Shown here: positions 1 through 32,000 of the stretch, in pieces | Layout of the letters: every line of letters starts with the position of its first letter | Numbering within the stretch: the stretch's first letter is position 1 | Assembly (NCBI RefSeq): GCF_000179635.2 | Contig: NC_014833.1 | Coordinates: 600,001-632,000 of the forward strand | Length of the DNA stretch: 32,000 bases | Direction of reading: 5' to 3' | Source of the DNA: Ruminococcus albus 7 = DSM 20455 | GTDB taxonomy: Bacteria; Bacillota; Clostridia; Oscillospirales; Ruminococcaceae | Program-made: the position numbers and the translations under genes | The notes under the pieces: model-generated | Databases searched by the model: none | Seen by the model: only the letters and a program-made list of their open reading frames with translations | What the model was told of the DNA's origin: nothing

Positions 1-1187
1 TAATGGTATTGACAGCTGTTTTATCTGTATACTCATAGAAAGAAGCATTATCAGGGATAAGCTGAGCTATACTCTGGTACTGTTCCGTAGAGTCTTCATC
101 GCCAAGTCCGATAAATGTTATTTTCTTATCAACTATCTTCTGTGCAACATTTTTCTGAACTTCCTCATCATCAAGATCTTCGATAGGCGTATCGCTAAGA
201 CTTATAACATATCTGCTGTTGTCACTTTCAAAATTGTAATTGTCGAGAATATTCAGGAGCTTTTCGCCCTTGATGGTCTGCATAGTGATGTTGGCAAACG
301 TGAAATATGATCTCTGACTGCAGCAATGACTTGCATGGCTTGTGATCGGTCCATAGCCATTGCCGTGGATATTAGGAAGCTCTGCGTTATCTATTACAAT
401 GTCACCGCCATCCCAGAGGGAAACAGTGTCGCTGTTTGCAATGATCTTAATGTGATGTTCCGCATAAACATCCTTAAACTGGAATTTGCTGATCTCTTTT
501 CCGGCATATCCTCTGTTTCTGAAAGAATCGAGATTCATCTCATCTAATTCATATAATCTCAATCCATCCCGCATTATGAGAACATAATATCCGCTGATCG
601 TGTTTGCTTCAGCATCTATAGTAGTATTAAAGAGGAATCCACCTCCGTTCATACTATGCCAGTCAGTCTTATCACGCTGAATATCGAACGTAAATATCTT
701 CTGAGAATCATTCTTATCGGGAACAAACAGGAAATCCTTATATGGGTCATACCTATATCCAAGCATCTGAATATTTGTATTATCAGATACTATATGTTTT
801 GTATATCCTGACTGCGTATCATATCCCGGGTGATCATATTCTATCCATTCATGAGCGTCTTTCGCAGAAAGGAATGATGTTGAAACATTGCTGAGATGTG
901 GAATAAGTTATATTATCATCCGAAACATCGTTAAAAGGAAGATCATCAGCCAGTGAAACATAGGGCTTTTCAGGATTGATCAAAGCGGAAATATCTGCCA
1001 TTACTGTTTCATAATTTTCAACAGTAACATTTGACAGCAATTCTTCAAGATCATTGTAACCCGAGATAACAGTGTCCCGATATTCAGAAAAATCAGCTGA
1101 ACCATCATCAGTATCACTTAATTCTTCAGTTGTCCGAGCTTTGAGGTCTGAGATCTGTTTGCTGAAATCAGCAACGCTTTTCTCTAG
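1..1187 (-). pseudogene. 3' portion of a large membrane-anchored/secreted protein gene. It runs off the left window edge, is separated from its 5' part by an IS5-family insertion, and carries an internal frameshift.
   Basis: I checked the minus-strand frame triplet by triplet. It is open from 907 to position 2, about 300 codons with no stop. The upstream segment (ORF-track 849..1277, host-derived part up to 1183) is in a different frame and stops at 849-851. The two frames overlap only in 852-907, so a frameshift lies there. There is no recognisable family, only an acidic linker followed by a Gly/aromatic-rich domain. Confidence 0.6.
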
Positions 1188-2289
1188 GGCAACACCGCAC
1201 AAATGACCTCTAAAGCAAGACATACCCCAAACAGATATGCCTGCCCAAGATCCTGTTCGCAGGGCGCACTTTATCAAGCCAGCAAGTTTTCTTGTCAGCC
1301 AGATAAAGATTCGCCAGCGCGAATATCATATTAAATTTGGCTTGTTGTTTTCGCAAGCCACGGTACCGCGTTCGTCGGAATCGGAACAGTCGCTTCACAA
1401 CTCCGAAAACGTGCTCGACCTTTGAACGTACTGTGGACTTCGCAAACTCTTCTATCTCAAAACCAACTGATCATTAGGCTCCAGTTTCTTCTTTGCACCG
1501 CGCCGGCGGTTGATGTGATACTCCCGCCCCTCTTTTTGCTTTTCCTCCGATATATGCTCCTCAACATTCAGATATCCCGAATCTCCGTATATTTCATCTT
1601 CATCGCCATCGATCACGTCATCGACGGCTTCCGTATCGTGTACATTTGCAGCGGTCGCCTTGACGTGGTGAACAAGGCCGGTGTCCTTATCGACACCGAT
1701 ATGCGCCTTGTATCCGAAATACCATTGATTGCCTTTCTTGACAGAATGCGCATCGGGGTCGCGCTGCCTGTCAGCATTTTTGTGGAGGAGGGCGCGGCAA
1801 TAAGTGTCGAATCGACGATAGTACCTTTCTTCAGGATGAGATGATTCTTATCCAGGATGCTGATGACCTGCGCGAATATCTGCTCTTGGATATTGTTGTC
1901 GATAAGCAGCTGTCTGAATCGGCCGATAGTATCGCCGTTGGGAACATCATCGGGAGATGATACGCCGCAGAAATCAGAGAAAGAGCGGCTGTCGAGTATC
2001 TCATACATAACGGCCATATCTGCGAGGTCATAGAAATTCTGGAGAATATGGATCCTGAGCATCAGCTCGATTGGGTATGGCTTCTGTCCGACTTTCCCTT
2101 CATAATAAATCGGAGATATTATAGAAACCCAGTCTTGCCAAGGGATCAGAGAATCCATTTTCTCAAGGAACTGTTTTTTGTTGGTCTTTGCACTCTGGAA
2201 GGCATCGCCGAAGAGTGAGGTTTGAAGATTGCTTTTCATACTTTTATTATATCATTTTTGGGCTGCTGCGCAAGTTGTGCGGTGTTGCC
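1188..2289 (-). mobile_element. IS5-family insertion sequence, 1102 bp.
   Basis: A perfect 15-bp terminal inverted repeat, GGCAACACCGCACAA, lies at 1188-1202, with its reverse complement at 2275-2289. It is flanked by a direct CTAG at 1184-1187 and 2290-2293. The interior encodes an IS5/DDE transposase. Confidence 0.85.
1210..2239 (-). pseudogene. IS5-family DDE transposase, broken into three frames.
   Basis: The N-terminal part (ORF 1613..2239) is MKSNLQTSLFGDAF...LIPW...TLIAAPSSTK. The DDE core continues in another frame after an A5 run near 1775 (NADRQRDPDAHSVKKGNQWYFGYKAHIGVDKDTGLVHHV...), then hits a stop. The C-terminal part, KVEHVFGVVKRLFRFRRTRYRGLRKQQAKFNMIFALANLYLA, is in the frame of ORF 1210..1398. 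Confidence 0.8.
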
Positions 2290-2599
2290 CTAGTTCCTCA
2301 CTTGACTCCACGTTCTCCGGCATATTAGCAAATGCTTCGACCAGTGATTGACTCGCTTTGCCCATATATGTCGTATTCTCTGCCAACACAAGTTCACTAA
2401 CATCTTTGAGTTCCGTATTTGGGAACAAGTCTGTACTGTAATCAAGTGTTTGGGTCAACAAATCAGTTGACTTGGGTTTGCTCTTCTCTGCGACGATCGG
2501 AGCATAGTTATCTCCGACCACATAAACGCAGGTCATTGTTATGGCTAGTACCATAGCAATCAACTTATTTGTTGGTTTGCGCTTGGGTATTGTGTTCAT
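2290..2599 (-). pseudogene. 5' portion of the IS5-interrupted gene (signal-anchor N-terminus).
   Basis: The start is at 2599 (MNTIPKRKPTNKLIAMVLAITMTCVYVV...), preceded by AAAGGAG at 8-nt spacing. If the IS and one CTAG copy are removed, the reading frame joins ...PENVESSEEL to EKSVADFSKQISDLK... in frame. Confidence 0.7.
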
Positions 2600-2975
2600 T
2601 AACACGACTCCTTTCATAGTATGTAAATCCATTAGATTTACAAAAAATATACATTCATTATTATATGGCATTAAGTTTATAGATGTCAAGCTTTGAACCG
2701 ATTTTTTAATCATAATCATGGAAGATAACAATAATCATATAAAACAGATAAATAATATAGCTATTTTAGTAAATTCCAAAAAACATAAGATATTGAATGT
2801 TGTCCAATAAAATGCATTAAAGAGGTTTGTTTATCATTACATTAAATTTTACAAGCAATAATGCAATTAACTCAAAATAAAACTGACTACGCTTGATGAA
2901 ATGCTTCCCTTTTGTTAGACAATGTGGTATAATAGAGATATACCAATTTGAAATCTAACGAAATGGGGCATTTTT

Positions 2976-3275
2976 ATGCCTAAAGGAAAACCAAACAAGA
3001 GATACACACCGGAGTTCAAGATAATGGTTGTGGAAACAATGCATAATGAAAAGTTAAGTTACAAAGAAGCTGCTCGCCAATTTGATGTCTCATTTGATAC
3101 AGTAGTATCAAAATGGGAGCGCATCTATCTTGAAGAAGGTAAAGAAGGATTTTATGTTGAACGTCGTGGGCGCAAATCAACAGGTCGTCCTCCAAAAATG
3201 AAAAAAGAAGTCGAAGAAGACCTCATAGCCGAGGTTCAGCGTCTTCGTGCGGAGAATGCATACTTAAAAAAATGA
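2976..3275 (+). CDS. IS3-family transposase OrfA (helix-turn-helix plus leucine zipper).
   Basis: The protein reads MPKGKPNKRYTPEFKIMVVETM...LRAENAYLKK and ends in an A7 run at 3266-3272, as is typical of IS3 orfA. Confidence 0.9.
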   Translation: MPKGKPNKRYTPEFKIMVVETMHNEKLSYKEAARQFDVSFDTVVSKWERIYLEEGKEGFYVERRGRKSTGRPPKMKKEVEEDLIAEVQRLRAENAYLKK

Positions 3276-3318
3276 ATGCCTTGGTTGCCGAGAGGGTACG
3301 GCAAGAGAGAAAGCAAAA

Positions 3319-4155
3319 GTGATATGGGAACTGAGGCATGAATTCAAGATAGGTCTGCTCATTGATGTTGCCGGAATCCCTCGCAGTACCTATTACTATT
3401 ACAGCAAGCAATTCAATGATCCGAAACCGGATAAGTATGCAGCGATCAAGGAGGATATACGCAGGATATATGATGAAAGAAAAGGACGCTATGGCTATCG
3501 CAAGATAACGAAAGAACTGAGAAAAACGCATAGGATAAACCACAAGACAGTTCAGCGATTAATGCGTAAAATTGGTATATTCTGCCGCGTTCGCATGAAA
3601 AAATACAACTCATTCAGGGGGGAAGTCGGCAGAATAGCACCAAATCTTCTGGTACGTGATTTCAAAGCGGATAAGCCAAATCAGAAATGGGTCACAGATG
3701 TGACAGAGTTTGCTCTGTTTGGTATCAAGCTGTATCTGTCGCCGATCATTGATCTTTTCAACGGCGAAGTTGTGTCCTACAACCTGAATTACCACCCTAA
3801 TTTGAATCAAGTGACCGATATGTTGAATAAAGCATTTGCAAATATACCGGAAAACACCGGACTCATTTTGCATTCGAATCAGGGCTGGCAGTATCAGCAC
3901 AAGCAGTACCAGAAAATGCTCAAAGATAAAGGCATAAGACAAAGTATGTCACGAAAGGGAAACTGTCTCGACAACGCTTGTGCAGAAAACTTCTTTGGAT
4001 TGCTGAAAACAGAACTTCTCTACTTACAGGAATTCTCATCTGTTGAGCACTTCATTTCAGAACTACATTCATACATCGCTTGGTACAACACAAAGCGCAT
4101 CAAGCTTAAGCTTGATGGTATGTCACCTGTTGAATACAGGCTCAACGTTGCATGA
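3319..4155 (+). CDS. IS3-family transposase OrfB (DDE integrase core).
   Basis: The sequence shows ...STYYYY...KPNQKWVTDVTEF...LHSNQGWQY...RKGNCLDNACAENFFGLLKTE...WYN, which are rve-domain hallmarks. The frame is +1 rather than -1 relative to orfA (see findings). Confidence 0.85.
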   Translation: MIWELRHEFKIGLLIDVAGIPRSTYYYYSKQFNDPKPDKYAAIKEDIRRIYDERKGRYGYRKITKELRKTHRINHKTVQRLMRKIGIFCRVRMKKYNSFRGEVGRIAPNLLVRDFKADKPNQKWVTDVTEFALFGIKLYLSPIIDLFNGEVVSYNLNYHPNLNQVTDMLNKAFANIPENTGLILHSNQGWQYQHKQYQKMLKDKGIRQSMSRKGNCLDNACAENFFGLLKTELLYLQEFSSVEHFISELHSYIAWYNTKRIKLKLDGMSPVEYRLNVA

Positions 4156-4362
4156 AAAAAGCGACCAAGATTTCTCTTAGTCGCTTTGCATAAGTTTTCT
4201 TTGAAAAGTTTGTCTAACTTTTTGGGGTCAGTTCAATTTTGAGTCACAGCGTCCGTTTTTGTTTTAATTTCAGATACGATCCTAGTTTCAAATTCAAAAT
4301 GGATCAATTTGGATAGTCCAATTTGCTTCGTGGAGTACTTGGAGTTTATTATACTTCATTAA

Positions 4363-4512
4363 GGTAATGGTTTAGGTAGTGAAGGCCAGTACTCGTATAG
4401 TGCTACTATTGATACAGGAAAAGTAATTGGTACTAAAGGAGAAACGCATATTAGATTAATTTATGATGACTTTGATCAAGTCTGGACTGTCTTTCCGTGC
4501 AAAATTCCATAA
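4363..4512 (+). pseudogene. Orphan C-terminal stub of a toxin-like gene; the ending resembles bacterial EndoU-type domains.
   Basis: A 49-codon open frame has no start codon. It reads GNGLGSEGQYSYSATIDTGKVIGTKGETHIRLIYDDFDQVWTVFPCKIP and is followed 13 nt later by a small ORF with its own RBS. The family assignment comes from motif memory only. Confidence 0.3.
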
Positions 4513-4525
4513 AATAGGTGATATT

Positions 4526-4891
4526 ATGACGATTGAAAATATAATGAAAAAATATGATAGTATGACAATAAATAAATTTAAGGATTTTTTATTTATTGAT
4601 GTAGGTGATATTGATGATGTTGATATCATTGTTGGATTTATAAAGGCGAATGATGAAACAAAAATACAGGAATATTCTGATATGATCTGCAACGATAGCG
4701 GTTATAAAGGTATTTTTTTAGATGGAAATCAGTATATAATTTCAAACGATAAAAATGAAGTTCATATCATAGATACAATTGCGGCTGAATATGCAAAAAA
4801 TTCATTAATCGAGATGGTTTTTGAAATTGATGAATTTATATTCCTTATTCGCCATAAAAAAGAATATATGGAATGGTTCAACAAAAGATAG
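4526..4891 (+). CDS. Small hypothetical protein, possibly an immunity protein for the upstream toxin stub.
   Basis: The ATG at 4526 is preceded by AGGTGA. The ORF-track ORF 4463..4891 would begin inside the stub. The product is a 121-aa acidic cytoplasmic protein, and the DNA is AT-rich. Confidence 0.45.
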   Translation: MTIENIMKKYDSMTINKFKDFLFIDVGDIDDVDIIVGFIKANDETKIQEYSDMICNDSGYKGIFLDGNQYIISNDKNEVHIIDTIAAEYAKNSLIEMVFEIDEFIFLIRHKKEYMEWFNKR

Positions 4892-4926
4892 CGATAATGA
4901 TAGAATGTGGATAGAAAGAGGATTCG

Positions 4927-5019
4927 ATGACTATAAAAACTATGAGTAAAAAGAAAAAATATATAATAATATTGGCAGTTGTTGTTCTGATTGTAAGCAT
5001 TGTTAAATATATTTTATAT
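4927..5019 (+). pseudogene. 5' part of a small membrane-anchored protein gene split by IS1595.
   Basis: The ATG at 4927 follows AAGAGGA. The product begins MTIKTMSKKKKYIIILAVVVLIVSIVKYILY and stops at the IS boundary. Confidence 0.55.
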
Positions 5020-6042
5020 CATGGTTATCCCTTTAACACACCACAGATAATTTACAATGCTGTCCAAATAAACAGACCTCAAAACTCAGAAAATATAGTA
5101 TAATAGTGACAGAAACCGAAAGGAGCTGTCGCTATGTCAAAAAGATTTCCGAAACCTGAGATCACACTTGATGGGATATACTCAAAGTTCGCAGATGAAA
5201 GCTTTTGCAAGGATTTTGTGCTTGATATCCGCTTTGAAAAGGGCTTTGCCTGCCCGTTTTGCGGTGGCTCTGAGTACCGCAGGATAAGGTCACGCCATCT
5301 GCTGCGCTGCAAGTTCTGTAAAGCAGATATATCCGCCACAAACGGAACTTTTATGCACAGAACACATATTCCGCTGAGGCTGTGGATAATCACCGCATTC
5401 CTCATTATGAGCAACAAATGCAGCGTTTCTGCTGTTACGCTGATGAGGTCTTTGGGAGTGACCTACAAGACAGCCTGGTACATCCTTCATCGCATCAGAA
5501 AAGCTATGAAATGTCGTGAAGAACGCTATTTGCTCGACGGGATCGTTGAACTTGATGACACGTATCTCGGTGCTCCGACTCACGGTAAAAAGCGCGGCAG
5601 AGGTACTGAAAAAGTCAAGATGATCGTAGCTTTATCGAAGAACGCAGCAGGAAATCCCGAGTACGTTAAAATGAGCGATGTGCCGAATTTAAAGGGTATA
5701 ACTGTTGGTAGATTTGCCAGGGATAATATCCGCGCAGGCTCGAAGATCGAGAGTGATAATGCTCGGAGTTACAAGAAACCGTTGGCACAGAAATACTTCC
5801 ATGTTTTTGAAACATATGATCCGACAAGCGGTCAGCTGAACTGGATGCATAAAGTTATATCAAACTTCAAAGCAATGATCATGGGAACTTACCACGGAAA
5901 CGAAAAGATCCACACAGCGTTATATGCTGCCGAATACTGCTACAAATTCAACCGTCGTAAGCTGGGAAACAGTGCGTATTTAAGGCTTTTGGCTGCTTTG
6001 GTGCAGTGATCTTACTTGTGGTGTGTTAAAGGGATAACCATA
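5020..6042 (+). mobile_element. IS1595-family (ISXO2-like) insertion sequence.
   Basis: A perfect 25-bp inverted repeat, ATGGTTATCCCTTTAACACACCACA, lies at 5021-5045, with its reverse complement at 6017-6041. The direct repeat ATTTTATAT flanks it at 5011-5019 and 6042-6050. Confidence 0.9.
5134..6009 (+). CDS. IS1595-family transposase (N-terminal zinc ribbon plus DDE domain).
   Basis: Zinc-ribbon motifs CPFCGG...CKFCK are followed by ...ELDDTYLG...ESDNARSY...NRR, the typical ISXO2-like layout. The 291-aa frame is intact. Confidence 0.9.
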   Translation: MSKRFPKPEITLDGIYSKFADESFCKDFVLDIRFEKGFACPFCGGSEYRRIRSRHLLRCKFCKADISATNGTFMHRTHIPLRLWIITAFLIMSNKCSVSAVTLMRSLGVTYKTAWYILHRIRKAMKCREERYLLDGIVELDDTYLGAPTHGKKRGRGTEKVKMIVALSKNAAGNPEYVKMSDVPNLKGITVGRFARDNIRAGSKIESDNARSYKKPLAQKYFHVFETYDPTSGQLNWMHKVISNFKAMIMGTYHGNEKIHTALYAAEYCYKFNRRKLGNSAYLRLLAALVQ

Positions 6043-6050
6043 TTTTATAT

Positions 6051-6521
6051 TATTCTTCTATAGAACAGAAAATGATCAGGAGTTACAATAATAACAGCGA
6101 ATTGTATGCTAAGCTCGTTGATGACTTAAACGATTATCATAATAACGTTGATAATGATGTTTCGAGAATAGAATTCGGATGGGATCCGAAAGATAAACAG
6201 TCAAATGTCATAATGCGTAAAGATTTTGTGCATAAGATCCCAATAGAAAAAAACATATACGATGACTTGGAACTTGCATTGAATACGATCAAAACTTCTG
6301 AAAAAATGTATATCAAGGCATTATTTGATAGTGAACGAGTCACAACAATAGAAATACATATTACAAATTCCCAATATAGAGATGGAGCAGATATAGTAAT
6401 CTATACTGATGAATTGATATATTCTGTTATTCCTGTTGAAAATTTGAACAAAACAATTGCTAAATCAAAACCAATTGATGAAAACTGGTATTTTGTCAGA
6501 GAAAAAGGTAGTGTGGGTTAA
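6051..6521 (+). pseudogene. 3' part of the IS1595-split gene (ORF-track 6072..6521).
   Basis: The frame at 6051 (YSSIEQKMIRSYNNN...) is contiguous and in frame with 4927-5019 once the IS and one target-site copy are removed. Confidence 0.55.
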
Positions 6522-6659
6522 TTGATAATAAAACTGTAATAATTAACATTGATCCTAGTTTGGATAATGTTGAATTTGGTCAACTTATCGATTATTATAT
6601 AGGTGATGATTTGAAAGGGTTTAAGGAGCTTATTACTATACAACAAGGAGAGTGGTAAA

Positions 6660-7079
6660 GTGGATTTTTATGAAATAATTCCAGGTAAAAGTGTTGGCAG
6701 ATACAGTATAGGTGCAAACTACGATAGTATTATTGAACATCTTCGTACTGAAAAAATACCATATAAAACAACCGATAATAATTATGTAAAAAAAATAATC
6801 ACAGCTGATATTGTTTTCTGGTTTAAAGATAAAGTACTGATCCAAATAATGGTATATAATGATTTTAAAGGTAAAGTAAAAGGAAAGGTCGGTATTGGCT
6901 CTTATCTAAGTGATGTTGAAAAGTTCATAGGGAGACCGGAAGAAGATGGACAAAATATCGAAACAATCTACATAATAAAAGATCTTCCAGGCATTTGTTT
7001 TGAATTACAGGATAATGATATTGATGAAGAGTGGAATGAAAATACAGCACCAATAGAAACAATCAGTGTGTTTAAATAA
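6660..7079 (+). CDS. Small hypothetical protein (immunity-like, unknown family).
   Basis: A GTG start lies 7 nt after AAGGAGAG. The product is 139 aa and acidic. It follows a 48-codon start-less stub at 6512-6658. Confidence 0.45.
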   Translation: MDFYEIIPGKSVGRYSIGANYDSIIEHLRTEKIPYKTTDNNYVKKIITADIVFWFKDKVLIQIMVYNDFKGKVKGKVGIGSYLSDVEKFIGRPEEDGQNIETIYIIKDLPGICFELQDNDIDEEWNENTAPIETISVFK

Positions 7080-7116
7080 TAGATGATCGGTACGATTAAA
7101 ATTATTTATTCTGTAA

Positions 7117-7530
7117 TGTGGACAGGGAAAAAACGCACAAAATCTTGGATAGGCAGGAGTCAGGCGGCGTGATGAGCCAGCCCATTTGAAGTTCTTAGTG
7201 CCACAGGTTGGAGGCCGCCTTCATTGAAGCTGTTGATCCTTTGTGTGTTGTAGTAGCCGAAGATGTATCGGAAGATGACAGTTTTGACTTCTTCACGTTT
7301 CAGTTTGTAGGTCGGGATCAGATACAGCTTTTCTTTTTTCAGCGTGGCAAAGAAACTCTCCATACGGGCATTATCATAGCAATGAGCAGTGCCGCTGAGG
7401 CTCTGAATGAGCCCATTTGTTACAATTTCCCGGCAAAAAGCGTAGCTTGTGTACTGGCAGCCACGGTCACTGTGGAGGACAGTTCCTTCGAGCCTGCCGT
7501 ACTTTTCGCGAATTGGTGAATTTATGCGGA
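7117..7530 (-). mobile_element. Remnant (3' end only) of a second, different IS3-family element.
   Basis: The minus strand encodes only the C-terminal integrase core, ...LHSDRGCQYTSYAFCREIVTNGLIQSLSGTAHCYDNARMESFFATLKKE...YYNTQRI. The element end is TGTGGACAGGG... at 7117. Homology is lost upstream of about 7530. Confidence 0.75.
7160..7519 (-). pseudogene. Truncated IS3-family transposase OrfB fragment.
   Basis: This is ORF 7160..7363 plus its upstream in-frame extension. There is no N-terminal half, no orfA and no start codon. Confidence 0.75.
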
Positions 7531-7641
7531 ATCATGATAATATCACGTACAATTTTCTTATATAATTATATTATAGCAAAGCCAATGATTGTATATCAAT
7601 GATAGGCTTTTAGCTTGAAAACGATAAGAAAAGGTGATAGC

Positions 7642-7824
7642 ATGAAAATCGTAGTACATTATCCCACTTCGGCTGAGGGTATCAGGCAGCTTCAAACGAC
7701 TGTTGCCGAGTGCCACGCTAAGATTATCACGGCTCACATTGATGCACTGCCTGTTTCAAAAGAAAAGAAGAAAGAACTGCTTGATATGGTGATAGAAAAT
7801 ATCGCATCGCAGAAAAACGATTGA
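7642..7824 (+). CDS. Small conserved-looking protein upstream of the recombinase; function unknown.
   Basis: The product reads MKIVVHYPTSAEGIRQLQTTVAECHAKIITAHIDALPVSKEKKKELLDMVIENI... The ATG at 7642 follows AAAGGTGA, and a strong terminator follows the gene. Confidence 0.5.
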   Translation: MKIVVHYPTSAEGIRQLQTTVAECHAKIITAHIDALPVSKEKKKELLDMVIENIASQKND

Positions 7825-7828
7825 CCGC

Positions 7829-7866
7829 AAAGACCTCTCCGGACATTCAGAGAGGTCTTTATATTT
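7829..7866 (+). terminator. Rho-independent terminator.
   Basis: An 11-bp perfect stem pairs AAAGACCTCTC (7829-7839) with GAGAGGTCTTT (7850-7860). The loop is 10 nt and a T-rich tail follows. Confidence 0.75.
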
Positions 7867-7871
7867 GGCAC

Positions 7872-7900
7872 TTGACACCTGCTAATAATGATGATATAAT
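7872..7900 (+). promoter_or_regulatory. Consensus housekeeping-sigma promoter upstream of the recombinase gene.
   Basis: TTGACA lies at 7872-7877 and TATAAT at 7895-7900, separated by exactly 17 nt. Confidence 0.65.
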
Positions 7901-7949
7901 ATCCATAACGATATATAACTATTACAAATATAACGAAAGGAACAATAAT

Positions 7950-9644
7950 ATGCCCGATAACAGAAAATACGCAATTTACAGCCGCAAATCCAAATTCACC
8001 GGCAAAGGTGAGAGCATTGAAAACCAGATTGAGATATGCAGGCGGGCGTTGAAAAGCAAATATGATGTAGTTGATGAGGACATTGTGGAGTTCGAGGATG
8101 AGGGCTTTTCGGGTGGCAACACCAAGCGCCCGAAATTTCAGGAGATGATGGAGCGCTGCCGCAATGGTGAGTTTCAGTTGGTTATTTGCTACCGTCTTGA
8201 CAGAATAAGCCGCAACACATCGGACTTTGTGAACACCTATGAGGAGCTGAAAGAACACAGCGTTTGTTTTCGTTCGGTCAGCGACAACATTGATGATACC
8301 TCGCCTATGGGCAGGGCTATGATGATGATAAGCTCGGTTTTTGCACAGTTGGAGCGTGACATTATTGCAGAGAGAATAACCGACAATATGCATGAGCTTG
8401 CCAAGTCGGGACGGTGGTTGGGCGGCAATCCGCCAACGGGTTACAGGAGTGCCGAGACCGTGGGCAGTATTACGGTTGATGGCAAGATACATAAGGCGAG
8501 AATGCTGGAGAAAAATCTCGAAGAGGCAGAGCTTGTCGGGCTGGTGTTCACTAAGTTTGTTGAACTGCGTTCTATTACTAAGGTGGAGACCTATCTGCTC
8601 AATAATGATTTCAAGTCGAAAAAGGGCAACACGCTTTCGAGGTTTGCCATTAAGACTATTCTGCAAAACCCTGTGTATGCCATTGCTGACGAGGATACAT
8701 GGGTATATTTGAACGAAAAAGATATGCAGTTGTACGGTTCGCGCGATGACTTTGACGGCATTCACGGTATTATGGCGTACAACAAGACCATACAGAAAAA
8801 GGGAAGGTCAATGAAGCAGAAAGCTCCAAGCGAGTGGATAGTGGCTGTTGGCAAGCACGAGGGCATTATCGAGGGCAAACGCTGGGTAGAGGTACAGCAT
8901 CTGCTTGAAAAGAACAGGGACAAGGCATACCGAAAGCCCAAGAGCAATACTGCACTTCTGTCGGGACTGCTGTTTTGTGCGTGCTGTGGAAGCTTTATGC
9001 GCCCAAAGCTTTCATCAAGGGTCAACAAGCAGGGCGAGAAGGTATATGATTACCTTTGCGAGCTCAAAGAAAGAAGTCACGGTCTCAAGTGTGATAATAA
9101 GCGAATTAACGGCAACGAGCTTGACCGTCAGATATGCGATGAGATAAAGCACCTGGGCGAGGACGATTCGGGGCTGATGAAGCTGCTAAGAAATTCACAG
9201 AAGAGTTTGAATGAGACATTCGCTGATTCGCAGGCAGAAATCGACAGGCTGACTGAAAAGAAAAAGCAGTATGAAGCCGAGCGCACAAATCTTGTTAAGG
9301 CTTTGACTTTGGCAGGCGAAACTATGGCTGCTGAGGACATCATCTCGCAAATAAACGATCTGCACACTAAGACTTCCGAGCTTGAAATGCAGATATCCGA
9401 GCACCGCAGGCTTATGGAAAACAGCGACATCACCGACGAGCAGTATCAAAGCCTTGCGGATATGCTGTCGTCATTTGCTAAAACTATTGACACATTAGAT
9501 GTTATGAAAAAGCGTGATGTTATACGCTGCTTCGTGCGTCGTGTTGAGTGGGACGGCGAGAATATCCACCTGTATCTTATGGGTGCAGAAAGCGGGGGTA
9601 CTGATGTGCTGCATTCAGAGCCGAAGTGCGAGTGTAGCAAATGA
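7950..9644 (+). CDS. Large serine recombinase, a SpoIVCA-like candidate excisase of the sigK-intervening element.
   Basis: The N-terminal resolvase domain reads AIYSRKSKFTGKGESIENQ...YRLDRISRN. It is followed by a recombinase domain, a zinc ribbon (CACCGSFM...C) and a long coiled-coil tail. The ATG at 7950 follows GAAAGGA. The stop codon at 9642-9644 falls inside the first sigK-homologous codons. Confidence 0.9.
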   Translation: MPDNRKYAIYSRKSKFTGKGESIENQIEICRRALKSKYDVVDEDIVEFEDEGFSGGNTKRPKFQEMMERCRNGEFQLVICYRLDRISRNTSDFVNTYEELKEHSVCFRSVSDNIDDTSPMGRAMMMISSVFAQLERDIIAERITDNMHELAKSGRWLGGNPPTGYRSAETVGSITVDGKIHKARMLEKNLEEAELVGLVFTKFVELRSITKVETYLLNNDFKSKKGNTLSRFAIKTILQNPVYAIADEDTWVYLNEKDMQLYGSRDDFDGIHGIMAYNKTIQKKGRSMKQKAPSEWIVAVGKHEGIIEGKRWVEVQHLLEKNRDKAYRKPKSNTALLSGLLFCACCGSFMRPKLSSRVNKQGEKVYDYLCELKERSHGLKCDNKRINGNELDRQICDEIKHLGEDDSGLMKLLRNSQKSLNETFADSQAEIDRLTEKKKQYEAERTNLVKALTLAGETMAAEDIISQINDLHTKTSELEMQISEHRRLMENSDITDEQYQSLADMLSSFAKTIDTLDVMKKRDVIRCFVRRVEWDGENIHLYLMGAESGGTDVLHSEPKCECSK

Positions 9645-9993
9645 GATACTTATGCATTTTCGTTCGCTGAAAAAGACGGCTAATGATGTATCTATGGAAG
9701 AACCTTCACATTCCGACAAAGACGGCAGCAGCCTTAGTCTTATGGATATGATTGCCGATAGTGAGGACGTTGCGGAGCGTATAGAACTTCTTGTACGTGC
9801 GGAACAGATGTATATTGATCTGGATAAGTGCCTTGATGATCGTGAGAGGGAGATAATCGTTATGAGGTACGGGCTTTTCGGCAAGCCTGCCCTTACTCAG
9901 CGGGAGGCGGCTAAAAAGCTGGGGATATCCAGGTCGTATGTATCGCGGATAGAAAAGAGAGCTCTGGAGAAGCTGAGAAAGGAACTTGGGTGA
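9640..9993 (+). CDS. sigK: 3' segment of a split sigK gene (sigma-K regions 3-4), the counterpart of B. subtilis spoIIIC.
   Basis: NEILMHFRSLKKT...LDDREREIIVMRYGL...TQREAAKKLGISRSYVSRIEKRALEKLRKELG matches my recollection of B. subtilis SigK (CIENEILMHLRALKKT ... ELGISRSYVSRIEKRALMKM). There is no start codon, no RBS and no regions 1-2 upstream. The junction is uncertain by about 20 nt. Confidence 0.8.
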   Translation, partial: NEILMHFRSLKKTANDVSMEEPSHSDKDGSSLSLMDMIADSEDVAERIELLVRAEQMYIDLDKCLDDREREIIVMRYGLFGKPALTQREAAKKLGISRSYVSRIEKRALEKLRKELG

Positions 9994-10125
9994 AGTATGG
10001 TATATAAAATATTGGACGCTGTGAGCTGACAGATGAGATTATGGATCTGAATAAGAAAGAATTGCGGTTGGGATCAAAGTTTTCGATTTCAAACAAATAT
10101 GTAGCGGGTTGTATATGTAAATATA

Positions 10126-10167
10126 CAGCCCCGAAGCGATGTCAGGTCGCTTCGGGGCTGTGGTTTT
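10126..10167. terminator. Bidirectional rho-independent terminator between sigK and the MATE gene.
   Basis: A 14-bp perfect stem pairs CAGCCCCGAAGCGA (10126-10139) with TCGCTTCGGGGCTG (10147-10160). T-rich or A-rich runs sit on both sides. Confidence 0.8.
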
Positions 10168-11581
10168 ATATGGGACATTTTATATTATACTCAGCTAAAA
10201 TTTTAGAAACCGTGTCCATCTGATCTATTTCACGTTTTATGAATACCATAACAACGATGAAAGCTATAAGATCGGAAAGAGGAGCGGCTGCCATTATGCC
10301 GTTTAATCCGAAGAAGTGGGAGAGTATCAGCACCAGGGGTATAAGGAACAGCACCTGTCTTGTGAGTGAAAGAACTGCACCTTTTATTGGCTTGCCGATA
10401 GCTGCGAAGAAATTGGAGGATATCATCTGAACACCTGTAAGCGGCAGCAGCAGCAGGAAAGTCCTCATGAACTTTACTGCGAAATCGAAGTAAAGAGCAG
10501 TTTCCTGGTTATCTGACGAATCGAAGAGCGAAAGCACCTGCTTCGGGAAAACCTGGAATATTGCAAAAGCAATTATCGTAATTACAAGTTCGCACTTTAT
10601 GGCAAGCTTGTACACGCGCTTTACGCGTTCGTACTGCCTTGCGCTGTAATTGAAGCCAACGATAGGCTGCATACCCTGCAATATACCGATTATAATCGCC
10701 AGTACGATGGAATTGACCTTCATTACGATGGTGCTGGCGGCAAGGGGAATATCCGAGCCATAGGGCGAAAGTTCGCCGTATTTTGTCAGTGAGCGGTTCA
10801 TGACTATCTGTACAAGTGTGAGAGCTATCTGTGTAAGACCGTTGCTCATGCCCATTGTCAGGGTGGTCAGCATCTCACGTAAACTCAGCCTTATGTGTTC
10901 GCGGCGGAGAGTTATGCGCTTCAGCTTTTTAAGGTATGTAAGGGCGAATAAGCCCGATACCACCTGTCCTATGACTGTTGCCCAAGCAGCGCCCGATACT
11001 CCCCAGTCAAATTTGAATATGAATATAGGGTCGAGTACGGTATTTATCACTGCACCGATTATCATGGTTATCATGGAATAGCGTGGACTGCCGTCGGCAC
11101 GCGCGAGGTTGCTCATACAGTTCATCACAACGATGAAAGGCATACCCAGAGCGGTTATCTTAGTGTAATCGTAGGCGTATGGGTATACATATTTGGTTGC
11201 ACCGAAAGCCATAAGCATAGGGTGGAGAAACAGCTCCGTTACTACTGTCAGCAGTATACCGAAGCCTATCATCATGCATAACGAACATCCGACTGTACTT
11301 GCGGCTTTCTCTTCTTCATGCTTGCCGAGATACAGCGAATATCTTGAAGCTGTACCTATGCCGATAGCGAGGGTTATAGCCATACATATGGTAGTCAGCG
11401 GGAAAGCCACGCCTGTTGCGGCATTTCCAAGCGGTCCCACGCCCTTGCCTATGAATATCTGGTCAACCACATTGTACAGCGAGCTTACCAGCATGGCTAT
11501 AACGCTGGGCAGTGCGAATTTACACAGCAGCATCGGTATTTTTTGGTACCCCAAAGGGTTCTTTTCTCTTACTTCATTCAA
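10166..11581 (-). CDS. MATE-family efflux transporter.
   Basis: The 471-aa polytopic membrane protein begins ...LLCKFALPSVIAMLVSSLYNVVDQIFIG and has a duplicated 6-TM pattern, as expected for MATE. The start codon (TTG at 11581) is uncertain. Confidence 0.85.
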   Translation of the reverse strand: MNEVREKNPLGYQKIPMLLCKFALPSVIAMLVSSLYNVVDQIFIGKGVGPLGNAATGVAFPLTTICMAITLAIGIGTASRYSLYLGKHEEEKAASTVGCSLCMMIGFGILLTVVTELFLHPMLMAFGATKYVYPYAYDYTKITALGMPFIVVMNCMSNLARADGSPRYSMITMIIGAVINTVLDPIFIFKFDWGVSGAAWATVIGQVVSGLFALTYLKKLKRITLRREHIRLSLREMLTTLTMGMSNGLTQIALTLVQIVMNRSLTKYGELSPYGSDIPLAASTIVMKVNSIVLAIIIGILQGMQPIVGFNYSARQYERVKRVYKLAIKCELVITIIAFAIFQVFPKQVLSLFDSSDNQETALYFDFAVKFMRTFLLLLPLTGVQMISSNFFAAIGKPIKGAVLSLTRQVLFLIPLVLILSHFFGLNGIMAAAPLSDLIAFIVVMVFIKREIDQMDTVSKILAEYNIKCPI

Positions 11582-11753
11582 CTTTCCTTACCTCTTTTAC
11601 ATTTTTTTCAAAACATTAACTATTATACTCCTTTCTGCGTAATTTGTCAAATCTTTTTTCTTATACGCTTACAAAAATATGAATGAAAAGGTGTATCAGA
11701 ACGTTAATTGACATATACCGTCGCAAACTATACCTATATAGTGTGCGTTAGCC

Positions 11754-11782
11754 TTGACTAATGTACGCCTCCGTGTTATAAT
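11754..11782 (+). promoter_or_regulatory. Near-consensus promoter for the hyd/nfl/hyp cluster.
   Basis: TTGACT lies at 11754-11759 and TATAAT at 11777-11782, separated by 17 nt and about 100 nt upstream of the first gene. A 7-bp hairpin (11806-11812 / 11819-11825) sits in the leader. Confidence 0.65.
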
Positions 11783-11879
11783 GATACTGTTGATATTAAT
11801 AGTATAAGGCACAGTATCGTGCCTTTATAAAACATAATATTTTTCACGGTGACTGACACCGATAGAAAGGAAGATAGCT

Positions 11880-12125
11880 ATGCAGACAAGAGTAGCGGTT
11901 ATTTCTATCATTATTGAAGACGTCAGCTCTGTGGAAAGCATAAATTCCATACTGCACGAGTTCGGTGAATTCATATTCGGCAGGATGGGAGTGCCATACC
12001 GTGCCAAGGGCGTTAACATAATAAGTATCGCCATTGATGCACCGCAGGATAAGATAAATACCCTTGCGGGCAAGATAGGCAGATTAAACGGTGTTACTGC
12101 CAAGACGGTATATTCAACGGTCTGA
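11880..12125 (+). CDS. TM1266-family ACT-like small protein (putative iron-only hydrogenase system regulator).
   Basis: The 81-aa protein reads MQTRVAVISIIIED...SINSILHEFGEFIFGRMGVPYRAKGVNIISIAIDAP.DKINTLAGKIGRLNGV. This is the family known to be linked to hydE/F/G clusters. Confidence 0.75.
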   Translation: MQTRVAVISIIIEDVSSVESINSILHEFGEFIFGRMGVPYRAKGVNIISIAIDAPQDKINTLAGKIGRLNGVTAKTVYSTV

Positions 12126-12327
12126 CCCGGGATAAACGGGAAAGACCCCTTACAAAAAATATAAGCATAGGTTTCCTCCTGATGCCGAAAATTATTTTGA
12201 GGCAGAAGCAGAAAGACACAAGCGACCGCGGATAAATATCGGGGCGCGGCAGGATATGGGGTATATATACTTTATGTTTTGCGTGAGCTCACGGGATAAG
12301 TGTATCCGCAGGTCTTTATTGGCGTGT

Positions 12328-12375
12328 AAGCCCGTGTCCTCTGTTTCGGGGGATACGGGCTTTATTTATGCTTTT
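12328..12375 (+). terminator. Intrinsic terminator / attenuator hairpin in the hydF leader.
   Basis: A 12-bp stem pairs AAGCCCGTGTCC (12328-12339) with GGATACGGGCTT (12351-12362), with one G.U pair. It is followed by TATTTATGCTTTT and ends only about 30 nt before the hydF start. Confidence 0.6.
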
Positions 12376-12405
12376 CACATTATGAGCGAAAAGGAGAACT
12401 GGAAC

Positions 12406-13596
12406 ATGGGACTAAACGATACACCTTCGGGTGAGAGGGTGCACATAGGCTTTTTCGGACGCAGGAATGCAGGCAAATCAAGCGTGGTAAACGCTTTTAC
12501 AAATCAGGAGCTGGCGATAGTATCGGATACTCCGGGCACGACTACCGACCCTGTATATAAGGCGATGGAGCTTCTGCCGATGGGACCTGTAATGATAATT
12601 GACACCCCCGGTTATGATGATGAGGGTAAGCTTGGTGAACTCAGGGTCAGAAAGACCTCGGAGGTGCTGGGCAGAACAGACTGCGCTGTACTGGTGACCG
12701 ATTGTACAAGAGATCTTGATGAGAGCGAAAAGCAGCTGATAAAGCTGTTTGACAGCAGGCGCATACCATATGTCATAGCAAAGAATAAATCCGATCTTCT
12801 GGATGATATCCCTGCTGCAGATGAAAAAGAGATCTATGTCAGCGCACTTAATAATACTATGATACATGAGCTGCGCGAGAAAGTAGCTCAGCTTTCGGCA
12901 TACAAAGAGCAGAACGTTCCGCTTGTGGGCGACCTTATCGGTGAGGGCGGACTTGCAGTGCTTTGCATACCCATAGACAAGGCAGCACCCAAGGGCAGAT
13001 TGATACTTCCTCAGCAGCAGGTGATCCGTGACCTGCTGGAGCATGGTGCGGCAGCACTTACCTGCCGTGAGACCGAGCTCAAGAGTTTCCTGGAAAAGCT
13101 GAACCCAAAGCCCGATGCGGTAATAACCGACAGTCAGGTGTTTGCACGCGCGAATGCTGATACTCCGCCTGATATAAAGCTTACATCTTTTTCCATACTC
13201 ATGGCGAGATACAAGGGATTCCTTGCACCTGCTGTGCGCGGCGCAAAAGCGATAGACAGCCTTAAAAACGGCGACAGGATACTCATTTCCGAGGGCTGTA
13301 CTCACCACCGCCAGTGCGAGGATATCGGAACGGTGAAGCTGCCGAAGCTGCTGAAAAAATACACAGGCAAGGATTTCAGGCTGGAGTTTTCCTCAGGCAG
13401 GGAATTTCCCGATGACCTTACCGACTACGCACTTGTTATACACTGCGGAGGCTGTATGCTCAATGCAAGGGAGATGAGCAGCCGCATAATGACTGTTGAG
13501 GAAGCAGGTGTACCTGTTACCAATTACGGTATCGCCATAGCTTATATGAACGGTATCCTTGAAAGAAGTCTGGAGTTGATCCCCGATATTATGTGA
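12406..13596 (+). CDS. hydF: [FeFe]-hydrogenase H-cluster maturation GTPase HydF.
   Basis: GTPase motifs are present: G1 GRRNAGKSS, DTPG and NKSD. The C-terminal FeS motif is EGCTHH...IHCGGC. The ATG at 12406 follows AAGGAGA. The longer ORF from 12256 was rejected. Confidence 0.9.
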   Translation: MGLNDTPSGERVHIGFFGRRNAGKSSVVNAFTNQELAIVSDTPGTTTDPVYKAMELLPMGPVMIIDTPGYDDEGKLGELRVRKTSEVLGRTDCAVLVTDCTRDLDESEKQLIKLFDSRRIPYVIAKNKSDLLDDIPAADEKEIYVSALNNTMIHELREKVAQLSAYKEQNVPLVGDLIGEGGLAVLCIPIDKAAPKGRLILPQQQVIRDLLEHGAAALTCRETELKSFLEKLNPKPDAVITDSQVFARANADTPPDIKLTSFSILMARYKGFLAPAVRGAKAIDSLKNGDRILISEGCTHHRQCEDIGTVKLPKLLKKYTGKDFRLEFSSGREFPDDLTDYALVIHCGGCMLNAREMSSRIMTVEEAGVPVTNYGIAIAYMNGILERSLELIPDIM

Positions 13597-13607
13597 GGTG
13601 ATGTGAT

Positions 13608-14114
13608 ATGAGTGAAAAATTTGTATACGATAAGTCTTCACCCGATGCTGATAAGTATACCGAGGTGGATAAGTTCCTTCAGTTGACAGAACGCTACTGT
13701 AAAAAAGGCTTAGGTGCGATCGCAAGCAAAGTTGGTTCAAAGCTTGGTCTTAAAAACAGTTCCAGACCCTATTCTTCTTTGCAGCGAGCAGTGAAGATAA
13801 TCAATGCCGATGGCATCGAAGGCGTATATGATGATCTCATGCACTGCACACGCGTTGAGCGATGCGATATATTCATTGGTAAAAGCTATCTGTTCCGACA
13901 GAACAATTTCATGTGCCGCATTAAGGATATAAAAAAATGTTATATCCTTAAGGAAGAAAGCGGTGATGATATCCTTTACCATTGTTATGCGGATATCAGC
14001 GATGAAGCAGGAGATGAAACTCTTGAATTAAGAAAACTCAGTGCCCTGAAAGTACAGAGGCTGCTGCAGTTTGATGAGATAAGAAAGCTGATAGGCATAG
14101 AAGAACAGGAGTAG
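13608..14114 (+). CDS. Hypothetical 168-aa protein embedded between hydF and hydE.
   Basis: The ATG at 13608 follows GAGGTGA and lies 11 nt after the hydF stop. The gene is on the same strand as its neighbours. The protein has six Cys and matches no family I recognise. Confidence 0.6.
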   Translation: MSEKFVYDKSSPDADKYTEVDKFLQLTERYCKKGLGAIASKVGSKLGLKNSSRPYSSLQRAVKIINADGIEGVYDDLMHCTRVERCDIFIGKSYLFRQNNFMCRIKDIKKCYILKEESGDDILYHCYADISDEAGDETLELRKLSALKVQRLLQFDEIRKLIGIEEQE

Positions 14115-14157
14115 ACATACGACAGGGAGATAAAATAATTAAAGACAGGGTGAGATC

Positions 14158-15195
14158 ATGAGCAAGGCTCTTATAGATAAGCTGAATAAAGAGAAGCATC
14201 TCGAAAAAGAAGAATGGGTGACCCTTTTATCTGGGTATACCGACGATGACAGGGCTTACGCCGCGGGTATCGCGCGTGAGATAAGTACCTCGCGTTTCGG
14301 AAATAAGATATTCATTCGCGGTATCGTGGAATTTTCAAACGTCTGTAAGAACGACTGCTACTACTGCGGAATAAGACGTTCCAATACCAACGTTCAGCGG
14401 TATCGGCTTACCCCCGATGAGATACTCGACTGCTGTGACGAGGGCTATGAACTTGGTTTCCGTACCTTTGTTTTGCAGAGCGGTGAGGATAAGAGCTATA
14501 CTAACGATACCCTCTGTGATATCGTCCGCAGGATAAAGGCAGCTCACCCCGACTGCGCTGTTACCCTTTCTCTCGGTGAACTGACCTATGAGGAATACAA
14601 GGCTTTACGCGAAGCAGGTGCTGACAGATATCTTCTGCGCCACGAAACAGCCGACAAAGCCCATTATGAGAAACTTCACCCCGCCGAGATGTCATGGGAT
14701 GACCGCATGGAATGTCTTAAATATCTGAAAGAACTGGGATACCAGACAGGTGCAGGCATCATGGTAGGTTCCCCCTATCAGACTATGGAGTGTATCGCTG
14801 AGGATATGCTTTTCTTTGAAAGCTTCAAACCCGAGATGATAGGCATAGGACCATTCCTGCCCCACAAGGATACGCCTTTCAGGGACGAACCCAAAGGCAG
14901 TTACGAATTGACACTTTTCCTGCTGAGTCTGTGCAGGATACTTCTCCCCGATGTTCTCCTGCCCGCAACTACCGCCCTCGGCACGATACGTCCCAACGGC
15001 AGGGAGGAAGGTGTAAAGGCAGGCGCTAACGTTATAATGCCCAACCTTTCCCCAACAGCGGTGAGAAAGAAATATATGCTTTACGATAACAAGATATGCA
15101 CAGGTGACGAAAGCGCACAGTGCCGCGGATGTCTTGAAATGAGAATGAAGTCCATCGGCTACGAGGTAGCTGTATCAAGAGGTGACCATATATGA
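14158..15195 (+). CDS. hydE: [FeFe]-hydrogenase maturation radical SAM enzyme HydE.
   Basis: The CX3CX2C motif is CKNDCYYC. The protein has a BioB-like fold and HydE-typical length (345 aa) and sequence (...FVLQSGED...GAGIMVGSPYQT...). Confidence 0.9.
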   Translation: MSKALIDKLNKEKHLEKEEWVTLLSGYTDDDRAYAAGIAREISTSRFGNKIFIRGIVEFSNVCKNDCYYCGIRRSNTNVQRYRLTPDEILDCCDEGYELGFRTFVLQSGEDKSYTNDTLCDIVRRIKAAHPDCAVTLSLGELTYEEYKALREAGADRYLLRHETADKAHYEKLHPAEMSWDDRMECLKYLKELGYQTGAGIMVGSPYQTMECIAEDMLFFESFKPEMIGIGPFLPHKDTPFRDEPKGSYELTLFLLSLCRILLPDVLLPATTALGTIRPNGREEGVKAGANVIMPNLSPTAVRKKYMLYDNKICTGDESAQCRGCLEMRMKSIGYEVAVSRGDHI

Positions 15196-15950
15196 TAAAA
15201 TTTGCTGTATACGGAAAAGGCGGCATAGGTAAATCCACTATCGCCTGCAATATCTCGGCGGCACTGGCTGCAAAAGGTCTTACCGTCATGCAGATAGGCT
15301 GTGACCCCAAGGCGGATTCAACATCTCTCCTCCACGGCGGCGACAGGATACCTACCGTATTGGATATGACCCGCAAAACAGGCGGCAAGTTCACCCTTGA
15401 CGATGTGGTCTTCAAGACCCCAAGCGGAGTATACTGCGTTGAAGCCGGCGGACCTGTCCCGGGACTGGGCTGTGCGGGCAGAGGTATAATCAATGCCCTG
15501 GAAAGCCTTGAAAAGCTGGGTGCTTATGAGGTATACAAGCCCGATGTTGTAGTCTACGATGTCCTCGGCGATGTGGTATGCGGAGGATTCTCTATGCCCA
15601 TGCGCAAGGGCTATGCTGATAAGATATTCGTTGTCTGTTCGGGTGAGAAAATGTCCAGATATGCGGCGGCAAATATCTGCATGGCTGTTGAGAATTTCAA
15701 GGGCAGAGGATACGCTTCCCTTGGCGGCATAATACTAAACCGCAGGGGAGTACCCGATGAAGACGAAGCGGCAGAGGAGCTTGCGGCTGATTTCAATACA
15801 TCTGTCATAGGTACTCTCGACCGCAGTGAGGATATACCTCTTGCGGAAGAAATGGGCAAAGCGATAGTGGCTTCCGCCCCCGAATGTGAAACTTCAAAAC
15901 AGCTGAAAGCAATAGCCGATGCGGTATACGCTATTTGCGGAGGTGAGTGA
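15192..15950 (+). CDS. NifH/BchL/CfbC-family ATPase, nitrogenase-like iron protein copy 1.
   Basis: The P-loop is GKGGIGKST and switch I is CDPKADST. Both cluster-ligand contexts are present: GCAGRG and DVVCGGF. The start overlaps the hydE stop (ATGA). Confidence 0.9.
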   Translation: MIKFAVYGKGGIGKSTIACNISAALAAKGLTVMQIGCDPKADSTSLLHGGDRIPTVLDMTRKTGGKFTLDDVVFKTPSGVYCVEAGGPVPGLGCAGRGIINALESLEKLGAYEVYKPDVVVYDVLGDVVCGGFSMPMRKGYADKIFVVCSGEKMSRYAAANICMAVENFKGRGYASLGGIILNRRGVPDEDEAAEELAADFNTSVIGTLDRSEDIPLAEEMGKAIVASAPECETSKQLKAIADAVYAICGGE

Positions 15951-15951
15951 T

Positions 15952-17265
15952 ATGCTCAGAAAAACAGAGCTTGACCGTCCACCCGTGATAAGGCTGGGCG
16001 ATGCGCCCCGCGGTGATTTCTTCACAAGCGGACTTGAATACAATCCACCTGCAAGGGGTGTATGGAACATAGTCCATACAGGTATGCTGATACCCGAAGC
16101 ACATGAGATATTCGCCTGTGCCCAGGGCTGTCTCCGCGGTGTTATCCTCACGGCGGCTGAAATGAATGCTCTTGACCGCATGAGCTGGATATCCGTTTCC
16201 GAGCAGGATATGTTCGACGGTACGCTGGAAAGCGATGTGGTTGACGGCGTGTGTGAAATAATCGAAGGTCTGCCTTACAGACCACGCGCTGTGCTTTTGT
16301 ATCTCAGCTGTATACACCTTTTTGCAGGGGTAGATTTCGATATCATAATACGGGACCTTTCAGAAAAATTTCCCGATATAGATTTTTCGGACTGCTATAT
16401 GACCCCTACCATGCGCAAGACCATCTCTCCCGATGCTAAAATGAGGATAAGACTTTACAATGGGCTGAAGCCCCTGCCAGTAGATGAACGCTCGGTGAAT
16501 ATCATCGGCAACGACCGTGCTACCGATGAAAACAGCGAACTTGTCCGCATAATAAGGGATAATGGTTTTACTCTGAGGGATATAACCTCATGCAGGACCT
16601 ACGATGAATATCTTGATATGGCAAAGGCGGCGGTGAATATCGCTTATCTGCCTACGGCGGCGATTGGCTGTAATGAATTATCCGAGCGGTTAGGCACAAA
16701 GGCTTTGTATCTGCCTAACAGCTTTGACTATTCCGAGATACGTGCGAACATCGCAAAACTATGTGAAACTCTCGGCGTACCATGCCCCGACCTTTCGCGT
16801 GAAGAAAAGCAGGCAGAGGACGCACTTTTCTCCGCAAAAAAAGCTTTGGGCGATACTCCCGTAGCTATCGACTTCACAGCGGTAACACAGCCCTTCTCTC
16901 TGGCGAAACTCCTTTGCGAAAAAGGCTTCAATGTGAAGTATATCATAAATGATGTTCTGGGCGAGGACGGCGCCGCATTTGATGCACTGAAAACTCTCGC
17001 TCCCGATATTGAGATATACTCGGCGGTTAATGTGAATATGCTGCATTTCCCCGAGGAAGACCATGAAAAAGTCATAGCCGTGGGTCAGAAAGCCGCACAT
17101 TACTTCAACACCGACTATTTCGTTAATATAGTCCAGAACGGCGGATATTACGGCTTTACAGGCATAGCTGAGATAGCACGCCTGATAGAAGAAGCGGCAA
17201 ACGCACCAAAGGACAGGCGGACTCTTATATCACACAAGGGTATCGGCTGTGAGAGCTGTTTATAA
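15952..17265 (+). CDS. Nitrogenase component-1-type oxidoreductase subunit, NifD/NifE/BchN-like, copy 1.
   Basis: It occupies the position after the H gene. Motifs include ACAQGC and LSCIHLFAGVDFD (like the TCxxxxIGDD context). The product is 437 aa. The ATG at 15952 follows GGAGGTGA. Confidence 0.7.
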   Translation: MLRKTELDRPPVIRLGDAPRGDFFTSGLEYNPPARGVWNIVHTGMLIPEAHEIFACAQGCLRGVILTAAEMNALDRMSWISVSEQDMFDGTLESDVVDGVCEIIEGLPYRPRAVLLYLSCIHLFAGVDFDIIIRDLSEKFPDIDFSDCYMTPTMRKTISPDAKMRIRLYNGLKPLPVDERSVNIIGNDRATDENSELVRIIRDNGFTLRDITSCRTYDEYLDMAKAAVNIAYLPTAAIGCNELSERLGTKALYLPNSFDYSEIRANIAKLCETLGVPCPDLSREEKQAEDALFSAKKALGDTPVAIDFTAVTQPFSLAKLLCEKGFNVKYIINDVLGEDGAAFDALKTLAPDIEIYSAVNVNMLHFPEEDHEKVIAVGQKAAHYFNTDYFVNIVQNGGYYGFTGIAEIARLIEEAANAPKDRRTLISHKGIGCESCL

Positions 17266-17329
17266 TTCATAATTCATAATTATTGGCATTGGCGATACAG
17301 TGTCAATGATCATGAAAAAGAGGTTTACT

Positions 17330-18529
17330 ATGAAAAATGTCAGTAAGATAATACCATGCTATGCGGCGGATACTTCGGGCGTATGTTCGGCGCTGTATGA
17401 GTTTGGCGGCATGATAGTCGTGCATGATGCATCGGGCTGCAATTCCACTTATTCAACCCACGATGAACCCCGCTGGTACGATATGCGCTCGGATATCTAT
17501 ATCTCCGCGCTTACCGAGACCGATGCTATCCTCGGCAACGATGAAAAGCTTATCGAGGATATAGTCTCAGCCGCTAAAGACCGTCAGCCCGCATTTATAG
17601 CGCTGTGCGGTTCACCCATGCCCATGATGACAGGCTTCGACTACGAAGCTGTGGCGCGGGATATTCAGGGATGGACCGGTATACCGACTTTCGGTCTGGC
17701 AACCAATGGTACACGTTCGTATATCAGCGGTGCAGGTATGGCGCTTGAAGCTATTGTCCGTGAGTTCGTACATGATATGCCCAAGGAAGATTTCGACGGC
17801 ATCGCCATAAATATCATAGGTGCGACCCCCCTTGATTTCGGTCTTACGGGGGCAGTTGAAAGCATGAAGAAGCTTTACAGCAGACCTAAGATGAAAGTCA
17901 TATCCTCCATAGGCATGGGCGGCACTCTCGATGAGATACGCAAAGCAGCCTCTGCAAATGTGAATCTCGTGGTATCCTACTGCGGGCTTCCTGCGGCGCG
18001 GTATATGGAAAAGGAATTCGGTATACCCTATATCTGCGGCGTTCCCCTGGGCGATGTTGATATGATACAGGCAGGTGCTCTCAGCAGTTTTATGTATGAA
18101 ACTGCCCATGACGGCATAAGCAGAATGATGGCGGCAATGTGCCGCGGCAGAGCAACCGACGAAAAAGCCGAGCGTCTTGTCATAGGCGAGGCTGTGCTTG
18201 CAGGGTCGATAGCCTTTGAATGGTCTATAATGACCCGCCATGCGGTAGATGTTATATGTCCCCCGGATATAGATGCAGAACTTTCTCCCGATAAAAAGGA
18301 TATGCCCCTATATGCCGAGGAAGACATCAAGGCATATATCAAAGACCGCGGCATTAAGGAAGTCGTGGCAGACCCCCTGTACAAATACATCATACCCGAG
18401 GGATGCAGGCTTATCGAACTGCCCCACTTCGCTTTCTCGGGCAGATGCTTTGCAAAGGATATGAAAGATCCTACGTGTAATGACTTTCTGGATGATCTTG
18501 TACTCGCAATAAATAAGAAAAATGAATGA
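17330..18529 (+). CDS. Nitrogenase component-1-type oxidoreductase subunit, NifK/NifN/BchB-like, copy 1.
   Basis: Motifs include VHDASGC, DEPRWY and ALCGSPMPMMTGFDYE. It is a paralogue of 20588..21613. The ATG at 17330 follows AAGAGG. Confidence 0.7.
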   Translation: MKNVSKIIPCYAADTSGVCSALYEFGGMIVVHDASGCNSTYSTHDEPRWYDMRSDIYISALTETDAILGNDEKLIEDIVSAAKDRQPAFIALCGSPMPMMTGFDYEAVARDIQGWTGIPTFGLATNGTRSYISGAGMALEAIVREFVHDMPKEDFDGIAINIIGATPLDFGLTGAVESMKKLYSRPKMKVISSIGMGGTLDEIRKAASANVNLVVSYCGLPAARYMEKEFGIPYICGVPLGDVDMIQAGALSSFMYETAHDGISRMMAAMCRGRATDEKAERLVIGEAVLAGSIAFEWSIMTRHAVDVICPPDIDAELSPDKKDMPLYAEEDIKAYIKDRGIKEVVADPLYKYIIPEGCRLIELPHFAFSGRCFAKDMKDPTCNDFLDDLVLAINKKNE

Positions 18530-18541
18530 GGAGTTTTTTGA

Positions 18542-19306
18542 ATGATAAAACTGGCGATATACGGCAAGGGCGGTATAGGAAAATCCACCTGTACCGCGAA
18601 CCTCGCGGCGGCTTTCGCATCTCTTGGAAAAAGGGTGATACAGATAGGCTGTGACCCCAAGGCGGATTCTACCATAAATCTGCTGGGCGGAACACCTGTA
18701 ACCCCTGTTATGGACTATATGCGCGACCGCGACGAAGAACCGACTTCCATCGAGGAGATATCTCAGATAGGTTTCGGCGGTATACTCTGTATCGAAACAG
18801 GCGGACCCACCCCGGGTCTCGGCTGTGCGGGCAGAGGTATCATCACCACATTTTCCCTGCTGGAAGAACTTGAACTTTTTGAGAAGTTCAAGCCCGATGT
18901 GGTTCTCTACGATGTCCTCGGTGACGTGGTATGCGGAGGATTTGCCGCCCCTATAAGAGAGGGCTACGCCGACAAGGTGCTGATAGTTACCTCGGGCGAA
19001 AAGATGGCGTTGTATGCCGCTAATAATATCAACAAAGCGGTGAAGAATTTTGAGGACAGAAGCTATGCCAAAGTACGCGGTATAATCATGAACCGCCGCG
19101 CCGTTGAAAACGAGGAAGAAAAAGTCCGCGCTTTTGCCGAGTCAGCAGGTCTTGACGTTGCGGCTGATATCCCGCGTTCGGCTGATATAATAAAGTACGA
19201 GGATATGGGCAAGACCGTCATCGAGGGCGACCCCGAATGTGAAACTTCAAAGCGCTTCTTCGACCTCGCCAAAAAACTCATAGCGGAGGAAGAACAGGAT
19301 GATTGA
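18542..19306 (+). CDS. NifH/BchL/CfbC-family ATPase, nitrogenase-like iron protein copy 2.
   Basis: It has [23 protein letters not shown] and DVVCGGF. By eye, roughly half of its positions are identical to copy 1. Confidence 0.9.
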
Positions 19307-20591
19307 CGCATACTACATCACCTCCGCCGACCTCGCCGCAAAGGGTTTTGAAAATACCCCCGACGAACTCATGAGCCACAAGCATATGATATATTCGTCC
19401 CCCGCAACACTGGATTTCAATTCTCCCGGTGCAAAGGGATTCGGCGTAAAAAGAGCGGGTCTTGCCATACCCGGTTCTGTGATGCTTCTGGTAGCCCCCG
19501 GCTGCTGCGGAAGAAATACCGCACTTCTCAACGAACTGGGATATAACGAAAGATTTTTCTATCTGCTTCTCGATGATACCGATATCGTCACAGGCAGACA
19601 CCTCACAAAGATACCAAAGGCGTGCAGAGAAGTCTGCGAAAGCCTTGACTATACACCCACAGCAGTGATGATATGCATTACCTGTGTTGACGCACTTCTC
19701 GGTACGGATATGGAACGTGTATGCCGCAAGTGCGAGGACGAAACGGGCGTACCGACTGTCCCCGCATATATGTATGCGCTTACAAGAGAGAAGCGTCTGC
19801 CCCCCATGGCAGGAGTGAGAAAGTCGGTATACTCGCTGCTGAAGCCGCAGAAGAGGATATCCAACGAATGTAATATACTCGGATATTTCAGCCATGTTCA
19901 CGATGACAGCGAGCTGTATGACCTTCTTCACAGTGCGGGCATAAAGAAAGTTCGTGAGCTTTCAAGGTGCAGTACAATAGATGAATACCACGAGCTTTCA
20001 AGGGCGAATTTCAACCTTGTGATAAATGCCGAAGCACGCTATGCCGCACAGGATATGGAAAAGCGTCTGGGTATACCCTTTATCGAGCTGACGAGAATGT
20101 ACAGGCTTGATAAGATACGCAATCAGTACCGTCTGCTTGGTCAGGCGCTGGGTGCAGAATTTGATGATGATAAATATTACGATAAAGCCAAAACCGCAGT
20201 AGATAACTTCATATCAAAACACGGAAAAATATCTGCGGCGGTGGGCGAGTGCGTAAATGCTGACAGCTTTGAACTTGCCCTTGCACTTACAGAGTACGGC
20301 ATAAAGGTCAGCGAGATATACGGCACGGTGGGGGAGAGAAACTTCGTATTCATAAAGAAACTTGCTCAGGTATCCCCCGATACCCGCATATTCTCGAACC
20401 TTTCGCCTACGATGCTGAATTATGAGAGAAAGACCGATATAGATGTTGCGATAGGTGTTGACGCGGGATATTATCACCCCGACCTGCCCTGCGCACAGTT
20501 CAATACCGAGGAACAGCCTTTCGGATATGAGGGCGTTGAACGCCTGCTTGCAGAACTTGACGAAGCACTTGCAAAGGAGGAGAAGAAATGA
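19299..20591 (+). CDS. Nitrogenase component-1-type oxidoreductase subunit, NifD/NifE/BchN-like, copy 2.
   Basis: Motifs include VAPGCCG and [15 protein letters not shown]. The product is 430 aa. The gene overlaps the upstream H gene by 8 nt. Confidence 0.7.
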
Positions 20592-21613
20592 AAAAGTTTT
20601 TGAGATATATCTCTCCCCTTGCCCCCGATGATTCAGGTGCCTGTTCGGTGCTTTACGAACTTGGTGGTATCACCGTTATATGTGATGCGGGCGGATGCGC
20701 GGGCAATGTCTGCGGCTTTGATGAACCCCGCTGGTTCACTAAAAAATCAGCGCTGTTCAGTGCGGGACTCCGTGATATGGACGCTATCCTCGGCAGAGAT
20801 GACCGCCTTGTTGCAAAGCTTGCCCTTGCACAGCAGCAGCTTGAAAGGGACTTCACCGCCATCGTCGGCACACCTGTCCCCGCAGTCATTGCCACCGACT
20901 ATAAAGCCCTTGAACGCATGGCTGAAAAGAAAACAGGCGTACCCTGTATCACTGTTCAGACCGACGGCACAAAGCTTTACGATAAAGGCGAGGAAGAAGC
21001 CTACCTGCGTTTGTTCAAAACATTTGCAAAGGAAAAACTCCCCACCCGGAAAGGCACTGCCGCCGTCATAGGCGCTACACCTCTCGATACGGGCTTCATC
21101 ACCGCCGATACCATAGTATCGCAGATAAAGGCTGAGGGCTTTGAGGAAGTCAAATGCATCGGCTTCGACAGCGGACTTGACGAAGTAAAAAACATCTCCC
21201 GCTTTGAGAAGATATTCGTCATATCGCCTGCTGGCATCAGGGCAGGAAATTACCTTAAAGAAAATTTCTCCCTTGATGTTGAAGTGCACGGCTGTCCCCT
21301 GCCAAAGGAGTATACCGATAAGCTGAAAGACCTAAGAACAGGCGGCAGAACTCTTATCATACACCAGCAGATGACAGCAAACGCTGTCCGCGATATCATA
21401 GGCGATTCGACCTGCGGAACGTTCTTCATGCTTGATAAGACCGCCGCACAGGAAGGCGACTTCCACATAAAGGACGAGGAAGACCTCGCCGAAAAGGCAA
21501 AGGGCTTCGACCTTATAATAGCCGATATCAGCCTTAAACGCGCCCTCCCCGAGTTTAAGGGCGAATGGTTCGACCTGCCCCACTTTGCAGTTTCGGGCAG
21601 AACTTTCCAATAA
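20588..21613 (+). CDS. Nitrogenase component-1-type oxidoreductase subunit, NifK/NifN/BchB-like, copy 2.
   Basis: Motifs include ICDAGGCAGNVCGFDEPRWF and a C-terminal DLPHFAVSGR (copy 1 has ELPHFAFSGR). The start overlaps the upstream gene (ATGA). The product is 341 aa. Confidence 0.7.
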   Translation: MKKFLRYISPLAPDDSGACSVLYELGGITVICDAGGCAGNVCGFDEPRWFTKKSALFSAGLRDMDAILGRDDRLVAKLALAQQQLERDFTAIVGTPVPAVIATDYKALERMAEKKTGVPCITVQTDGTKLYDKGEEEAYLRLFKTFAKEKLPTRKGTAAVIGATPLDTGFITADTIVSQIKAEGFEEVKCIGFDSGLDEVKNISRFEKIFVISPAGIRAGNYLKENFSLDVEVHGCPLPKEYTDKLKDLRTGGRTLIIHQQMTANAVRDIIGDSTCGTFFMLDKTAAQEGDFHIKDEEDLAEKAKGFDLIIADISLKRALPEFKGEWFDLPHFAVSGRTFQ

Positions 21614-21626
21614 CAGATAGAAGAAG

Positions 21627-23939
21627 GTGAGCAACATAAAAACTGTCAATATACGTGTTTTCGGCATAGTACAGGGCGTGGGTTTCCGACCTTTCACCGC
21701 TGTCACCGCCGAAGAACTCGGCATCAGCGGAACAGTGGCGAATAAGGGTTCCTATGTGGATATCTATGCCACAGGTGAAGAAGCTTCTCTTGCAGCCTTT
21801 GCCGACAGGATAAGACATGATCCGCCCGAACGCGCCATGGTGCTTGAGGTGGAAGTCACCGATATTGAATATACCGAATTTTCGGGCTTTGAGATAATTG
21901 AGAGCGAAAAGGAGATGGGAGATATATTCGTTTCCCCCGATATCGCCACCTGCCCGAAATGCCGTGCTGAACTGTTCGATAAAACGGACAGAAGATATCT
22001 GCACCCCTTTATAAACTGTACCCAGTGCGGTCCGCGTCTGACTATACTGGAGTCTATGCCCTATGACCGCGAACGCACTACCATGAAAGAACACCCCATG
22101 TGTGAAAAGTGTTCTTCAGAGTACCACGCCCCCGCAACACGCCGCTATGACGCACAGCCCGTGTGCTGTAATGAATGCGGACCCGAGGTCTATATAGTCG
22201 GCACCGATATAAAGGGCGGTGAAGCTATAACACATCTGCGCCGCGCTATAATGGAAGGTAAGATAGCGGCTGTAAAAGGCATAGGTGGTTTCCACCTTTG
22301 CTGTGATGCCCACAACGAGGAAGCCGTATCGCGCCTTCGCGGACTTAAAAAACGTCCCGCAAAGCCCTTTGCAGTCATGATGCGTGATATGGATACTGTG
22401 CGCAGACAGTGCCATGTCAGGGACGGTCAGGAAGAATACCTAACAGGCTGGCAGAAGCCCATAATGCTTCTTAAAAAGCGCAGCTGCTGCACTCTCAGCG
22501 AGAAGATAGCCCCCGACAATACCACCGTGGGCGTTATGCTTCCCTATGCCCCTGTGCAGATGCTATTATTCGATTATCCCGATGATGTTGATATGACAGA
22601 CTGCCTTGTAATGACAAGCGGCAACGTCAGCGGCGCACCAATATGCCGCAGTGACGAAGATGCCCTCAAAGAGATAGGCAGCTTCTGTGACCTCATGCTT
22701 TCCCACAACAGGAAGATACTACTGCGTGCAGACGACAGCGTGTGCGACTGGCTTTTCGATAAGCCCTATATGATACGGCGCTCCCGCGGTTTCGCGCCCC
22801 TGCCCGTCATGCTGAAAAACAAGGCTGACAAACAGGTGCTTGCCGTAGGCGGCGAGCTGAAAAACAGCTTCTGCATAGCAAGAGGCGACCTGCTTTATCC
22901 CTCGCCCTACGTGGGAGATATGGCGGATATCCGCACCGTAAAAGCCCTGGAAGAAAGCACCGAGAGAATGTGCGGGCTTCTCGAAACGACCCCCGAGGTC
23001 ATCGTATGCGATACCCACCCCAAGTACAACACCGTCCGCGTGGCTGAGGATATCGCAGAAAAACGGGGCATACCCCTGATAAAGGTACAGCATCACTACG
23101 CCCATATACTTTCCTGCATGGCTGAAAACGGCTTTGACGGAAAGGTGATCGGTGTCAGCTTCGACGGCACAGGCTACGGCGATGACGGCACTATATGGGG
23201 CGGCGAATTTCTCCTCTGCGATTACCGCGGCTATAAAAGGGTCGGAAGTATACGTCCATTTATGCAGACAGGCGGCGACCTCTCATCAAAGGAGGGCTGG
23301 CGCATAGCCTCGGCACTTATACGCGATGCTTTCGGCGACGGCGGAGAAGTCCTCTGTCAGCGTCTTGGCATATGCGACGGCATGGAGTATAAACTGCAAA
23401 AGGCTATGGCTGAAAAGGGTCTCAACTCTGTTAAGTCCACAAGCTGCGGCAGACTTTTCGATGCCGTGTCCGCTATACTCGGTATAAAGAGGACATCCAC
23501 TTTTGAGGGCGAAGCTTCCGTAGCCCTTATGTGCGAAGCTGAGCGCTGTTTAGCAAAGCGCCCCGAGATATCTGAGAATTACCGTACTCCCGAAAAGCTG
23601 ATAAAGTATCAGGACGGTTTTGTAACTCTCTGTACAATGGCACTTGCGGCTGATATAGCCGAGCGTAAACTCGCCTGCTGTCAGCCCGATGTGCTTGCCT
23701 ATACCTTCCATGCGGTGCTTGCTGATATGGTAACAGCCGCCTGCGAAAAGATAAGCGAGGACACAGGCATAAAGACCGTTGCACTCAGCGGCGGAGTTTT
23801 CCAGAACCGTCTGCTGACAAAGCTGTGCCACGAAAGGCTTACAGCCAAAGGTTTCACCGTACTTCTGCACAGCCTGATACCGCCCAACGACGGCGGCATA
23901 GCTCTGGGACAGGCAGCGTATGGTATATATAATTCATAA
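21627..23939 (+). CDS. hypF: Carbamoyltransferase HypF.
   Basis: An acylphosphatase domain (VQGVGFRP) is followed by two zinc-finger pairs (CPKC...CTQCGPR, CEKC...CNECGP), a YrdC-like domain and a Kae1-like domain. The product is 770 aa with a GTG start. Confidence 0.95.
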   Translation: MSNIKTVNIRVFGIVQGVGFRPFTAVTAEELGISGTVANKGSYVDIYATGEEASLAAFADRIRHDPPERAMVLEVEVTDIEYTEFSGFEIIESEKEMGDIFVSPDIATCPKCRAELFDKTDRRYLHPFINCTQCGPRLTILESMPYDRERTTMKEHPMCEKCSSEYHAPATRRYDAQPVCCNECGPEVYIVGTDIKGGEAITHLRRAIMEGKIAAVKGIGGFHLCCDAHNEEAVSRLRGLKKRPAKPFAVMMRDMDTVRRQCHVRDGQEEYLTGWQKPIMLLKKRSCCTLSEKIAPDNTTVGVMLPYAPVQMLLFDYPDDVDMTDCLVMTSGNVSGAPICRSDEDALKEIGSFCDLMLSHNRKILLRADDSVCDWLFDKPYMIRRSRGFAPLPVMLKNKADKQVLAVGGELKNSFCIARGDLLYPSPYVGDMADIRTVKALEESTERMCGLLETTPEVIVCDTHPKYNTVRVAEDIAEKRGIPLIKVQHHYAHILSCMAENGFDGKVIGVSFDGTGYGDDGTIWGGEFLLCDYRGYKRVGSIRPFMQTGGDLSSKEGWRIASALIRDAFGDGGEVLCQRLGICDGMEYKLQKAMAEKGLNSVKSTSCGRLFDAVSAILGIKRTSTFEGEASVALMCEAERCLAKRPEISENYRTPEKLIKYQDGFVTLCTMALAADIAERKLACCQPDVLAYTFHAVLADMVTAACEKISEDTGIKTVALSGGVFQNRLLTKLCHERLTAKGFTVLLHSLIPPNDGGIALGQAAYGIYNS

Positions 23940-24413
23940 TTAATAATTGCGCGGCGGGGTTTTGTGAATGGCAAAGCTTTCATGCTGCGGACGACAGTAT
24001 GTTAAGGACCAATTTGACAACAGCAAGCTACATTTATCGGCTTGCTGCAATAAACGTAAAGAACCCAAACAAAACAATATGACCCTCACAGCAAGGCAAG
24101 AGCCCACTGCCGACGCAGTCGCAGTTAGCGCCCTCTTGACCGAGCACTGGGGGTATGGGGGGTTCCCCCATAAGGAATCATTATCATACCACAACAAAGC
24201 TTAATTTGAAGCCCAAAATAAAGTAATATAAACCAACAGCAAGGCAAGAGCCTGAGCGCCCCTTGAGCATAGTGAGCTGCGGGAGCGTAGCGACCAAAGC
24301 GAACGCCGCTCAAGCCCTAACCGGGCGCGAAGGTCTTGCCGCGCACAACATCATCAAAGCTGATGTTTGGAGTATGAGGGGCTTTGCCCCTCATTTAGAA
24401 TAGGAGGATAAAT
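23940..24413. repeat. Non-coding spacer with degenerate direct repeats and GC-rich palindromes.
   Basis: A roughly 45-nt unit, (G)CCCAAA.AAA..AATAT.A.C..ACAGCAAGGCAAGAGCC, occurs at 24063-24105 and 24211-24253. CAAAGCT occurs three times. Hairpins lie at 24021-24047, 24154-24172 and 24375-24392. Confidence 0.6.
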
Positions 24414-24623
24414 ATGTGTGTTGGATTATCTGCAAAAGTAGTAAATGTTAAGGACGGTACAGCCCTTATAGATGCAAACGGCGCAAAGCGCGAGGTCAGC
24501 GCCGATCTGCTGGAAGATCTCGAACCAGGTGATTATGTAATGGTGCACGCAGGTGTGGCTATCGCAAAGATCACCGAGAGCGACGAGGACGAAGCATTTG
24601 ATGTAATGGAGGGTCTGCTGTGA
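24414..24623 (+). CDS. hypC: Hydrogenase maturation chaperone HypC.
   Basis: The N-terminus is MCVG, carrying the essential Cys2. The protein is a 69-aa OB-fold and matches HypC/HupF-family sequence throughout. Confidence 0.9.
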   Translation: MCVGLSAKVVNVKDGTALIDANGAKREVSADLLEDLEPGDYVMVHAGVAIAKITESDEDEAFDVMEGLL

Positions 24624-25666
24624 ACGAACAGGCTAAAAAGGCAAGGGATATAATCGTTAACTATAAGGGAAGACCCCTGCGTATAATGGAGGTCTGCGGC
24701 ACCCATACCCATGAGATATTCAAACTGGGTCTGCGCAAGCTGCTGCCCGAAAATGTTGAACTCATCTCGGGACCCGGATGTCCCGTATGCGTAACTCCCG
24801 TGGGATTTATAGATGAAGCTATATGGCTGGCACTGGAGAAAGGCTGTGTTATAACCACATTCGGTGACCTTATCCGTGTACCGGGTACGGAGATGTCTCT
24901 TGCAGGTGCAAGGGCTAAGGGCGCACAGGTACGCCCCGTTTATTCCCCGCTGGATGCAGTTGAAATGGCAAGACAGAACCCCGATGAACAGATAGTTTTC
25001 TTAGCTGTCGGCTTTGAGACAACTACCCCCTCTGCCTGTCTTGCGGCTGAAACAGCAAAGAAGGAGGGTCTCACTAACTTCTCTCTGCTGACCGCAAACA
25101 AGACCATGCCCAATGCCTATGCGGCACTTGAAGGCAGTGCTGATGCTTTCCTCTATCCGGGTCATGTAAACGCGATAACAGGTACAGCTATATGCGAGGA
25201 ACTTAAAGCCAAAGGCGTATCGGGTGTTATCGCAGGCTTTACCGCAAGCGAACTTCTCACCGCCCTTGCAGTGATACTGAAGAACGCCGAAAAGGACGAG
25301 CCTTTCTTTGTCAACTGCTACCCCCGCGTAGTTAAGCCCGAGGGCAATCCGCCCGCTCGGAAGCTTATTGAAAAGGTAATGGAGCCCTGCGATACCGAAT
25401 GGCGCGGTCTTGGCGTTATCCCCATGTCGGGCATGAAACTCCGCGATGAGTACGCCGATTTCGATGCAAGAAAGAAGTACGCTATGCCCGAGATAAAGGG
25501 CAAGCCCAATCCTGCCTGCCGCTGTGGAGAAGTCCTGCAAGGCAAATGCAAACCCTGTGACTGCAAGGTATTCGGCAAGGTATGTACCCCCGAACACCCC
25601 GTAGGTGCCTGCATGGTATCTGATGAGGGTGCCTGTGCGGCTTATTATCAGTACGGCGGAGTATAA
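24620..25666 (+). CDS. hypD: Hydrogenase maturation factor HypD.
   Basis: Motifs include CGTHTH, GPGCPVCV and C-terminal Cys-rich motifs (...PACRCG...CKPCDC...GACMVS.EGACAAYY). The GTG start overlaps the hypC stop. Confidence 0.95.
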   Translation: MNEQAKKARDIIVNYKGRPLRIMEVCGTHTHEIFKLGLRKLLPENVELISGPGCPVCVTPVGFIDEAIWLALEKGCVITTFGDLIRVPGTEMSLAGARAKGAQVRPVYSPLDAVEMARQNPDEQIVFLAVGFETTTPSACLAAETAKKEGLTNFSLLTANKTMPNAYAALEGSADAFLYPGHVNAITGTAICEELKAKGVSGVIAGFTASELLTALAVILKNAEKDEPFFVNCYPRVVKPEGNPPARKLIEKVMEPCDTEWRGLGVIPMSGMKLRDEYADFDARKKYAMPEIKGKPNPACRCGEVLQGKCKPCDCKVFGKVCTPEHPVGACMVSDEGACAAYYQYGGV

Positions 25667-25731
25667 GGCTGTATCTTAATAAACGAAATAACATTTCAGC
25701 GCCTGCGGGCGCACAAAGGAGTAAATACAAT

Positions 25732-26739
25732 ATGTCAGAAAAAACAGTTACCCTCGCCCACGGTGCGGGCGGAAAGCAGACCTCGGAACTTATCGACAGA
25801 GTTTTCAAGGCACATTTCTCAAATCCTCAGTTCACAGCAGATGATGCCGCTGTGCTGAATATCGGCGACGGCAGACTTGCCATGTCCACCGACGGCTTCA
25901 TCGTTTCCCCTTTTGAATTCAACGGCGGAAACATCGGCAAACTTTCCATCTGCGGAACAGTCAACGACCTTTCCTGCATGGGTGCGAAGCCTCTGTACCT
26001 CACCTGTGCTTTCGTCATCGAAGAGGGATTCCCACTTGACAAGCTTGAAGAGATTGCCGCTTCTATGGAAAAGACCGCGGCTGAGGCTGGTGTCAAGATA
26101 GTCGCAGGCGATACCAAGGTAGCAGGCAAGGGTCAGGTGGATAAGATATTCATCACCACCACAGGCATAGGCAGGATAATGGATAACGCCGATACCTCGG
26201 GCACATACGCTAAGCCCGGCGATGCTGTCATAGTTACGGGCGATGTGGGCAGACACGGCTGTACCATACTTCTCGCCCGCGATGAATACGGCATAGATGC
26301 CAATGTTGACAGCGACTGCGCACCTCTCTGGGGCACAGTTGAAAGCCTGTATACCGTCACCAATGATATCCACACTATCCGTGACGCTACCCGCGGCGGC
26401 GTTGGTACAGTCCTCTATGAGATAGCCGAGCAGAGCAATGTAGGTGTTCGCCTGAACGCAGAAGATATCCCCGTTGACCCAGCTGTCAAGGGCGTTTGTG
26501 GTATGCTGGGTCTTGAACCCCTCTACCTCGCCTGTGAGGGCAGACTTGTAATAATCGCTCCCAAGGACAAAGCACCTGCACTTGTTGAAAAGCTCCGCGA
26601 GGGCAAGTATTCAAAGAATGCCGCTATCATCGGTGAGATAACCGCCGAAAACGCAGGCAGAGTAGTCATGGAGACCGAGATAGGCGCCCAGACCATGCTC
26701 CCTCAGCCCGGCGGCGAACTTCTGCCGCGCATATGCTGA
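25732..26739 (+). CDS. hypE: Hydrogenase maturation carbamoyl dehydratase HypE.
   Basis: The protein has a PurM-like fold. Its N-terminus is LAHGAGG and its C-terminus is the PRIC motif. Confidence 0.95.
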   Translation: MSEKTVTLAHGAGGKQTSELIDRVFKAHFSNPQFTADDAAVLNIGDGRLAMSTDGFIVSPFEFNGGNIGKLSICGTVNDLSCMGAKPLYLTCAFVIEEGFPLDKLEEIAASMEKTAAEAGVKIVAGDTKVAGKGQVDKIFITTTGIGRIMDNADTSGTYAKPGDAVIVTGDVGRHGCTILLARDEYGIDANVDSDCAPLWGTVESLYTVTNDIHTIRDATRGGVGTVLYEIAEQSNVGVRLNAEDIPVDPAVKGVCGMLGLEPLYLACEGRLVIIAPKDKAPALVEKLREGKYSKNAAIIGEITAENAGRVVMETEIGAQTMLPQPGGELLPRIC

Positions 26740-26748
26740 TAATAAAAA

Positions 26749-26783
26749 CTGCGTCCGCGGAATTTCCGCAGACGCAGTTTTTT
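26749..26783. terminator. Bidirectional rho-independent terminator (hypE / dut).
   Basis: A 13-bp stem with one mismatch pairs CTGCGTCCGCGGA (26749-26761) with TCCGCAGACGCAG (26765-26777). T6 lies downstream and A5 upstream. Confidence 0.85.
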
Positions 26784-27226
26784 CATCTTTTTCCGGTTGA
26801 GCCGAATCCTCCCGCACCTCTTGCAGTGTCGGAAAGTTCATCGCTTTCGCATACCTCGGGACGATATATAGGCGTTACTACCAGCTGTGCTATCCTGTCG
26901 CCGTTCTGTATCACCCTGTCATCGGCTGATGCATTGTGCAGTGCGACTATCAGTTCACCGCGGTAATCCCAGTCAACTACGCCCACGCAGTTTGCAGGGG
27001 CAAGACCAAGCTTTGTCGCCAGAGAACTTCTCGCATATATCAGCAGTACAGCATTCTTTTCGCCTTCAAGTTCCGCCGCCAGCCCTGTTGGAACTTTCAC
27101 AGTTTCTCCTGCGGGTATACTTATCTCGCCATCAACGCAGGCGCAAAGATCGAGCCCTGCGCTGTATTCTGTCTGATATTTCGGTATGACTGCGTTCTCA
27201 CGCAGTTTCTTGAACAATAATCTCAT
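26783..27226 (-). CDS. dut: dUTP diphosphatase.
   Basis: Motifs include ...SAGLDL..., GVVDWDYRGE, ...RIAQLV... and a C-terminal RGAGGFGSTG. Confidence 0.9.
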   Translation of the reverse strand: MRLLFKKLRENAVIPKYQTEYSAGLDLCACVDGEISIPAGETVKVPTGLAAELEGEKNAVLLIYARSSLATKLGLAPANCVGVVDWDYRGELIVALHNASADDRVIQNGDRIAQLVVTPIYRPEVCESDELSDTARGAGGFGSTGKR

Positions 27227-27237
27227 AACTGTCTCCT

Positions 27238-29289
27238 TTATTGTACACCGCGGTAATACAGACCGCGTGTTATCTTATCGGGTCTGCCGTTAAGTCCGCC
27301 GTTTTCGTATTCTTCGATGATGTGTCTCACCTGTGCGGGAGTTTCATCGGTAAAATCAAGCATAAGTATATCAGCACTTCGGAGGTCGCCAAGCTTGTCA
27401 GCCATGTAAAGCACCTCGCTGTTGAGTATCTCCACATAGCCTTCCCGCTTTGAACACCTGACAGGGAAATCCCTGCCTGTGCGGTCGGTGATATGATGTA
27501 TGCAGTTTTTACAGCCTGCCGCCGCCGATATCGGACAGTTCACCGTCAGCATAAGTGGCAGTCTGCCGTAGGCGTATACACCTATGGGCAGGGGCTTTTT
27601 CAGCCGTGATATCTGCGCCGCTTTCAGTTCAAAGCTGACAATTGCATCAGCCGCACCAAGTTCTTTAGCCATATTCAGCGCACATGAATTCGTCAGATTG
27701 AACCCGAATCCCGAGTGAAGAACCATGCCAAGTTCTTTGGCTATCTCGGTATGGGCAAGGTTTGTGGCATACAGGTGGTTTATACCCACGCGCTTTGCTT
27801 CTGCAAGTCGGTTCAGCTGTTTATCCTCGTCAAAGGTGAAGCGCGGCATCATAACCGCGAGTTTATCAGCAGGGAAGACCTCAGCCGCCCTCACCGCAAG
27901 GTCAAGGGGGACACAGCACATTTCCACTTTTTCGGGAGATACCGCACCAAGCTGTTCAAGGTTAGTCACGCTTACACGGATAGTCTGTCCGCCACCCTTG
28001 TATTTCTCAAAGTCGGTGATATCGGACTTAGTAAAGGGGACAACTGCGCTGTTTTTCAGCGCACGCTCGTTGTCCATCTCCGTACAGACTTTACGCCTTA
28101 ACTCGTTAAGTTCACCGGGGCTGACGAAAAGACCCTCGTCAATATCACATTCAGCACCGCCGAAGGTGTATATGGTTTCGCCAAGCTTTGAAATCTGTTT
28201 AATGACTGCGGCTTCATCGACAGCCCTGCTTTTCGCCTGCTGGGGATATCCGCCCTCCGCAGAGACCTCCGTGCCGAGACTGTCCCGCGCTGTCAGCCTG
28301 ACAGCTTCATCTGCCTTTATCCTTATCTCAAAACTGATGGTATCGCGCTTGTCCTCATAGCGGTAAAGCTCGTGTATCTTAGGCATAGCCTTAGCACCTG
28401 CCGCCGCGTCCTCACCTGTGCGCATACCGAACATATCCCCACCCAGTTTGTGGTGCAGATATCCGTCGGTAAATCCATTTCGTGAGAATACAGCTTCAAG
28501 TGTCTGCCTGTCGTAGTCCTCACCCGCAAGGGATTTTTTACAGCTGTCAACTGCCATAGCCACATATTCGGGGCGTTTCATGCGCCCCTCGATTTTCAGC
28601 GAGCTTACGCCTGCGTTTACTATACATTTAAGTTCATCACAGTAGGAAAGGTCTTTCAGGGAAAGGTCATACCTGTCCTTTCCTCTGCCCCCTGCATTGC
28701 AGGGAAGTCTGCAAGCCTGTGCACAAAGACCTCTGTTGGCACTTCTCGAACCCACCACAGCGCTCATGAAGCACTGACCCGATACCGACATACAGAGCGC
28801 CCCGTGTACGAACACCTCTGTCTCGATACCAAGTGCGGAAAGCTCCCTTATTATATCAAGTGGGAGTTCCCTTGAAAGCACAGTACGGCTGAACCCCAGC
28901 TTTTTCGTGACCTCCATTCCGCGGCGGGTATGTATGGTCATCTGGGTAGATGCGTGTATGTGCATATCGGGACAGCACCTGCGTACTATCTCAGCCAGTG
29001 CAAGGTCCTGTGTGATGATGCCGTCAACGCCCGCAGCCGCACAGTGTTTCACCGCTTTTATGCAATCGTCGAGCTGTTCATCGAATATCACTGTGTTTAT
29101 AGTACGGTATACTTTTACGCCTCTCTTGTGGCATTGGTATACCGCTTCTTCAATGTCAGAGTCACTGAAATTCTCTGCGTTCTGTCTTGCAGAAAACTTC
29201 TCTCCTCCAAGGTATACCGCATCACAGCCCGATCTCAGTGCAGCTGTAAGTACCTCGACCGAACCGCATGGTGCTAATATCTCAGCCAT
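27238..29289 (-). CDS. Peptidase U32 family protein (collagenase-like / RNA hydroxylation family).
   Basis: The N-terminus is ILAPCGS and the U32 signature is EVFVHGALCMSVSGQCFMS. The product is 683 aa. Confidence 0.85.
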   Translation of the reverse strand: MAEILAPCGSVEVLTAALRSGCDAVYLGGEKFSARQNAENFSDSDIEEAVYQCHKRGVKVYRTINTVIFDEQLDDCIKAVKHCAAAGVDGIITQDLALAEIVRRCCPDMHIHASTQMTIHTRRGMEVTKKLGFSRTVLSRELPLDIIRELSALGIETEVFVHGALCMSVSGQCFMSAVVGSRSANRGLCAQACRLPCNAGGRGKDRYDLSLKDLSYCDELKCIVNAGVSSLKIEGRMKRPEYVAMAVDSCKKSLAGEDYDRQTLEAVFSRNGFTDGYLHHKLGGDMFGMRTGEDAAAGAKAMPKIHELYRYEDKRDTISFEIRIKADEAVRLTARDSLGTEVSAEGGYPQQAKSRAVDEAAVIKQISKLGETIYTFGGAECDIDEGLFVSPGELNELRRKVCTEMDNERALKNSAVVPFTKSDITDFEKYKGGGQTIRVSVTNLEQLGAVSPEKVEMCCVPLDLAVRAAEVFPADKLAVMMPRFTFDEDKQLNRLAEAKRVGINHLYATNLAHTEIAKELGMVLHSGFGFNLTNSCALNMAKELGAADAIVSFELKAAQISRLKKPLPIGVYAYGRLPLMLTVNCPISAAAGCKNCIHHITDRTGRDFPVRCSKREGYVEILNSEVLYMADKLGDLRSADILMLDFTDETPAQVRHIIEEYENGGLNGRPDKITRGLYYRGVQ

Positions 29290-29847
29290 TTACTTATCGT
29301 TCCCCTGTCCGCTGCTGCCTGCAGCTATAGCTTGCTCAAAGCTTTTCATGTAAGGGCTGTCCTGTATCGATTTCCTCTGCGCGTCACTTATCTCAGGCTT
29401 TGTTTCTGTAACAGTATTCTCGCCTATCGCTGCCTTGATGTCCCCCCTGAGGATATCTTCAGCGCTCACAGCTTCACCCACATTGTTCATCGCACTGAAA
29501 TTAGTCCTTTCAGCCAGCTCCTTTTCAAGCTGCTCGACCCTTTCCTGCAGTGACTTTATCTCTCTCTGTGCAGCTGCAGCCTGATTTCTCGCTCTGCCTG
29601 CATCGTCAACATAGTCCTTTATCTGTGTGCGTATATTGTCTATGTTCCTGTTTGCCTGTCCGAGTTCGTCCATGCAGTCGAGGGCTGTGAGCACAGCACA
29701 GTCAGTTACTGTCAGACTGGTGAAACGCGCTTTCATATCCTTCAGGCGCTTGTCAAGAGCCGCCGCCAGTCTTTCTGTGTAATCCTTGTTGTCCTCACTT
29801 GTCAGGTTGTAATCCCTTCCCATTATCGTGACTTTGTAGGTTGCCAT
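29290..29847 (-). CDS. zapA: Cell division protein ZapA family.
   Basis: The N-terminus reads YKVTIMGRDYNLTSEDNKDYTERLAAALDKRL...LTVTDCAVLTALD and is followed by a coiled coil. Its stop directly abuts the U32 start. Confidence 0.7.
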   Translation of the reverse strand: MATYKVTIMGRDYNLTSEDNKDYTERLAAALDKRLKDMKARFTSLTVTDCAVLTALDCMDELGQANRNIDNIRTQIKDYVDDAGRARNQAAAAQREIKSLQERVEQLEKELAERTNFSAMNNVGEAVSAEDILRGDIKAAIGENTVTETKPEISDAQRKSIQDSPYMKSFEQAIAAGSSGQGNDK

Positions 29848-29883
29848 AGCATACTCCTCCTTGCAAAATAAAATTAATGTATA

Positions 29884-30375
29884 TCATATATCAAGTCCGT
29901 ATACATAGTCGTCCATGAAGTATCCACTTCCGATATCATTCTTTTCCGACCGTATCATACGAAGTCCCAGCGCCTCGTATATCCTGCAGGCACTGTTATT
30001 TTTATTGACATTGAGCTCGATCCTTCCGAGCCCCTGCTTCTTTGCTTCATCCTTCACGTATCCCATCATGCTCCGAGCATAGCCCTTGCCGCGCTCATTT
30101 CTGTACAGGTAGAACTTACTGAGATACATACTGTCTTTCTTCGGGTAAAACGCCATGAAGCCCACGTTCCTGCCGCTGTTCCTTACAAAGAAATATCTGT
30201 ATCCGCTGTCAAGCTGTTTTTTTATAGCATCCTCCGTCTGGAACATAGCTAACATATAATCGTTCTGTTTTCTGCCTATGATCGGGTCATAGTGCTCCCT
30301 GACTATCTCCGATGCCATAGCTGACATTTCCCTTATACCGTCAGCATCATTTTTGTAAAGCTCATCGAATTCCAT
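29884..30375 (-). CDS. GNAT-family N-acetyltransferase.
   Basis: The 163-aa protein carries an acetyl-CoA binding motif, RNERGKGYARSMM, with the typical GNAT layout. Confidence 0.75.
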   Translation of the reverse strand: MEFDELYKNDADGIREMSAMASEIVREHYDPIIGRKQNDYMLAMFQTEDAIKKQLDSGYRYFFVRNSGRNVGFMAFYPKKDSMYLSKFYLYRNERGKGYARSMMGYVKDEAKKQGLGRIELNVNKNNSACRIYEALGLRMIRSEKNDIGSGYFMDDYVYGLDI

Positions 30376-30568
30376 ATCACGCTCTCCCGAACTGTCACAT
30401 CAGCCTCACTGACCCCACGATATATCATCATCTGTCCGCAAAACTGTTCACTTTTCATTATACAACATTTTTCACAAAAAATAAACCCCTTTCACAGAAA
30501 AAATTAAAATTATCCGTTTTTTATATTTACGGCTGAATGACCGGTCATCCCTTGACCACACCGCCATA

Positions 30569-30604
30569 TAAAAAATGCGTCCGCAGAAAACTCCGCAGAC
30601 GCAT
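30569..30604 (-). terminator. Rho-independent terminator of the citrate synthase gene.
   Basis: On the minus strand the sequence is ATGCGTCTGCGGAGTTTTCTGCGGACGCA followed by T6. The outer 7 bp of the stem are perfect and the inner pairs are imperfect. Confidence 0.65.
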
Positions 30605-30611
30605 ATATCTG

Positions 30612-31958
30612 TCATCTTTCGTTTATAGGTACATAAGCTCTTTCCTTAGCCACAGCCTTGTAAGCAGGACGGATTATCCTCTTGCCGGTAACAAGCTCTT
30701 CAAAACGGTGAGCGCACCAGCCGGGCATTCTCGATACCGCAAACATAGGTGTGAACAGATCCTGAGGTACACCCAGCATTCTGTAAACAAAGCCCGAATA
30801 CATATCAACATTCGCACACATAGCCTTTGTGCTGCCCTTTATCTTCAGGAACAGTTCAGGTGTAAGGCGCTCGATAGTTTCCAGCAGGTGGAATTCCTTC
30901 TCAAACTCCGTACCCTCAGCCATGCGCTTTGCATTGGCTTTCAGTATCACAGCTCTGGGATCGGAAAGGGTGTATACCGCATGACCCATACCGTATATAA
31001 GACCCGACTGATCGAAAGCCTCTTTCTTCAGTATCTTTGTCAGGAAATCTGCGACTTCGCCTTCGTCGTCCCAGTTTGCAACGTGCTGCTTTACACACTC
31101 CTGCATAGCAGATACTTTGATGTTCGCACCGCCGTGTTTGGGTCCCTTCAGTGAACCGATAGCAGCGGAGTATGCAGAGTAAGGATCGGTGCCCGAAGAT
31201 GTCAGTACGCGGCAGGCAAAGGTGGAGTTGTTTCCGCCGCCGTGTTCAGCGTGAAGCATCATCAGCAGGTCGAGAAGCTTAGCCTCATCGTCCGTGAACT
31301 TCCTGTCGGGACGTATAGCCGCCAGTATCATCTCAGCAGTGCTGTGATTCGGGTCAAGAGGATGCAGGAACATCGTCTGATTGTCAAATGTCCTCTTCTT
31401 AACCTGATAAGCCAGTGTCATTATGTAGGGCAGTTTCGATATTATGGATATCGCTGTTGCCATTTCATATTCGGGGGCGCGGTTCTCGGGATTGTCATCA
31501 TATGAATAAAGCGCCAGTATGGAACGTGACATCTTGTTCATTATGTCCTTAGACGGTGCCTTGAGTATCATATCCGAGAAGAAATCAGCAGGCAGCGGAC
31601 GGTTCTCCGCTATCATGTGCCTGAATGCCTTCAGTTCATCCTTATTGGGCAGTTCACCCAGCAGAAGAAGGTATACTATCTCCTCAAAGCCGAAGCGGTT
31701 TTCCTTAACGGCATTTCCAACCAGATCGTTTATATTGTAGCCGCGATAGATCAGCTGACCTTCGATCGGCATTTTTTCTCCTTCATTCACCACATATCCG
31801 TGAACGTTGCAAATATTGGTAAGACCCGCAGTAACACCTGTGCCGTCGGCATTTCTCAGACCTCTCTTTACGCTGTACCTGTCATAGTACCCGGGGTCTA
31901 TGGTGTTGTTTTTCACAAACTGCTGACAGAGCAGTTTCCTCGCTGTATCATTTACCAT
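30612..31958 (-). CDS. Citrate synthase (Si-type citrate synthase family).
   Basis: Motifs include ...HAEHGGGNNSTF..., GPKHGGAN and GMGHAVYTLSDPRA. The product is 448 aa. Confidence 0.9.
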   Translation of the reverse strand: MVNDTARKLLCQQFVKNNTIDPGYYDRYSVKRGLRNADGTGVTAGLTNICNVHGYVVNEGEKMPIEGQLIYRGYNINDLVGNAVKENRFGFEEIVYLLLLGELPNKDELKAFRHMIAENRPLPADFFSDMILKAPSKDIMNKMSRSILALYSYDDNPENRAPEYEMATAISIISKLPYIMTLAYQVKKRTFDNQTMFLHPLDPNHSTAEMILAAIRPDRKFTDDEAKLLDLLMMLHAEHGGGNNSTFACRVLTSSGTDPYSAYSAAIGSLKGPKHGGANIKVSAMQECVKQHVANWDDEGEVADFLTKILKKEAFDQSGLIYGMGHAVYTLSDPRAVILKANAKRMAEGTEFEKEFHLLETIERLTPELFLKIKGSTKAMCANVDMYSGFVYRMLGVPQDLFTPMFAVSRMPGWCAHRFEELVTGKRIIRPAYKAVAKERAYVPINER

Positions 31959-32000
31959 TCATGTTCATCTCACTTTCCTTGGATATTCTGTAATTATACC

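Follow-up and report, generated by a model that had tools for sequence, protein, structure and literature searches.

A serine recombinase and half a sigK gene in Ruminococcus albus: the probable right-hand end of a skin-type element

A stretch of 32,000 nucleotides from Ruminococcus albus 7 = DSM 20455 (contig NC_014833.1, positions 600,001 to 632,000), here called the window, contains a gene for a large serine recombinase (LSR) whose end overlaps a segment encoding only the C-terminal part of the sigma factor SigK. The features are given below in the coordinates of the window.

1-7520: element interior, densely colonised by insertion sequences (Pfam scans)
1616-2239, minus strand: IS5-like DUF772 fragment, splitting an ORF (852-1277 / 2255-2731)
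2976-4155, plus strand: IS3 orfA/orfB (Pfam scan)
4463-4891, 6072-6521 and 6660-7079: small ORFs without assigned function
5134-6009, plus strand: IS1595 (Pfam scan)
7163-7519, minus strand: IS3 rve remnant (Pfam scan)
7642-7824, plus strand: ORF60, 60 aa, candidate recombination directionality factor, with an AAGGTG ribosome-binding site
7830-7866, plus strand: terminator-like hairpin after ORF60 and before the LSR gene (AAGACCTCTC, 10-nt loop, GAGAGGTCTT, then TATATTT)
7872-7900, plus strand: sigma-70-type promoter of the LSR gene (TTGACA, 17 nt, TATAAT, extended -10 TG; 12/12 consensus)
7950-9644, plus strand: LSR, integrase/excisionase catalytic subunit, 564 aa (ATG 7950, TGA 9642-9644)
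9618-9663, plus strand: attR (P arm GAGCCGAAGTGCGAGTGTAGCA 9618-9639; core AA 9640-9641; B' arm TGAGATACTTATGCAT... 9642-9663)
9640-9993, plus strand: sigK 3' segment encoding sigma regions 3-4 (codons 114-230 after reconstitution), with the stop codon
10124-10162, plus strand: intrinsic terminator-like hairpin downstream of sigK (17-bp stem, then a T run)
10166-11581, minus strand: MATE transporter gene (Pfam), convergent with sigK

The G+C content of the element interior (1-7520) is 30-47%, compared with ~50% to the right of the element, and short-read contigs of the same strain (L003, L005) end at the IS1595 copy. On the host side, the hairpin at 10124-10162 is common to sigK and the convergent MATE transporter gene.

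The LSR matches the Pfam models Resolvase, Recombinase and Zn_ribbon_recom, each over the full model length, as well as a PHROG integrase family (E = 6e-110). These three domains place it in the LSR family, whose members combine an N-terminal catalytic domain carrying the serine nucleophile with a recombinase domain and a zinc ribbon into which a coiled coil is inserted. The catalytic-serine motif AIYSRKS occupies residues 8-14; the family alignment shows no variation at S11, R12 and S14, in the YRLDRISR motif or at the zinc-ribbon cysteines. Gene callers start the protein at TTG 7821 (607 aa), and an exact look-up of the 564-aa form returned no match. The position of the promoter at 7872-7900 argues that ATG 7950 is the true start. 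This promoter is kept in four of five lineages, a 20-nt deletion in the fifth (L037) leaving a weaker one. Between R. albus lineages the dN/dS of the LSR is 0.06-0.14, values by which it is judged to be under purifying selection. The nearest phage integrases are 36-42% identical to the LSR and have different attP palindromes.

The attachment site was deduced by comparison of attL, attR and attB sequences, using complete relatives (L006, L011), an attL of the R. albus type (L066) and an intact attB (L072). It was expected, from an earlier note on this DNA, to lie at the 3' end of the LSR ORF, and attR at 9618-9663 does overlap the end of that ORF. The P arm of attR supplies the last LSR codons (...E P K C E C S K), while the TGA stop comes from host sigK sequence, overlapping AAT GAG; the stop thus falls within the first sigK codons, as had also been claimed. 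As in skin elements, a SpoIVCA-like LSR sits at the element edge, abutting attR. On contigs encoding the exact 5' fragment of sigK described below, attL reads TGTGTTGA[AA]TGCTACAC..., and its inner arm mirrors the attR arm in the window: in TGTGTTGA[AA]TGCTACACAATCACAACGGACA the innermost 8 nt of that arm exactly mirror the P arm, ...GTGTAGCA[AA]. The two sites share a core with imperfect inverted repeats, the central AA lying inside a shared AAATG. Each of the arms P and P' has 22 nt; they are perfectly symmetric over the inner 8 nt and match at 14/22 positions overall. In its outer P' arm the R. albus attL has CGGACA where the family consensus is CGGCTC. Neither the window nor the R. albus LSR loci contained a P'-arm-like sequence, and no attB or attP excision junction was seen for a strain of the R. 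albus 7 type. In IMG/VR, scanned for attP, two sequences matched; their arms were symmetric only as far as the pattern itself dictated, and they were taken as chance.

The segment at 9640-9993 matches the NCBIfam SigK models only at ~108-227, in a frame different from that of the LSR, and scores 142 bits as SigK against 97 bits as SigE; its description in the earlier note as regions 3-4 only was therefore accurate. Two finer points need adjustment. The claim that there is no start codon is not strictly true, as in-frame ATGs occur at 9604 and 9652, although homologues show that the residues before NEILM are no more than the 3' end of the LSR and the att arm read in another frame. The break was correctly placed, but the residue before it is V and not I (CVE/NEILMH in place of CIE/NEILMH). 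The annotated protein, of 129 aa from ATG 9604 (P0001 = ADU21089.1), is identical to that of R. albus 7. Compared with L037, the sigK 3' segment has a dN/dS of 0.05 at a dS of 0.77, a ratio from which purifying selection is deduced, and the signal may largely be older than the recent insertion.

In agreement with the earlier reading, the 5' part of sigK is absent to the left: tblastn with sigK N-terminal halves gave no match on either strand of the 32-kb window, and the R. albus-lineage loci all lacked a 5' half in the 10 kb upstream. A 127-aa 5' fragment (P0362 = ADU21055.1) is encoded elsewhere on the R. albus 7 chromosome (3,685,408 bp). It was found via a seed from L055 and cluster expansion; in an N-terminal homologue search seeded with R. 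flavefaciens, R. albus was not among the best 120 matches listed. ADU21055.1 (5') and ADU21089.1 (3') are 33 accession numbers apart, giving an element of ~33 genes, roughly 30-40 kb, as estimated from the strain 7 accession numbering. The element does reach past the left edge of the window, with the 5' half outside the 32 kb, and sigK is split into 5' and 3' parts within one genome, as in other skin elements; the orientation in strain 7 is deduced from accession order and relatives.

When the two halves are joined at the central AA (9640-9641), 113 + 117 aa make an in-frame product of 230 aa. The product aligns without gaps to intact 230-aa SigK proteins (P0358, 87% identity; P0381, 85%). It scores 288.7 bits in one end-to-end match to the NF004471 SigK subfamily (cut-off 252) and 283.1 bits, just below the 298.65 cut-off, against the TIGR02846 equivalog, while the SigE models give 210.7 and 200.6 bits (cut-offs 339 and 349). 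By these model scores the joined product would be SigK rather than SigE. No intact second sigK was present among the closest homologues listed for either half. At L072 sigK is uninterrupted, and the genes upstream of it (FctA, N_methyl) are those that also precede the 5' fragment at L065 and L066.

Interruption of sigK at CVE/NEILM is found in at least 22 species. A scan for the attL pattern found 22 species besides R. albus; the pattern required the outer arm CGGCTC, and R. albus was missed because its own is CGGACA. Nearly all of the best 120 homologues of either sigK half end at the NEILM junction. Two relatives are complete, L006 (~9 kb) and L011 (~7 kb), each comprising 5' sigK, unrelated cargo, an LSR and 3' sigK with a CIE/NEILM junction. 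The LSRs of L006, L011 and L013, which occupy this site in sigK as well, are 48-52% identical to the R. albus LSR and share its C-terminal EP..E..K motif. Comparison between R. albus lineages gives a different picture for element and host: at the right end, ORF60 and the LSR are 97-100% identical (dS 0.03) and the sigK 3' segment 74-90% (dS 0.77), the fall in identity coming at attR; at attL the element side is 95-99% identical and the host side 67-84%. Since the element ends are thus 95-100% identical and the flanking sigK halves only 67-90%, the element has spread recently.

Upstream of the LSR gene lies ORF60, whose AlphaFold2 model predicts a two-helix hairpin (pLDDT 86). Searches of Pfam and PHROG found no match, nor did Foldseek return a significant PDB match for the model. 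Its amino-acid identity is 95-100% in all R. albus-lineage loci, and the hairpin that follows it (7830-7866) is kept in five R. albus-lineage sequences. Outside R. albus, an HMM of ORF60 homologues matches 10 of the 15 attL-anchored loci, which come from other species and each have at least 1 kb of element sequence, at 160-3050 nt inside attL; no homologue was detectable in the fully sequenced L011 element. In L017 and L022 the homologues are preceded by sigma-E-like promoters, and two of the five strict matches to such a promoter in the 1.5 Mb examined are directly upstream of ORF60 homologues. The upstream region of R. albus ORF60 adjoins the IS3 remnant and has no recognisable sigma-E- or sigma-K-like promoter. 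The size of ORF60, its tandem position, the linkage to attL and the promoters of its relatives fit a directionality factor, the role for which it is a candidate.

The earlier proposal that an LSR (7950-9644, 564 aa) abuts a start-less sigK 3' half (9640-9993) at the end of a sigK-intervening element is upheld, with the other half on the same chromosome and a joined product that is full-length SigK. The window very probably holds the right-hand end of a skin-type integrative element of R. albus, whose excision by the LSR would restore sigK. The anatomy, both att sites, the existing 5' half, in-frame reconstitution, membership of the same-site family and recent horizontal spread can be regarded as demonstrated. 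We infer that excision still occurs in R. albus, that ORF60 acts as its directionality factor, and that excision is coupled to a programme resembling sporulation in a host that is nominally asporogenous. The recombination unit in the window would consist of ORF60, the LSR with its consensus sigma-70-type promoter, and attR overlapping the end of the LSR ORF. By analogy with the elements of Bacillus subtilis (skinBs) and Clostridioides difficile (skinCd), the LSR is probably made constitutively, and the small factor would be what permits excision. The LSR is expected to bring attR into synapsis with attL, located where the 127-aa 5' sigK fragment ends, strand exchange taking place at the central AA dinucleotide. 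A circle carrying attP (predicted ...GTGTAGCAAATGCTACAC...) would be released, and codon 113 (GAA, Glu) rejoined to codon 114 (AAT, Asn) at a predicted attB, ...TGTGTTGAAAATGAGATACTT..., giving the in-frame 230-aa sigK.

A different account, which we doubt but take seriously, holds that this is a site-specific integrative island for which sigK is a mere preferred attB, in a host that has given up sporulation and tolerates the interruption because sigma-K is dispensable, excision serving only transfer and not development. R. albus 7 is classed as a Spo0A+ non-spore-former without spoIIM, spoIIR, spoIIIE, spoVE and other core genes (PMC3533761), and has 93 of 237 sporulation COGs, compared with 140 in R. 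cellulolyticum (supplement, 10.1101/2022.02.25.481979); a non-spore-former with so incomplete a gene set may have lost the developmental trigger. The island account also draws on the clear mobility of the element between lineages, the presence of intact and split sigK alleles side by side within clusters at least 90% identical, the sigma-70 type of the LSR promoter, the lack of a mother-cell promoter upstream of R. albus ORF60 and the pile-up of insertion sequences. However, both sigK halves keep open frames and diverge in the manner of a gene under selection (omega 0.05), and the split state occurs in every R. albus isolate sampled. Furthermore, the linked small ORF with sigma-E-type promoters in relatives points to a sporulation-coupled origin of the family.

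It is very improbable that the sigK 3' segment is a dead remnant, its 5' half lost or its att sites decayed so that reconstitution is impossible. The 5' half is missing from the 10 kb upstream in every R. albus-lineage locus, R. albus was absent from the first attL scan, and in L037 the DNA left of the cellulase gene is unlike that on attL-carrying contigs. Yet the R. albus 7 chromosome carries the 5' fragment with a cognate attL, the scan missed R. albus only through its outer arm, and the frames are intact, the joined halves yielding a full-length protein that scores as SigK. Decay of this kind is contradicted for R. albus 7-type strains, and could apply to individual strains, such as those of the L037 lineage, if the 5' fragment is missing from their assemblies. 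It is scarcely credible that the ORF at 9604-9993 is a stand-alone sigma-region-4-only protein, as in GenBank: its ATG follows a GGGGG run and its annotation reads 'sigma-70 family RNA polymerase sigma factor', but in homologues the residues upstream of NEILM vary freely, following the LSR and att arm in the other frame, SigK homology begins exactly at the crossover, and relatives have full-length alleles.

Skin elements are a textbook case of programmed DNA rearrangement and are already well known; the only unusual point in this respect is a host described as non-sporulating. New here are this asporogenous host, the linked 60-aa candidate directionality factor and a cargo that includes a cellulase. 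On the skin reading, a major rumen cellulose degrader regarded as asporogenous has an apparently intact switch, and an element that carries GH9 cellulase and toxin-immunity genes between strains. A bolder version is tentative and rather unlikely as a whole: R. albus, regarded for decades as non-sporulating, would keep a working sigma-K switch, for cryptic sporulation or a sigma-K-dependent terminal differentiation, and the ORF60 family would be the directionality factor of the commonest skin class of Oscillospiraceae and Ruminococcaceae, a class that also ferries fitness genes such as the GH9 cellulase between strains. In metagenomic ruminococci and Oscillospiraceae the CVE/NEILM interruption is a near-rule, which affects automated annotation because the two parts of sigK usually receive wrong labels, as separate 'sigma-70 family' or 'FliA' proteins. 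The LSRs and candidate directionality factors of the family, together with its att sites, which are defined to 46 bp, are possible genome-engineering tools for gut Clostridia.

The suggestion in the earlier note that layout and break point might differ from those of described elements finds no support. An LSR directly upstream of the 3' fragment is the arrangement of skinCd (PMC5025042) and is usual in 15 skin elements (10.1101/2022.02.25.481979), while fragment lengths (Table S7 of the latter) put most described skins, B. subtilis included, in the same sigK region; among described skins the site differs only in C. difficile, C. tetani and phiS63. In skinCd of strain 630 (LSR CD1231, factor CD1234), as here, the LSR lies at the element edge, co-oriented with 3' sigK, the two LSRs being likened by layout, and has a housekeeping-type promoter (sigma-A for CD1231) (PMC5025042). 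Excision of skinCd requires a separate small factor, controlled by sigma-E and SpoIIID (PMC5025042). CD1234 is ~110 aa and three genes away, whereas ORF60 is 60 aa and adjacent. In skinCd, skinCt and phiS63, unlike here, the site is ~30 codons further downstream (fragments of 130 + 89 aa, Table S7, 10.1101/2022.02.25.481979; phiS63 core GTAATGAAAT at nt 427, PMC3442830). C. difficile SigK has no pro-sequence, in contrast to the N-terminal extension of the R. albus 5' fragment.

In skinBs of B. subtilis 168 the small factor gene, skr (64 aa), directly precedes spoIVCA in tandem (PMC6957869), the placement that the candidate ORF60 has here, and, again as here, a short core is flanked by imperfect inverted repeats, of ~21 bp in skinBs (PMC5025042). 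Its fragments of 129 + 138 aa and 242-aa SigK would place the junction between codons 104 and 129, probably the R. albus region. Unlike here, the skinBs LSR gene is oriented the opposite way and sits beside the 5' fragment, skr and spoIVCA share 101 nt, spoIVCA is itself sigma-E dependent and the element is a 48-kb defective prophage.

SPbeta, with SprA and SprB acting in spsM, resembles the R. albus element in having an LSR and a small factor, for which ORF60 is the candidate here, and in developmental excision (PMC4191935, PMC6957869), which for R. albus is presumed. Its int and rdf adjoin attP in the circle, matching the position of ORF60 homologues just inside attL with the LSR at attR. 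SPbeta differs in its target gene and in being an active phage, and its LSR is only distantly similar (PDB 9dxd, E = 1e-8 over the catalytic domain). Further counterparts are the skins of Caproiciproducens sp. NJN-50 and Ruminiclostridium cellulolyticum H10, whose sigK fragments are 114 + 114 and 138 + 128 aa (Galperin et al. 2022, Table S7, 10.1101/2022.02.25.481979). These are small (6.6-12 kb) with unrelated cargo, and as here a 552-562-aa LSR adjoins the 3' fragment in the same orientation. Their hosts are spore-formers, and R. albus is absent from Table S7; by the table values, they look like members of the same class as the R. albus element, L006 and L011.

The window carries the attR junction of a sigK-intervening element together with its recombination unit, which agrees with the core reading of the earlier note; the cognate attL and sigK 5' fragment are present in the same genome. 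The features concerned are as follows.

7642-7824, plus strand: ORF60, encoding 60 aa, with a good ribosome-binding site
7830-7866, plus strand: terminator-like hairpin between ORF60 and the promoter
7872-7900, plus strand: perfect TTGACA-17-TATAAT promoter, upstream of the recombinase ATG at 7950
7950-9644, plus strand: recombinase ORF of 564 aa, from ATG 7950 to TGA 9642-9644
9618-9639, 9640-9641 and from 9642, plus strand: attR, deduced by comparison with relatives, comprising the P arm GAGCCGAAGTGCGAGTGTAGCA, the AA core and TGAGATAC…, respectively
9640-9993, plus strand: sigK 3' fragment, in a different frame from the recombinase, encoding NEILMHFRSLKK…RALEKLRKELG

The 564-aa product has full-length matches to the Pfam families Resolvase, Recombinase and Zn_ribbon_recom and matches a PHROG integrase family with E = 6e-110; its sequence identifies it as a large serine recombinase (LSR). 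The product of 9640-9993 aligns with positions ~108-227 only of the NCBIfam SigK models, scoring 142 bits versus 97 for SigE. These matches bear out the earlier note's view that an LSR abuts a 3' segment of sigK. A tblastn search of the 32-kb window with sigK N-terminal halves found nothing coding for regions 1-2 on either strand, in keeping with the claim that no 5' segment lies to the left. The 3' fragment is not devoid of a start codon, as had been supposed: in-frame ATGs are present, and a GenBank protein of 129 aa is annotated from 9604, identical to ADU21089.1 / WP_013497280.1 of R. albus 7. Other R. albus assemblies carry identical DNA, their contigs ending within insertion sequences that lie immediately to the left of the LSR gene. 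Among the matches listed, the closest homologues of the fragment outside R. albus are almost all truncated at exactly xANEILM.

The att sites were deduced by comparing the element ends in two related loci, L006 and L011, each of which carries the entire structure on a single contig. In L006 the 5' sigK fragment (115 aa) is separated from a 568-aa LSR and 3' sigK by ~9 kb of cargo with HTH, Ser/Thr kinase, AbiTii and Rep genes. In L011, where the 5' fragment has 118 aa and the LSR, again followed by 3' sigK, has 543 aa, the cargo spans ~7 kb and looks like a peptide/ABC-transporter gene cluster. From these ends attB is TGT ATT GA[A A]AT GAR ATA, coding for C-I-E-N-E-I, while attP is near-palindromic, for example GAGCCATTGTGTGAGTGCTGCA[AA]TGCAGCACTCACGCCACGGCTC. 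The symmetry is centred on a non-palindromic AA, formed by base 3 of the Glu codon and base 1 of the Asn codon.

A single attL pattern scan of 185,579 species genomes, with CGGCTC as the outer arm, gave matches in 22 species, including Oscillospiraceae, an R. flavefaciens MAG, Ruminiclostridium, Defluviitaleaceae, Pseudoflavonifractor and Intestinimonas. R. albus was absent from these matches because its outer arm is CGGACA. The missing half was reached through L055, a locus recovered by an LSR scan of metagenomes, in which sigK is intact and its C-terminal half is 74% identical to that of R. albus. The N-terminal half of L055 SigK, used as query, led to a group of 127-aa fragments ending in …GSRCVENATQSQRTFSCQMM, and cluster expansion showed that one of these, P0362, is ADU21055.1 / WP_013497247.1 of R. 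albus 7. ADU21055.1 and ADU21089.1 are encoded on one chromosome (3,685,408 bp), and both halves also occur in R. albus SY3 and other isolates. The two are 34 accession numbers apart, implying 33 annotated proteins between them and thus an element of perhaps 30-40 kb.

On the contigs encoding exactly P0362 (L066-L071), attL is TGTGTTGA[AA]TGCTACACAATCACAACGGACA, and its inner arm TGCTACAC mirrors GTGTAGCA of the window exactly. The element extends beyond the window, as the earlier note had proposed. Joined at AA, the halves read AGA TGT GTT GAA AAT GAG ATA CTT and encode a 230-aa protein (113 + 117); the residue before the break, earlier given as Ile, is Val. This protein aligns without gaps to intact SigK of two related ruminococci, also of 230 aa (87% identity to P0358, 85% to P0381), with both halves contributing equally. 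It matches the NCBIfam SigK subfamily model end to end in a single match (288.7 bits, cut-off 252) and falls just below the stricter equivalog cut-off (283.1 vs 298.65); SigE models give about 200-210 bits. Alignment to an uninterrupted sigK from a relative, which had been proposed as a check, is provided by locus L072, where attB is TGTGTCGAAAACGAGATACTC and the upstream neighbours, a gene for a ~1,880-aa FctA protein and an N_methyl pilin-like gene, are those of the 5'-fragment loci.

L055 has a peculiarity of its own. At 3900-5671 (JGI metagenome contig Ga0129310_1002701) the intact sigK lies ~50 nt downstream of a degraded LSR copy, near-identical to the R. albus type apart from internal deletions and frameshifts, with GH9 cargo fragments further upstream. 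The Glu codon of this sigK is GAG, so that there is no AA core. Allele replacement by recombination and chimeric assembly are both possible explanations for the remnants upstream of a whole sigK.

The 3' end of the LSR gene is shared with the host. Near the LSR C-terminus a conserved Glu-Pro is encoded by GAGCC, a conserved outer part of the P arm, and the TGA stop is made of host sequence, namely the sigK codons AAT GAG (AA/TGA G, 9639-9644). Lineages with the synonymous AAC GAG (L037, ~9990-10035) have an LSR of 578 aa, longer by 14 codons. Once the element is circular, the P' arm would extend the ORF, so that the C-terminus of the LSR would depend on the integration state. The position of the 7872-7900 promoter supports the 564-aa start; its type suggests that expression is constitutive, as has been demonstrated for CD1231 of C. 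difficile (PMC5025042).

Comparison with a second R. albus lineage (L037, L038) reveals a conserved block at 7512-9996 only. Within it ORF60 and the LSR gene are 97-100% identical (LSR dS 0.03-0.05); from ~9640 onwards the sigK 3' half is just 74-90% identical (dS 0.77-0.84). At the left end (L066 vs L065) the sigK 5' half is 67-84% identical and the DNA just inside attL 95-99%. These breaks coincide with the deduced crossover points; the same element has thus entered, or been exchanged between, lineages with long-diverged sigK genes, and it is mobile or was so until recently. Split (127-aa) and intact (229-230-aa) alleles occur together in protein clusters of at least 90% identity. Purifying selection is evident on the LSR (omega 0.06-0.14) and on the sigK 3' part (omega ~0.05), although for sigK the signal may largely date from before the insertions.

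Cargo was read at the two ends. Window 1-7520, of lower G+C than the flank, contains IS5-like, IS3 and IS1595 copies, an IS3 remnant and small ORFs without assigned function. An ORF at 852-2731 (minus strand) is apparently interrupted at 1616-2239 by a fragment of an IS5-like (DUF772) transposase. The left end, on R. albus 7-type contigs (L066 10438-18500), has an XRE-type HTH gene adjoining attL, followed by a WapI-like immunity gene, a gene for a 999-aa GH9 cellulase, an Imm11 gene and others. In lineage L037 a cellulase region ~90% identical to this one is found 2.4 kb away from the LSR gene. Between family members the cargo is unrelated, in agreement with the published observation that the recombinase is all that skin elements have in common (10.1101/2022.02.25.481979). 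Outside the element, to the right of sigK and a MATE gene, a cluster of HydF-like GTPase, radical-SAM, NifH-like and nitrogenase-component-1-like (Oxidored_nitro) genes (12256-23939, plus strand) is syntenic in all R. albus loci.

ORF60 is a plausible but unproven candidate directionality factor. It is 95-100% conserved across R. albus lineages and is predicted to fold into a two-helix hairpin (pLDDT 86); Pfam, PHROG and PDB contain no relative. An HMM of its homologues was searched in 15 attL-anchored loci of other species, each with at least 1 kb of element sequence, and ten carry a homologue, 160-3050 nt (mostly 160-800) inside attL and, in nine, on the strand opposite to sigK. In the circle these genes would thus flank attP, with the LSR gene on its other side, the int-attP-rdf geometry of SPbeta and phi3T; the tandem arrangement with the LSR gene in R. 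albus resembles that of skr and spoIVCA in B. subtilis (PMC6957869). No homologue was detectable in the fully sequenced L011 element. In 1.5 Mb of fetched sequence a strict sigma-E-type pattern (kmATAww, 13-15 nt, CATAyAnT) is matched five times, twice directly upstream of ORF60 homologues (L017 6079-6108, GCATATT-15-CATATAGT; L022 2746-2775, TCATATT-15-CATACATT), and relaxed matches occur in three further loci (L014, L018, L027); none is visible upstream of R. albus ORF60. Another strict match (L011 19580-19607), just upstream of a SASP gene (19647-19835), is probably coincidental or reflects the looseness of the pattern. A conserved CTTGAAAA box precedes the ORF60 start by ~20-30 nt (window 7606-7625) and recurs in distant species (L019, L031).

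SigK of B. subtilis comprises 242 aa. Galperin and colleagues described skin elements of 2.6-48 kb in 15 species, most with sigK fragments of about 114-139 + 113-138 aa, B. subtilis having 129 + 138 (Table S7, 10.1101/2022.02.25.481979); these lengths place most junctions, that of B. subtilis included, in the same region of sigK as here. A site further downstream is used in C. difficile (130 + 89 aa), C. tetani (150 + 95) and Pelosinus (152 + 95), and by phiS63, whose core GTAATGAAAT at nt 427 (PMC3442830) is read as a G-N-E-I motif. Galperin and colleagues included R. albus 7 in their genome set, as a Spo0A+ non-spore-former with 93/237 sporulation COGs, but Table S7 does not list it; in an earlier survey it is given as lacking spoIIM, spoIIR, spoIIIE, spoVE and other genes (PMC3533761). 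The interest of the finding lies in the possible continued firing of a sigK switch in a species not known to sporulate.

The earlier suggestion that LSR position and break point may both differ from described elements is not supported. The LSR is placed as in skinCd and the majority of skins, including those of the Oscillospiraceae Caproiciproducens and R. cellulolyticum with their 552-562-aa LSRs (Table S7, 10.1101/2022.02.25.481979), and the break point belongs to the majority class, differing only from that of C. difficile, C. tetani and C. perfringens. In locus L046 (1632-3753) a 51%-identical LSR lies instead at the attL end (TGTATCGA[AA]AGCGACCCTATCATTACGGCTT) of an insertion at the same CIE/N site, in the opposite orientation and convergent with the 5' sigK fragment. 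This polarity is B. subtilis-like, so both int-attP polarities exist for the site. The R. albus element is a skin-type element of a known kind, and the comparative data reveal a large family of such elements, not catalogued before, in Ruminococcaceae and Oscillospiraceae; a conserved candidate directionality factor goes with it.

Follow-up and report, generated by a model that had tools for sequence, protein, structure and literature searches.

The Hyp proteins of [NiFe]-hydrogenase maturation produce Fe(CN)2CO, and the HydG synthon is Fe(CO)2CN. To our knowledge, every [FeFe]-hydrogenase studied can be matured by HydE, HydF and HydG alone, and the substrates of all characterised group IV nitrogenase-like enzymes are organic. 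Loci already described are those of Coprococcus catus, with two linked NifHEN-like copies adjoining hydrogenase maturation genes, and Dorea longicatena, also with two linked NifHEN-like copies; one sentence was devoted to this neighbourhood, and a role in metallocluster assembly was proposed (Dos Santos et al. 2012, PMC3464626). The preliminary description of the locus analysed here, according to which no system of this composition had been described, was thus too strong.

The locus is contained in a 32,000-nt stretch of the Ruminococcus albus 7 genome (NC_014833.1, positions 600,001 to 632,000; hereafter, the window). It comprises 14 co-directional genes, in the order TM1266-type regulator, hydF, orf168, hydE, nflH1-D1-K1, nflH2-D2-K2 and hypF-C-D-E (thirteen had been counted initially; co-direction, the single promoter and the single terminator stand):

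11754..11782, + strand: sigma-70-type promoter 5' of the regulator gene (TTGACT-17-TATAAT, extended -10 TG, 11/12 matches)
11880..12125, + strand: TM1266-like small ACT-type protein ("iron-only hydrogenase system putative regulator"; PF21699, E 6e-31; TIGR03959)
12126..12405, + strand: structured leader of 280 nt from the regulator gene to hydF (fold statistics)
12179..12208, + strand: conserved leader RNA motif, CUGA-[4 nt]-GAAA...UUGA-[4 nt]-GAAG
12328..12362, + strand: terminator/attenuator hairpin of 16 bp followed by a T run (fold)
12406..13596, + strand: hydF, [FeFe]-hydrogenase maturation GTPase/scaffold (TIGR03918; HydF dimer and tetramer domains)
13608..14114, + strand: orf168, no Pfam or NCBIfam match, restricted to the R. 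albus group
14158..15195, + strand: hydE, radical-SAM [FeFe]-hydrogenase maturase (TIGR03956)
15192..15950, + strand: nflH1, NifH-like ATPase/[4Fe-4S] protein (PF00142, E 2e-84 to 1e-83)
15952..17265, + strand: nflD1, nitrogenase component-1-like subunit (PF00148)
17330..18529, + strand: nflK1, partner subunit of NflD1 (PF00148)
18542..19306, + strand: nflH2, second NifH-like ATPase (PF00142, E 1e-89 to 7e-89)
19299..20591, + strand: nflD2, component-1-like subunit, always directly 5' (via NflK2) of hypF (PF00148)
20588..21613, + strand: nflK2, partner subunit of NflD2 (PF00148, E 9e-12)
21627..23939, + strand: hypF, carbamoyltransferase, source of the CN ligand (TIGR00143, all domains present)
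23940..24413, + strand: lineage-specific hypF-hypC spacer of 474 nt (compared with the four closest relatives checked)
24414..24623, + strand: hypC, Fe(CN)2CO chaperone (TIGR00074)
24620..25666, + strand: hypD, Fe-S scaffold for Fe(CN)2CO assembly (TIGR00075)
25732..26739, + strand: hypE, ATP-dependent dehydratase carrying thiocyanate (TIGR02124)
26744..26783, strand (.): bidirectional intrinsic terminator common to the cluster end and the convergent dut gene (sequence and fold)

The gene identities assigned previously are all borne out by Pfam and NCBIfam profile matches, with orf168 belonging to no family, and the junctions reported then agree with the coordinates: ATGA overlaps at hydE/nflH1 and nflD2/nflK2, a GTGA overlap at hypC/hypD, an 8-nt overlap of nflH2 and nflD2, short gaps of 1 nt (nflH1-nflD1), 12 nt (nflK1-nflH2) and 13 nt (nflK2-hypF), and larger gaps of 280, 43, 64, 474 and 65 nt. 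The promoter is indeed near consensus, and in related loci the 300 nt before the TM1266 gene again contain TATAAT, TTGACA or TTGACT; the terminator at the cluster end is as strong as claimed (-25.5 kcal/mol, z = -7.4). The remainder of the window is occupied by IS elements, transposases, a serine recombinase, a MATE pump, dut, a U32 peptidase, ZapA, GNAT and citrate synthase. The inventory of the whole window also upholds the absences noted earlier, namely, of hydA, hydG, hypA/B, an endopeptidase and nifB/E/N/V. Matches to orf168 in tblastn come from R. albus-like loci only, where 2-5 tandem paralogous copies occur.

The way into the operon leads past the TM1266-type regulator gene (present in 47 of 50 related loci; 111 bits against TIGR03959, cut-off 61), an RNA motif of the leader that shows covariation, and a terminator hairpin. 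The 280 nt between the regulator gene and hydF, correctly measured before, are not a plain gap but a structured leader (MFE -96 kcal/mol, z = -4.4, a stability equalled by 0 of 200 shuffles) that contains a hairpin and a conserved RNA motif; the leader matches no Rfam family. The motif, found in about 60 related operon leaders, is a hairpin with a covarying 4-bp helix between two tandem G.A internal loops. Pairing of this helix in alignment A4 holds in 99.3% of cells, compared with 24-51% in slid controls, and 40 double-change cells were observed vs 12.3 in shuffles (0 of 500 shuffles reach the observed value). The terminator/attenuator hairpin (-31.5 kcal/mol, z = -6.5) has an equivalent with a T run in the leaders of most related loci, and no promoter-like site was found in the window between this hairpin and hydF.

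Published RNA-seq of R. albus 7 reveals a tenfold step-down after the regulator gene: Rumal_0542, the orthologue of the TM1266-like gene, has a transcript level about ten times that of the genes after it, transcription is flat from hydF to hypE (30-125 normalised units), and Rumal_0544, the counterpart of orf168, is transcribed at operon level. The locus is not one operon without qualification, given the conserved terminator/attenuator after the regulator gene and the drop in transcript level. In the same published data, the module is weakly expressed and does not respond when a partner organism removes H2; its expression looks more like that of an accessory function than of a major catabolic enzyme.

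Relatives of NflD2 are encoded in at least 597 species genomes of Ruminococcus and other Oscillospiraceae, Lachnospiraceae, Clostridium, Synergistaceae and Lentisphaeria (phyla Bacillota, Synergistota and Lentisphaerota), and the loci were compared across the best 80 of these. Within the best 80, 38 of 42 full-length loci have all ten nfl and hyp genes arranged as in the window; trio 1 occurs in 65 of 66 loci, hypC with hypD in 54 of 54, and hypFCDE in 48 of 54. The flanks are unrelated, with no flank gene family in more than 8 of the 80 loci. That the gene order is conserved beyond chance and recurs in 80 independent genomes is confirmed. The adjacency of NflD2K2 (often fused in relatives) to hypFCDE holds to about 40% identity: relatives at 40-54% identity (L088, L089, L092, L093, L094 and L095) keep D2K2 followed by hypF-C-D(-E), though other parts change. 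L092 encodes one NflH for two D-K pairs, and L092, L093 and L095 carry neither a hyd gene nor TM1266; in L022 and L029, hypE is located between nflD1 and nflK1. One relative (L091, 47% identity) does not adjoin hyp genes, and the next-closest relatives (L086, 36% identity) lie beside ABC transporters and NifH, without hyp genes. No substrate-pathway genes (tetrapyrrole, sulfur, transporter) recur in the module or flanks of the best 80 loci. The invariant core is NflD2K2 followed directly by hypF-hypC-hypD-hypE, usually accompanied by NflD1K1 and one or two NifH-like ATPases.

Homologous trios, then, normally have hyp neighbours, and the original suggestion that the modules act together survives this comparison for nfl and hyp (38/42 in order, three phyla, unrelated flanks), but not for hydE and hydF as parts of the core. 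The latter genes, found inside the cluster in 33 and 24 of 50 loci, respectively, are frequent yet dispensable. Both proteins are well above the family cut-offs (HydF, 549 bits against TIGR03918, cut-off 326; HydE, 571 bits against TIGR03956, cut-off 255), and the HydF CxH...HCxxC cluster motif and HydE CX3CX2C are invariant in the orthologue alignments. Neither the window nor the flanks of the best 80 loci contain hydG. The TM1266 regulator, hydE/hydF and the hydA directly upstream in one relative (L089) fit a role in [FeFe]-hydrogenase maturation as well as they fit the system proposed below. The presence of hydE and hydF in R. albus can be explained by its ordinary [FeFe]-hydrogenases, of which it has four types (Greening et al. 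2019, PMC6776011).

Each of the four Hyp proteins scores above the cut-off of its NCBIfam equivalog or subfamily model: HypF, 750 bits (TIGR00143, cut-off 466); HypC, 61.5 bits (TIGR00074, 48); HypD, 413 bits (TIGR00075, 193); and HypE, 426 bits (TIGR02124, 252). Cys2 and His45 of HypC are invariant, and nearly all of 63 orthologues begin with MCVGL(S/A)A; HypD has both CGxHxH and GPGCPVC in 66 of 66 orthologues, and HypE ends in LPRIC in 57 of 57. The set is complete, with every catalytic motif present, and on these grounds is predicted to be functional. The hypF-hypC spacing is 52-96 nt in the four closest relatives checked vs 474 nt here; this spacer contains a 17-nt direct repeat 148 nt apart, 13-nt imperfect inverted ends, and the doubtful orf78 (23968-24204), which matches identical contigs only. 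Genes for HypA, HypB and the protease are absent from the window and the best 80 loci. R. albus 7, 8 and SY3 encode no [NiFe] large subunit of any subgroup (Greening et al. 2019, PMC6776011, Table S2), so the Hyp proteins have no classical target, and there are no host [NiFe] loci by which hypFCDE could be explained.

The P-loop and both cluster cysteines, which are invariant, are retained in NflH1 (Cys94 and Cys130) and NflH2 (Cys95 and Cys131). The two proteins are 52% identical; the best PDB match of NflH2 is C. pasteurianum NifH (E 4e-74), and NflH1 is below the cut-offs of the nifH (296 vs 394) and CfbC (293 vs 402) families. NflD1K1 is a second D-K pair, anciently diverged from NflD2K2 (23% identity for the D and 28% for the K subunits). 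The D/K proteins have more invariant Cys and His residues than one bridging cluster needs; conserved positions are, in NflD1, seven Cys (C56, C60, C120, C148, C214, C433 and C436), H42, H51 and H122, including the CxxC of a C-terminal G-C-x-S-C tail that is disordered in the AF2 model (pLDDT 85); in NflK1, C19, H32, C37, H44, C93 and H366; in NflD2, C69, C70, C126, C129, C142, C224, H29 and H393; and in NflK2, C32, C37, C42, H259 and H332. NflD2 has no equivalent of the cofactor-ligating NifD Cys275 (NifE Cys250), and neither do DPOR and CfbD. By Foldseek, NflD1 is equally distant from NifEN, NifDK, Mar and DPOR, and NflK2 has no match among PDB sequences. The D/K proteins are distant from Nif, NifEN, Mar, CfbD and DPOR and fall inside no characterised clade, including Mar and CfbD, membership in which would have undone the initial interpretation.

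We tentatively favour, with somewhat less than even confidence, the view that the cluster is one instance of a self-contained module, shared horizontally, whose products make a CO/CN-ligated iron centre on nitrogenase-like proteins and put it to use. A somewhat unlikely alternative, in essence what Dos Santos et al. 2012 (PMC3464626) suggested, is an additional or substitute [FeFe]-hydrogenase maturation line that replaces or supplements HydG, with the Nfl proteins being maturases like NifEN and NifH rather than enzymes. HypFCDE would give Fe-bound CN/CO; NflH-driven D-K scaffolds would remodel or reduce this, or else convert CO2 to CO, and HydE/HydF would finish the 2Fe subcluster. Besides the metallocluster-assembly role already proposed, such a line would accommodate the first gene, an equivalog named for the iron-only hydrogenase system, the frequency of hydE and hydF, the lack of hydG in the window and in the flanks of the best 80 loci, the four [FeFe]-hydrogenase types of R. 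albus and the low constitutive expression, which is typical of maturases; furthermore, [FeFe]-hydrogenase large and small subunit genes head the tightly packed string in L089, and a HydS-like gene is located just downstream in four loci. However, HydE, HydF and HydG are enough for the [FeFe]-hydrogenases studied, the Hyp product differs from the HydG synthon, and several module variants (L092, L093 and L095) have neither a hyd gene nor TM1266.

It is improbable that the Nfl trios are ATP-dependent reductases comparable to Mar, CfbCD or DPOR that act on an organic compound or another small molecule, with the Hyp proteins in non-classical service (carbamoylation, thiocyanate or cyanide transfer, or iron delivery) and not making an Fe(CN)2CO cofactor. 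The substrates of characterised group IV enzymes, the ABC transporters and NifH beside the hyp-less next-closest relatives, and the missing Cys275 equivalent are consistent with such reductases, but all four Hyp proteins are kept with every motif for the full Fe(CN)2CO pathway, a single chemical service would fit poorly because HypC and HypD would be needless, and no tetrapyrrole, sulfur or transporter gene recurs in the module or flanks across the best 80 loci. Mere juxtaposition of [FeFe] maturases, an unrelated nitrogenase-like reductase and [NiFe]-type maturases under one promoter, without shared function, is strongly disfavoured and hardly credible: the variable hydE/hydF, explicable by the host [FeFe]-hydrogenases, the sizeable internal gaps and weak internal promoter-like sites would allow it, but not the order kept across three phyla despite unrelated flanks, the start/stop codon overlaps at nfl junctions, the D2K2-hypF adjacency still present at 40% identity, hypE moved inside trio 1, or a host without a [NiFe] enzyme.

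Within the favoured reading, we lean towards a new ATP-dependent organometallic enzyme, with the Nfl proteins themselves using the centre, since no other proteins accompany the Hyp proteins invariably. The weak expression, unchanged by H2 removal, and the relative without adjoining hyp genes (L091) count against this reading. The occurrence of hyp genes together with nitrogenase-like genes, without a [NiFe]-hydrogenase, points to an uncharacterised enzyme system with a carbonyl/cyanide iron cofactor, in a module common to hundreds of gut anaerobes, R. albus itself being a rumen bacterium. HydE (in two thirds of the modules), HydF (in half) and the TM1266 regulator may tie the product to H2 or [FeFe]-hydrogenase-type chemistry. 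HypF and HypE would derive cyanide from carbamoyl phosphate, and HypC-HypD would assemble an Fe(CN)2(CO)-type unit after the model of [NiFe]-hydrogenase maturation. There, the unit goes to the hydrogenase large subunit, whereas here the unit, or its ligands, would be delivered to NflD2K2 as the putative recipient. NflH would couple ATP hydrolysis to the supply of low-potential electrons, the part that NifH plays for NifEN and NifDK, and the two Nfl D-K pairs may parallel NifEN and NifDK, in that the cofactor would be assembled on one pair and, once complete, reside in the other.

The ORF listing and the Pfam/NCBIfam scans identify 14 co-directional genes in the window cluster, in which two trios of nitrogenase-like genes (nflH1-D1-K1 and nflH2-D2-K2, each encoding a NifH-like ATPase and D and K subunits) are embedded among hydrogenase maturation genes. 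The preliminary description had recognized this as one string, but counted 13 genes; the overlaps and gaps that it reported between the genes all agree with the coordinates.

Genes of the module, window positions
11880-12125, + strand: small regulator of the TM1266 family (Pfam/NCBIfam)
12406-13596, + strand: HydF (NCBIfam, above the curated cut-off)
13608-14114, + strand: orf168 (no known family)
14158-15195, + strand: HydE (NCBIfam, above the curated cut-off)
15192-18529, + strand: NflH1, NflD1 and NflK1 (PF00142 for NflH1; all below the Nif, CfbC/D, BchL/X and DPOR equivalog cut-offs)
18542-21613, + strand: NflH2, NflD2 and NflK2 (PF00142 for NflH2; all below the Nif, CfbC/D, BchL/X and DPOR equivalog cut-offs)
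21627-26739, + strand: HypF, HypC, HypD and HypE (all four above the NCBIfam cut-offs)

The near-consensus promoter proposed at 11754-11782 agrees with the consensus in 11 of its 12 bases and carries an extended -10 element, and the strong terminator proposed at the end of the cluster corresponds to a hairpin of -25.5 kcal/mol (z = -7.4). Domain scans of the window also agree with the earlier statement that it contains no hydrogenase structural gene, HydG, HypA/B, endopeptidase or NifB/E/N/V. The remaining window content consists of IS elements and genes for a serine recombinase, a MATE pump, dut, a U32 peptidase, ZapA, a GNAT protein and citrate synthase. The two trios are old paralogues, with 52% identity between H1 and H2, 23% between D1 and D2, and 28% between K1 and K2. 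The window NflD2 is 99% identical to a protein of Ruminococcus albus SY3 and 82% identical to the R. albus 7 counterpart; contigs identical to the window sequence are found in several sequencing runs.

The module lies at the border of a patch of mobile elements: positions 1-10000 are dense in them (DUF772 transposase, IS3-type integrase and IS1595 transposase, along with a large serine recombinase and a sigma-70 region-4 protein), and G+C falls to 0.30-0.31 at 4-7 kb. The 474-nt spacer between hypF and hypC (23940-24413) is particular to the strain lineage of the window, the spacer measuring 52-96 nt in the four closest relatives checked. Within it, a 17-nt direct repeat recurs at a distance of 148 nt; it also has imperfect inverted ends of 13 nt and a doubtful ORF of 78 codons, and resembles the remnant of a small insertion. 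This ORF, orf78, was ruled out as a module gene: it matches identical contigs only, and the spacer is lineage-specific. The occurrence of orf168 is confined to the R. albus group; four related loci (L005, L006, L009 and L082) carry 2 to 5 divergent tandem copies of it between hydF and hydE, and Rumal_0544, its counterpart in R. albus 7, is transcribed together with the operon.

A pattern scan with the NflD2 alignment over one genome per GTDB species found relatives in at least 597 genomes. Of these loci, the 80 best (61-94% identity; related loci are denoted L0xx) were compared with their 10-kb flanks by tblastn with the window proteins, gene counts being taken only among loci long enough to judge. 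Their hosts belong to three phyla and include Ruminococcus and other Oscillospiraceae, Lachnospiraceae, two Clostridium species, Synergistaceae and Lentisphaeria/Victivallales. By tblastn, 65 of 66 loci have trio 1, all 54 have hypC and hypD, 48 of 54 have the complete hypFCDE set, and 47 of 50 have the TM1266 gene; hydE and hydF are found in 33 and 24 of 50 loci, respectively. All ten nfl and hyp genes keep the window order in 38 of the 42 full-length loci. No gene family of the flanks occurs in more than 8 of the 80 loci, and none of these families is HydG, HydA or a [NiFe] subunit; the module therefore starts at the regulator and stops at hypE. In two loci (L022 and L029), hypE is placed between nflD1 and nflK1, which is a reshuffling inside the module, not a loss from it.

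Some Oscillospiraceae loci (L017, L023, L034, L038 and L041) have extra co-directional genes between the module genes, in real sequence and not N runs; these encode a GNAT acetyltransferase, a methyltransferase and a nitroreductase-like protein. Four loci, among them L035 and L037, encode a sensory-type [FeFe]-hydrogenase-like protein directly downstream of hypE, with a ferredoxin domain at the N-terminus, an H-cluster domain, and a coiled-coil or signalling region at the C-terminus.

When 1.84 billion cluster representatives were searched exhaustively with HMMER, 185 clusters scored at E < 1e-30, many of them D-K fusions of 770-1000 residues. Among representatives at 40-54% identity for which contigs were available, D2K2 (separate or fused) is followed directly by hypF-hypC-hypD(-hypE), with the other neighbours varying; the exception is L091 (47% identity), which is solitary and away from hyp genes. 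Locus L092 encodes a single NflH, D2K2, HypFCDE, and then D1 and K1, without hyd genes; L093 and L095 are minimal versions; L094 adds a HydE-like radical-SAM gene and L088 adds HydF. At L089 1653-18138 (40% identity, D2 and K2 fused), the full set starts with the two structural genes (large and small subunit) of an [FeFe]-hydrogenase, in the tightly packed order hydA(L)-hydA(S)-TM1266-hydE-hydF-nflH1-D1-K1-nflH2-D2K2-hypF-C-D-E, with no hydG. In the more distant L086 (36% identity), the neighbours are an ABC transporter and NifH, and there are no hyp genes.

Given this adjacency of D2K2 and hyp genes in variable company, the invariant core consists of NflD2K2 and HypFCDE. Almost every module also has NflH and the second D-K pair, whereas TM1266, HydE and HydF are frequent accessories. 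The module is thus conserved and mobile, with Nfl and Hyp as its constant part. The nfl trios normally have hyp neighbours, both in the 80 loci and in relatives down to approximately 40% identity, as the preliminary description had anticipated. Its proposal that hyd, nfl and hyp genes form one unit holds for the link between nfl and hyp, but not for hydE and hydF as fixed members, given their presence in 33/50 and 24/50 loci.

The Hyp set is complete, with every catalytic motif kept. HypF, HypC, HypD and HypE score 750, 61.5, 413 and 426 bits against their NCBIfam models, each above the cut-off. Cys2 and His45 of HypC are invariant among the orthologues, HypD retains CGxHxH and GPGCPVC in all 66 orthologues, and HypE ends in LPRIC in all 57. 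HydE (571 against a cut-off of 255) and HydF (549 against 326) are likewise NCBIfam equivalogs, with the CX3CX2C motif of HydE and the CxH...HCxxC motif of HydF invariant among orthologues. HydG was detected neither in the window by domain scans nor, as a HydG-like radical-SAM protein, in the flanks of the 80 loci by phmmer with HydE.

The usual N-terminal motif of HypC is MC(I/L/V)G(I/V)P, and classical HypC/HybG have a proline at position 6. The N-terminus of the module HypC (24414-24443 in the window, and nearly all of 63 orthologues) reads MCVGL(S/A)A(K/R)VV and does not have the position-6 proline. Judging from the sequence, this N-terminus may mark a different client.

The published HydDB-based screen, on which the absence of [NiFe]-hydrogenases from R. 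albus rests, found none of any of the 17 subgroups in strains 7, 8 and SY3 (Greening et al. 2019, PMC6776011 Table S2). The [FeFe]-hydrogenases of these strains belong to groups A3 (with HydB), B, C2 and C3 (PMC6776011 Table S2). By this inventory, hydE and hydF have ordinary clients in the genome and hypFCDE have none; in particular, R. albus contains no [NiFe] large subunit that would account for hypFCDE, a possibility against which the preliminary description had asked its proposal to be checked (PMC6776011 Table S2). In a survey of acetogenic clostridia, hypCDEF without hypAB were taken as incomplete [NiFe] maturation (PMC9431212).

The NflH proteins are clear members of the NifH family, with an N-terminal GKGGIGKS P-loop, PF00142 matches at E 1e-83 (NflH1) and 1e-89 (NflH2), NifH as the best PDB match (E 4e-74), and the [4Fe-4S] cysteines Cys94/130 and Cys95/131 invariant in 67-76 orthologues. 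They fall short of the equivalog cut-offs for nifH (296-315 against 394) and CfbC (NF033200; 293-301 against 402). The D and K proteins are far more remote, scoring 19-72 bits against the NCBIfam NifD/K/E/N equivalogs (cut-offs 427-654) and 19.6 bits against the CfbD model TIGR03282 (cut-off 268). Sequence searches against solved structures reach NifE at E 1e-10 to 5e-5 and Mar (9fmg, 9d9u) at about E 1e-4 to 2e-3; NflK2 has no match among the PDB sequences, and NflD1 matches nothing at E <= 0.001 with a profile and only NifE, at E 5e-5, with a single sequence. An AlphaFold model predicts the component-1 fold for NflD1 (pLDDT 85, pTM 0.86). Foldseek places this model at TM 0.55-0.67 and 12-18% identity, equidistant from NifEN, the D and K subunits of Nif/Vnf/Anf, Mar and DPOR; the identity to Mar is 13-14%, no better than that to Nif or DPOR. 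The PDB searches, Foldseek and NCBIfam scores are all remote, placing the D/K proteins outside Mar, CfbD, DPOR and Nif, where assignment to a characterized clade would have gone against the preliminary description.

By motif, counterparts of NifD Cys88 and Cys154 are present in NflD2. It lacks a cysteine at the Cys275/Cys250 cofactor position, its NLVINAEA aligning to NMMVCSKA of NifE. Across 67-79 orthologues, the invariant cysteines and histidines are C56, C60, C120, C148, C214, a C-terminal G-C-x-S-C tail, H42, H51 and H122 in D1; C19, H32, C37, H44, C93 and H366 in K1; C69, C70, C126, C129, C142, C224, H29 and H393 in D2; and C32, C37, C42, H259 and H332 in K2. Counted from the alignments, these residues exceed the need of one bridging cluster in the D-K pairs.

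The orthologous locus of R. albus 7 is Rumal_0542-0556 (PMC6776011 Table S7), followed by dut, U32 peptidase and GNAT genes, like the window module. In the RNA-seq data for this strain, each gene from hydF to hypE reads 31-125 normalized units, and the locus does not respond to co-culture with an H2 consumer (PMC6776011 Table S7). Between Rumal_0542 and Rumal_0543-0556, the published values drop approximately tenfold, exactly at the hairpin at 12328-12362. Transcription is therefore even from hydF to hypE, at roughly one tenth of the level of the first gene. No promoter-like site was found between this hairpin and hydF, indicating that hydF-hypE are read through from the upstream promoter. The original proposal of one operon has to be qualified by the conserved terminator or attenuator hairpin and the tenfold step-down after the regulator gene. 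The genes of a complete Hyp pathway that has no [NiFe] client in the host are thus transcribed, behind a putative attenuator.

Elsewhere in R. albus 7, outside the window, Rumal_0520-0524 include a second, separate nitrogenase-like D/K pair (PMC6776011 Table S7). Genes for a LysR regulator and an ABC transporter of the NMT1/THI5 type adjoin this pair, whose expression in replicate cultures varies approximately thirtyfold. Another NifH-like gene, Rumal_2437, listed as NifH for R. albus 7 (PMC6776011), was rejected as a module gene, as it belongs to a different locus from Rumal_0542-0556.

The 280-nt leader between the regulator gene and hydF (12126-12405) is structured (-96 kcal/mol, z = -4.4) and ends in a terminator-like element, a 16-bp hairpin with a T run at 12328-12362 (-31.5 kcal/mol, z = -6.5); similar hairpins with T runs are found in most related leaders. 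Upstream of the hairpin, at 12179-12208 (+ strand), lies a compact RNA motif, CUGA-N4-GAAA...UUGA-N4'-GAAG, that recurs in about 60 related operon leaders from three phyla. In a 37-sequence alignment, the 4-bp N4/N4' helix pairs in 99.3% of cells, compared with 24-51% in slid controls, and shows 40 double-change cells against 12.3 in shuffles, the observed value being reached in 0 of 500. The fold predicted for the window copy has two tandem G.A internal loops flanking this helix. In most lineages, the motif lies after the TM1266 gene; in Lachnospiraceae and L089 it lies before that gene, and three loci (L024, L070 and L084) have it without the gene; it is therefore part of the operon leader, not of the regulator gene. 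No Rfam family matched at the gathering score across the whole window, and 11600-12450 gave only chance-level matches (E 0.3-0.6, <18 bits). From these sequence features, we read the leader as a probable attenuator, riboswitch-like or protein-bound, and the motif may be a new cis-regulatory element.

Three other readings of the leader were discarded. A GGATAA triplet repeat considered as a protein-binding array is not conserved in other loci; an outer helix, P0, predicted around the motif in the window copy has no single register that pairs consistently across loci; and the hammerhead-like CUGAUG...GAAA has neither a stem II nor an Rfam match.

Our favoured, tentatively held reading is that the Nfl proteins are the end users of the Hyp product; we would put its chances a little short of even. 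HypFCDE would assemble an Fe(CN)2CO-type unit for NflD2K2, or supply it with the ligands of that unit, with NflH providing ATP-coupled electrons and the second D-K pair taking the NifEN-versus-NifDK role; HydE, HydF and TM1266 would connect the product to H-cluster-type chemistry. The fuller claim, that the Nfl D-K proteins hold a hydrogenase-type Fe-CO/CN organometallic cofactor made by dedicated HypFCDE, with HydE/HydF in many lineages, and so constitute a new class of CO/CN-iron enzymes, is possible but doubtful. If true, the catalyst would be an ATP-driven redox enzyme of nitrogenase-like build, equipped with a NifEN-like scaffold pair of its own and a new control element in the leader RNA, and it would be common among anaerobes of the rumen and gut without [NiFe]-hydrogenase.

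The main competing explanation is that the module is a maturase line for [FeFe]-hydrogenases, replacing or supplementing HydG. The TM1266 gene, hydE and hydF, the constant lack of hydG from the module, and hydA at the module head in L089 all argue for it; even so, we consider it rather unlikely. That the Hyp proteins give some non-cofactor service is less likely than the maturase line, and we judge it improbable. Mere juxtaposition of the genes, also less likely than the maturase line, is very improbable. The module itself is real and widespread, a variant of nitrogenase-like systems whose link to CO/CN-iron cofactor biosynthesis is plausible.

Outside the three hydrogenase classes, no biological Fe-CO/CN chemistry is known, and HypCDEF have a single known client. 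Here, complete HypFCDE occur in organisms without that client, locked beside nitrogenase-like proteins, in at least 80 sampled genomes of three phyla. Among genomic hints at a fourth CO/CN-iron enzyme, or else at a second way of making the [FeFe] H-cluster, the module is the clearest known to us. In both cases, the two great systems for assembling organometallic and Fe-S cofactors would be joined, and the result would bear on the idea that nitrogenase descended from maturase-like ancestors. The hosts rank among the main producers of H2 in the rumen and the human gut, and the NifH-like genes of the module are now scored as 'nitrogenase' in H2/N2 surveys such as PMC6776011. The question of a CO/CN-iron cofactor is directly testable.

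The preliminary description knew of no described system with this composition, a view that goes too far, because the same kind of cluster was remarked on in 2012 (PMC3464626). Dos Santos et al. (2012, BMC Genomics 13:162, PMC3464626) noted a linked pair of NifHEN-like copies in Coprococcus catus and in Dorea longicatena, and NifHEN-like genes adjoining hydrogenase maturation genes in Coprococcus catus (strain GD/7) as well as further Firmicutes. The authors pointed out that these proteins have no FeMo-co ligands and few conserved cysteines, and suggested a role in metallocluster assembly (PMC3464626). The neighbourhood is therefore not a new sighting. The likeness, drawn by description, lies in the two linked NifH-E-N-like copies adjoining maturation genes. 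Theirs is a genomic remark of one sentence that leaves out which Hyp and Hyd proteins are involved, the TM1266 regulator and the leader RNA, and says nothing of carriers outside Firmicutes, of the [NiFe]-less hosts or of the core of D2K2 followed by hypFCDE. Beyond it, full-text literature searches found no functional work on such modules. What is new here is that the arrangement stays invariant in three phyla, that D2K2 and Hyp form its core, that the host is [NiFe]-less and that hydE/hydF are optional, together with the expression profile and the leader RNA.

With Mar (MarBHDK) and CfbCD, the module shares the nitrogenase-like, ATP-dependent two-component architecture and its occurrence in anaerobes. 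Unlike Mar, it has no MarB/NifB-like gene, its sole radical-SAM gene being hydE; unlike CfbCD, which has a single homomeric D subunit, it has distinct D and K subunits and scores below the CfbC/CfbD cut-offs; and no sulfur or tetrapyrrole genes lie near it. The resemblance to NifH, NifDK and NifEN comprises the NifH-like ATPase with its P-loop and two cluster cysteines, the three-domain component-1 fold and the two paralogous D/K-type heterodimers per operon, a single NflH being able to serve two pairs, as in L092. The Nfl D/K proteins are, however, only 12-18% identical to any Nif, D2 lacks the Cys275 equivalent, NifB, NifV, NifX and NifQ are missing, and the adjoining cofactor genes are those of Hyp, not Nif.

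On the side of the maturases, the module has in common with [NiFe] maturation all four HypCDEF proteins, the C-terminal Cys cluster of HypD, the PRIC end of HypE and the four-domain HypF, but in the window and the 80 related loci it includes no large or small subunit, HypA/B or endopeptidase. With the HydE/HydF/HydG pathway, it shares canonical HydE and HydF and the TM1266-family gene at the head of the operon; in contrast to that pathway, it lacks HydG wherever examined, HydE and HydF are optional, and the string continues with six nitrogenase-like and four hyp genes.

Follow-up and report, generated by a model that had tools for sequence, protein, structure and literature searches.

In the canonical HydE/HydG/HydF system, HydG is regarded, to our knowledge, as indispensable for equipping [FeFe] hydrogenases with their CO and cyanide ligands. 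The HypABCDEF system serves the [NiFe] hydrogenases, with HypA and HypB acting as the nickel insertion proteins. NifH-like ATPases accompanied by component-1-like pairs are found in nitrogenase and NifEN, in DPOR (BchLNB), in CfbCD and in methylthio-alkane reductase, and we know of no description of linked hyd and hyp genes for any nitrogenase-like system. HydG-less maturation is the subject of a motif-based note on Clostridium acetogens, in which nitrogenase-like genes are not mentioned (PMC9431212), and the question of an active enzyme without the full maturase set has been raised for archaea and protists (PMC11216029). A literature search found no published description of the operon presented here or of its role in HydG-less maturation.

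The window (a 32,000-nucleotide stretch of contig NC_014833.1 of Ruminococcus albus 7, to which the coordinates below refer) contains what a first-pass annotation had regarded as two incomplete maturase sets. These sets are parts of one 15-kb operon of 15 genes, Rumal_0542-0556, all situated on the forward (+) strand. The genes are arranged in the order TM1266-family regulator, hydF, a gene for a 168-residue protein, hydE, the nitrogenase-like genes H1D1K1 (trio 1) and H2D2K2 (trio 2), and hypFCDE. The six nitrogenase-like genes (15192-21613), which separate the hyd and hyp sets, had not been weighed in that annotation. The same gene order is conserved in 80 loci of other species, showing that the arrangement is not due to chance.

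The operon resembles the canonical HydE/HydG/HydF system in having a TM1266-family gene at its head, true HydE and HydF, and HydA proteins as clients. However, HydG is absent, and ten genes of other families take the operon position of hydG. Similarly, as in the [NiFe] system, HypF, HypC, HypD and HypE are of full length and retain all signature residues needed to make cyanide and to hold Fe(CN)2CO, but they lack HypA, HypB, a protease and a large-subunit client, and their genes are joined to a nitrogenase-like trio. The trios share the combination of a NifH-like ATPase and a component-1-like pair with the nitrogenases and their relatives, but fall far short of the Nif, Bch and Cfb equivalog cut-offs, stand in linkage with hyd and hyp genes, and were never found together with HydG. 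The operon suggests that the [FeFe]-hydrogenase active site can be assembled by a route not yet described.

Upstream of the first gene there is a promoter-like site with an extended TG (TTGACT-17-TATAAT, 11 of 12 matches; 11754..11782, + strand). The first gene, Rumal_0542 (11880..12125), encodes an ACT-domain protein of the TM1266 family (TIGR03959, 111 bits; cut-off 60.8), which putatively regulates operons for [FeFe]-hydrogenase maturation, and a gene of this family is also the first in the operon at most of the 80 related loci. The 280-nt leader of hydF carries a terminator-like hairpin (12328..12362, + strand), whose 16-bp stem precedes a T-rich tail. Neither the operon nor its leader matched any Rfam family. 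In a pure culture of R. albus 7 producing H2, Rumal_0543-0556 are evenly expressed at 32-125 units, the TM1266 gene is expressed about 10 times as strongly as hydF, expression falls from about 530 upstream of the leader hairpin to about 54 downstream of it, and operon expression is unchanged with the H2 level (RNA-seq table, PMC6776011). Logan RNA contigs from two studies, a pure culture and a faecal metatranscriptome, span the region from 11802/11808 to 26671/26737, which gives a hint to the operon ends but can neither rank expression nor prove a single transcript.

The hydF gene (Rumal_0543, 12406..13596), whose start is preceded by an AAGGAG ribosome-binding site, encodes the GTPase scaffold of H-cluster maturation. 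The protein scores 549 bits against TIGR03918 (cut-off 325.6) and retains the GTPase motifs GKS, DTPG and NKSD as well as the C-terminal cluster site CTHH...HCGGC. It is followed by the Cys-rich 168-residue open reading frame Rumal_0544 (13608..14114), which is expressed, has no Pfam or NCBIfam match and is restricted to close relatives, where it occurs in 1 to 5 paralogous copies. The radical SAM maturase gene hydE (Rumal_0545, 14158..15195) overlaps nflH1 by 4 nt. Its product scores 571 bits against TIGR03956 (cut-off 254.6), the radical SAM CX3CX2C motif having the form CKNDCYYC. In the HydE tree, the proteins from genomes with the nitrogenase-like genes are interleaved with those from HydG genomes; by phylogeny, the R. 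albus protein is an ordinary HydE.

Trio 1 consists of a NifH-like ATPase/reductase, nflH1 (15192..15950; PF00142, 281 bits), a component-1-like alpha-type subunit, nflD1 (15919..17265), and its beta-type partner, nflK1 (17300..18529), the latter two being assigned by PF00148 and by tree. Trio 2 comprises a second NifH-like ATPase/reductase, nflH2 (18542..19306; PF00142, 298 bits), the component-1-like subunit nflD2 (19299..20591), which always adjoins hypFCDE, and the D2 partner nflK2 (20588..21613; profile match and tree). The P-loop GKGGIGKS and the two [4Fe-4S] cysteines (Cys94/130 in H1, Cys95/131 in H2) are invariant across the homologs of both NifH-like proteins. NflH1 is below the NifH, CfbC and BchL cut-offs, and the best Nif, Bch or Cfb equivalog scores of the trio proteins are 27-72 bits, the cut-offs being 486 or more (486-654 for NifDK and NifEN). 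The four component-1-like subunits pair up as alpha and beta types and have cysteines conserved at the position of the inter-subunit cluster. Among solved relatives, NifE is closest to D1 (with a weak score) and to D2. The position of NifD-Cys275 and NifE-Cys250 is not a cysteine in D1 or D2, as judged from weak alignments.

The carbamoyltransferase gene hypF (21627..23939) encodes all four domains (750 bits against a cut-off of 466). It is separated from hypC by a 474-nt spacer (23940..24413, no strand assigned) with a dispersed repeat. The spacer varies in length, one relative lacking 128 nt, the segment 24099-24144 is repeated elsewhere in the genome, and the spacer is transcribed, with RNA contigs extending across it. 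The Fe(CN)2CO chaperone HypC (24414..24623; 61.5 bits against 48), the Fe-S scaffold HypD (24620..25666; 413 against 193) and the cyanide-forming dehydratase HypE (25732..26739; 426 against 252) are, like HypF, all above their equivalog cut-offs. Their motifs are intact: Cys2 in HypC, CGTHTH, GPGCPVC and GFETT in HypD, and the C-terminal PRIC in HypE.

The R. albus 7 genome (4.48 Mb in five replicons) is closed and has zero N. Both hydF and hydE are single-copy and reside in the operon. A whole-genome profile search with TIGR03955 did not find HydG; the best match (179 bits, cut-off 312) is ThiH, which scores 508 bits to TIGR02351 and is located within the thi operon. HypA and HypB are absent from the genome, the HypB search giving weak GTPase matches only (30 bits, cut-off 121). 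No gene for a HycI-type protease was found in the whole genome, and PF00374 and PF00346 gave zero matches to a [NiFe] large subunit across it. The genome does encode catalytic [FeFe] hydrogenases, with several HydA genes; the one at C1:3332653-3334437 encodes a protein with all three H-cluster motifs. The earlier observations that HydE and HydF occur here without HydG, and HypC/D/E/F without HypA/B, a protease or a large subunit, are thus confirmed, as the six proteins are intact in the window and their usual partners are missing genome-wide.

The operon probably provides R. albus 7 with the CO- and cyanide-bearing iron unit from which the [FeFe]-hydrogenase active site is made, and would do so without HydG and hence without tyrosine cleavage, the Hyp proteins feeding trio 1. 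HypF and HypE would make cyanide from carbamoyl phosphate, and the HypC-HypD complex would hold cyanide on iron. Trio 2, consisting of an ATP-driven NifH-like reductase and the NifE-like D2K2 pair, would process or receive the Hyp-made unit and might also be the source of low-potential electrons for the extra CO. Trio 1 (H1 with D1K1), the universal element, would convert the unit into what HydE normally gets from HydG, whereupon HydE and HydF would complete the [2Fe] subcluster and pass it to the HydA proteins. In R. albus, cyanide and CO-bearing iron would most likely come from the Hyp proteins. The ligand ratios differ, since HypCD yields Fe(CN)2CO and HydG yields Fe(CO)2(CN)(Cys), and this mismatch counts against a Hyp-fed route. 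In favour of the route, it has been argued that low-potential electrons coupled to ATP are required to produce CO from CO2, "in analogy to the iron protein of nitrogenase" (PMC6886295).

Among 50 operon-bearing genomes from several phyla (Ruminococcus, Oscillospiraceae, Clostridium, Lachnospiraceae, Synergistaceae and Lentisphaeria), which are mostly metagenome assemblies with completeness not given, HydG is found in none, HydE in 49, HydF in 48 and HydA in all 50. The correlation between absence of hydG and presence of linked hypCDEF that the first-pass annotation had predicted therefore holds. HydG is likewise found in 0 of 30 genomes of the R. albus genus. When NflD2 was used as the query at the family level, the long form of the operon was seen in the R. 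albus genus only, and the wider pattern was revealed by NflD1. In a family sample of 121 genomes, HydG is present in 53, and NflD1 in exactly the seven that are HydE-positive and HydG-negative. In a class sample of 400 genomes, HydG is present in 246/399 and in 0/11 of those carrying NflD1; one genus is split 4 versus 3 in this pattern. NflD1 and HydG were never found together in these two unbiased samples, although Fisher values overstate the exclusion because related genomes are not independent (the class sample has about eight genera). In 13 of 18 HydG-bearing relatives hydE adjoins hydG, and in 10 of these 13 the TM1266 gene is also in front. As the relatives read TM1266-hydE-hydG, the nitrogenase-like block stands in the place of hydG. 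A search for fusions of the TM1266 gene with D1 revealed none, the two genes at most adjoining or overlapping each other.

This pattern bears on an unlikely alternative, in which the product of the operon is a separate organometallic cofactor that serves a new nitrogenase-like enzyme, with D2K2 as scaffold, D1K1 as catalyst and HydE, HydF and Hyp as maturases, the link to [FeFe] hydrogenases being indirect or absent. The presence of two trios resembles the scaffold-plus-enzyme logic of NifEN and NifDK, in agreement with the relationship of D1 and D2 to NifE. Moreover, more distant trios, having the ABC importer described below and no hyd genes, occur in HydG-bearing genomes, so that the broader family must have some other function. 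However, a separate cofactor leaves unexplained how HydA matures without HydG in 50 of 50 genomes, why HydG and D1 exclude each other, and why the block occupies the slot of hydG behind TM1266. Nor does it sit well with a single-copy HydE that phylogeny identifies with the enzyme of HydG genomes.

A short form of the operon is found in eight genomes, all without HydG. It reads TM1266-hydE-H1D1K1 followed by an ABC importer, which replaces trio 2 and Hyp. Solved relatives of the importer's binding protein bind differing ligands. The five short-form genomes that were searched keep HydA, HydE and HydF, and HypD and HypF were not found in them. A single clade (SH-aLRT 100) unites the D1 proteins of the long and short forms, which are intermingled within it. 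ThiH was considered as a general stand-in for HydG and rejected, no ThiH-level match being found in three genomes with the short form (G024, G031 and G099). Since HypD and HypF, like HydG, were not found in the five searched short-form genomes, Hyp cannot be a general substitute for HydG, and it is trio 1 that accompanies the loss of HydG throughout. The original suggestion that Hyp supplies the unit made by HydG consequently survives in part: it agrees with the lack of HydG and of a [NiFe] hydrogenase in the genome and with the correlation across genomes, but it omitted trio 1 and does not accommodate the short forms. With an importer standing in for trio 2 and Hyp in the short form, the Hyp proteins would be a feeder of the trio-1 route rather than a replacement for HydG. 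There is about an even chance that NflH1D1K1 is the core of a tyrosine-independent precursor route, fed either by HypFCDE with trio 2 or by the ABC importer.

The same observations lend something to the quite improbable alternative that trio 1 alone replaces HydG, while HypFCDE and trio 2 serve another client or make the D1K1 cofactor and contribute no ligands to the H-cluster; both the short-form genomes that dispense with HydG, HypD and HypF and the single clade of D1 proteins fit it. Yet no other known Hyp client, a [NiFe] large subunit, was found in 45 of the 50 long-form genomes. In the other five a group-4-like [NiFe] subunit fragment is present, so that Hyp could serve that enzyme there. 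In addition, hypFCDE always directly adjoins trio 2 and shares an operon with trio 1, and HypE and HypF make cyanide, a ligand that the H-cluster needs. It is most improbable that the locus is an ordinary shared maturase depot, the default of the earlier annotation. Nothing was found in its favour: both HydG and a [NiFe] hydrogenase were looked for elsewhere in the genome and neither was found in a closed sequence with zero N, where the best HydG-like gene is ThiH and no large subunit, HypA, HypB or protease was seen.

The support for a HydG-free route is genomic and transcriptomic, and the indifference of operon expression to the H2 level counts against it. The puzzle of maturation without HydG here concerns a model rumen bacterium that is in culture, has been studied biochemically, makes H2 and has had its genome closed. 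The combination of a cultured H2 producer and a defined, expressed candidate operon of 15 genes makes the question directly testable. If the proposed route is correct, the Hyd, Hyp and Nif-like assembly families of gas-processing metalloenzymes would be joined in one pathway, and hydrogenase-type organometallic chemistry would take place on a nitrogenase-type scaffold. It would also offer a tyrosine-free route to hydrogenase production in other hosts. Many "nifH" genes in rumen and gut surveys would then not be nitrogenases, and, in the importer form, gut bacteria may salvage the precursor from their surroundings.

The operon occupies positions 11880-26739 of the forward strand and is an uninterrupted run of genes (Rumal_0542-0556), joined mainly by short or overlapping junctions. 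It is headed by a TM1266-family ACT gene (TIGR03959, 111 bits), which is followed by hydF, a 168-residue ORF of unknown kind and hydE. Two trios come next, each composed of a NifH-like gene and two nitrogenase component-1-like genes: nflH1, nflD1 and nflK1 (H1, D1 and K1; trio 1) and then nflH2, nflD2 and nflK2 (H2, D2 and K2; trio 2). The remainder is formed by hypF, a 474-nucleotide spacer, hypC, hypD and hypE, all on the same strand. The first-pass annotation placed the start of hydF at 12406, which is supported by an AAGGAG site in front of it. The two maturase sets named there are real, as every Hyd and Hyp protein exceeds its curated equivalog cut-off by a wide margin and has intact catalytic residues. 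However, the six nitrogenase-like genes lying between the two sets were overlooked.

The 168-residue ORF (13608-14114) is cysteine-rich and is found only in the closest relatives (loci L013-L015), in one to five diverged tandem copies. It is outside the conserved system. At this position the transcript of a relative carries 2094 additional bases. In the hypF-hypC spacer, 128 nucleotides (24129-24258) are missing from a relative's transcript. A 46-nucleotide stretch of the spacer (24099-24144) has a second copy, with three mismatches and on the opposite strand, in another RNA contig of 5.4 kb and looks like a small dispersed repeat.

The products of Rumal_0539 to Rumal_0561 in the RNA-seq table of PMC6776011 match those of the window in order, which confirms strain 7. 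Rumal_0543 to Rumal_0556 are evenly expressed (32-125 units) and unchanged between pure culture and co-culture (0.97-1.22-fold); expression of the TM1266 gene, Rumal_0542, exceeds that of the genes past the leader hairpin about tenfold (PMC6776011). This difference is consistent with the positions of a promoter-like site (11754-11782) and of a 16-bp terminator-like hairpin (12328-12362) in the leader before hydF, and suggests attenuation control within 11880-12405, the TM1266 gene and leader. The operon leader matches no Rfam family. Two RNA contigs, one from a pure-culture run and one of a relative with about 95% identity in an animal faecal metatranscriptome, have their starts at 11808 and 11802 and their ends at 26671 and 26737, which are the ends of the operon. 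Such contigs cannot prove a single transcript and are a hint to where the operon begins and ends.

The R. albus 7 genome (G000) consists of five replicons (3,685,408, 420,706, 352,646, 15,907 and 7,420 bases) without a single N. Whole-genome profile searches found no HydG, HypA, HypB or HycI-type protease in it, and a search with two Pfam families found no [NiFe] large subunit. The highest-ranking HydG candidate is ThiH, which lies within a thi operon and reaches 508 bits with the ThiH family. Thus, neither hydG nor a [NiFe] hydrogenase operon, whose presence elsewhere the first-pass annotation had weighed against its own proposal of the Hyp module as a stand-in for HydG, was found in this gap-free genome. 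HydE and HydF are each encoded once, inside the operon. A profile search detected four HydA-like genes, one of which (C1:3332653-3334437) has all three H-cluster motifs. The others are a group B-looking gene on the second replicon, a PAS-bearing sensory type and a divergent one. Two [FeFe] hydrogenases serve R. albus 7 as outlets for reducing power, and the pure culture from which the RNA-seq data come produced H2 (PMC6776011). Together with the absence of HydG, this implies that the organism has working [FeFe] hydrogenases without HydG.

The divergent HydA-like protein has 561 residues and altered H-cluster motifs. Its gene lies outside the window, 20 kb downstream of hypE, and precedes a second TM1266 paralog, which has 59% identity with that of the window (locus C1:646419-648402). 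An ortholog (67-76% identical) begins 1.5-3 kb past hypE in six related Ruminococcus loci (L047, L049, L051, L058, L060 and L062, at about 18400-21300). The protein may have a sensory or regulatory role linked to the operon. A third NifH-like gene, 47-50% identical to H1 and H2, adjoins a weak component-1-like gene at C1:2742550-2744347 (reverse strand) and belongs to a separate nitrogenase-like system of the same genome.

When one genome per species was scanned with an NflD2 alignment, at least 575 of the matching stretches held relatives. The best 80 loci of these belong to Ruminococcus, other Oscillospiraceae, two Clostridium species, Lachnospiraceae, Synergistaceae and Lentisphaeria. When the window proteins were mapped onto these 80 loci, a constant core was seen, consisting of TM1266, H1 D1 K1, H2 D2 K2 and HypF C D E; HydE adjoins it in many of the loci and HydF in fewer, and no HydG was found within 10 kb. 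The comparison of HydG absence with linked hypCDEF, as proposed in the first-pass annotation, bore out the expected association: HydG was found in none of 50 operon-bearing genomes. All 50 have HydA, 49 have HydE (elsewhere in the genome if outside the operon) and 48 have HydF; a [NiFe] large subunit was detected in five, as a short group-4 type match only. HydG was also not found in any of 30 genomes of the genus of the window, each at least 90% complete. In the family, sampled at one genome per genus, 53 of 121 have HydG, as do 246 of 399 genomes of the class. Many of the compared genomes are metagenome assemblies. Because related genomes are not independent, the Fisher test values (2e-5 and 3e-9) overstate the evidence.

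Seven genomes of the family sample have HydE and lack HydG (G000, G021, G024, G026, G031, G059 and G099), and the full operon is present in the first two. Searches for HypD and HypF in the other five found neither. These seven genomes, and no others of the sample, have NflD1 homologs (43-60% identical); none of the 53 with HydG does. The constant partner of HydG loss is therefore trio 1. Eight loci of this short form (L109-L111, L113, L117-L119 and L121, in G099, G031, G024, G026, G514, G294, G523 and G059) contain TM1266, hydE, a single nitrogenase-like trio, a lipoprotein binding protein, a FecCD permease, an ABC ATPase and hydF; the second trio is missing, and HydG was not found in any of the eight genomes. 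The order TM1266-hydE-H1-D1-K1 is found in G024, G026, G031 and G099. In the three short-form operons annotated in full, the trio is followed by the binding protein, permease and ATPase, and hydF is present in some. The trio and importer share one contig in G059, with hydE on another, and the ATPase of L110 (G031) carries a fused TM1266-like domain. The lipoprotein signal peptides of the binding proteins indicate a real importer. HydA genes are present in G024, G031 and G099.

In the class sample, HydG was not found in any of the 11 genomes with NflD1 (at least 37% identity), and one genus is split between four species with NflD1 and no HydG and three with HydG and no NflD1. Further gene orders include H2D2K2-HypFCDE-H1D1K1 and the compact H2D2K2-HypFCDE-TM1266-D1K1-HydF, which has a single NifH-like gene. 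Two distant trios (L126 in G378 and L127 in G433; D subunit 29-31% identical) are accompanied by a similar ABC importer and have no hyd genes nearby. Both genomes hold distant paralogs only and have HydG; the broader nitrogenase-like family therefore has another function.

In a tree built from the D and K subunits, a single clade (SH-aLRT 100) unites D1 of the long and short forms, with D2 and the distant paralogs outside. The two forms are interleaved within it, the short forms being basal. In a HydE tree, sequences from nitrogenase-like genomes are likewise interleaved with those from HydG genomes, and well-supported branches force at least four label changes, showing that HydE is still the same enzyme. 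The hydE gene adjoins hydG in 13 of 18 HydG-bearing relatives, in 10 of them as TM1266-hydE-hydG. The nitrogenase-like block occupies hydG's place in the operon.

H1 and H2 retain the P-loop and both cluster cysteines. Invariant cysteines are found in D1 (Cys67, Cys71, Cys131 and Cys444), K1 (Cys47), D2 (Cys69, Cys70, Cys126 and Cys129) and K2 (Cys37 and Cys42). The cluster cysteine of NifE is matched by Cys131 of D1 and Cys129 of D2. At the NifE-Cys250/NifD-Cys275 position, the alignments, which are weak, show no cysteine in either protein. The scores of all four proteins fall well short of the Nif, Bch and Cfb cut-offs.

In the Hyp family, HypF and HypE make cyanide from carbamoyl phosphate, with assembly on HypC-HypD. 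Per iron, the H-cluster precursor requires more CO than the Hyp product contains. To reduce CO2 to CO, electrons of a much lower potential than that of HypD are required, for which ATP coupling has been invoked "in analogy to the iron protein of nitrogenase" (PMC6886295). The NifH-like reductase firmly linked to hypFCDE would match such a need for ATP-coupled low-potential electrons, and the Hyp proteins could be the source of iron-bound CN and CO. The Hyp module, proposed in the first-pass annotation as the supplier of the CN/CO-iron unit, may be a feeder in R. albus, but it is not a universal substitute for HydG, given the five short-form genomes in which neither HypD nor HypF was found.

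The importer and the trio-2/Hyp module fill the same role in the operon. Both would either pass a common intermediate on to trio 1 or supply what D1K1 requires as a cofactor of its own. No description of the operon was found in the literature searched. As read from genomes and expression, maturation would proceed without HydG, and in R. albus HypFCDE and trio 2 would feed a nitrogenase-like system that replaces it. The simplest account is that the nitrogenase-like system took over the task of HydG several times in evolution, or the reverse.

Follow-up and report, generated by a model that had tools for sequence, protein, structure and literature searches.

The arrangement analysed here was already described in 2012, when Dos Santos et al. 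[quoted passage not shown] In that clade the D/E-like subunit has equivalents of Cys88 and Cys154 and the K/N-like subunit an equivalent of Cys95, and from C. catus the authors suggested, in a brief description and one line, the same role in cofactor assembly that we consider below. The window (a 32,000-nucleotide stretch of the Ruminococcus albus 7 genome) shares the double H-E-N layout, the cysteine pattern and the maturase neighbours; C. catus was compared by its published description. The separation into Hyd- and Hyp-linked modules, the stand-alone occurrence of trio 1, the Cx4Cx4C motif of K2 and the C-terminal CxxC of D1 are absent from that account.

The cluster occupies about 15 kb of one strand and corresponds to Rumal_0542-0556 (Table 1). 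As a sequence-only reading of this DNA had proposed, six co-directional ORFs, all with Pfam support, fill exactly 15192-21613 and form two successive NifH-like/D-like/K-like trios; the four D/K proteins (45-112 bits) all pass the Oxidored_nitro cut-off of 28.6 bits. The hydrogenase-maturase genes on either side, which this reading left out of account, are the most informative feature. The TM1266-family protein is a putative regulator of [FeFe]-hydrogenase systems. The hairpin that follows its gene is likely a terminator or attenuator, and R. albus 7 RNA-seq records a roughly ten-fold drop in expression from Rumal_0542 to Rumal_0543. The HydF frame opens at 12256, with 12406 the likely start, and HydF Cys298/304/347/350 are kept in 34-35 of 35 orthologues. 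In Monoglobus, where hydF and hydE form a plain operon, HydE is 53% identical to that of the window, and Pfam and NCBIfam profile searches returned no match for orf168. D1 has 437 residues counted from an ATG preceded by a GGAGGTG ribosome-binding site; K1 has a possible alternative start (ATG at 17330). Among the Hyp proteins, HypC Cys2 is kept in 43/43 orthologues, HypD shows CGTHTH, GPGCPVC and GFETT, and HypE ends in LLPRIC, with the canonical PRIC motif.

Table 1 Features of the cluster, in window coordinates.
Feature	Coordinates	Strand	Evidence
Promoter-like site, TTGACT-17-TATAAT with TG extension	11754..11782	+	consensus scan, 11/12 positions; consensus match only
TM1266-family small protein (Rumal_0542)	11880..12125	+	NCBIfam TIGR03959, 111 bits (cut-off 60.8)
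Strong hairpin with U-rich tail, gap between TM1266 gene and hydF	12328..12362	+	terminator scan; RNA fold -31.5 kcal/mol, z -6.8
HydF, [FeFe]-hydrogenase H-cluster maturation GTPase	12406..13596	+	TIGR03918, 549 bits (cut-off 326)
orf168, lineage-specific	13608..14114	+	seen in R. albus-like loci only, at times in three copies
HydE, radical-SAM H-cluster maturase	14158..15195	+	TIGR03956, 571 bits (cut-off 255)
H1, NifH-like ATPase/[4Fe-4S] reductase, trio 1	15192..15950	+	Pfam Fer4_NifH, E 1.6e-83
D1, NifD/E-like subunit, trio 1	15952..17265	+	Oxidored_nitro, 74 bits
K1, NifK/N-like subunit, trio 1	17300..18529	+	Oxidored_nitro, 102 bits
H2, NifH-like ATPase/[4Fe-4S] reductase, trio 2	18542..19306	+	Pfam Fer4_NifH, E 6.9e-89
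D2, NifD/E-like subunit, trio 2	19299..20591	+	Oxidored_nitro, 112 bits
K2, short NifK/N-like subunit, trio 2	20588..21613	+	Oxidored_nitro, 45 bits
HypF, carbamoyltransferase	21627..23939	+	TIGR00143, 750 bits (cut-off 466)
HypC, chaperone, N-terminal Cys2	24414..24623	+	TIGR00074, 61.5 bits (cut-off 48)
HypD, [4Fe-4S] scaffold protein	24620..25666	+	TIGR00075, 413 bits (cut-off 193)
HypE	25732..26739	+	TIGR02124, 426 bits (cut-off 252)

The main result is that synteny is modular, with trio 1 linked to Hyd genes and trio 2 to Hyp genes. Across 80 species genomes (ratios cover loci with enough flank), the partners of trio 1 are TM1266, HydE and HydF, which are present in 56, 47 and 31 of 58 related loci, respectively, and the partners of trio 2 are HypFCDE. 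Trio 1 is found with no trio 2 in 12/57 loci and trio 2 is accompanied by at least three Hyp genes in 40/57; no Hyp genes without trio 2 were found in these 57 loci. The two trios adjoin in 48/64 loci. These different partners bear out the earlier suggestion that the two complexes are functionally distinct. HypA/B, a [NiFe] hydrogenase subunit and HydG were absent from the examined loci and flanks, and no NifB lies near the trios in the window or related loci. The two-trio layout is common among gut Clostridia, and three Lachnospiraceae loci (L065, L072 and L080) share the layout of the window. The whole 12-gene block has been transferred into rumen Lentisphaeria (L039-L049), which fits expectation for a functional unit, and the H1-D1 and D1-K1 fusion proteins that occur elsewhere show that the trio works as one complex.

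H1 and H2 have in common the P-loop GKGGIGKS, switch I DPKADS, CAGRG and a further 11-residue segment; the ATPase and [4Fe-4S] motifs that had been noted in both are invariant in 80 H1 and 53 H2 orthologues. H1 scores 296 bits with the nifH model (cut-off 394) and 293 bits with the CfbC model (cut-off 402), H2 reaches 315 bits against the same nifH cut-off, and for both proteins the CfbC score nearly equals the NifH score. Values of dN/dS lie between 0.03 and 0.18 for the six trio genes and between 0.007 and 0.18 over all 12 genes of the cluster. The two trios are intact, with strong purifying selection acting on each.

The motifs listed in the sequence-only reading (ACAQGC, APGCCG, DASGC, DAGGC, DEPRW, DAILG.D, LPHFA.SGR and the GCESCL terminus of D1) all occur in the translations. 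Equivalents of NifD Cys88 and Cys154 are retained by D1 and D2, and that of NifK Cys95 by K1 and K2, while in the alignments the alphaCys62, betaCys153, alphaCys275 and alphaHis442 positions are not conserved in the D/K subunits and no equivalent of NifE Cys250 was found. Orthologue alignments show D1 C56, C60, C120 and C148 (in DCYMTPTMR) to be invariant, C214 to be 98% conserved and C433/C436, in the flexible C-terminal CxxC, about 92%. In D2, C69, C70, C126, C129 and C224 are invariant, C142 is also listed as such, and C129 aligns with the Cys of NifE 'TCV..L.GDD'. A second Cys had been assigned to D1, D2 and K1 and denied to K2. The assignment stands for D1 and D2, but K1 C103 lies three residues upstream of the canonical ligand column in HMMER alignments to NifE and NifD, and is kept in 57/75 orthologues (76%; Ala in 17), compared with 92% for C29 and 89% for C47. 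The canonical column itself (NifD Cys154/NifE Cys124) is an invariant Pro in K2 (GTPVP), as had been noticed for the missing Cys, but equally so in K1 (GSPMP); the supposed asymmetry between K1 and K2, off register and poorly conserved, loses its value as evidence. Nor is K2 cysteine-poor, since C32, C37 and C42 of its Cx4Cx4C (CDAGGCxGNxCGFDEPRW) are invariant in 52/52 orthologues. The AlphaFold2 model of D1 (pLDDT 91.8) has Foldseek TM scores of 0.6-0.69 to NifN/K/E/D, MarD and BchN; that of K2 (pLDDT 81, with dips exactly at residues 33-45 and 96-102) scores 0.6-0.71 to NifN, BchB and NifE. Judged from these models, the D-like/K-like pairs share the nitrogenase component-1 fold.

We tentatively propose that the trios are ATP-driven reductases or scaffolds in the assembly of iron-carbonyl-cyanide cofactors, as gene neighbourhood and sequence suggest. 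With the same reserve, the cluster may be seen as joining two complete, non-redundant nitrogenase-like (NFL) reductase systems to two known iron-carbonyl-cyanide cofactor machineries. A simple [4Fe-4S]-type cluster would, from the alignments, sit at the D-K interface of each D2K2-type core; 3+1 ligation, as in NifEN and DPOR, is plausible, and the place of alphaCys62 would be taken by a further invariant Cys next to the Cys88 equivalent (D1 C56, D2 C69). On ATP hydrolysis the H dimer of each trio would pass low-potential electrons to its core, and the core would use them to reduce, or would scaffold, an Fe-CO/CN intermediate, handled by HydE/HydF in the case of trio 1 and made by HypCDEF in the case of trio 2. 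The host appears to have [FeFe]-hydrogenases only (in the legible part of Greening et al. Table S2, R. albus rows hold only [FeFe]-type entries), so an organometallic iron cofactor of the H-cluster type, or one related to it, is the most likely product. RNA-seq of R. albus 7 found even, low expression of Rumal_0543-0556 that did not depend on H2 when H2 was removed in co-culture, as expected for maturation genes. Against an assembly role, HydE and HydF have the appearance of normal housekeeping maturases, well above their equivalog cut-offs, so that operon history or co-regulation, and not a common chemistry, could explain why they accompany trio 1. To our knowledge, canonical H-cluster and Fe(CN)2CO assembly in model organisms needs no such reductase, which also counts against this role.

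The NFL cores could instead be the end users, catalysts whose active-site cofactor (Fe(CN)2CO-derived or [2Fe]-type) comes from the Hyd/Hyp neighbours, and would then constitute a new ATP-driven organometallic enzyme acting, for example, on H2/H+, CO or CO2. This would account for a complete and canonical HypFCDE with no HypA/B, endopeptidase or [NiFe] large subunit nearby, for the entry of the block into Lentisphaeria as a self-contained unit, and for the extra cysteines off the interface-cluster positions (D1 C148, C214 and C-terminal CxxC; D2 C126, C142 and C224; the invariant K2 motif). We nevertheless consider it unlikely: we know of no precedent, expression is uniformly low without response to H2 removal, trio 1 is found without Hyp genes nearby and the NifD cofactor-pocket ligands Cys275 and His442 are missing. 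Somewhat less likely still is that the substrate of trio 1, perhaps also of trio 2, is an imported metal chelate or tetrapyrrole-like compound, reduced in the manner of DPOR/COR/CfbCD, the Hyd/Hyp proximity mirroring shared iron economy or regulation and not chemistry. The outgroup closest to D1 (30% identity) lies in a Peripla_BP_2-FecCD-ABC-NifH-D-K operon, and in 'type B' loci the importer genes are part of the operon and the ABC ATPase carries a fused TM1266-like domain. An iron-chelate-type ABC importer beside both speaks against the assembly role by pointing to another class of substrate, and an ABC association of related clades was noted by Dos Santos et al. (PMC3464626). Yet a transporter gene is lacking from the window and from most type A loci, TM1266/HydE adjacency is seen in both locus types and the Hyp genes are tied strictly to trio 2.

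The sequence-only reading, which described the trios as tandem duplicates, gave a scaffold and a catalytic pair as an example; in such a model a NifEN-like scaffold trio would pass a finished cofactor to a NifDK-like catalytic trio. That the trios commonly adjoin and are transferred together fits such a division of labour, as does NifE being the closest sequence model for D2 and K1, and the same analogy was raised for four-gene NFL sets by Dos Santos et al. (PMC3464626). We regard it as improbable, since trio 1 stands alone in a minority of loci (the 12 counted above), an H protein of its own belongs to each trio, the accessory sets differ (Hyd versus Hyp), the cysteine asymmetry cited for it fails and D1 does not group with D2. 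Identity between trios is 52% for H1/H2, 23% for D1/D2 and 28% for K1/K2, and the D protein of an ABC-transporter-linked nitrogenase-like family matches D1 better (30% identity, 210 bits) than D2 does (104 bits). In 100/100 bootstraps of a neighbour-joining tree, D1 groups with that family and D2 falls outside. On these comparisons D1 and D2 do not pair as nearest relatives, and the label of a tandem duplication is misleading; both copies are old. Least credible by far is that the locus encodes a real nitrogenase, or that one trio duplicates the other and is decaying. Older annotation does name Rumal_0546 and Rumal_0549 'Nitrogenase', and rumen surveys tally such NifH homologues as putative nitrogenases. 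However, all six proteins miss the NifH, NifD, NifK and NifE/N equivalog cut-offs by wide margins (nifE/nifN models, 19-72 bits against 327-505), and with NifH scores below curated cut-offs and FeMo-co ligands, alphaCys62 and nearby NifB absent, a true nitrogenase was rejected. Decay, which the sequence-only reading had itself offered as a check, is contradicted in both trios by the low dN/dS and invariant motifs. The cluster is neither a nitrogen fixation nor a standard [NiFe]-hydrogenase maturation system.

Among characterised systems, NifEN with NifH gives the best sequence and profile matches of D1, D2 and K1 and shares the component-1 fold (TM ~0.6-0.7). Its single interface [4Fe-4S] cluster is a plausible analogue, and its role is biosynthetic, not catabolic. 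Unlike NifEN, the trios lack the Cys250 equivalent, NifB or an L-cluster supply, and their partners are Hyd/Hyp rather than Nif proteins. DPOR/COR (BchLNB, BchXYZ) and CfbCD likewise combine an ATP-dependent NifH-like reductase with a component-1-type core and only [4Fe-4S] clusters; they act in biosynthesis on a metal-containing cofactor, and in DPOR one cluster ligand is not a Cys. The trios miss all of their curated cut-offs, are 12-15% identical to BchN and BchB and have no tetrapyrrole genes in the neighbourhood, and CfbD is a homomer whereas the trios have separate D and K subunits. The sulfur-compound reductases MarBHDK and IsrBHDK (Groups IV-C and IV-F) and Elusimicrobia Group VI belong to the same NFL superfamily. 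Mar, with clusters of the P and L types, depends on MarB/NifB; the trios lack the required ligands and genes, and sulfur-assimilation genes are not nearby. Group VI, with at most four of six P-cluster cysteines and no NifB (PMC13474568), resembles the trios in both respects, as compared by description. The closest sequence relatives found are the ABC-importer-linked NFL trios (for example locus L082), 28-30% (D), 29-32% (K) and 55-56% (H) identical to both trios and with the same K signature (HDASGC...DEPRW, and SPVP replacing the canonical Cys). Those loci have no Hyd or Hyp genes, unlike the window, and type B loci are intermediate, combining a transporter with HydE, HydF and TM1266.

We regard it as firmly established that Ruminococcus albus 7 possesses two distinct, functional nitrogenase-like (NFL) reductase systems, that neither is a nitrogenase, and that conserved synteny ties the two to different iron-carbonyl-cyanide maturation machineries. 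The six genes form two consecutive sets, H1-D1-K1 (trio 1) and H2-D2-K2 (trio 2), closely spaced and in one direction, as the sequence-only reading had described; every motif which it quoted is found in the sequence. The trios occupy the centre of a one-strand cluster that extends to both sides. Gene order in the window is that of Rumal_0539-0561, and the best database matches of its proteins are from R. albus (88-99% identity). The cluster-binding motifs of HydE and HydF (CxxxCxxC and CxH...HCxxC) are conserved among orthologues. HypD, HypE and HypF, like HypC, exceed their NCBIfam equivalog cut-offs and retain diagnostic motifs (GPGCPVC and GFETT in HypD, C-terminal PRIC in HypE). No HypA, HypB, endopeptidase, hydrogenase structural gene, NifB or HydG was found within the window.

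Features of the cluster and its upstream flank, in gene order
Feature	Position	Length	Remarks
Patchy low-GC stretch	3319-9644		upstream of cluster, with mobile-element genes
rve-type integrase	3319-4155		
IS1595 transposase	5134-6009		
Large serine recombinase	7821-9644		same location in other R. albus strains
TM1266-family protein	11880-12125		111 bits against cut-off 61 (NCBIfam)
Hairpin	12328-12362		16-bp GC-rich stem, U-rich tail, -31.5 kcal/mol, z -6.8
HydF			549 bits against cut-off 326 (NCBIfam equivalog)
orf168	13608-14114		no family match
HydE			571 bits against cut-off 255 (NCBIfam equivalog)
Six NFL genes	15192-21613		
H1		252 aa	NifH-like, trio 1
D1	ATG at 15952	437 aa	GGAGGTG ribosome-binding site ahead
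K1		409 aa	counted from first GTG
H2		254 aa	NifH-like, trio 2
D2		430 aa	trio 2
K2		341 aa	trio 2
HypF			
HypF-HypC spacer	23940-24413	474 nt	225 nt in another R. albus strain
Cys-rich ORF	23968-24204	78 aa	in HypF-HypC spacer
HypC	24414-24623		above equivalog cut-off, Cys2 present
HypD			
HypE			

The HypF-HypC spacer is unusually long, and the Cys-rich ORF within it appears to be Rumal_0553 ('hypothetical', about 56-69 expression units). orf168 is confined to R. albus-like genomes; other R. albus strains have three diverged tandem copies of 168, 215 and 211 aa (for example at 6346-8180 of the related locus L001).

Pfam assigns H1 and H2 to Fer4_NifH (E values of 1e-83 and 1e-89) and D1, K1, D2 and K2 to Oxidored_nitro (PF00148; 45-112 bits against a cut-off of 28.6). 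Both H proteins have the P-loop, switch I/II and two [4Fe-4S] cysteines of NFL Fe proteins, and each trio has the Oxidored_nitro fold of component 1 in two adjacent paralogous subunits. None of the six proteins reaches the curated NCBIfam cut-offs for NifH, CfbC, BchL/X, NifD/K, NifE/N, BchN/B or CfbD. The H proteins score 296 (H1) and 315 (H2) bits against 394 for the NifH equivalog TIGR01287, 293 and 301 against 402 for CfbC, and 178-207 against 345 for BchL. The D/K proteins score 19-72 bits against 505 for nifE, 18 against 327 for nifN, 18-20 against 268 for CfbD (TIGR03282), 30-50 against 490 for BchB and 15 against 420 for BchN. AlphaFold2 monomer models have pLDDT values of 91.8 for D1, a confident prediction, and, from an alignment built from database homologues, 81.3 for K2, which is good except at residues 33-45 and 96-102, the putative cluster loops. 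Foldseek matched NifN, NifK, VnfK, NifE, NifD, MarD, BchN and BchB, none of them standing out (TM 0.6-0.71, identity 10-18%); these matches of predicted models show membership of the NFL superfamily and point to no characterised family.

Several characterised members of the superfamily were rejected. A nitrogenase proper is contradicted by the NifH score, by P-cluster and FeMo-co ligands that are incomplete or absent and by the lack of a nearby NifB. NifEN identity fails on equivalog scores far below cut-off and on a Cys250 column without Cys, and DPOR/COR on the missed BchL, BchN and BchB cut-offs. CfbCD (F430 synthesis) misses its model cut-offs, and CfbD is homomeric whereas the D and K genes here are distinct. 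The methylthio-alkane and isethionate reductases (Groups IV-C and IV-F) were set aside because P-/L-cluster ligands are absent; neither NifB-like nor sulfur-assimilation genes recur in the flanks of the related loci.

The trios had been read as a diverged tandem duplication. Adjacency and divergence are real, but a recent local copying event is not supported. Identity between the trios is 52% for H1/H2, 23% for D1/D2 and 28% for K1/K2, and each trio is nearer to a third NFL family, found at L082 in a Peripla_BP_2-FecCD-ABC-NifH-D-K operon, than to the other trio (D1-Dabc 210 bits, D2-Dabc 159, D1-D2 104; K1-Kabc 184, K2-Kabc 141, K1-K2 139). Neighbour-joining with Poisson and BLOSUM distances, on very divergent sequences and with outgroups picked by similarity to D1, grouped D1 with the ABC-linked family to the exclusion of D2 in 100/100 bootstraps under both measures. 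Given the low identities and this grouping, the trios are either old paralogues or two separate lineages that came to lie side by side; recent tandem duplication is rejected, the duplication being one of layout only. A decaying duplicate is likewise rejected. All 80 H1 and 53 H2 orthologues have unchanged P-loop, switch I, CAGRG and switch II/Cys motifs, bearing out the earlier description of intact ATPase and [4Fe-4S] motifs in both copies. Compared with R. albus AR67 (L003) and a Ruminococcus sp. MAG (L005), dN/dS is 0.007-0.18 for all 12 cluster genes and 0.03-0.18 for the six NFL genes.

Relatives with other arrangements were also seen. H1-D1 fusions occur in Clostridium aromativorans and C. 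lapidicellarium (L054 9167-11287, L062 9158-11254) and D1-K1 fusions of 786-1010 aa in the same family; the fusion proteins of both kinds include P0128, P0166, P0172, P0175, P0192 and P0210. On the short contig L084 (1151-3537), the gene of a distant D1 relative (34% identity) follows genes for an AIRS/AIRS_C protein (HypE/ThiL/SelD-like) and a 4HBT thioesterase, start codons overlapping stop codons. Contigs carrying the distant relatives P0199, P0206 and P0250 were too short for their gene context to be informative. R. albus 7 itself has, outside the window, a further component-1-like gene pair beside an ABC permease (Rumal_0521-0523), whose read counts in a published RNA-seq table spread widely between replicate cultures of one condition.

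The cysteine map required correction. HMMER alignment to solved NifE and NifD chains places D1 C120 and D2 C129 on the NifD Cys154/NifE Cys124 column. From the Pfam register and the H/A/D-x-x-G-C motif, D1 C60 and D2 C70 would be equivalent to alphaCys88, and K1 C47 and K2 C37 to betaCys95. The alpha88, alpha154 and beta95 equivalents are 89-100% conserved (52-82 orthologues). The other P-cluster positions (of alpha 62/88/154 and beta 70/95/153) are not well conserved, leaving the six-cysteine set incomplete. In both D proteins the alphaCys62 region is replaced, by PARGxWNIVH in D1 (a family signature) and by GAKGF in D2, and K1 (GSPMP) and K2 (GTPVP) both have an invariant Pro at the betaCys153 column. 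Profile alignment to NifE shows neither the alphaCys275/NifE Cys250 cysteine nor the His of the alphaHis442 region. K1 C103, the cysteine highlighted in the sequence-only reading, lies three residues upstream of the betaCys153 column within the preceding strand. A second Cys in K1 and its lack in K2 had been taken as a sign of different clusters; since C103 is off the canonical column and kept in only 57/75 K1 orthologues, it is poor evidence for this.

The trios do differ in other, strongly conserved cysteines: C32-x4-C37-x4-C42 in K2, C56 and C148 (in DCYMTPTMR) in D1, and C69, C126 and C224 in D2 are invariant, D2 C142 is conserved at 98%, D1 C214 at about 98% and the flexible C-terminal CxxC of D1 at about 92%. 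The simplest reading would place a [4Fe-4S]-type cluster, held by 3+1 ligation as in NifEN or DPOR, at each D-K interface; alphaCys62 would be replaced by an extra Cys next to the Cys88 equivalent. The ligand pattern agrees with that reported by Dos Santos et al. 2012 (PMC3464626) for their clade.

With one genome scanned per species, at least 597 genomes have a D1 relative, and metagenomes hold thousands of D1 and K2 relatives. The best 80 of these genomes, whose loci were fetched, belong to Ruminococcus, Oscillospiraceae, Lachnospiraceae, Clostridium, rumen Lentisphaeria/Victivallales and one Synergistaceae MAG. When all ORFs of the fetched loci were labelled by comparison with the window proteins, two layouts emerged. 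Type A is TM1266-(HydF)-HydE-H1-D1-K1-H2-D2-K2-HypF-C-D-E. Type B comprises TM1266, a FecCD permease, an ABC ATPase/TM1266-like fusion, HydE, H1, D1, K1, a Peripla_BP_2 lipoprotein and HydF, sometimes with an aspartase-like lyase, and by Pfam has neither trio 2 nor Hyp genes in the locus. Among loci with enough flank, TM1266 is present in 56/58, HydE in 47/58 and HydF in 31/58; trio 2 accompanies at least three Hyp genes in 40/57 and fewer than three in 5/57, both are missing in 12/57, and Hyp genes occur without trio 2 in 0/57. Besides those labelled, no further gene family recurs in the flanks. Within 10 kb, no HypA/B, endopeptidase or [NiFe] large subunit recurs across the 80 loci, whose only radical-SAM gene is HydE; a HydG query on the window and the other fetched loci matched HydE genes only, at no more than 28% identity.

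Loci L039-L049, from rumen Lentisphaeria/Victivallales MAGs of another phylum, carry TM1266, HydE, both trios and HypFCDE at 47-78% protein identity. The presence of the complete type A block in Lentisphaeria therefore indicates horizontal transfer as one unit within the rumen. In type B loci (L055, L059, L061, L069 and others) the ABC ATPase/TM1266-like fusion adjoins the FecCD permease, and the lipoprotein gene sits between K1 and hydF. Ligand sensing may be the function of the TM1266 fold, as a domain common to the stand-alone small protein and the transporter.

R. albus is described as an [FeFe]-hydrogenase user by Greening et al. 2019, and its strain rows in Table S2 of that study hold only [FeFe]-type entries and no [NiFe], as far as they are legible without column headers. 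In Monoglobus, a clostridial relative, hydF and hydE form a plain operon with no NFL genes, and hydG is on another contig. The window HydE and HydF thus look like ordinary maturases, and it is not in itself unusual that the cluster has no hydG. HypCDEF sets lacking HypA/B have been reported, with no explanation given, in clostridial acetogens (PMC9431212). Table S7 of Greening et al. 2019 gives even, low RNA-seq values for Rumal_0543-0556 in R. albus 7 (about 30-125 units), which do not change when an H2 consumer is co-cultured, and the TM1266 signal is about ten-fold above that of hydF. This drop fits the hairpin lying between the two genes, suggesting an attenuator or terminator through which read-through into the entire cluster could be regulated. 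An Rfam scan of the whole window, hairpin included, gave no match.

We tentatively propose that the NFL systems may well help to assemble an iron-carbonyl-cyanide cofactor, either as ATP-driven reductases or as scaffolds. Much less likely is an undescribed organometallic iron route in which these ATP-driven reductases would act on, or carry, Fe-CO/CN units that come from HypCDEF and are processed by HydE/HydF. One form of it would be a HydG-independent or HydG-supplementing pathway to the [2Fe] subcluster of [FeFe]-hydrogenase, the other a new NFL enzyme class with a carbonyl/cyanide iron cofactor. If true, either form would explain why HypCDEF is retained in gut and rumen Clostridia without [NiFe]-hydrogenase and HypA/B.

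Other readings assign the trios a different place. That the D/K proteins are themselves the final cofactor-bearing enzymes seems unlikely to us. The ABC-linked relatives suggest that the NFL systems reduce an imported chelate, a role that we consider rather improbable. A scaffold-catalyst pair of the NifEN/NifDK kind is less probable again, and we would give it very little weight.

The cluster connects the NFL superfamily with the two hydrogenase-cofactor machineries, and does so in hosts that should have no need of Hyp proteins. If this link is functional, it offers a testable path to the role of orphan HypCDEF sets in Clostridia and to low-potential, ATP-coupled electron delivery in the assembly of CO/CN-ligated iron cofactors; it could also bear on rumen H2 and methane metabolism. 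For annotation, rumen and gut surveys routinely count such NifH homologues as 'nitrogenase', and such counts do not mean nitrogen fixation.

On the function of NFL genes beside Hyd/Hyp genes, our literature search found only Dos Santos et al. and no follow-up; the hydrogenase-maturase-linked arrangement goes unmentioned in a 2026 survey of NFL systems in Chemical Reviews. The arrangement was thus already flagged and is otherwise an unexplored lead. New here are (i) the split into Hyd-linked and Hyp-linked modules; (ii) the stand-alone trio 1 with an importer; (iii) the relation to the ABC-linked family; (iv) the selection data and the corrected cysteine map.

Among known systems, MarD is one of many equidistant fold matches, with 12-15% identity to the NFL proteins here, and Groups IV-D, IV-E and VI are described in outline in the 2026 NFL review. 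The clade of Dos Santos et al. is characterised by H-E-N genes in two linked sets, a 2 Cys + 1 Cys pattern and adjacency to hydrogenase maturation genes in Firmicutes. All three are present in the window and also in 40-48 related loci, including those of Lachnospiraceae; on these described features the cluster matches that clade, which includes Coprococcus catus.
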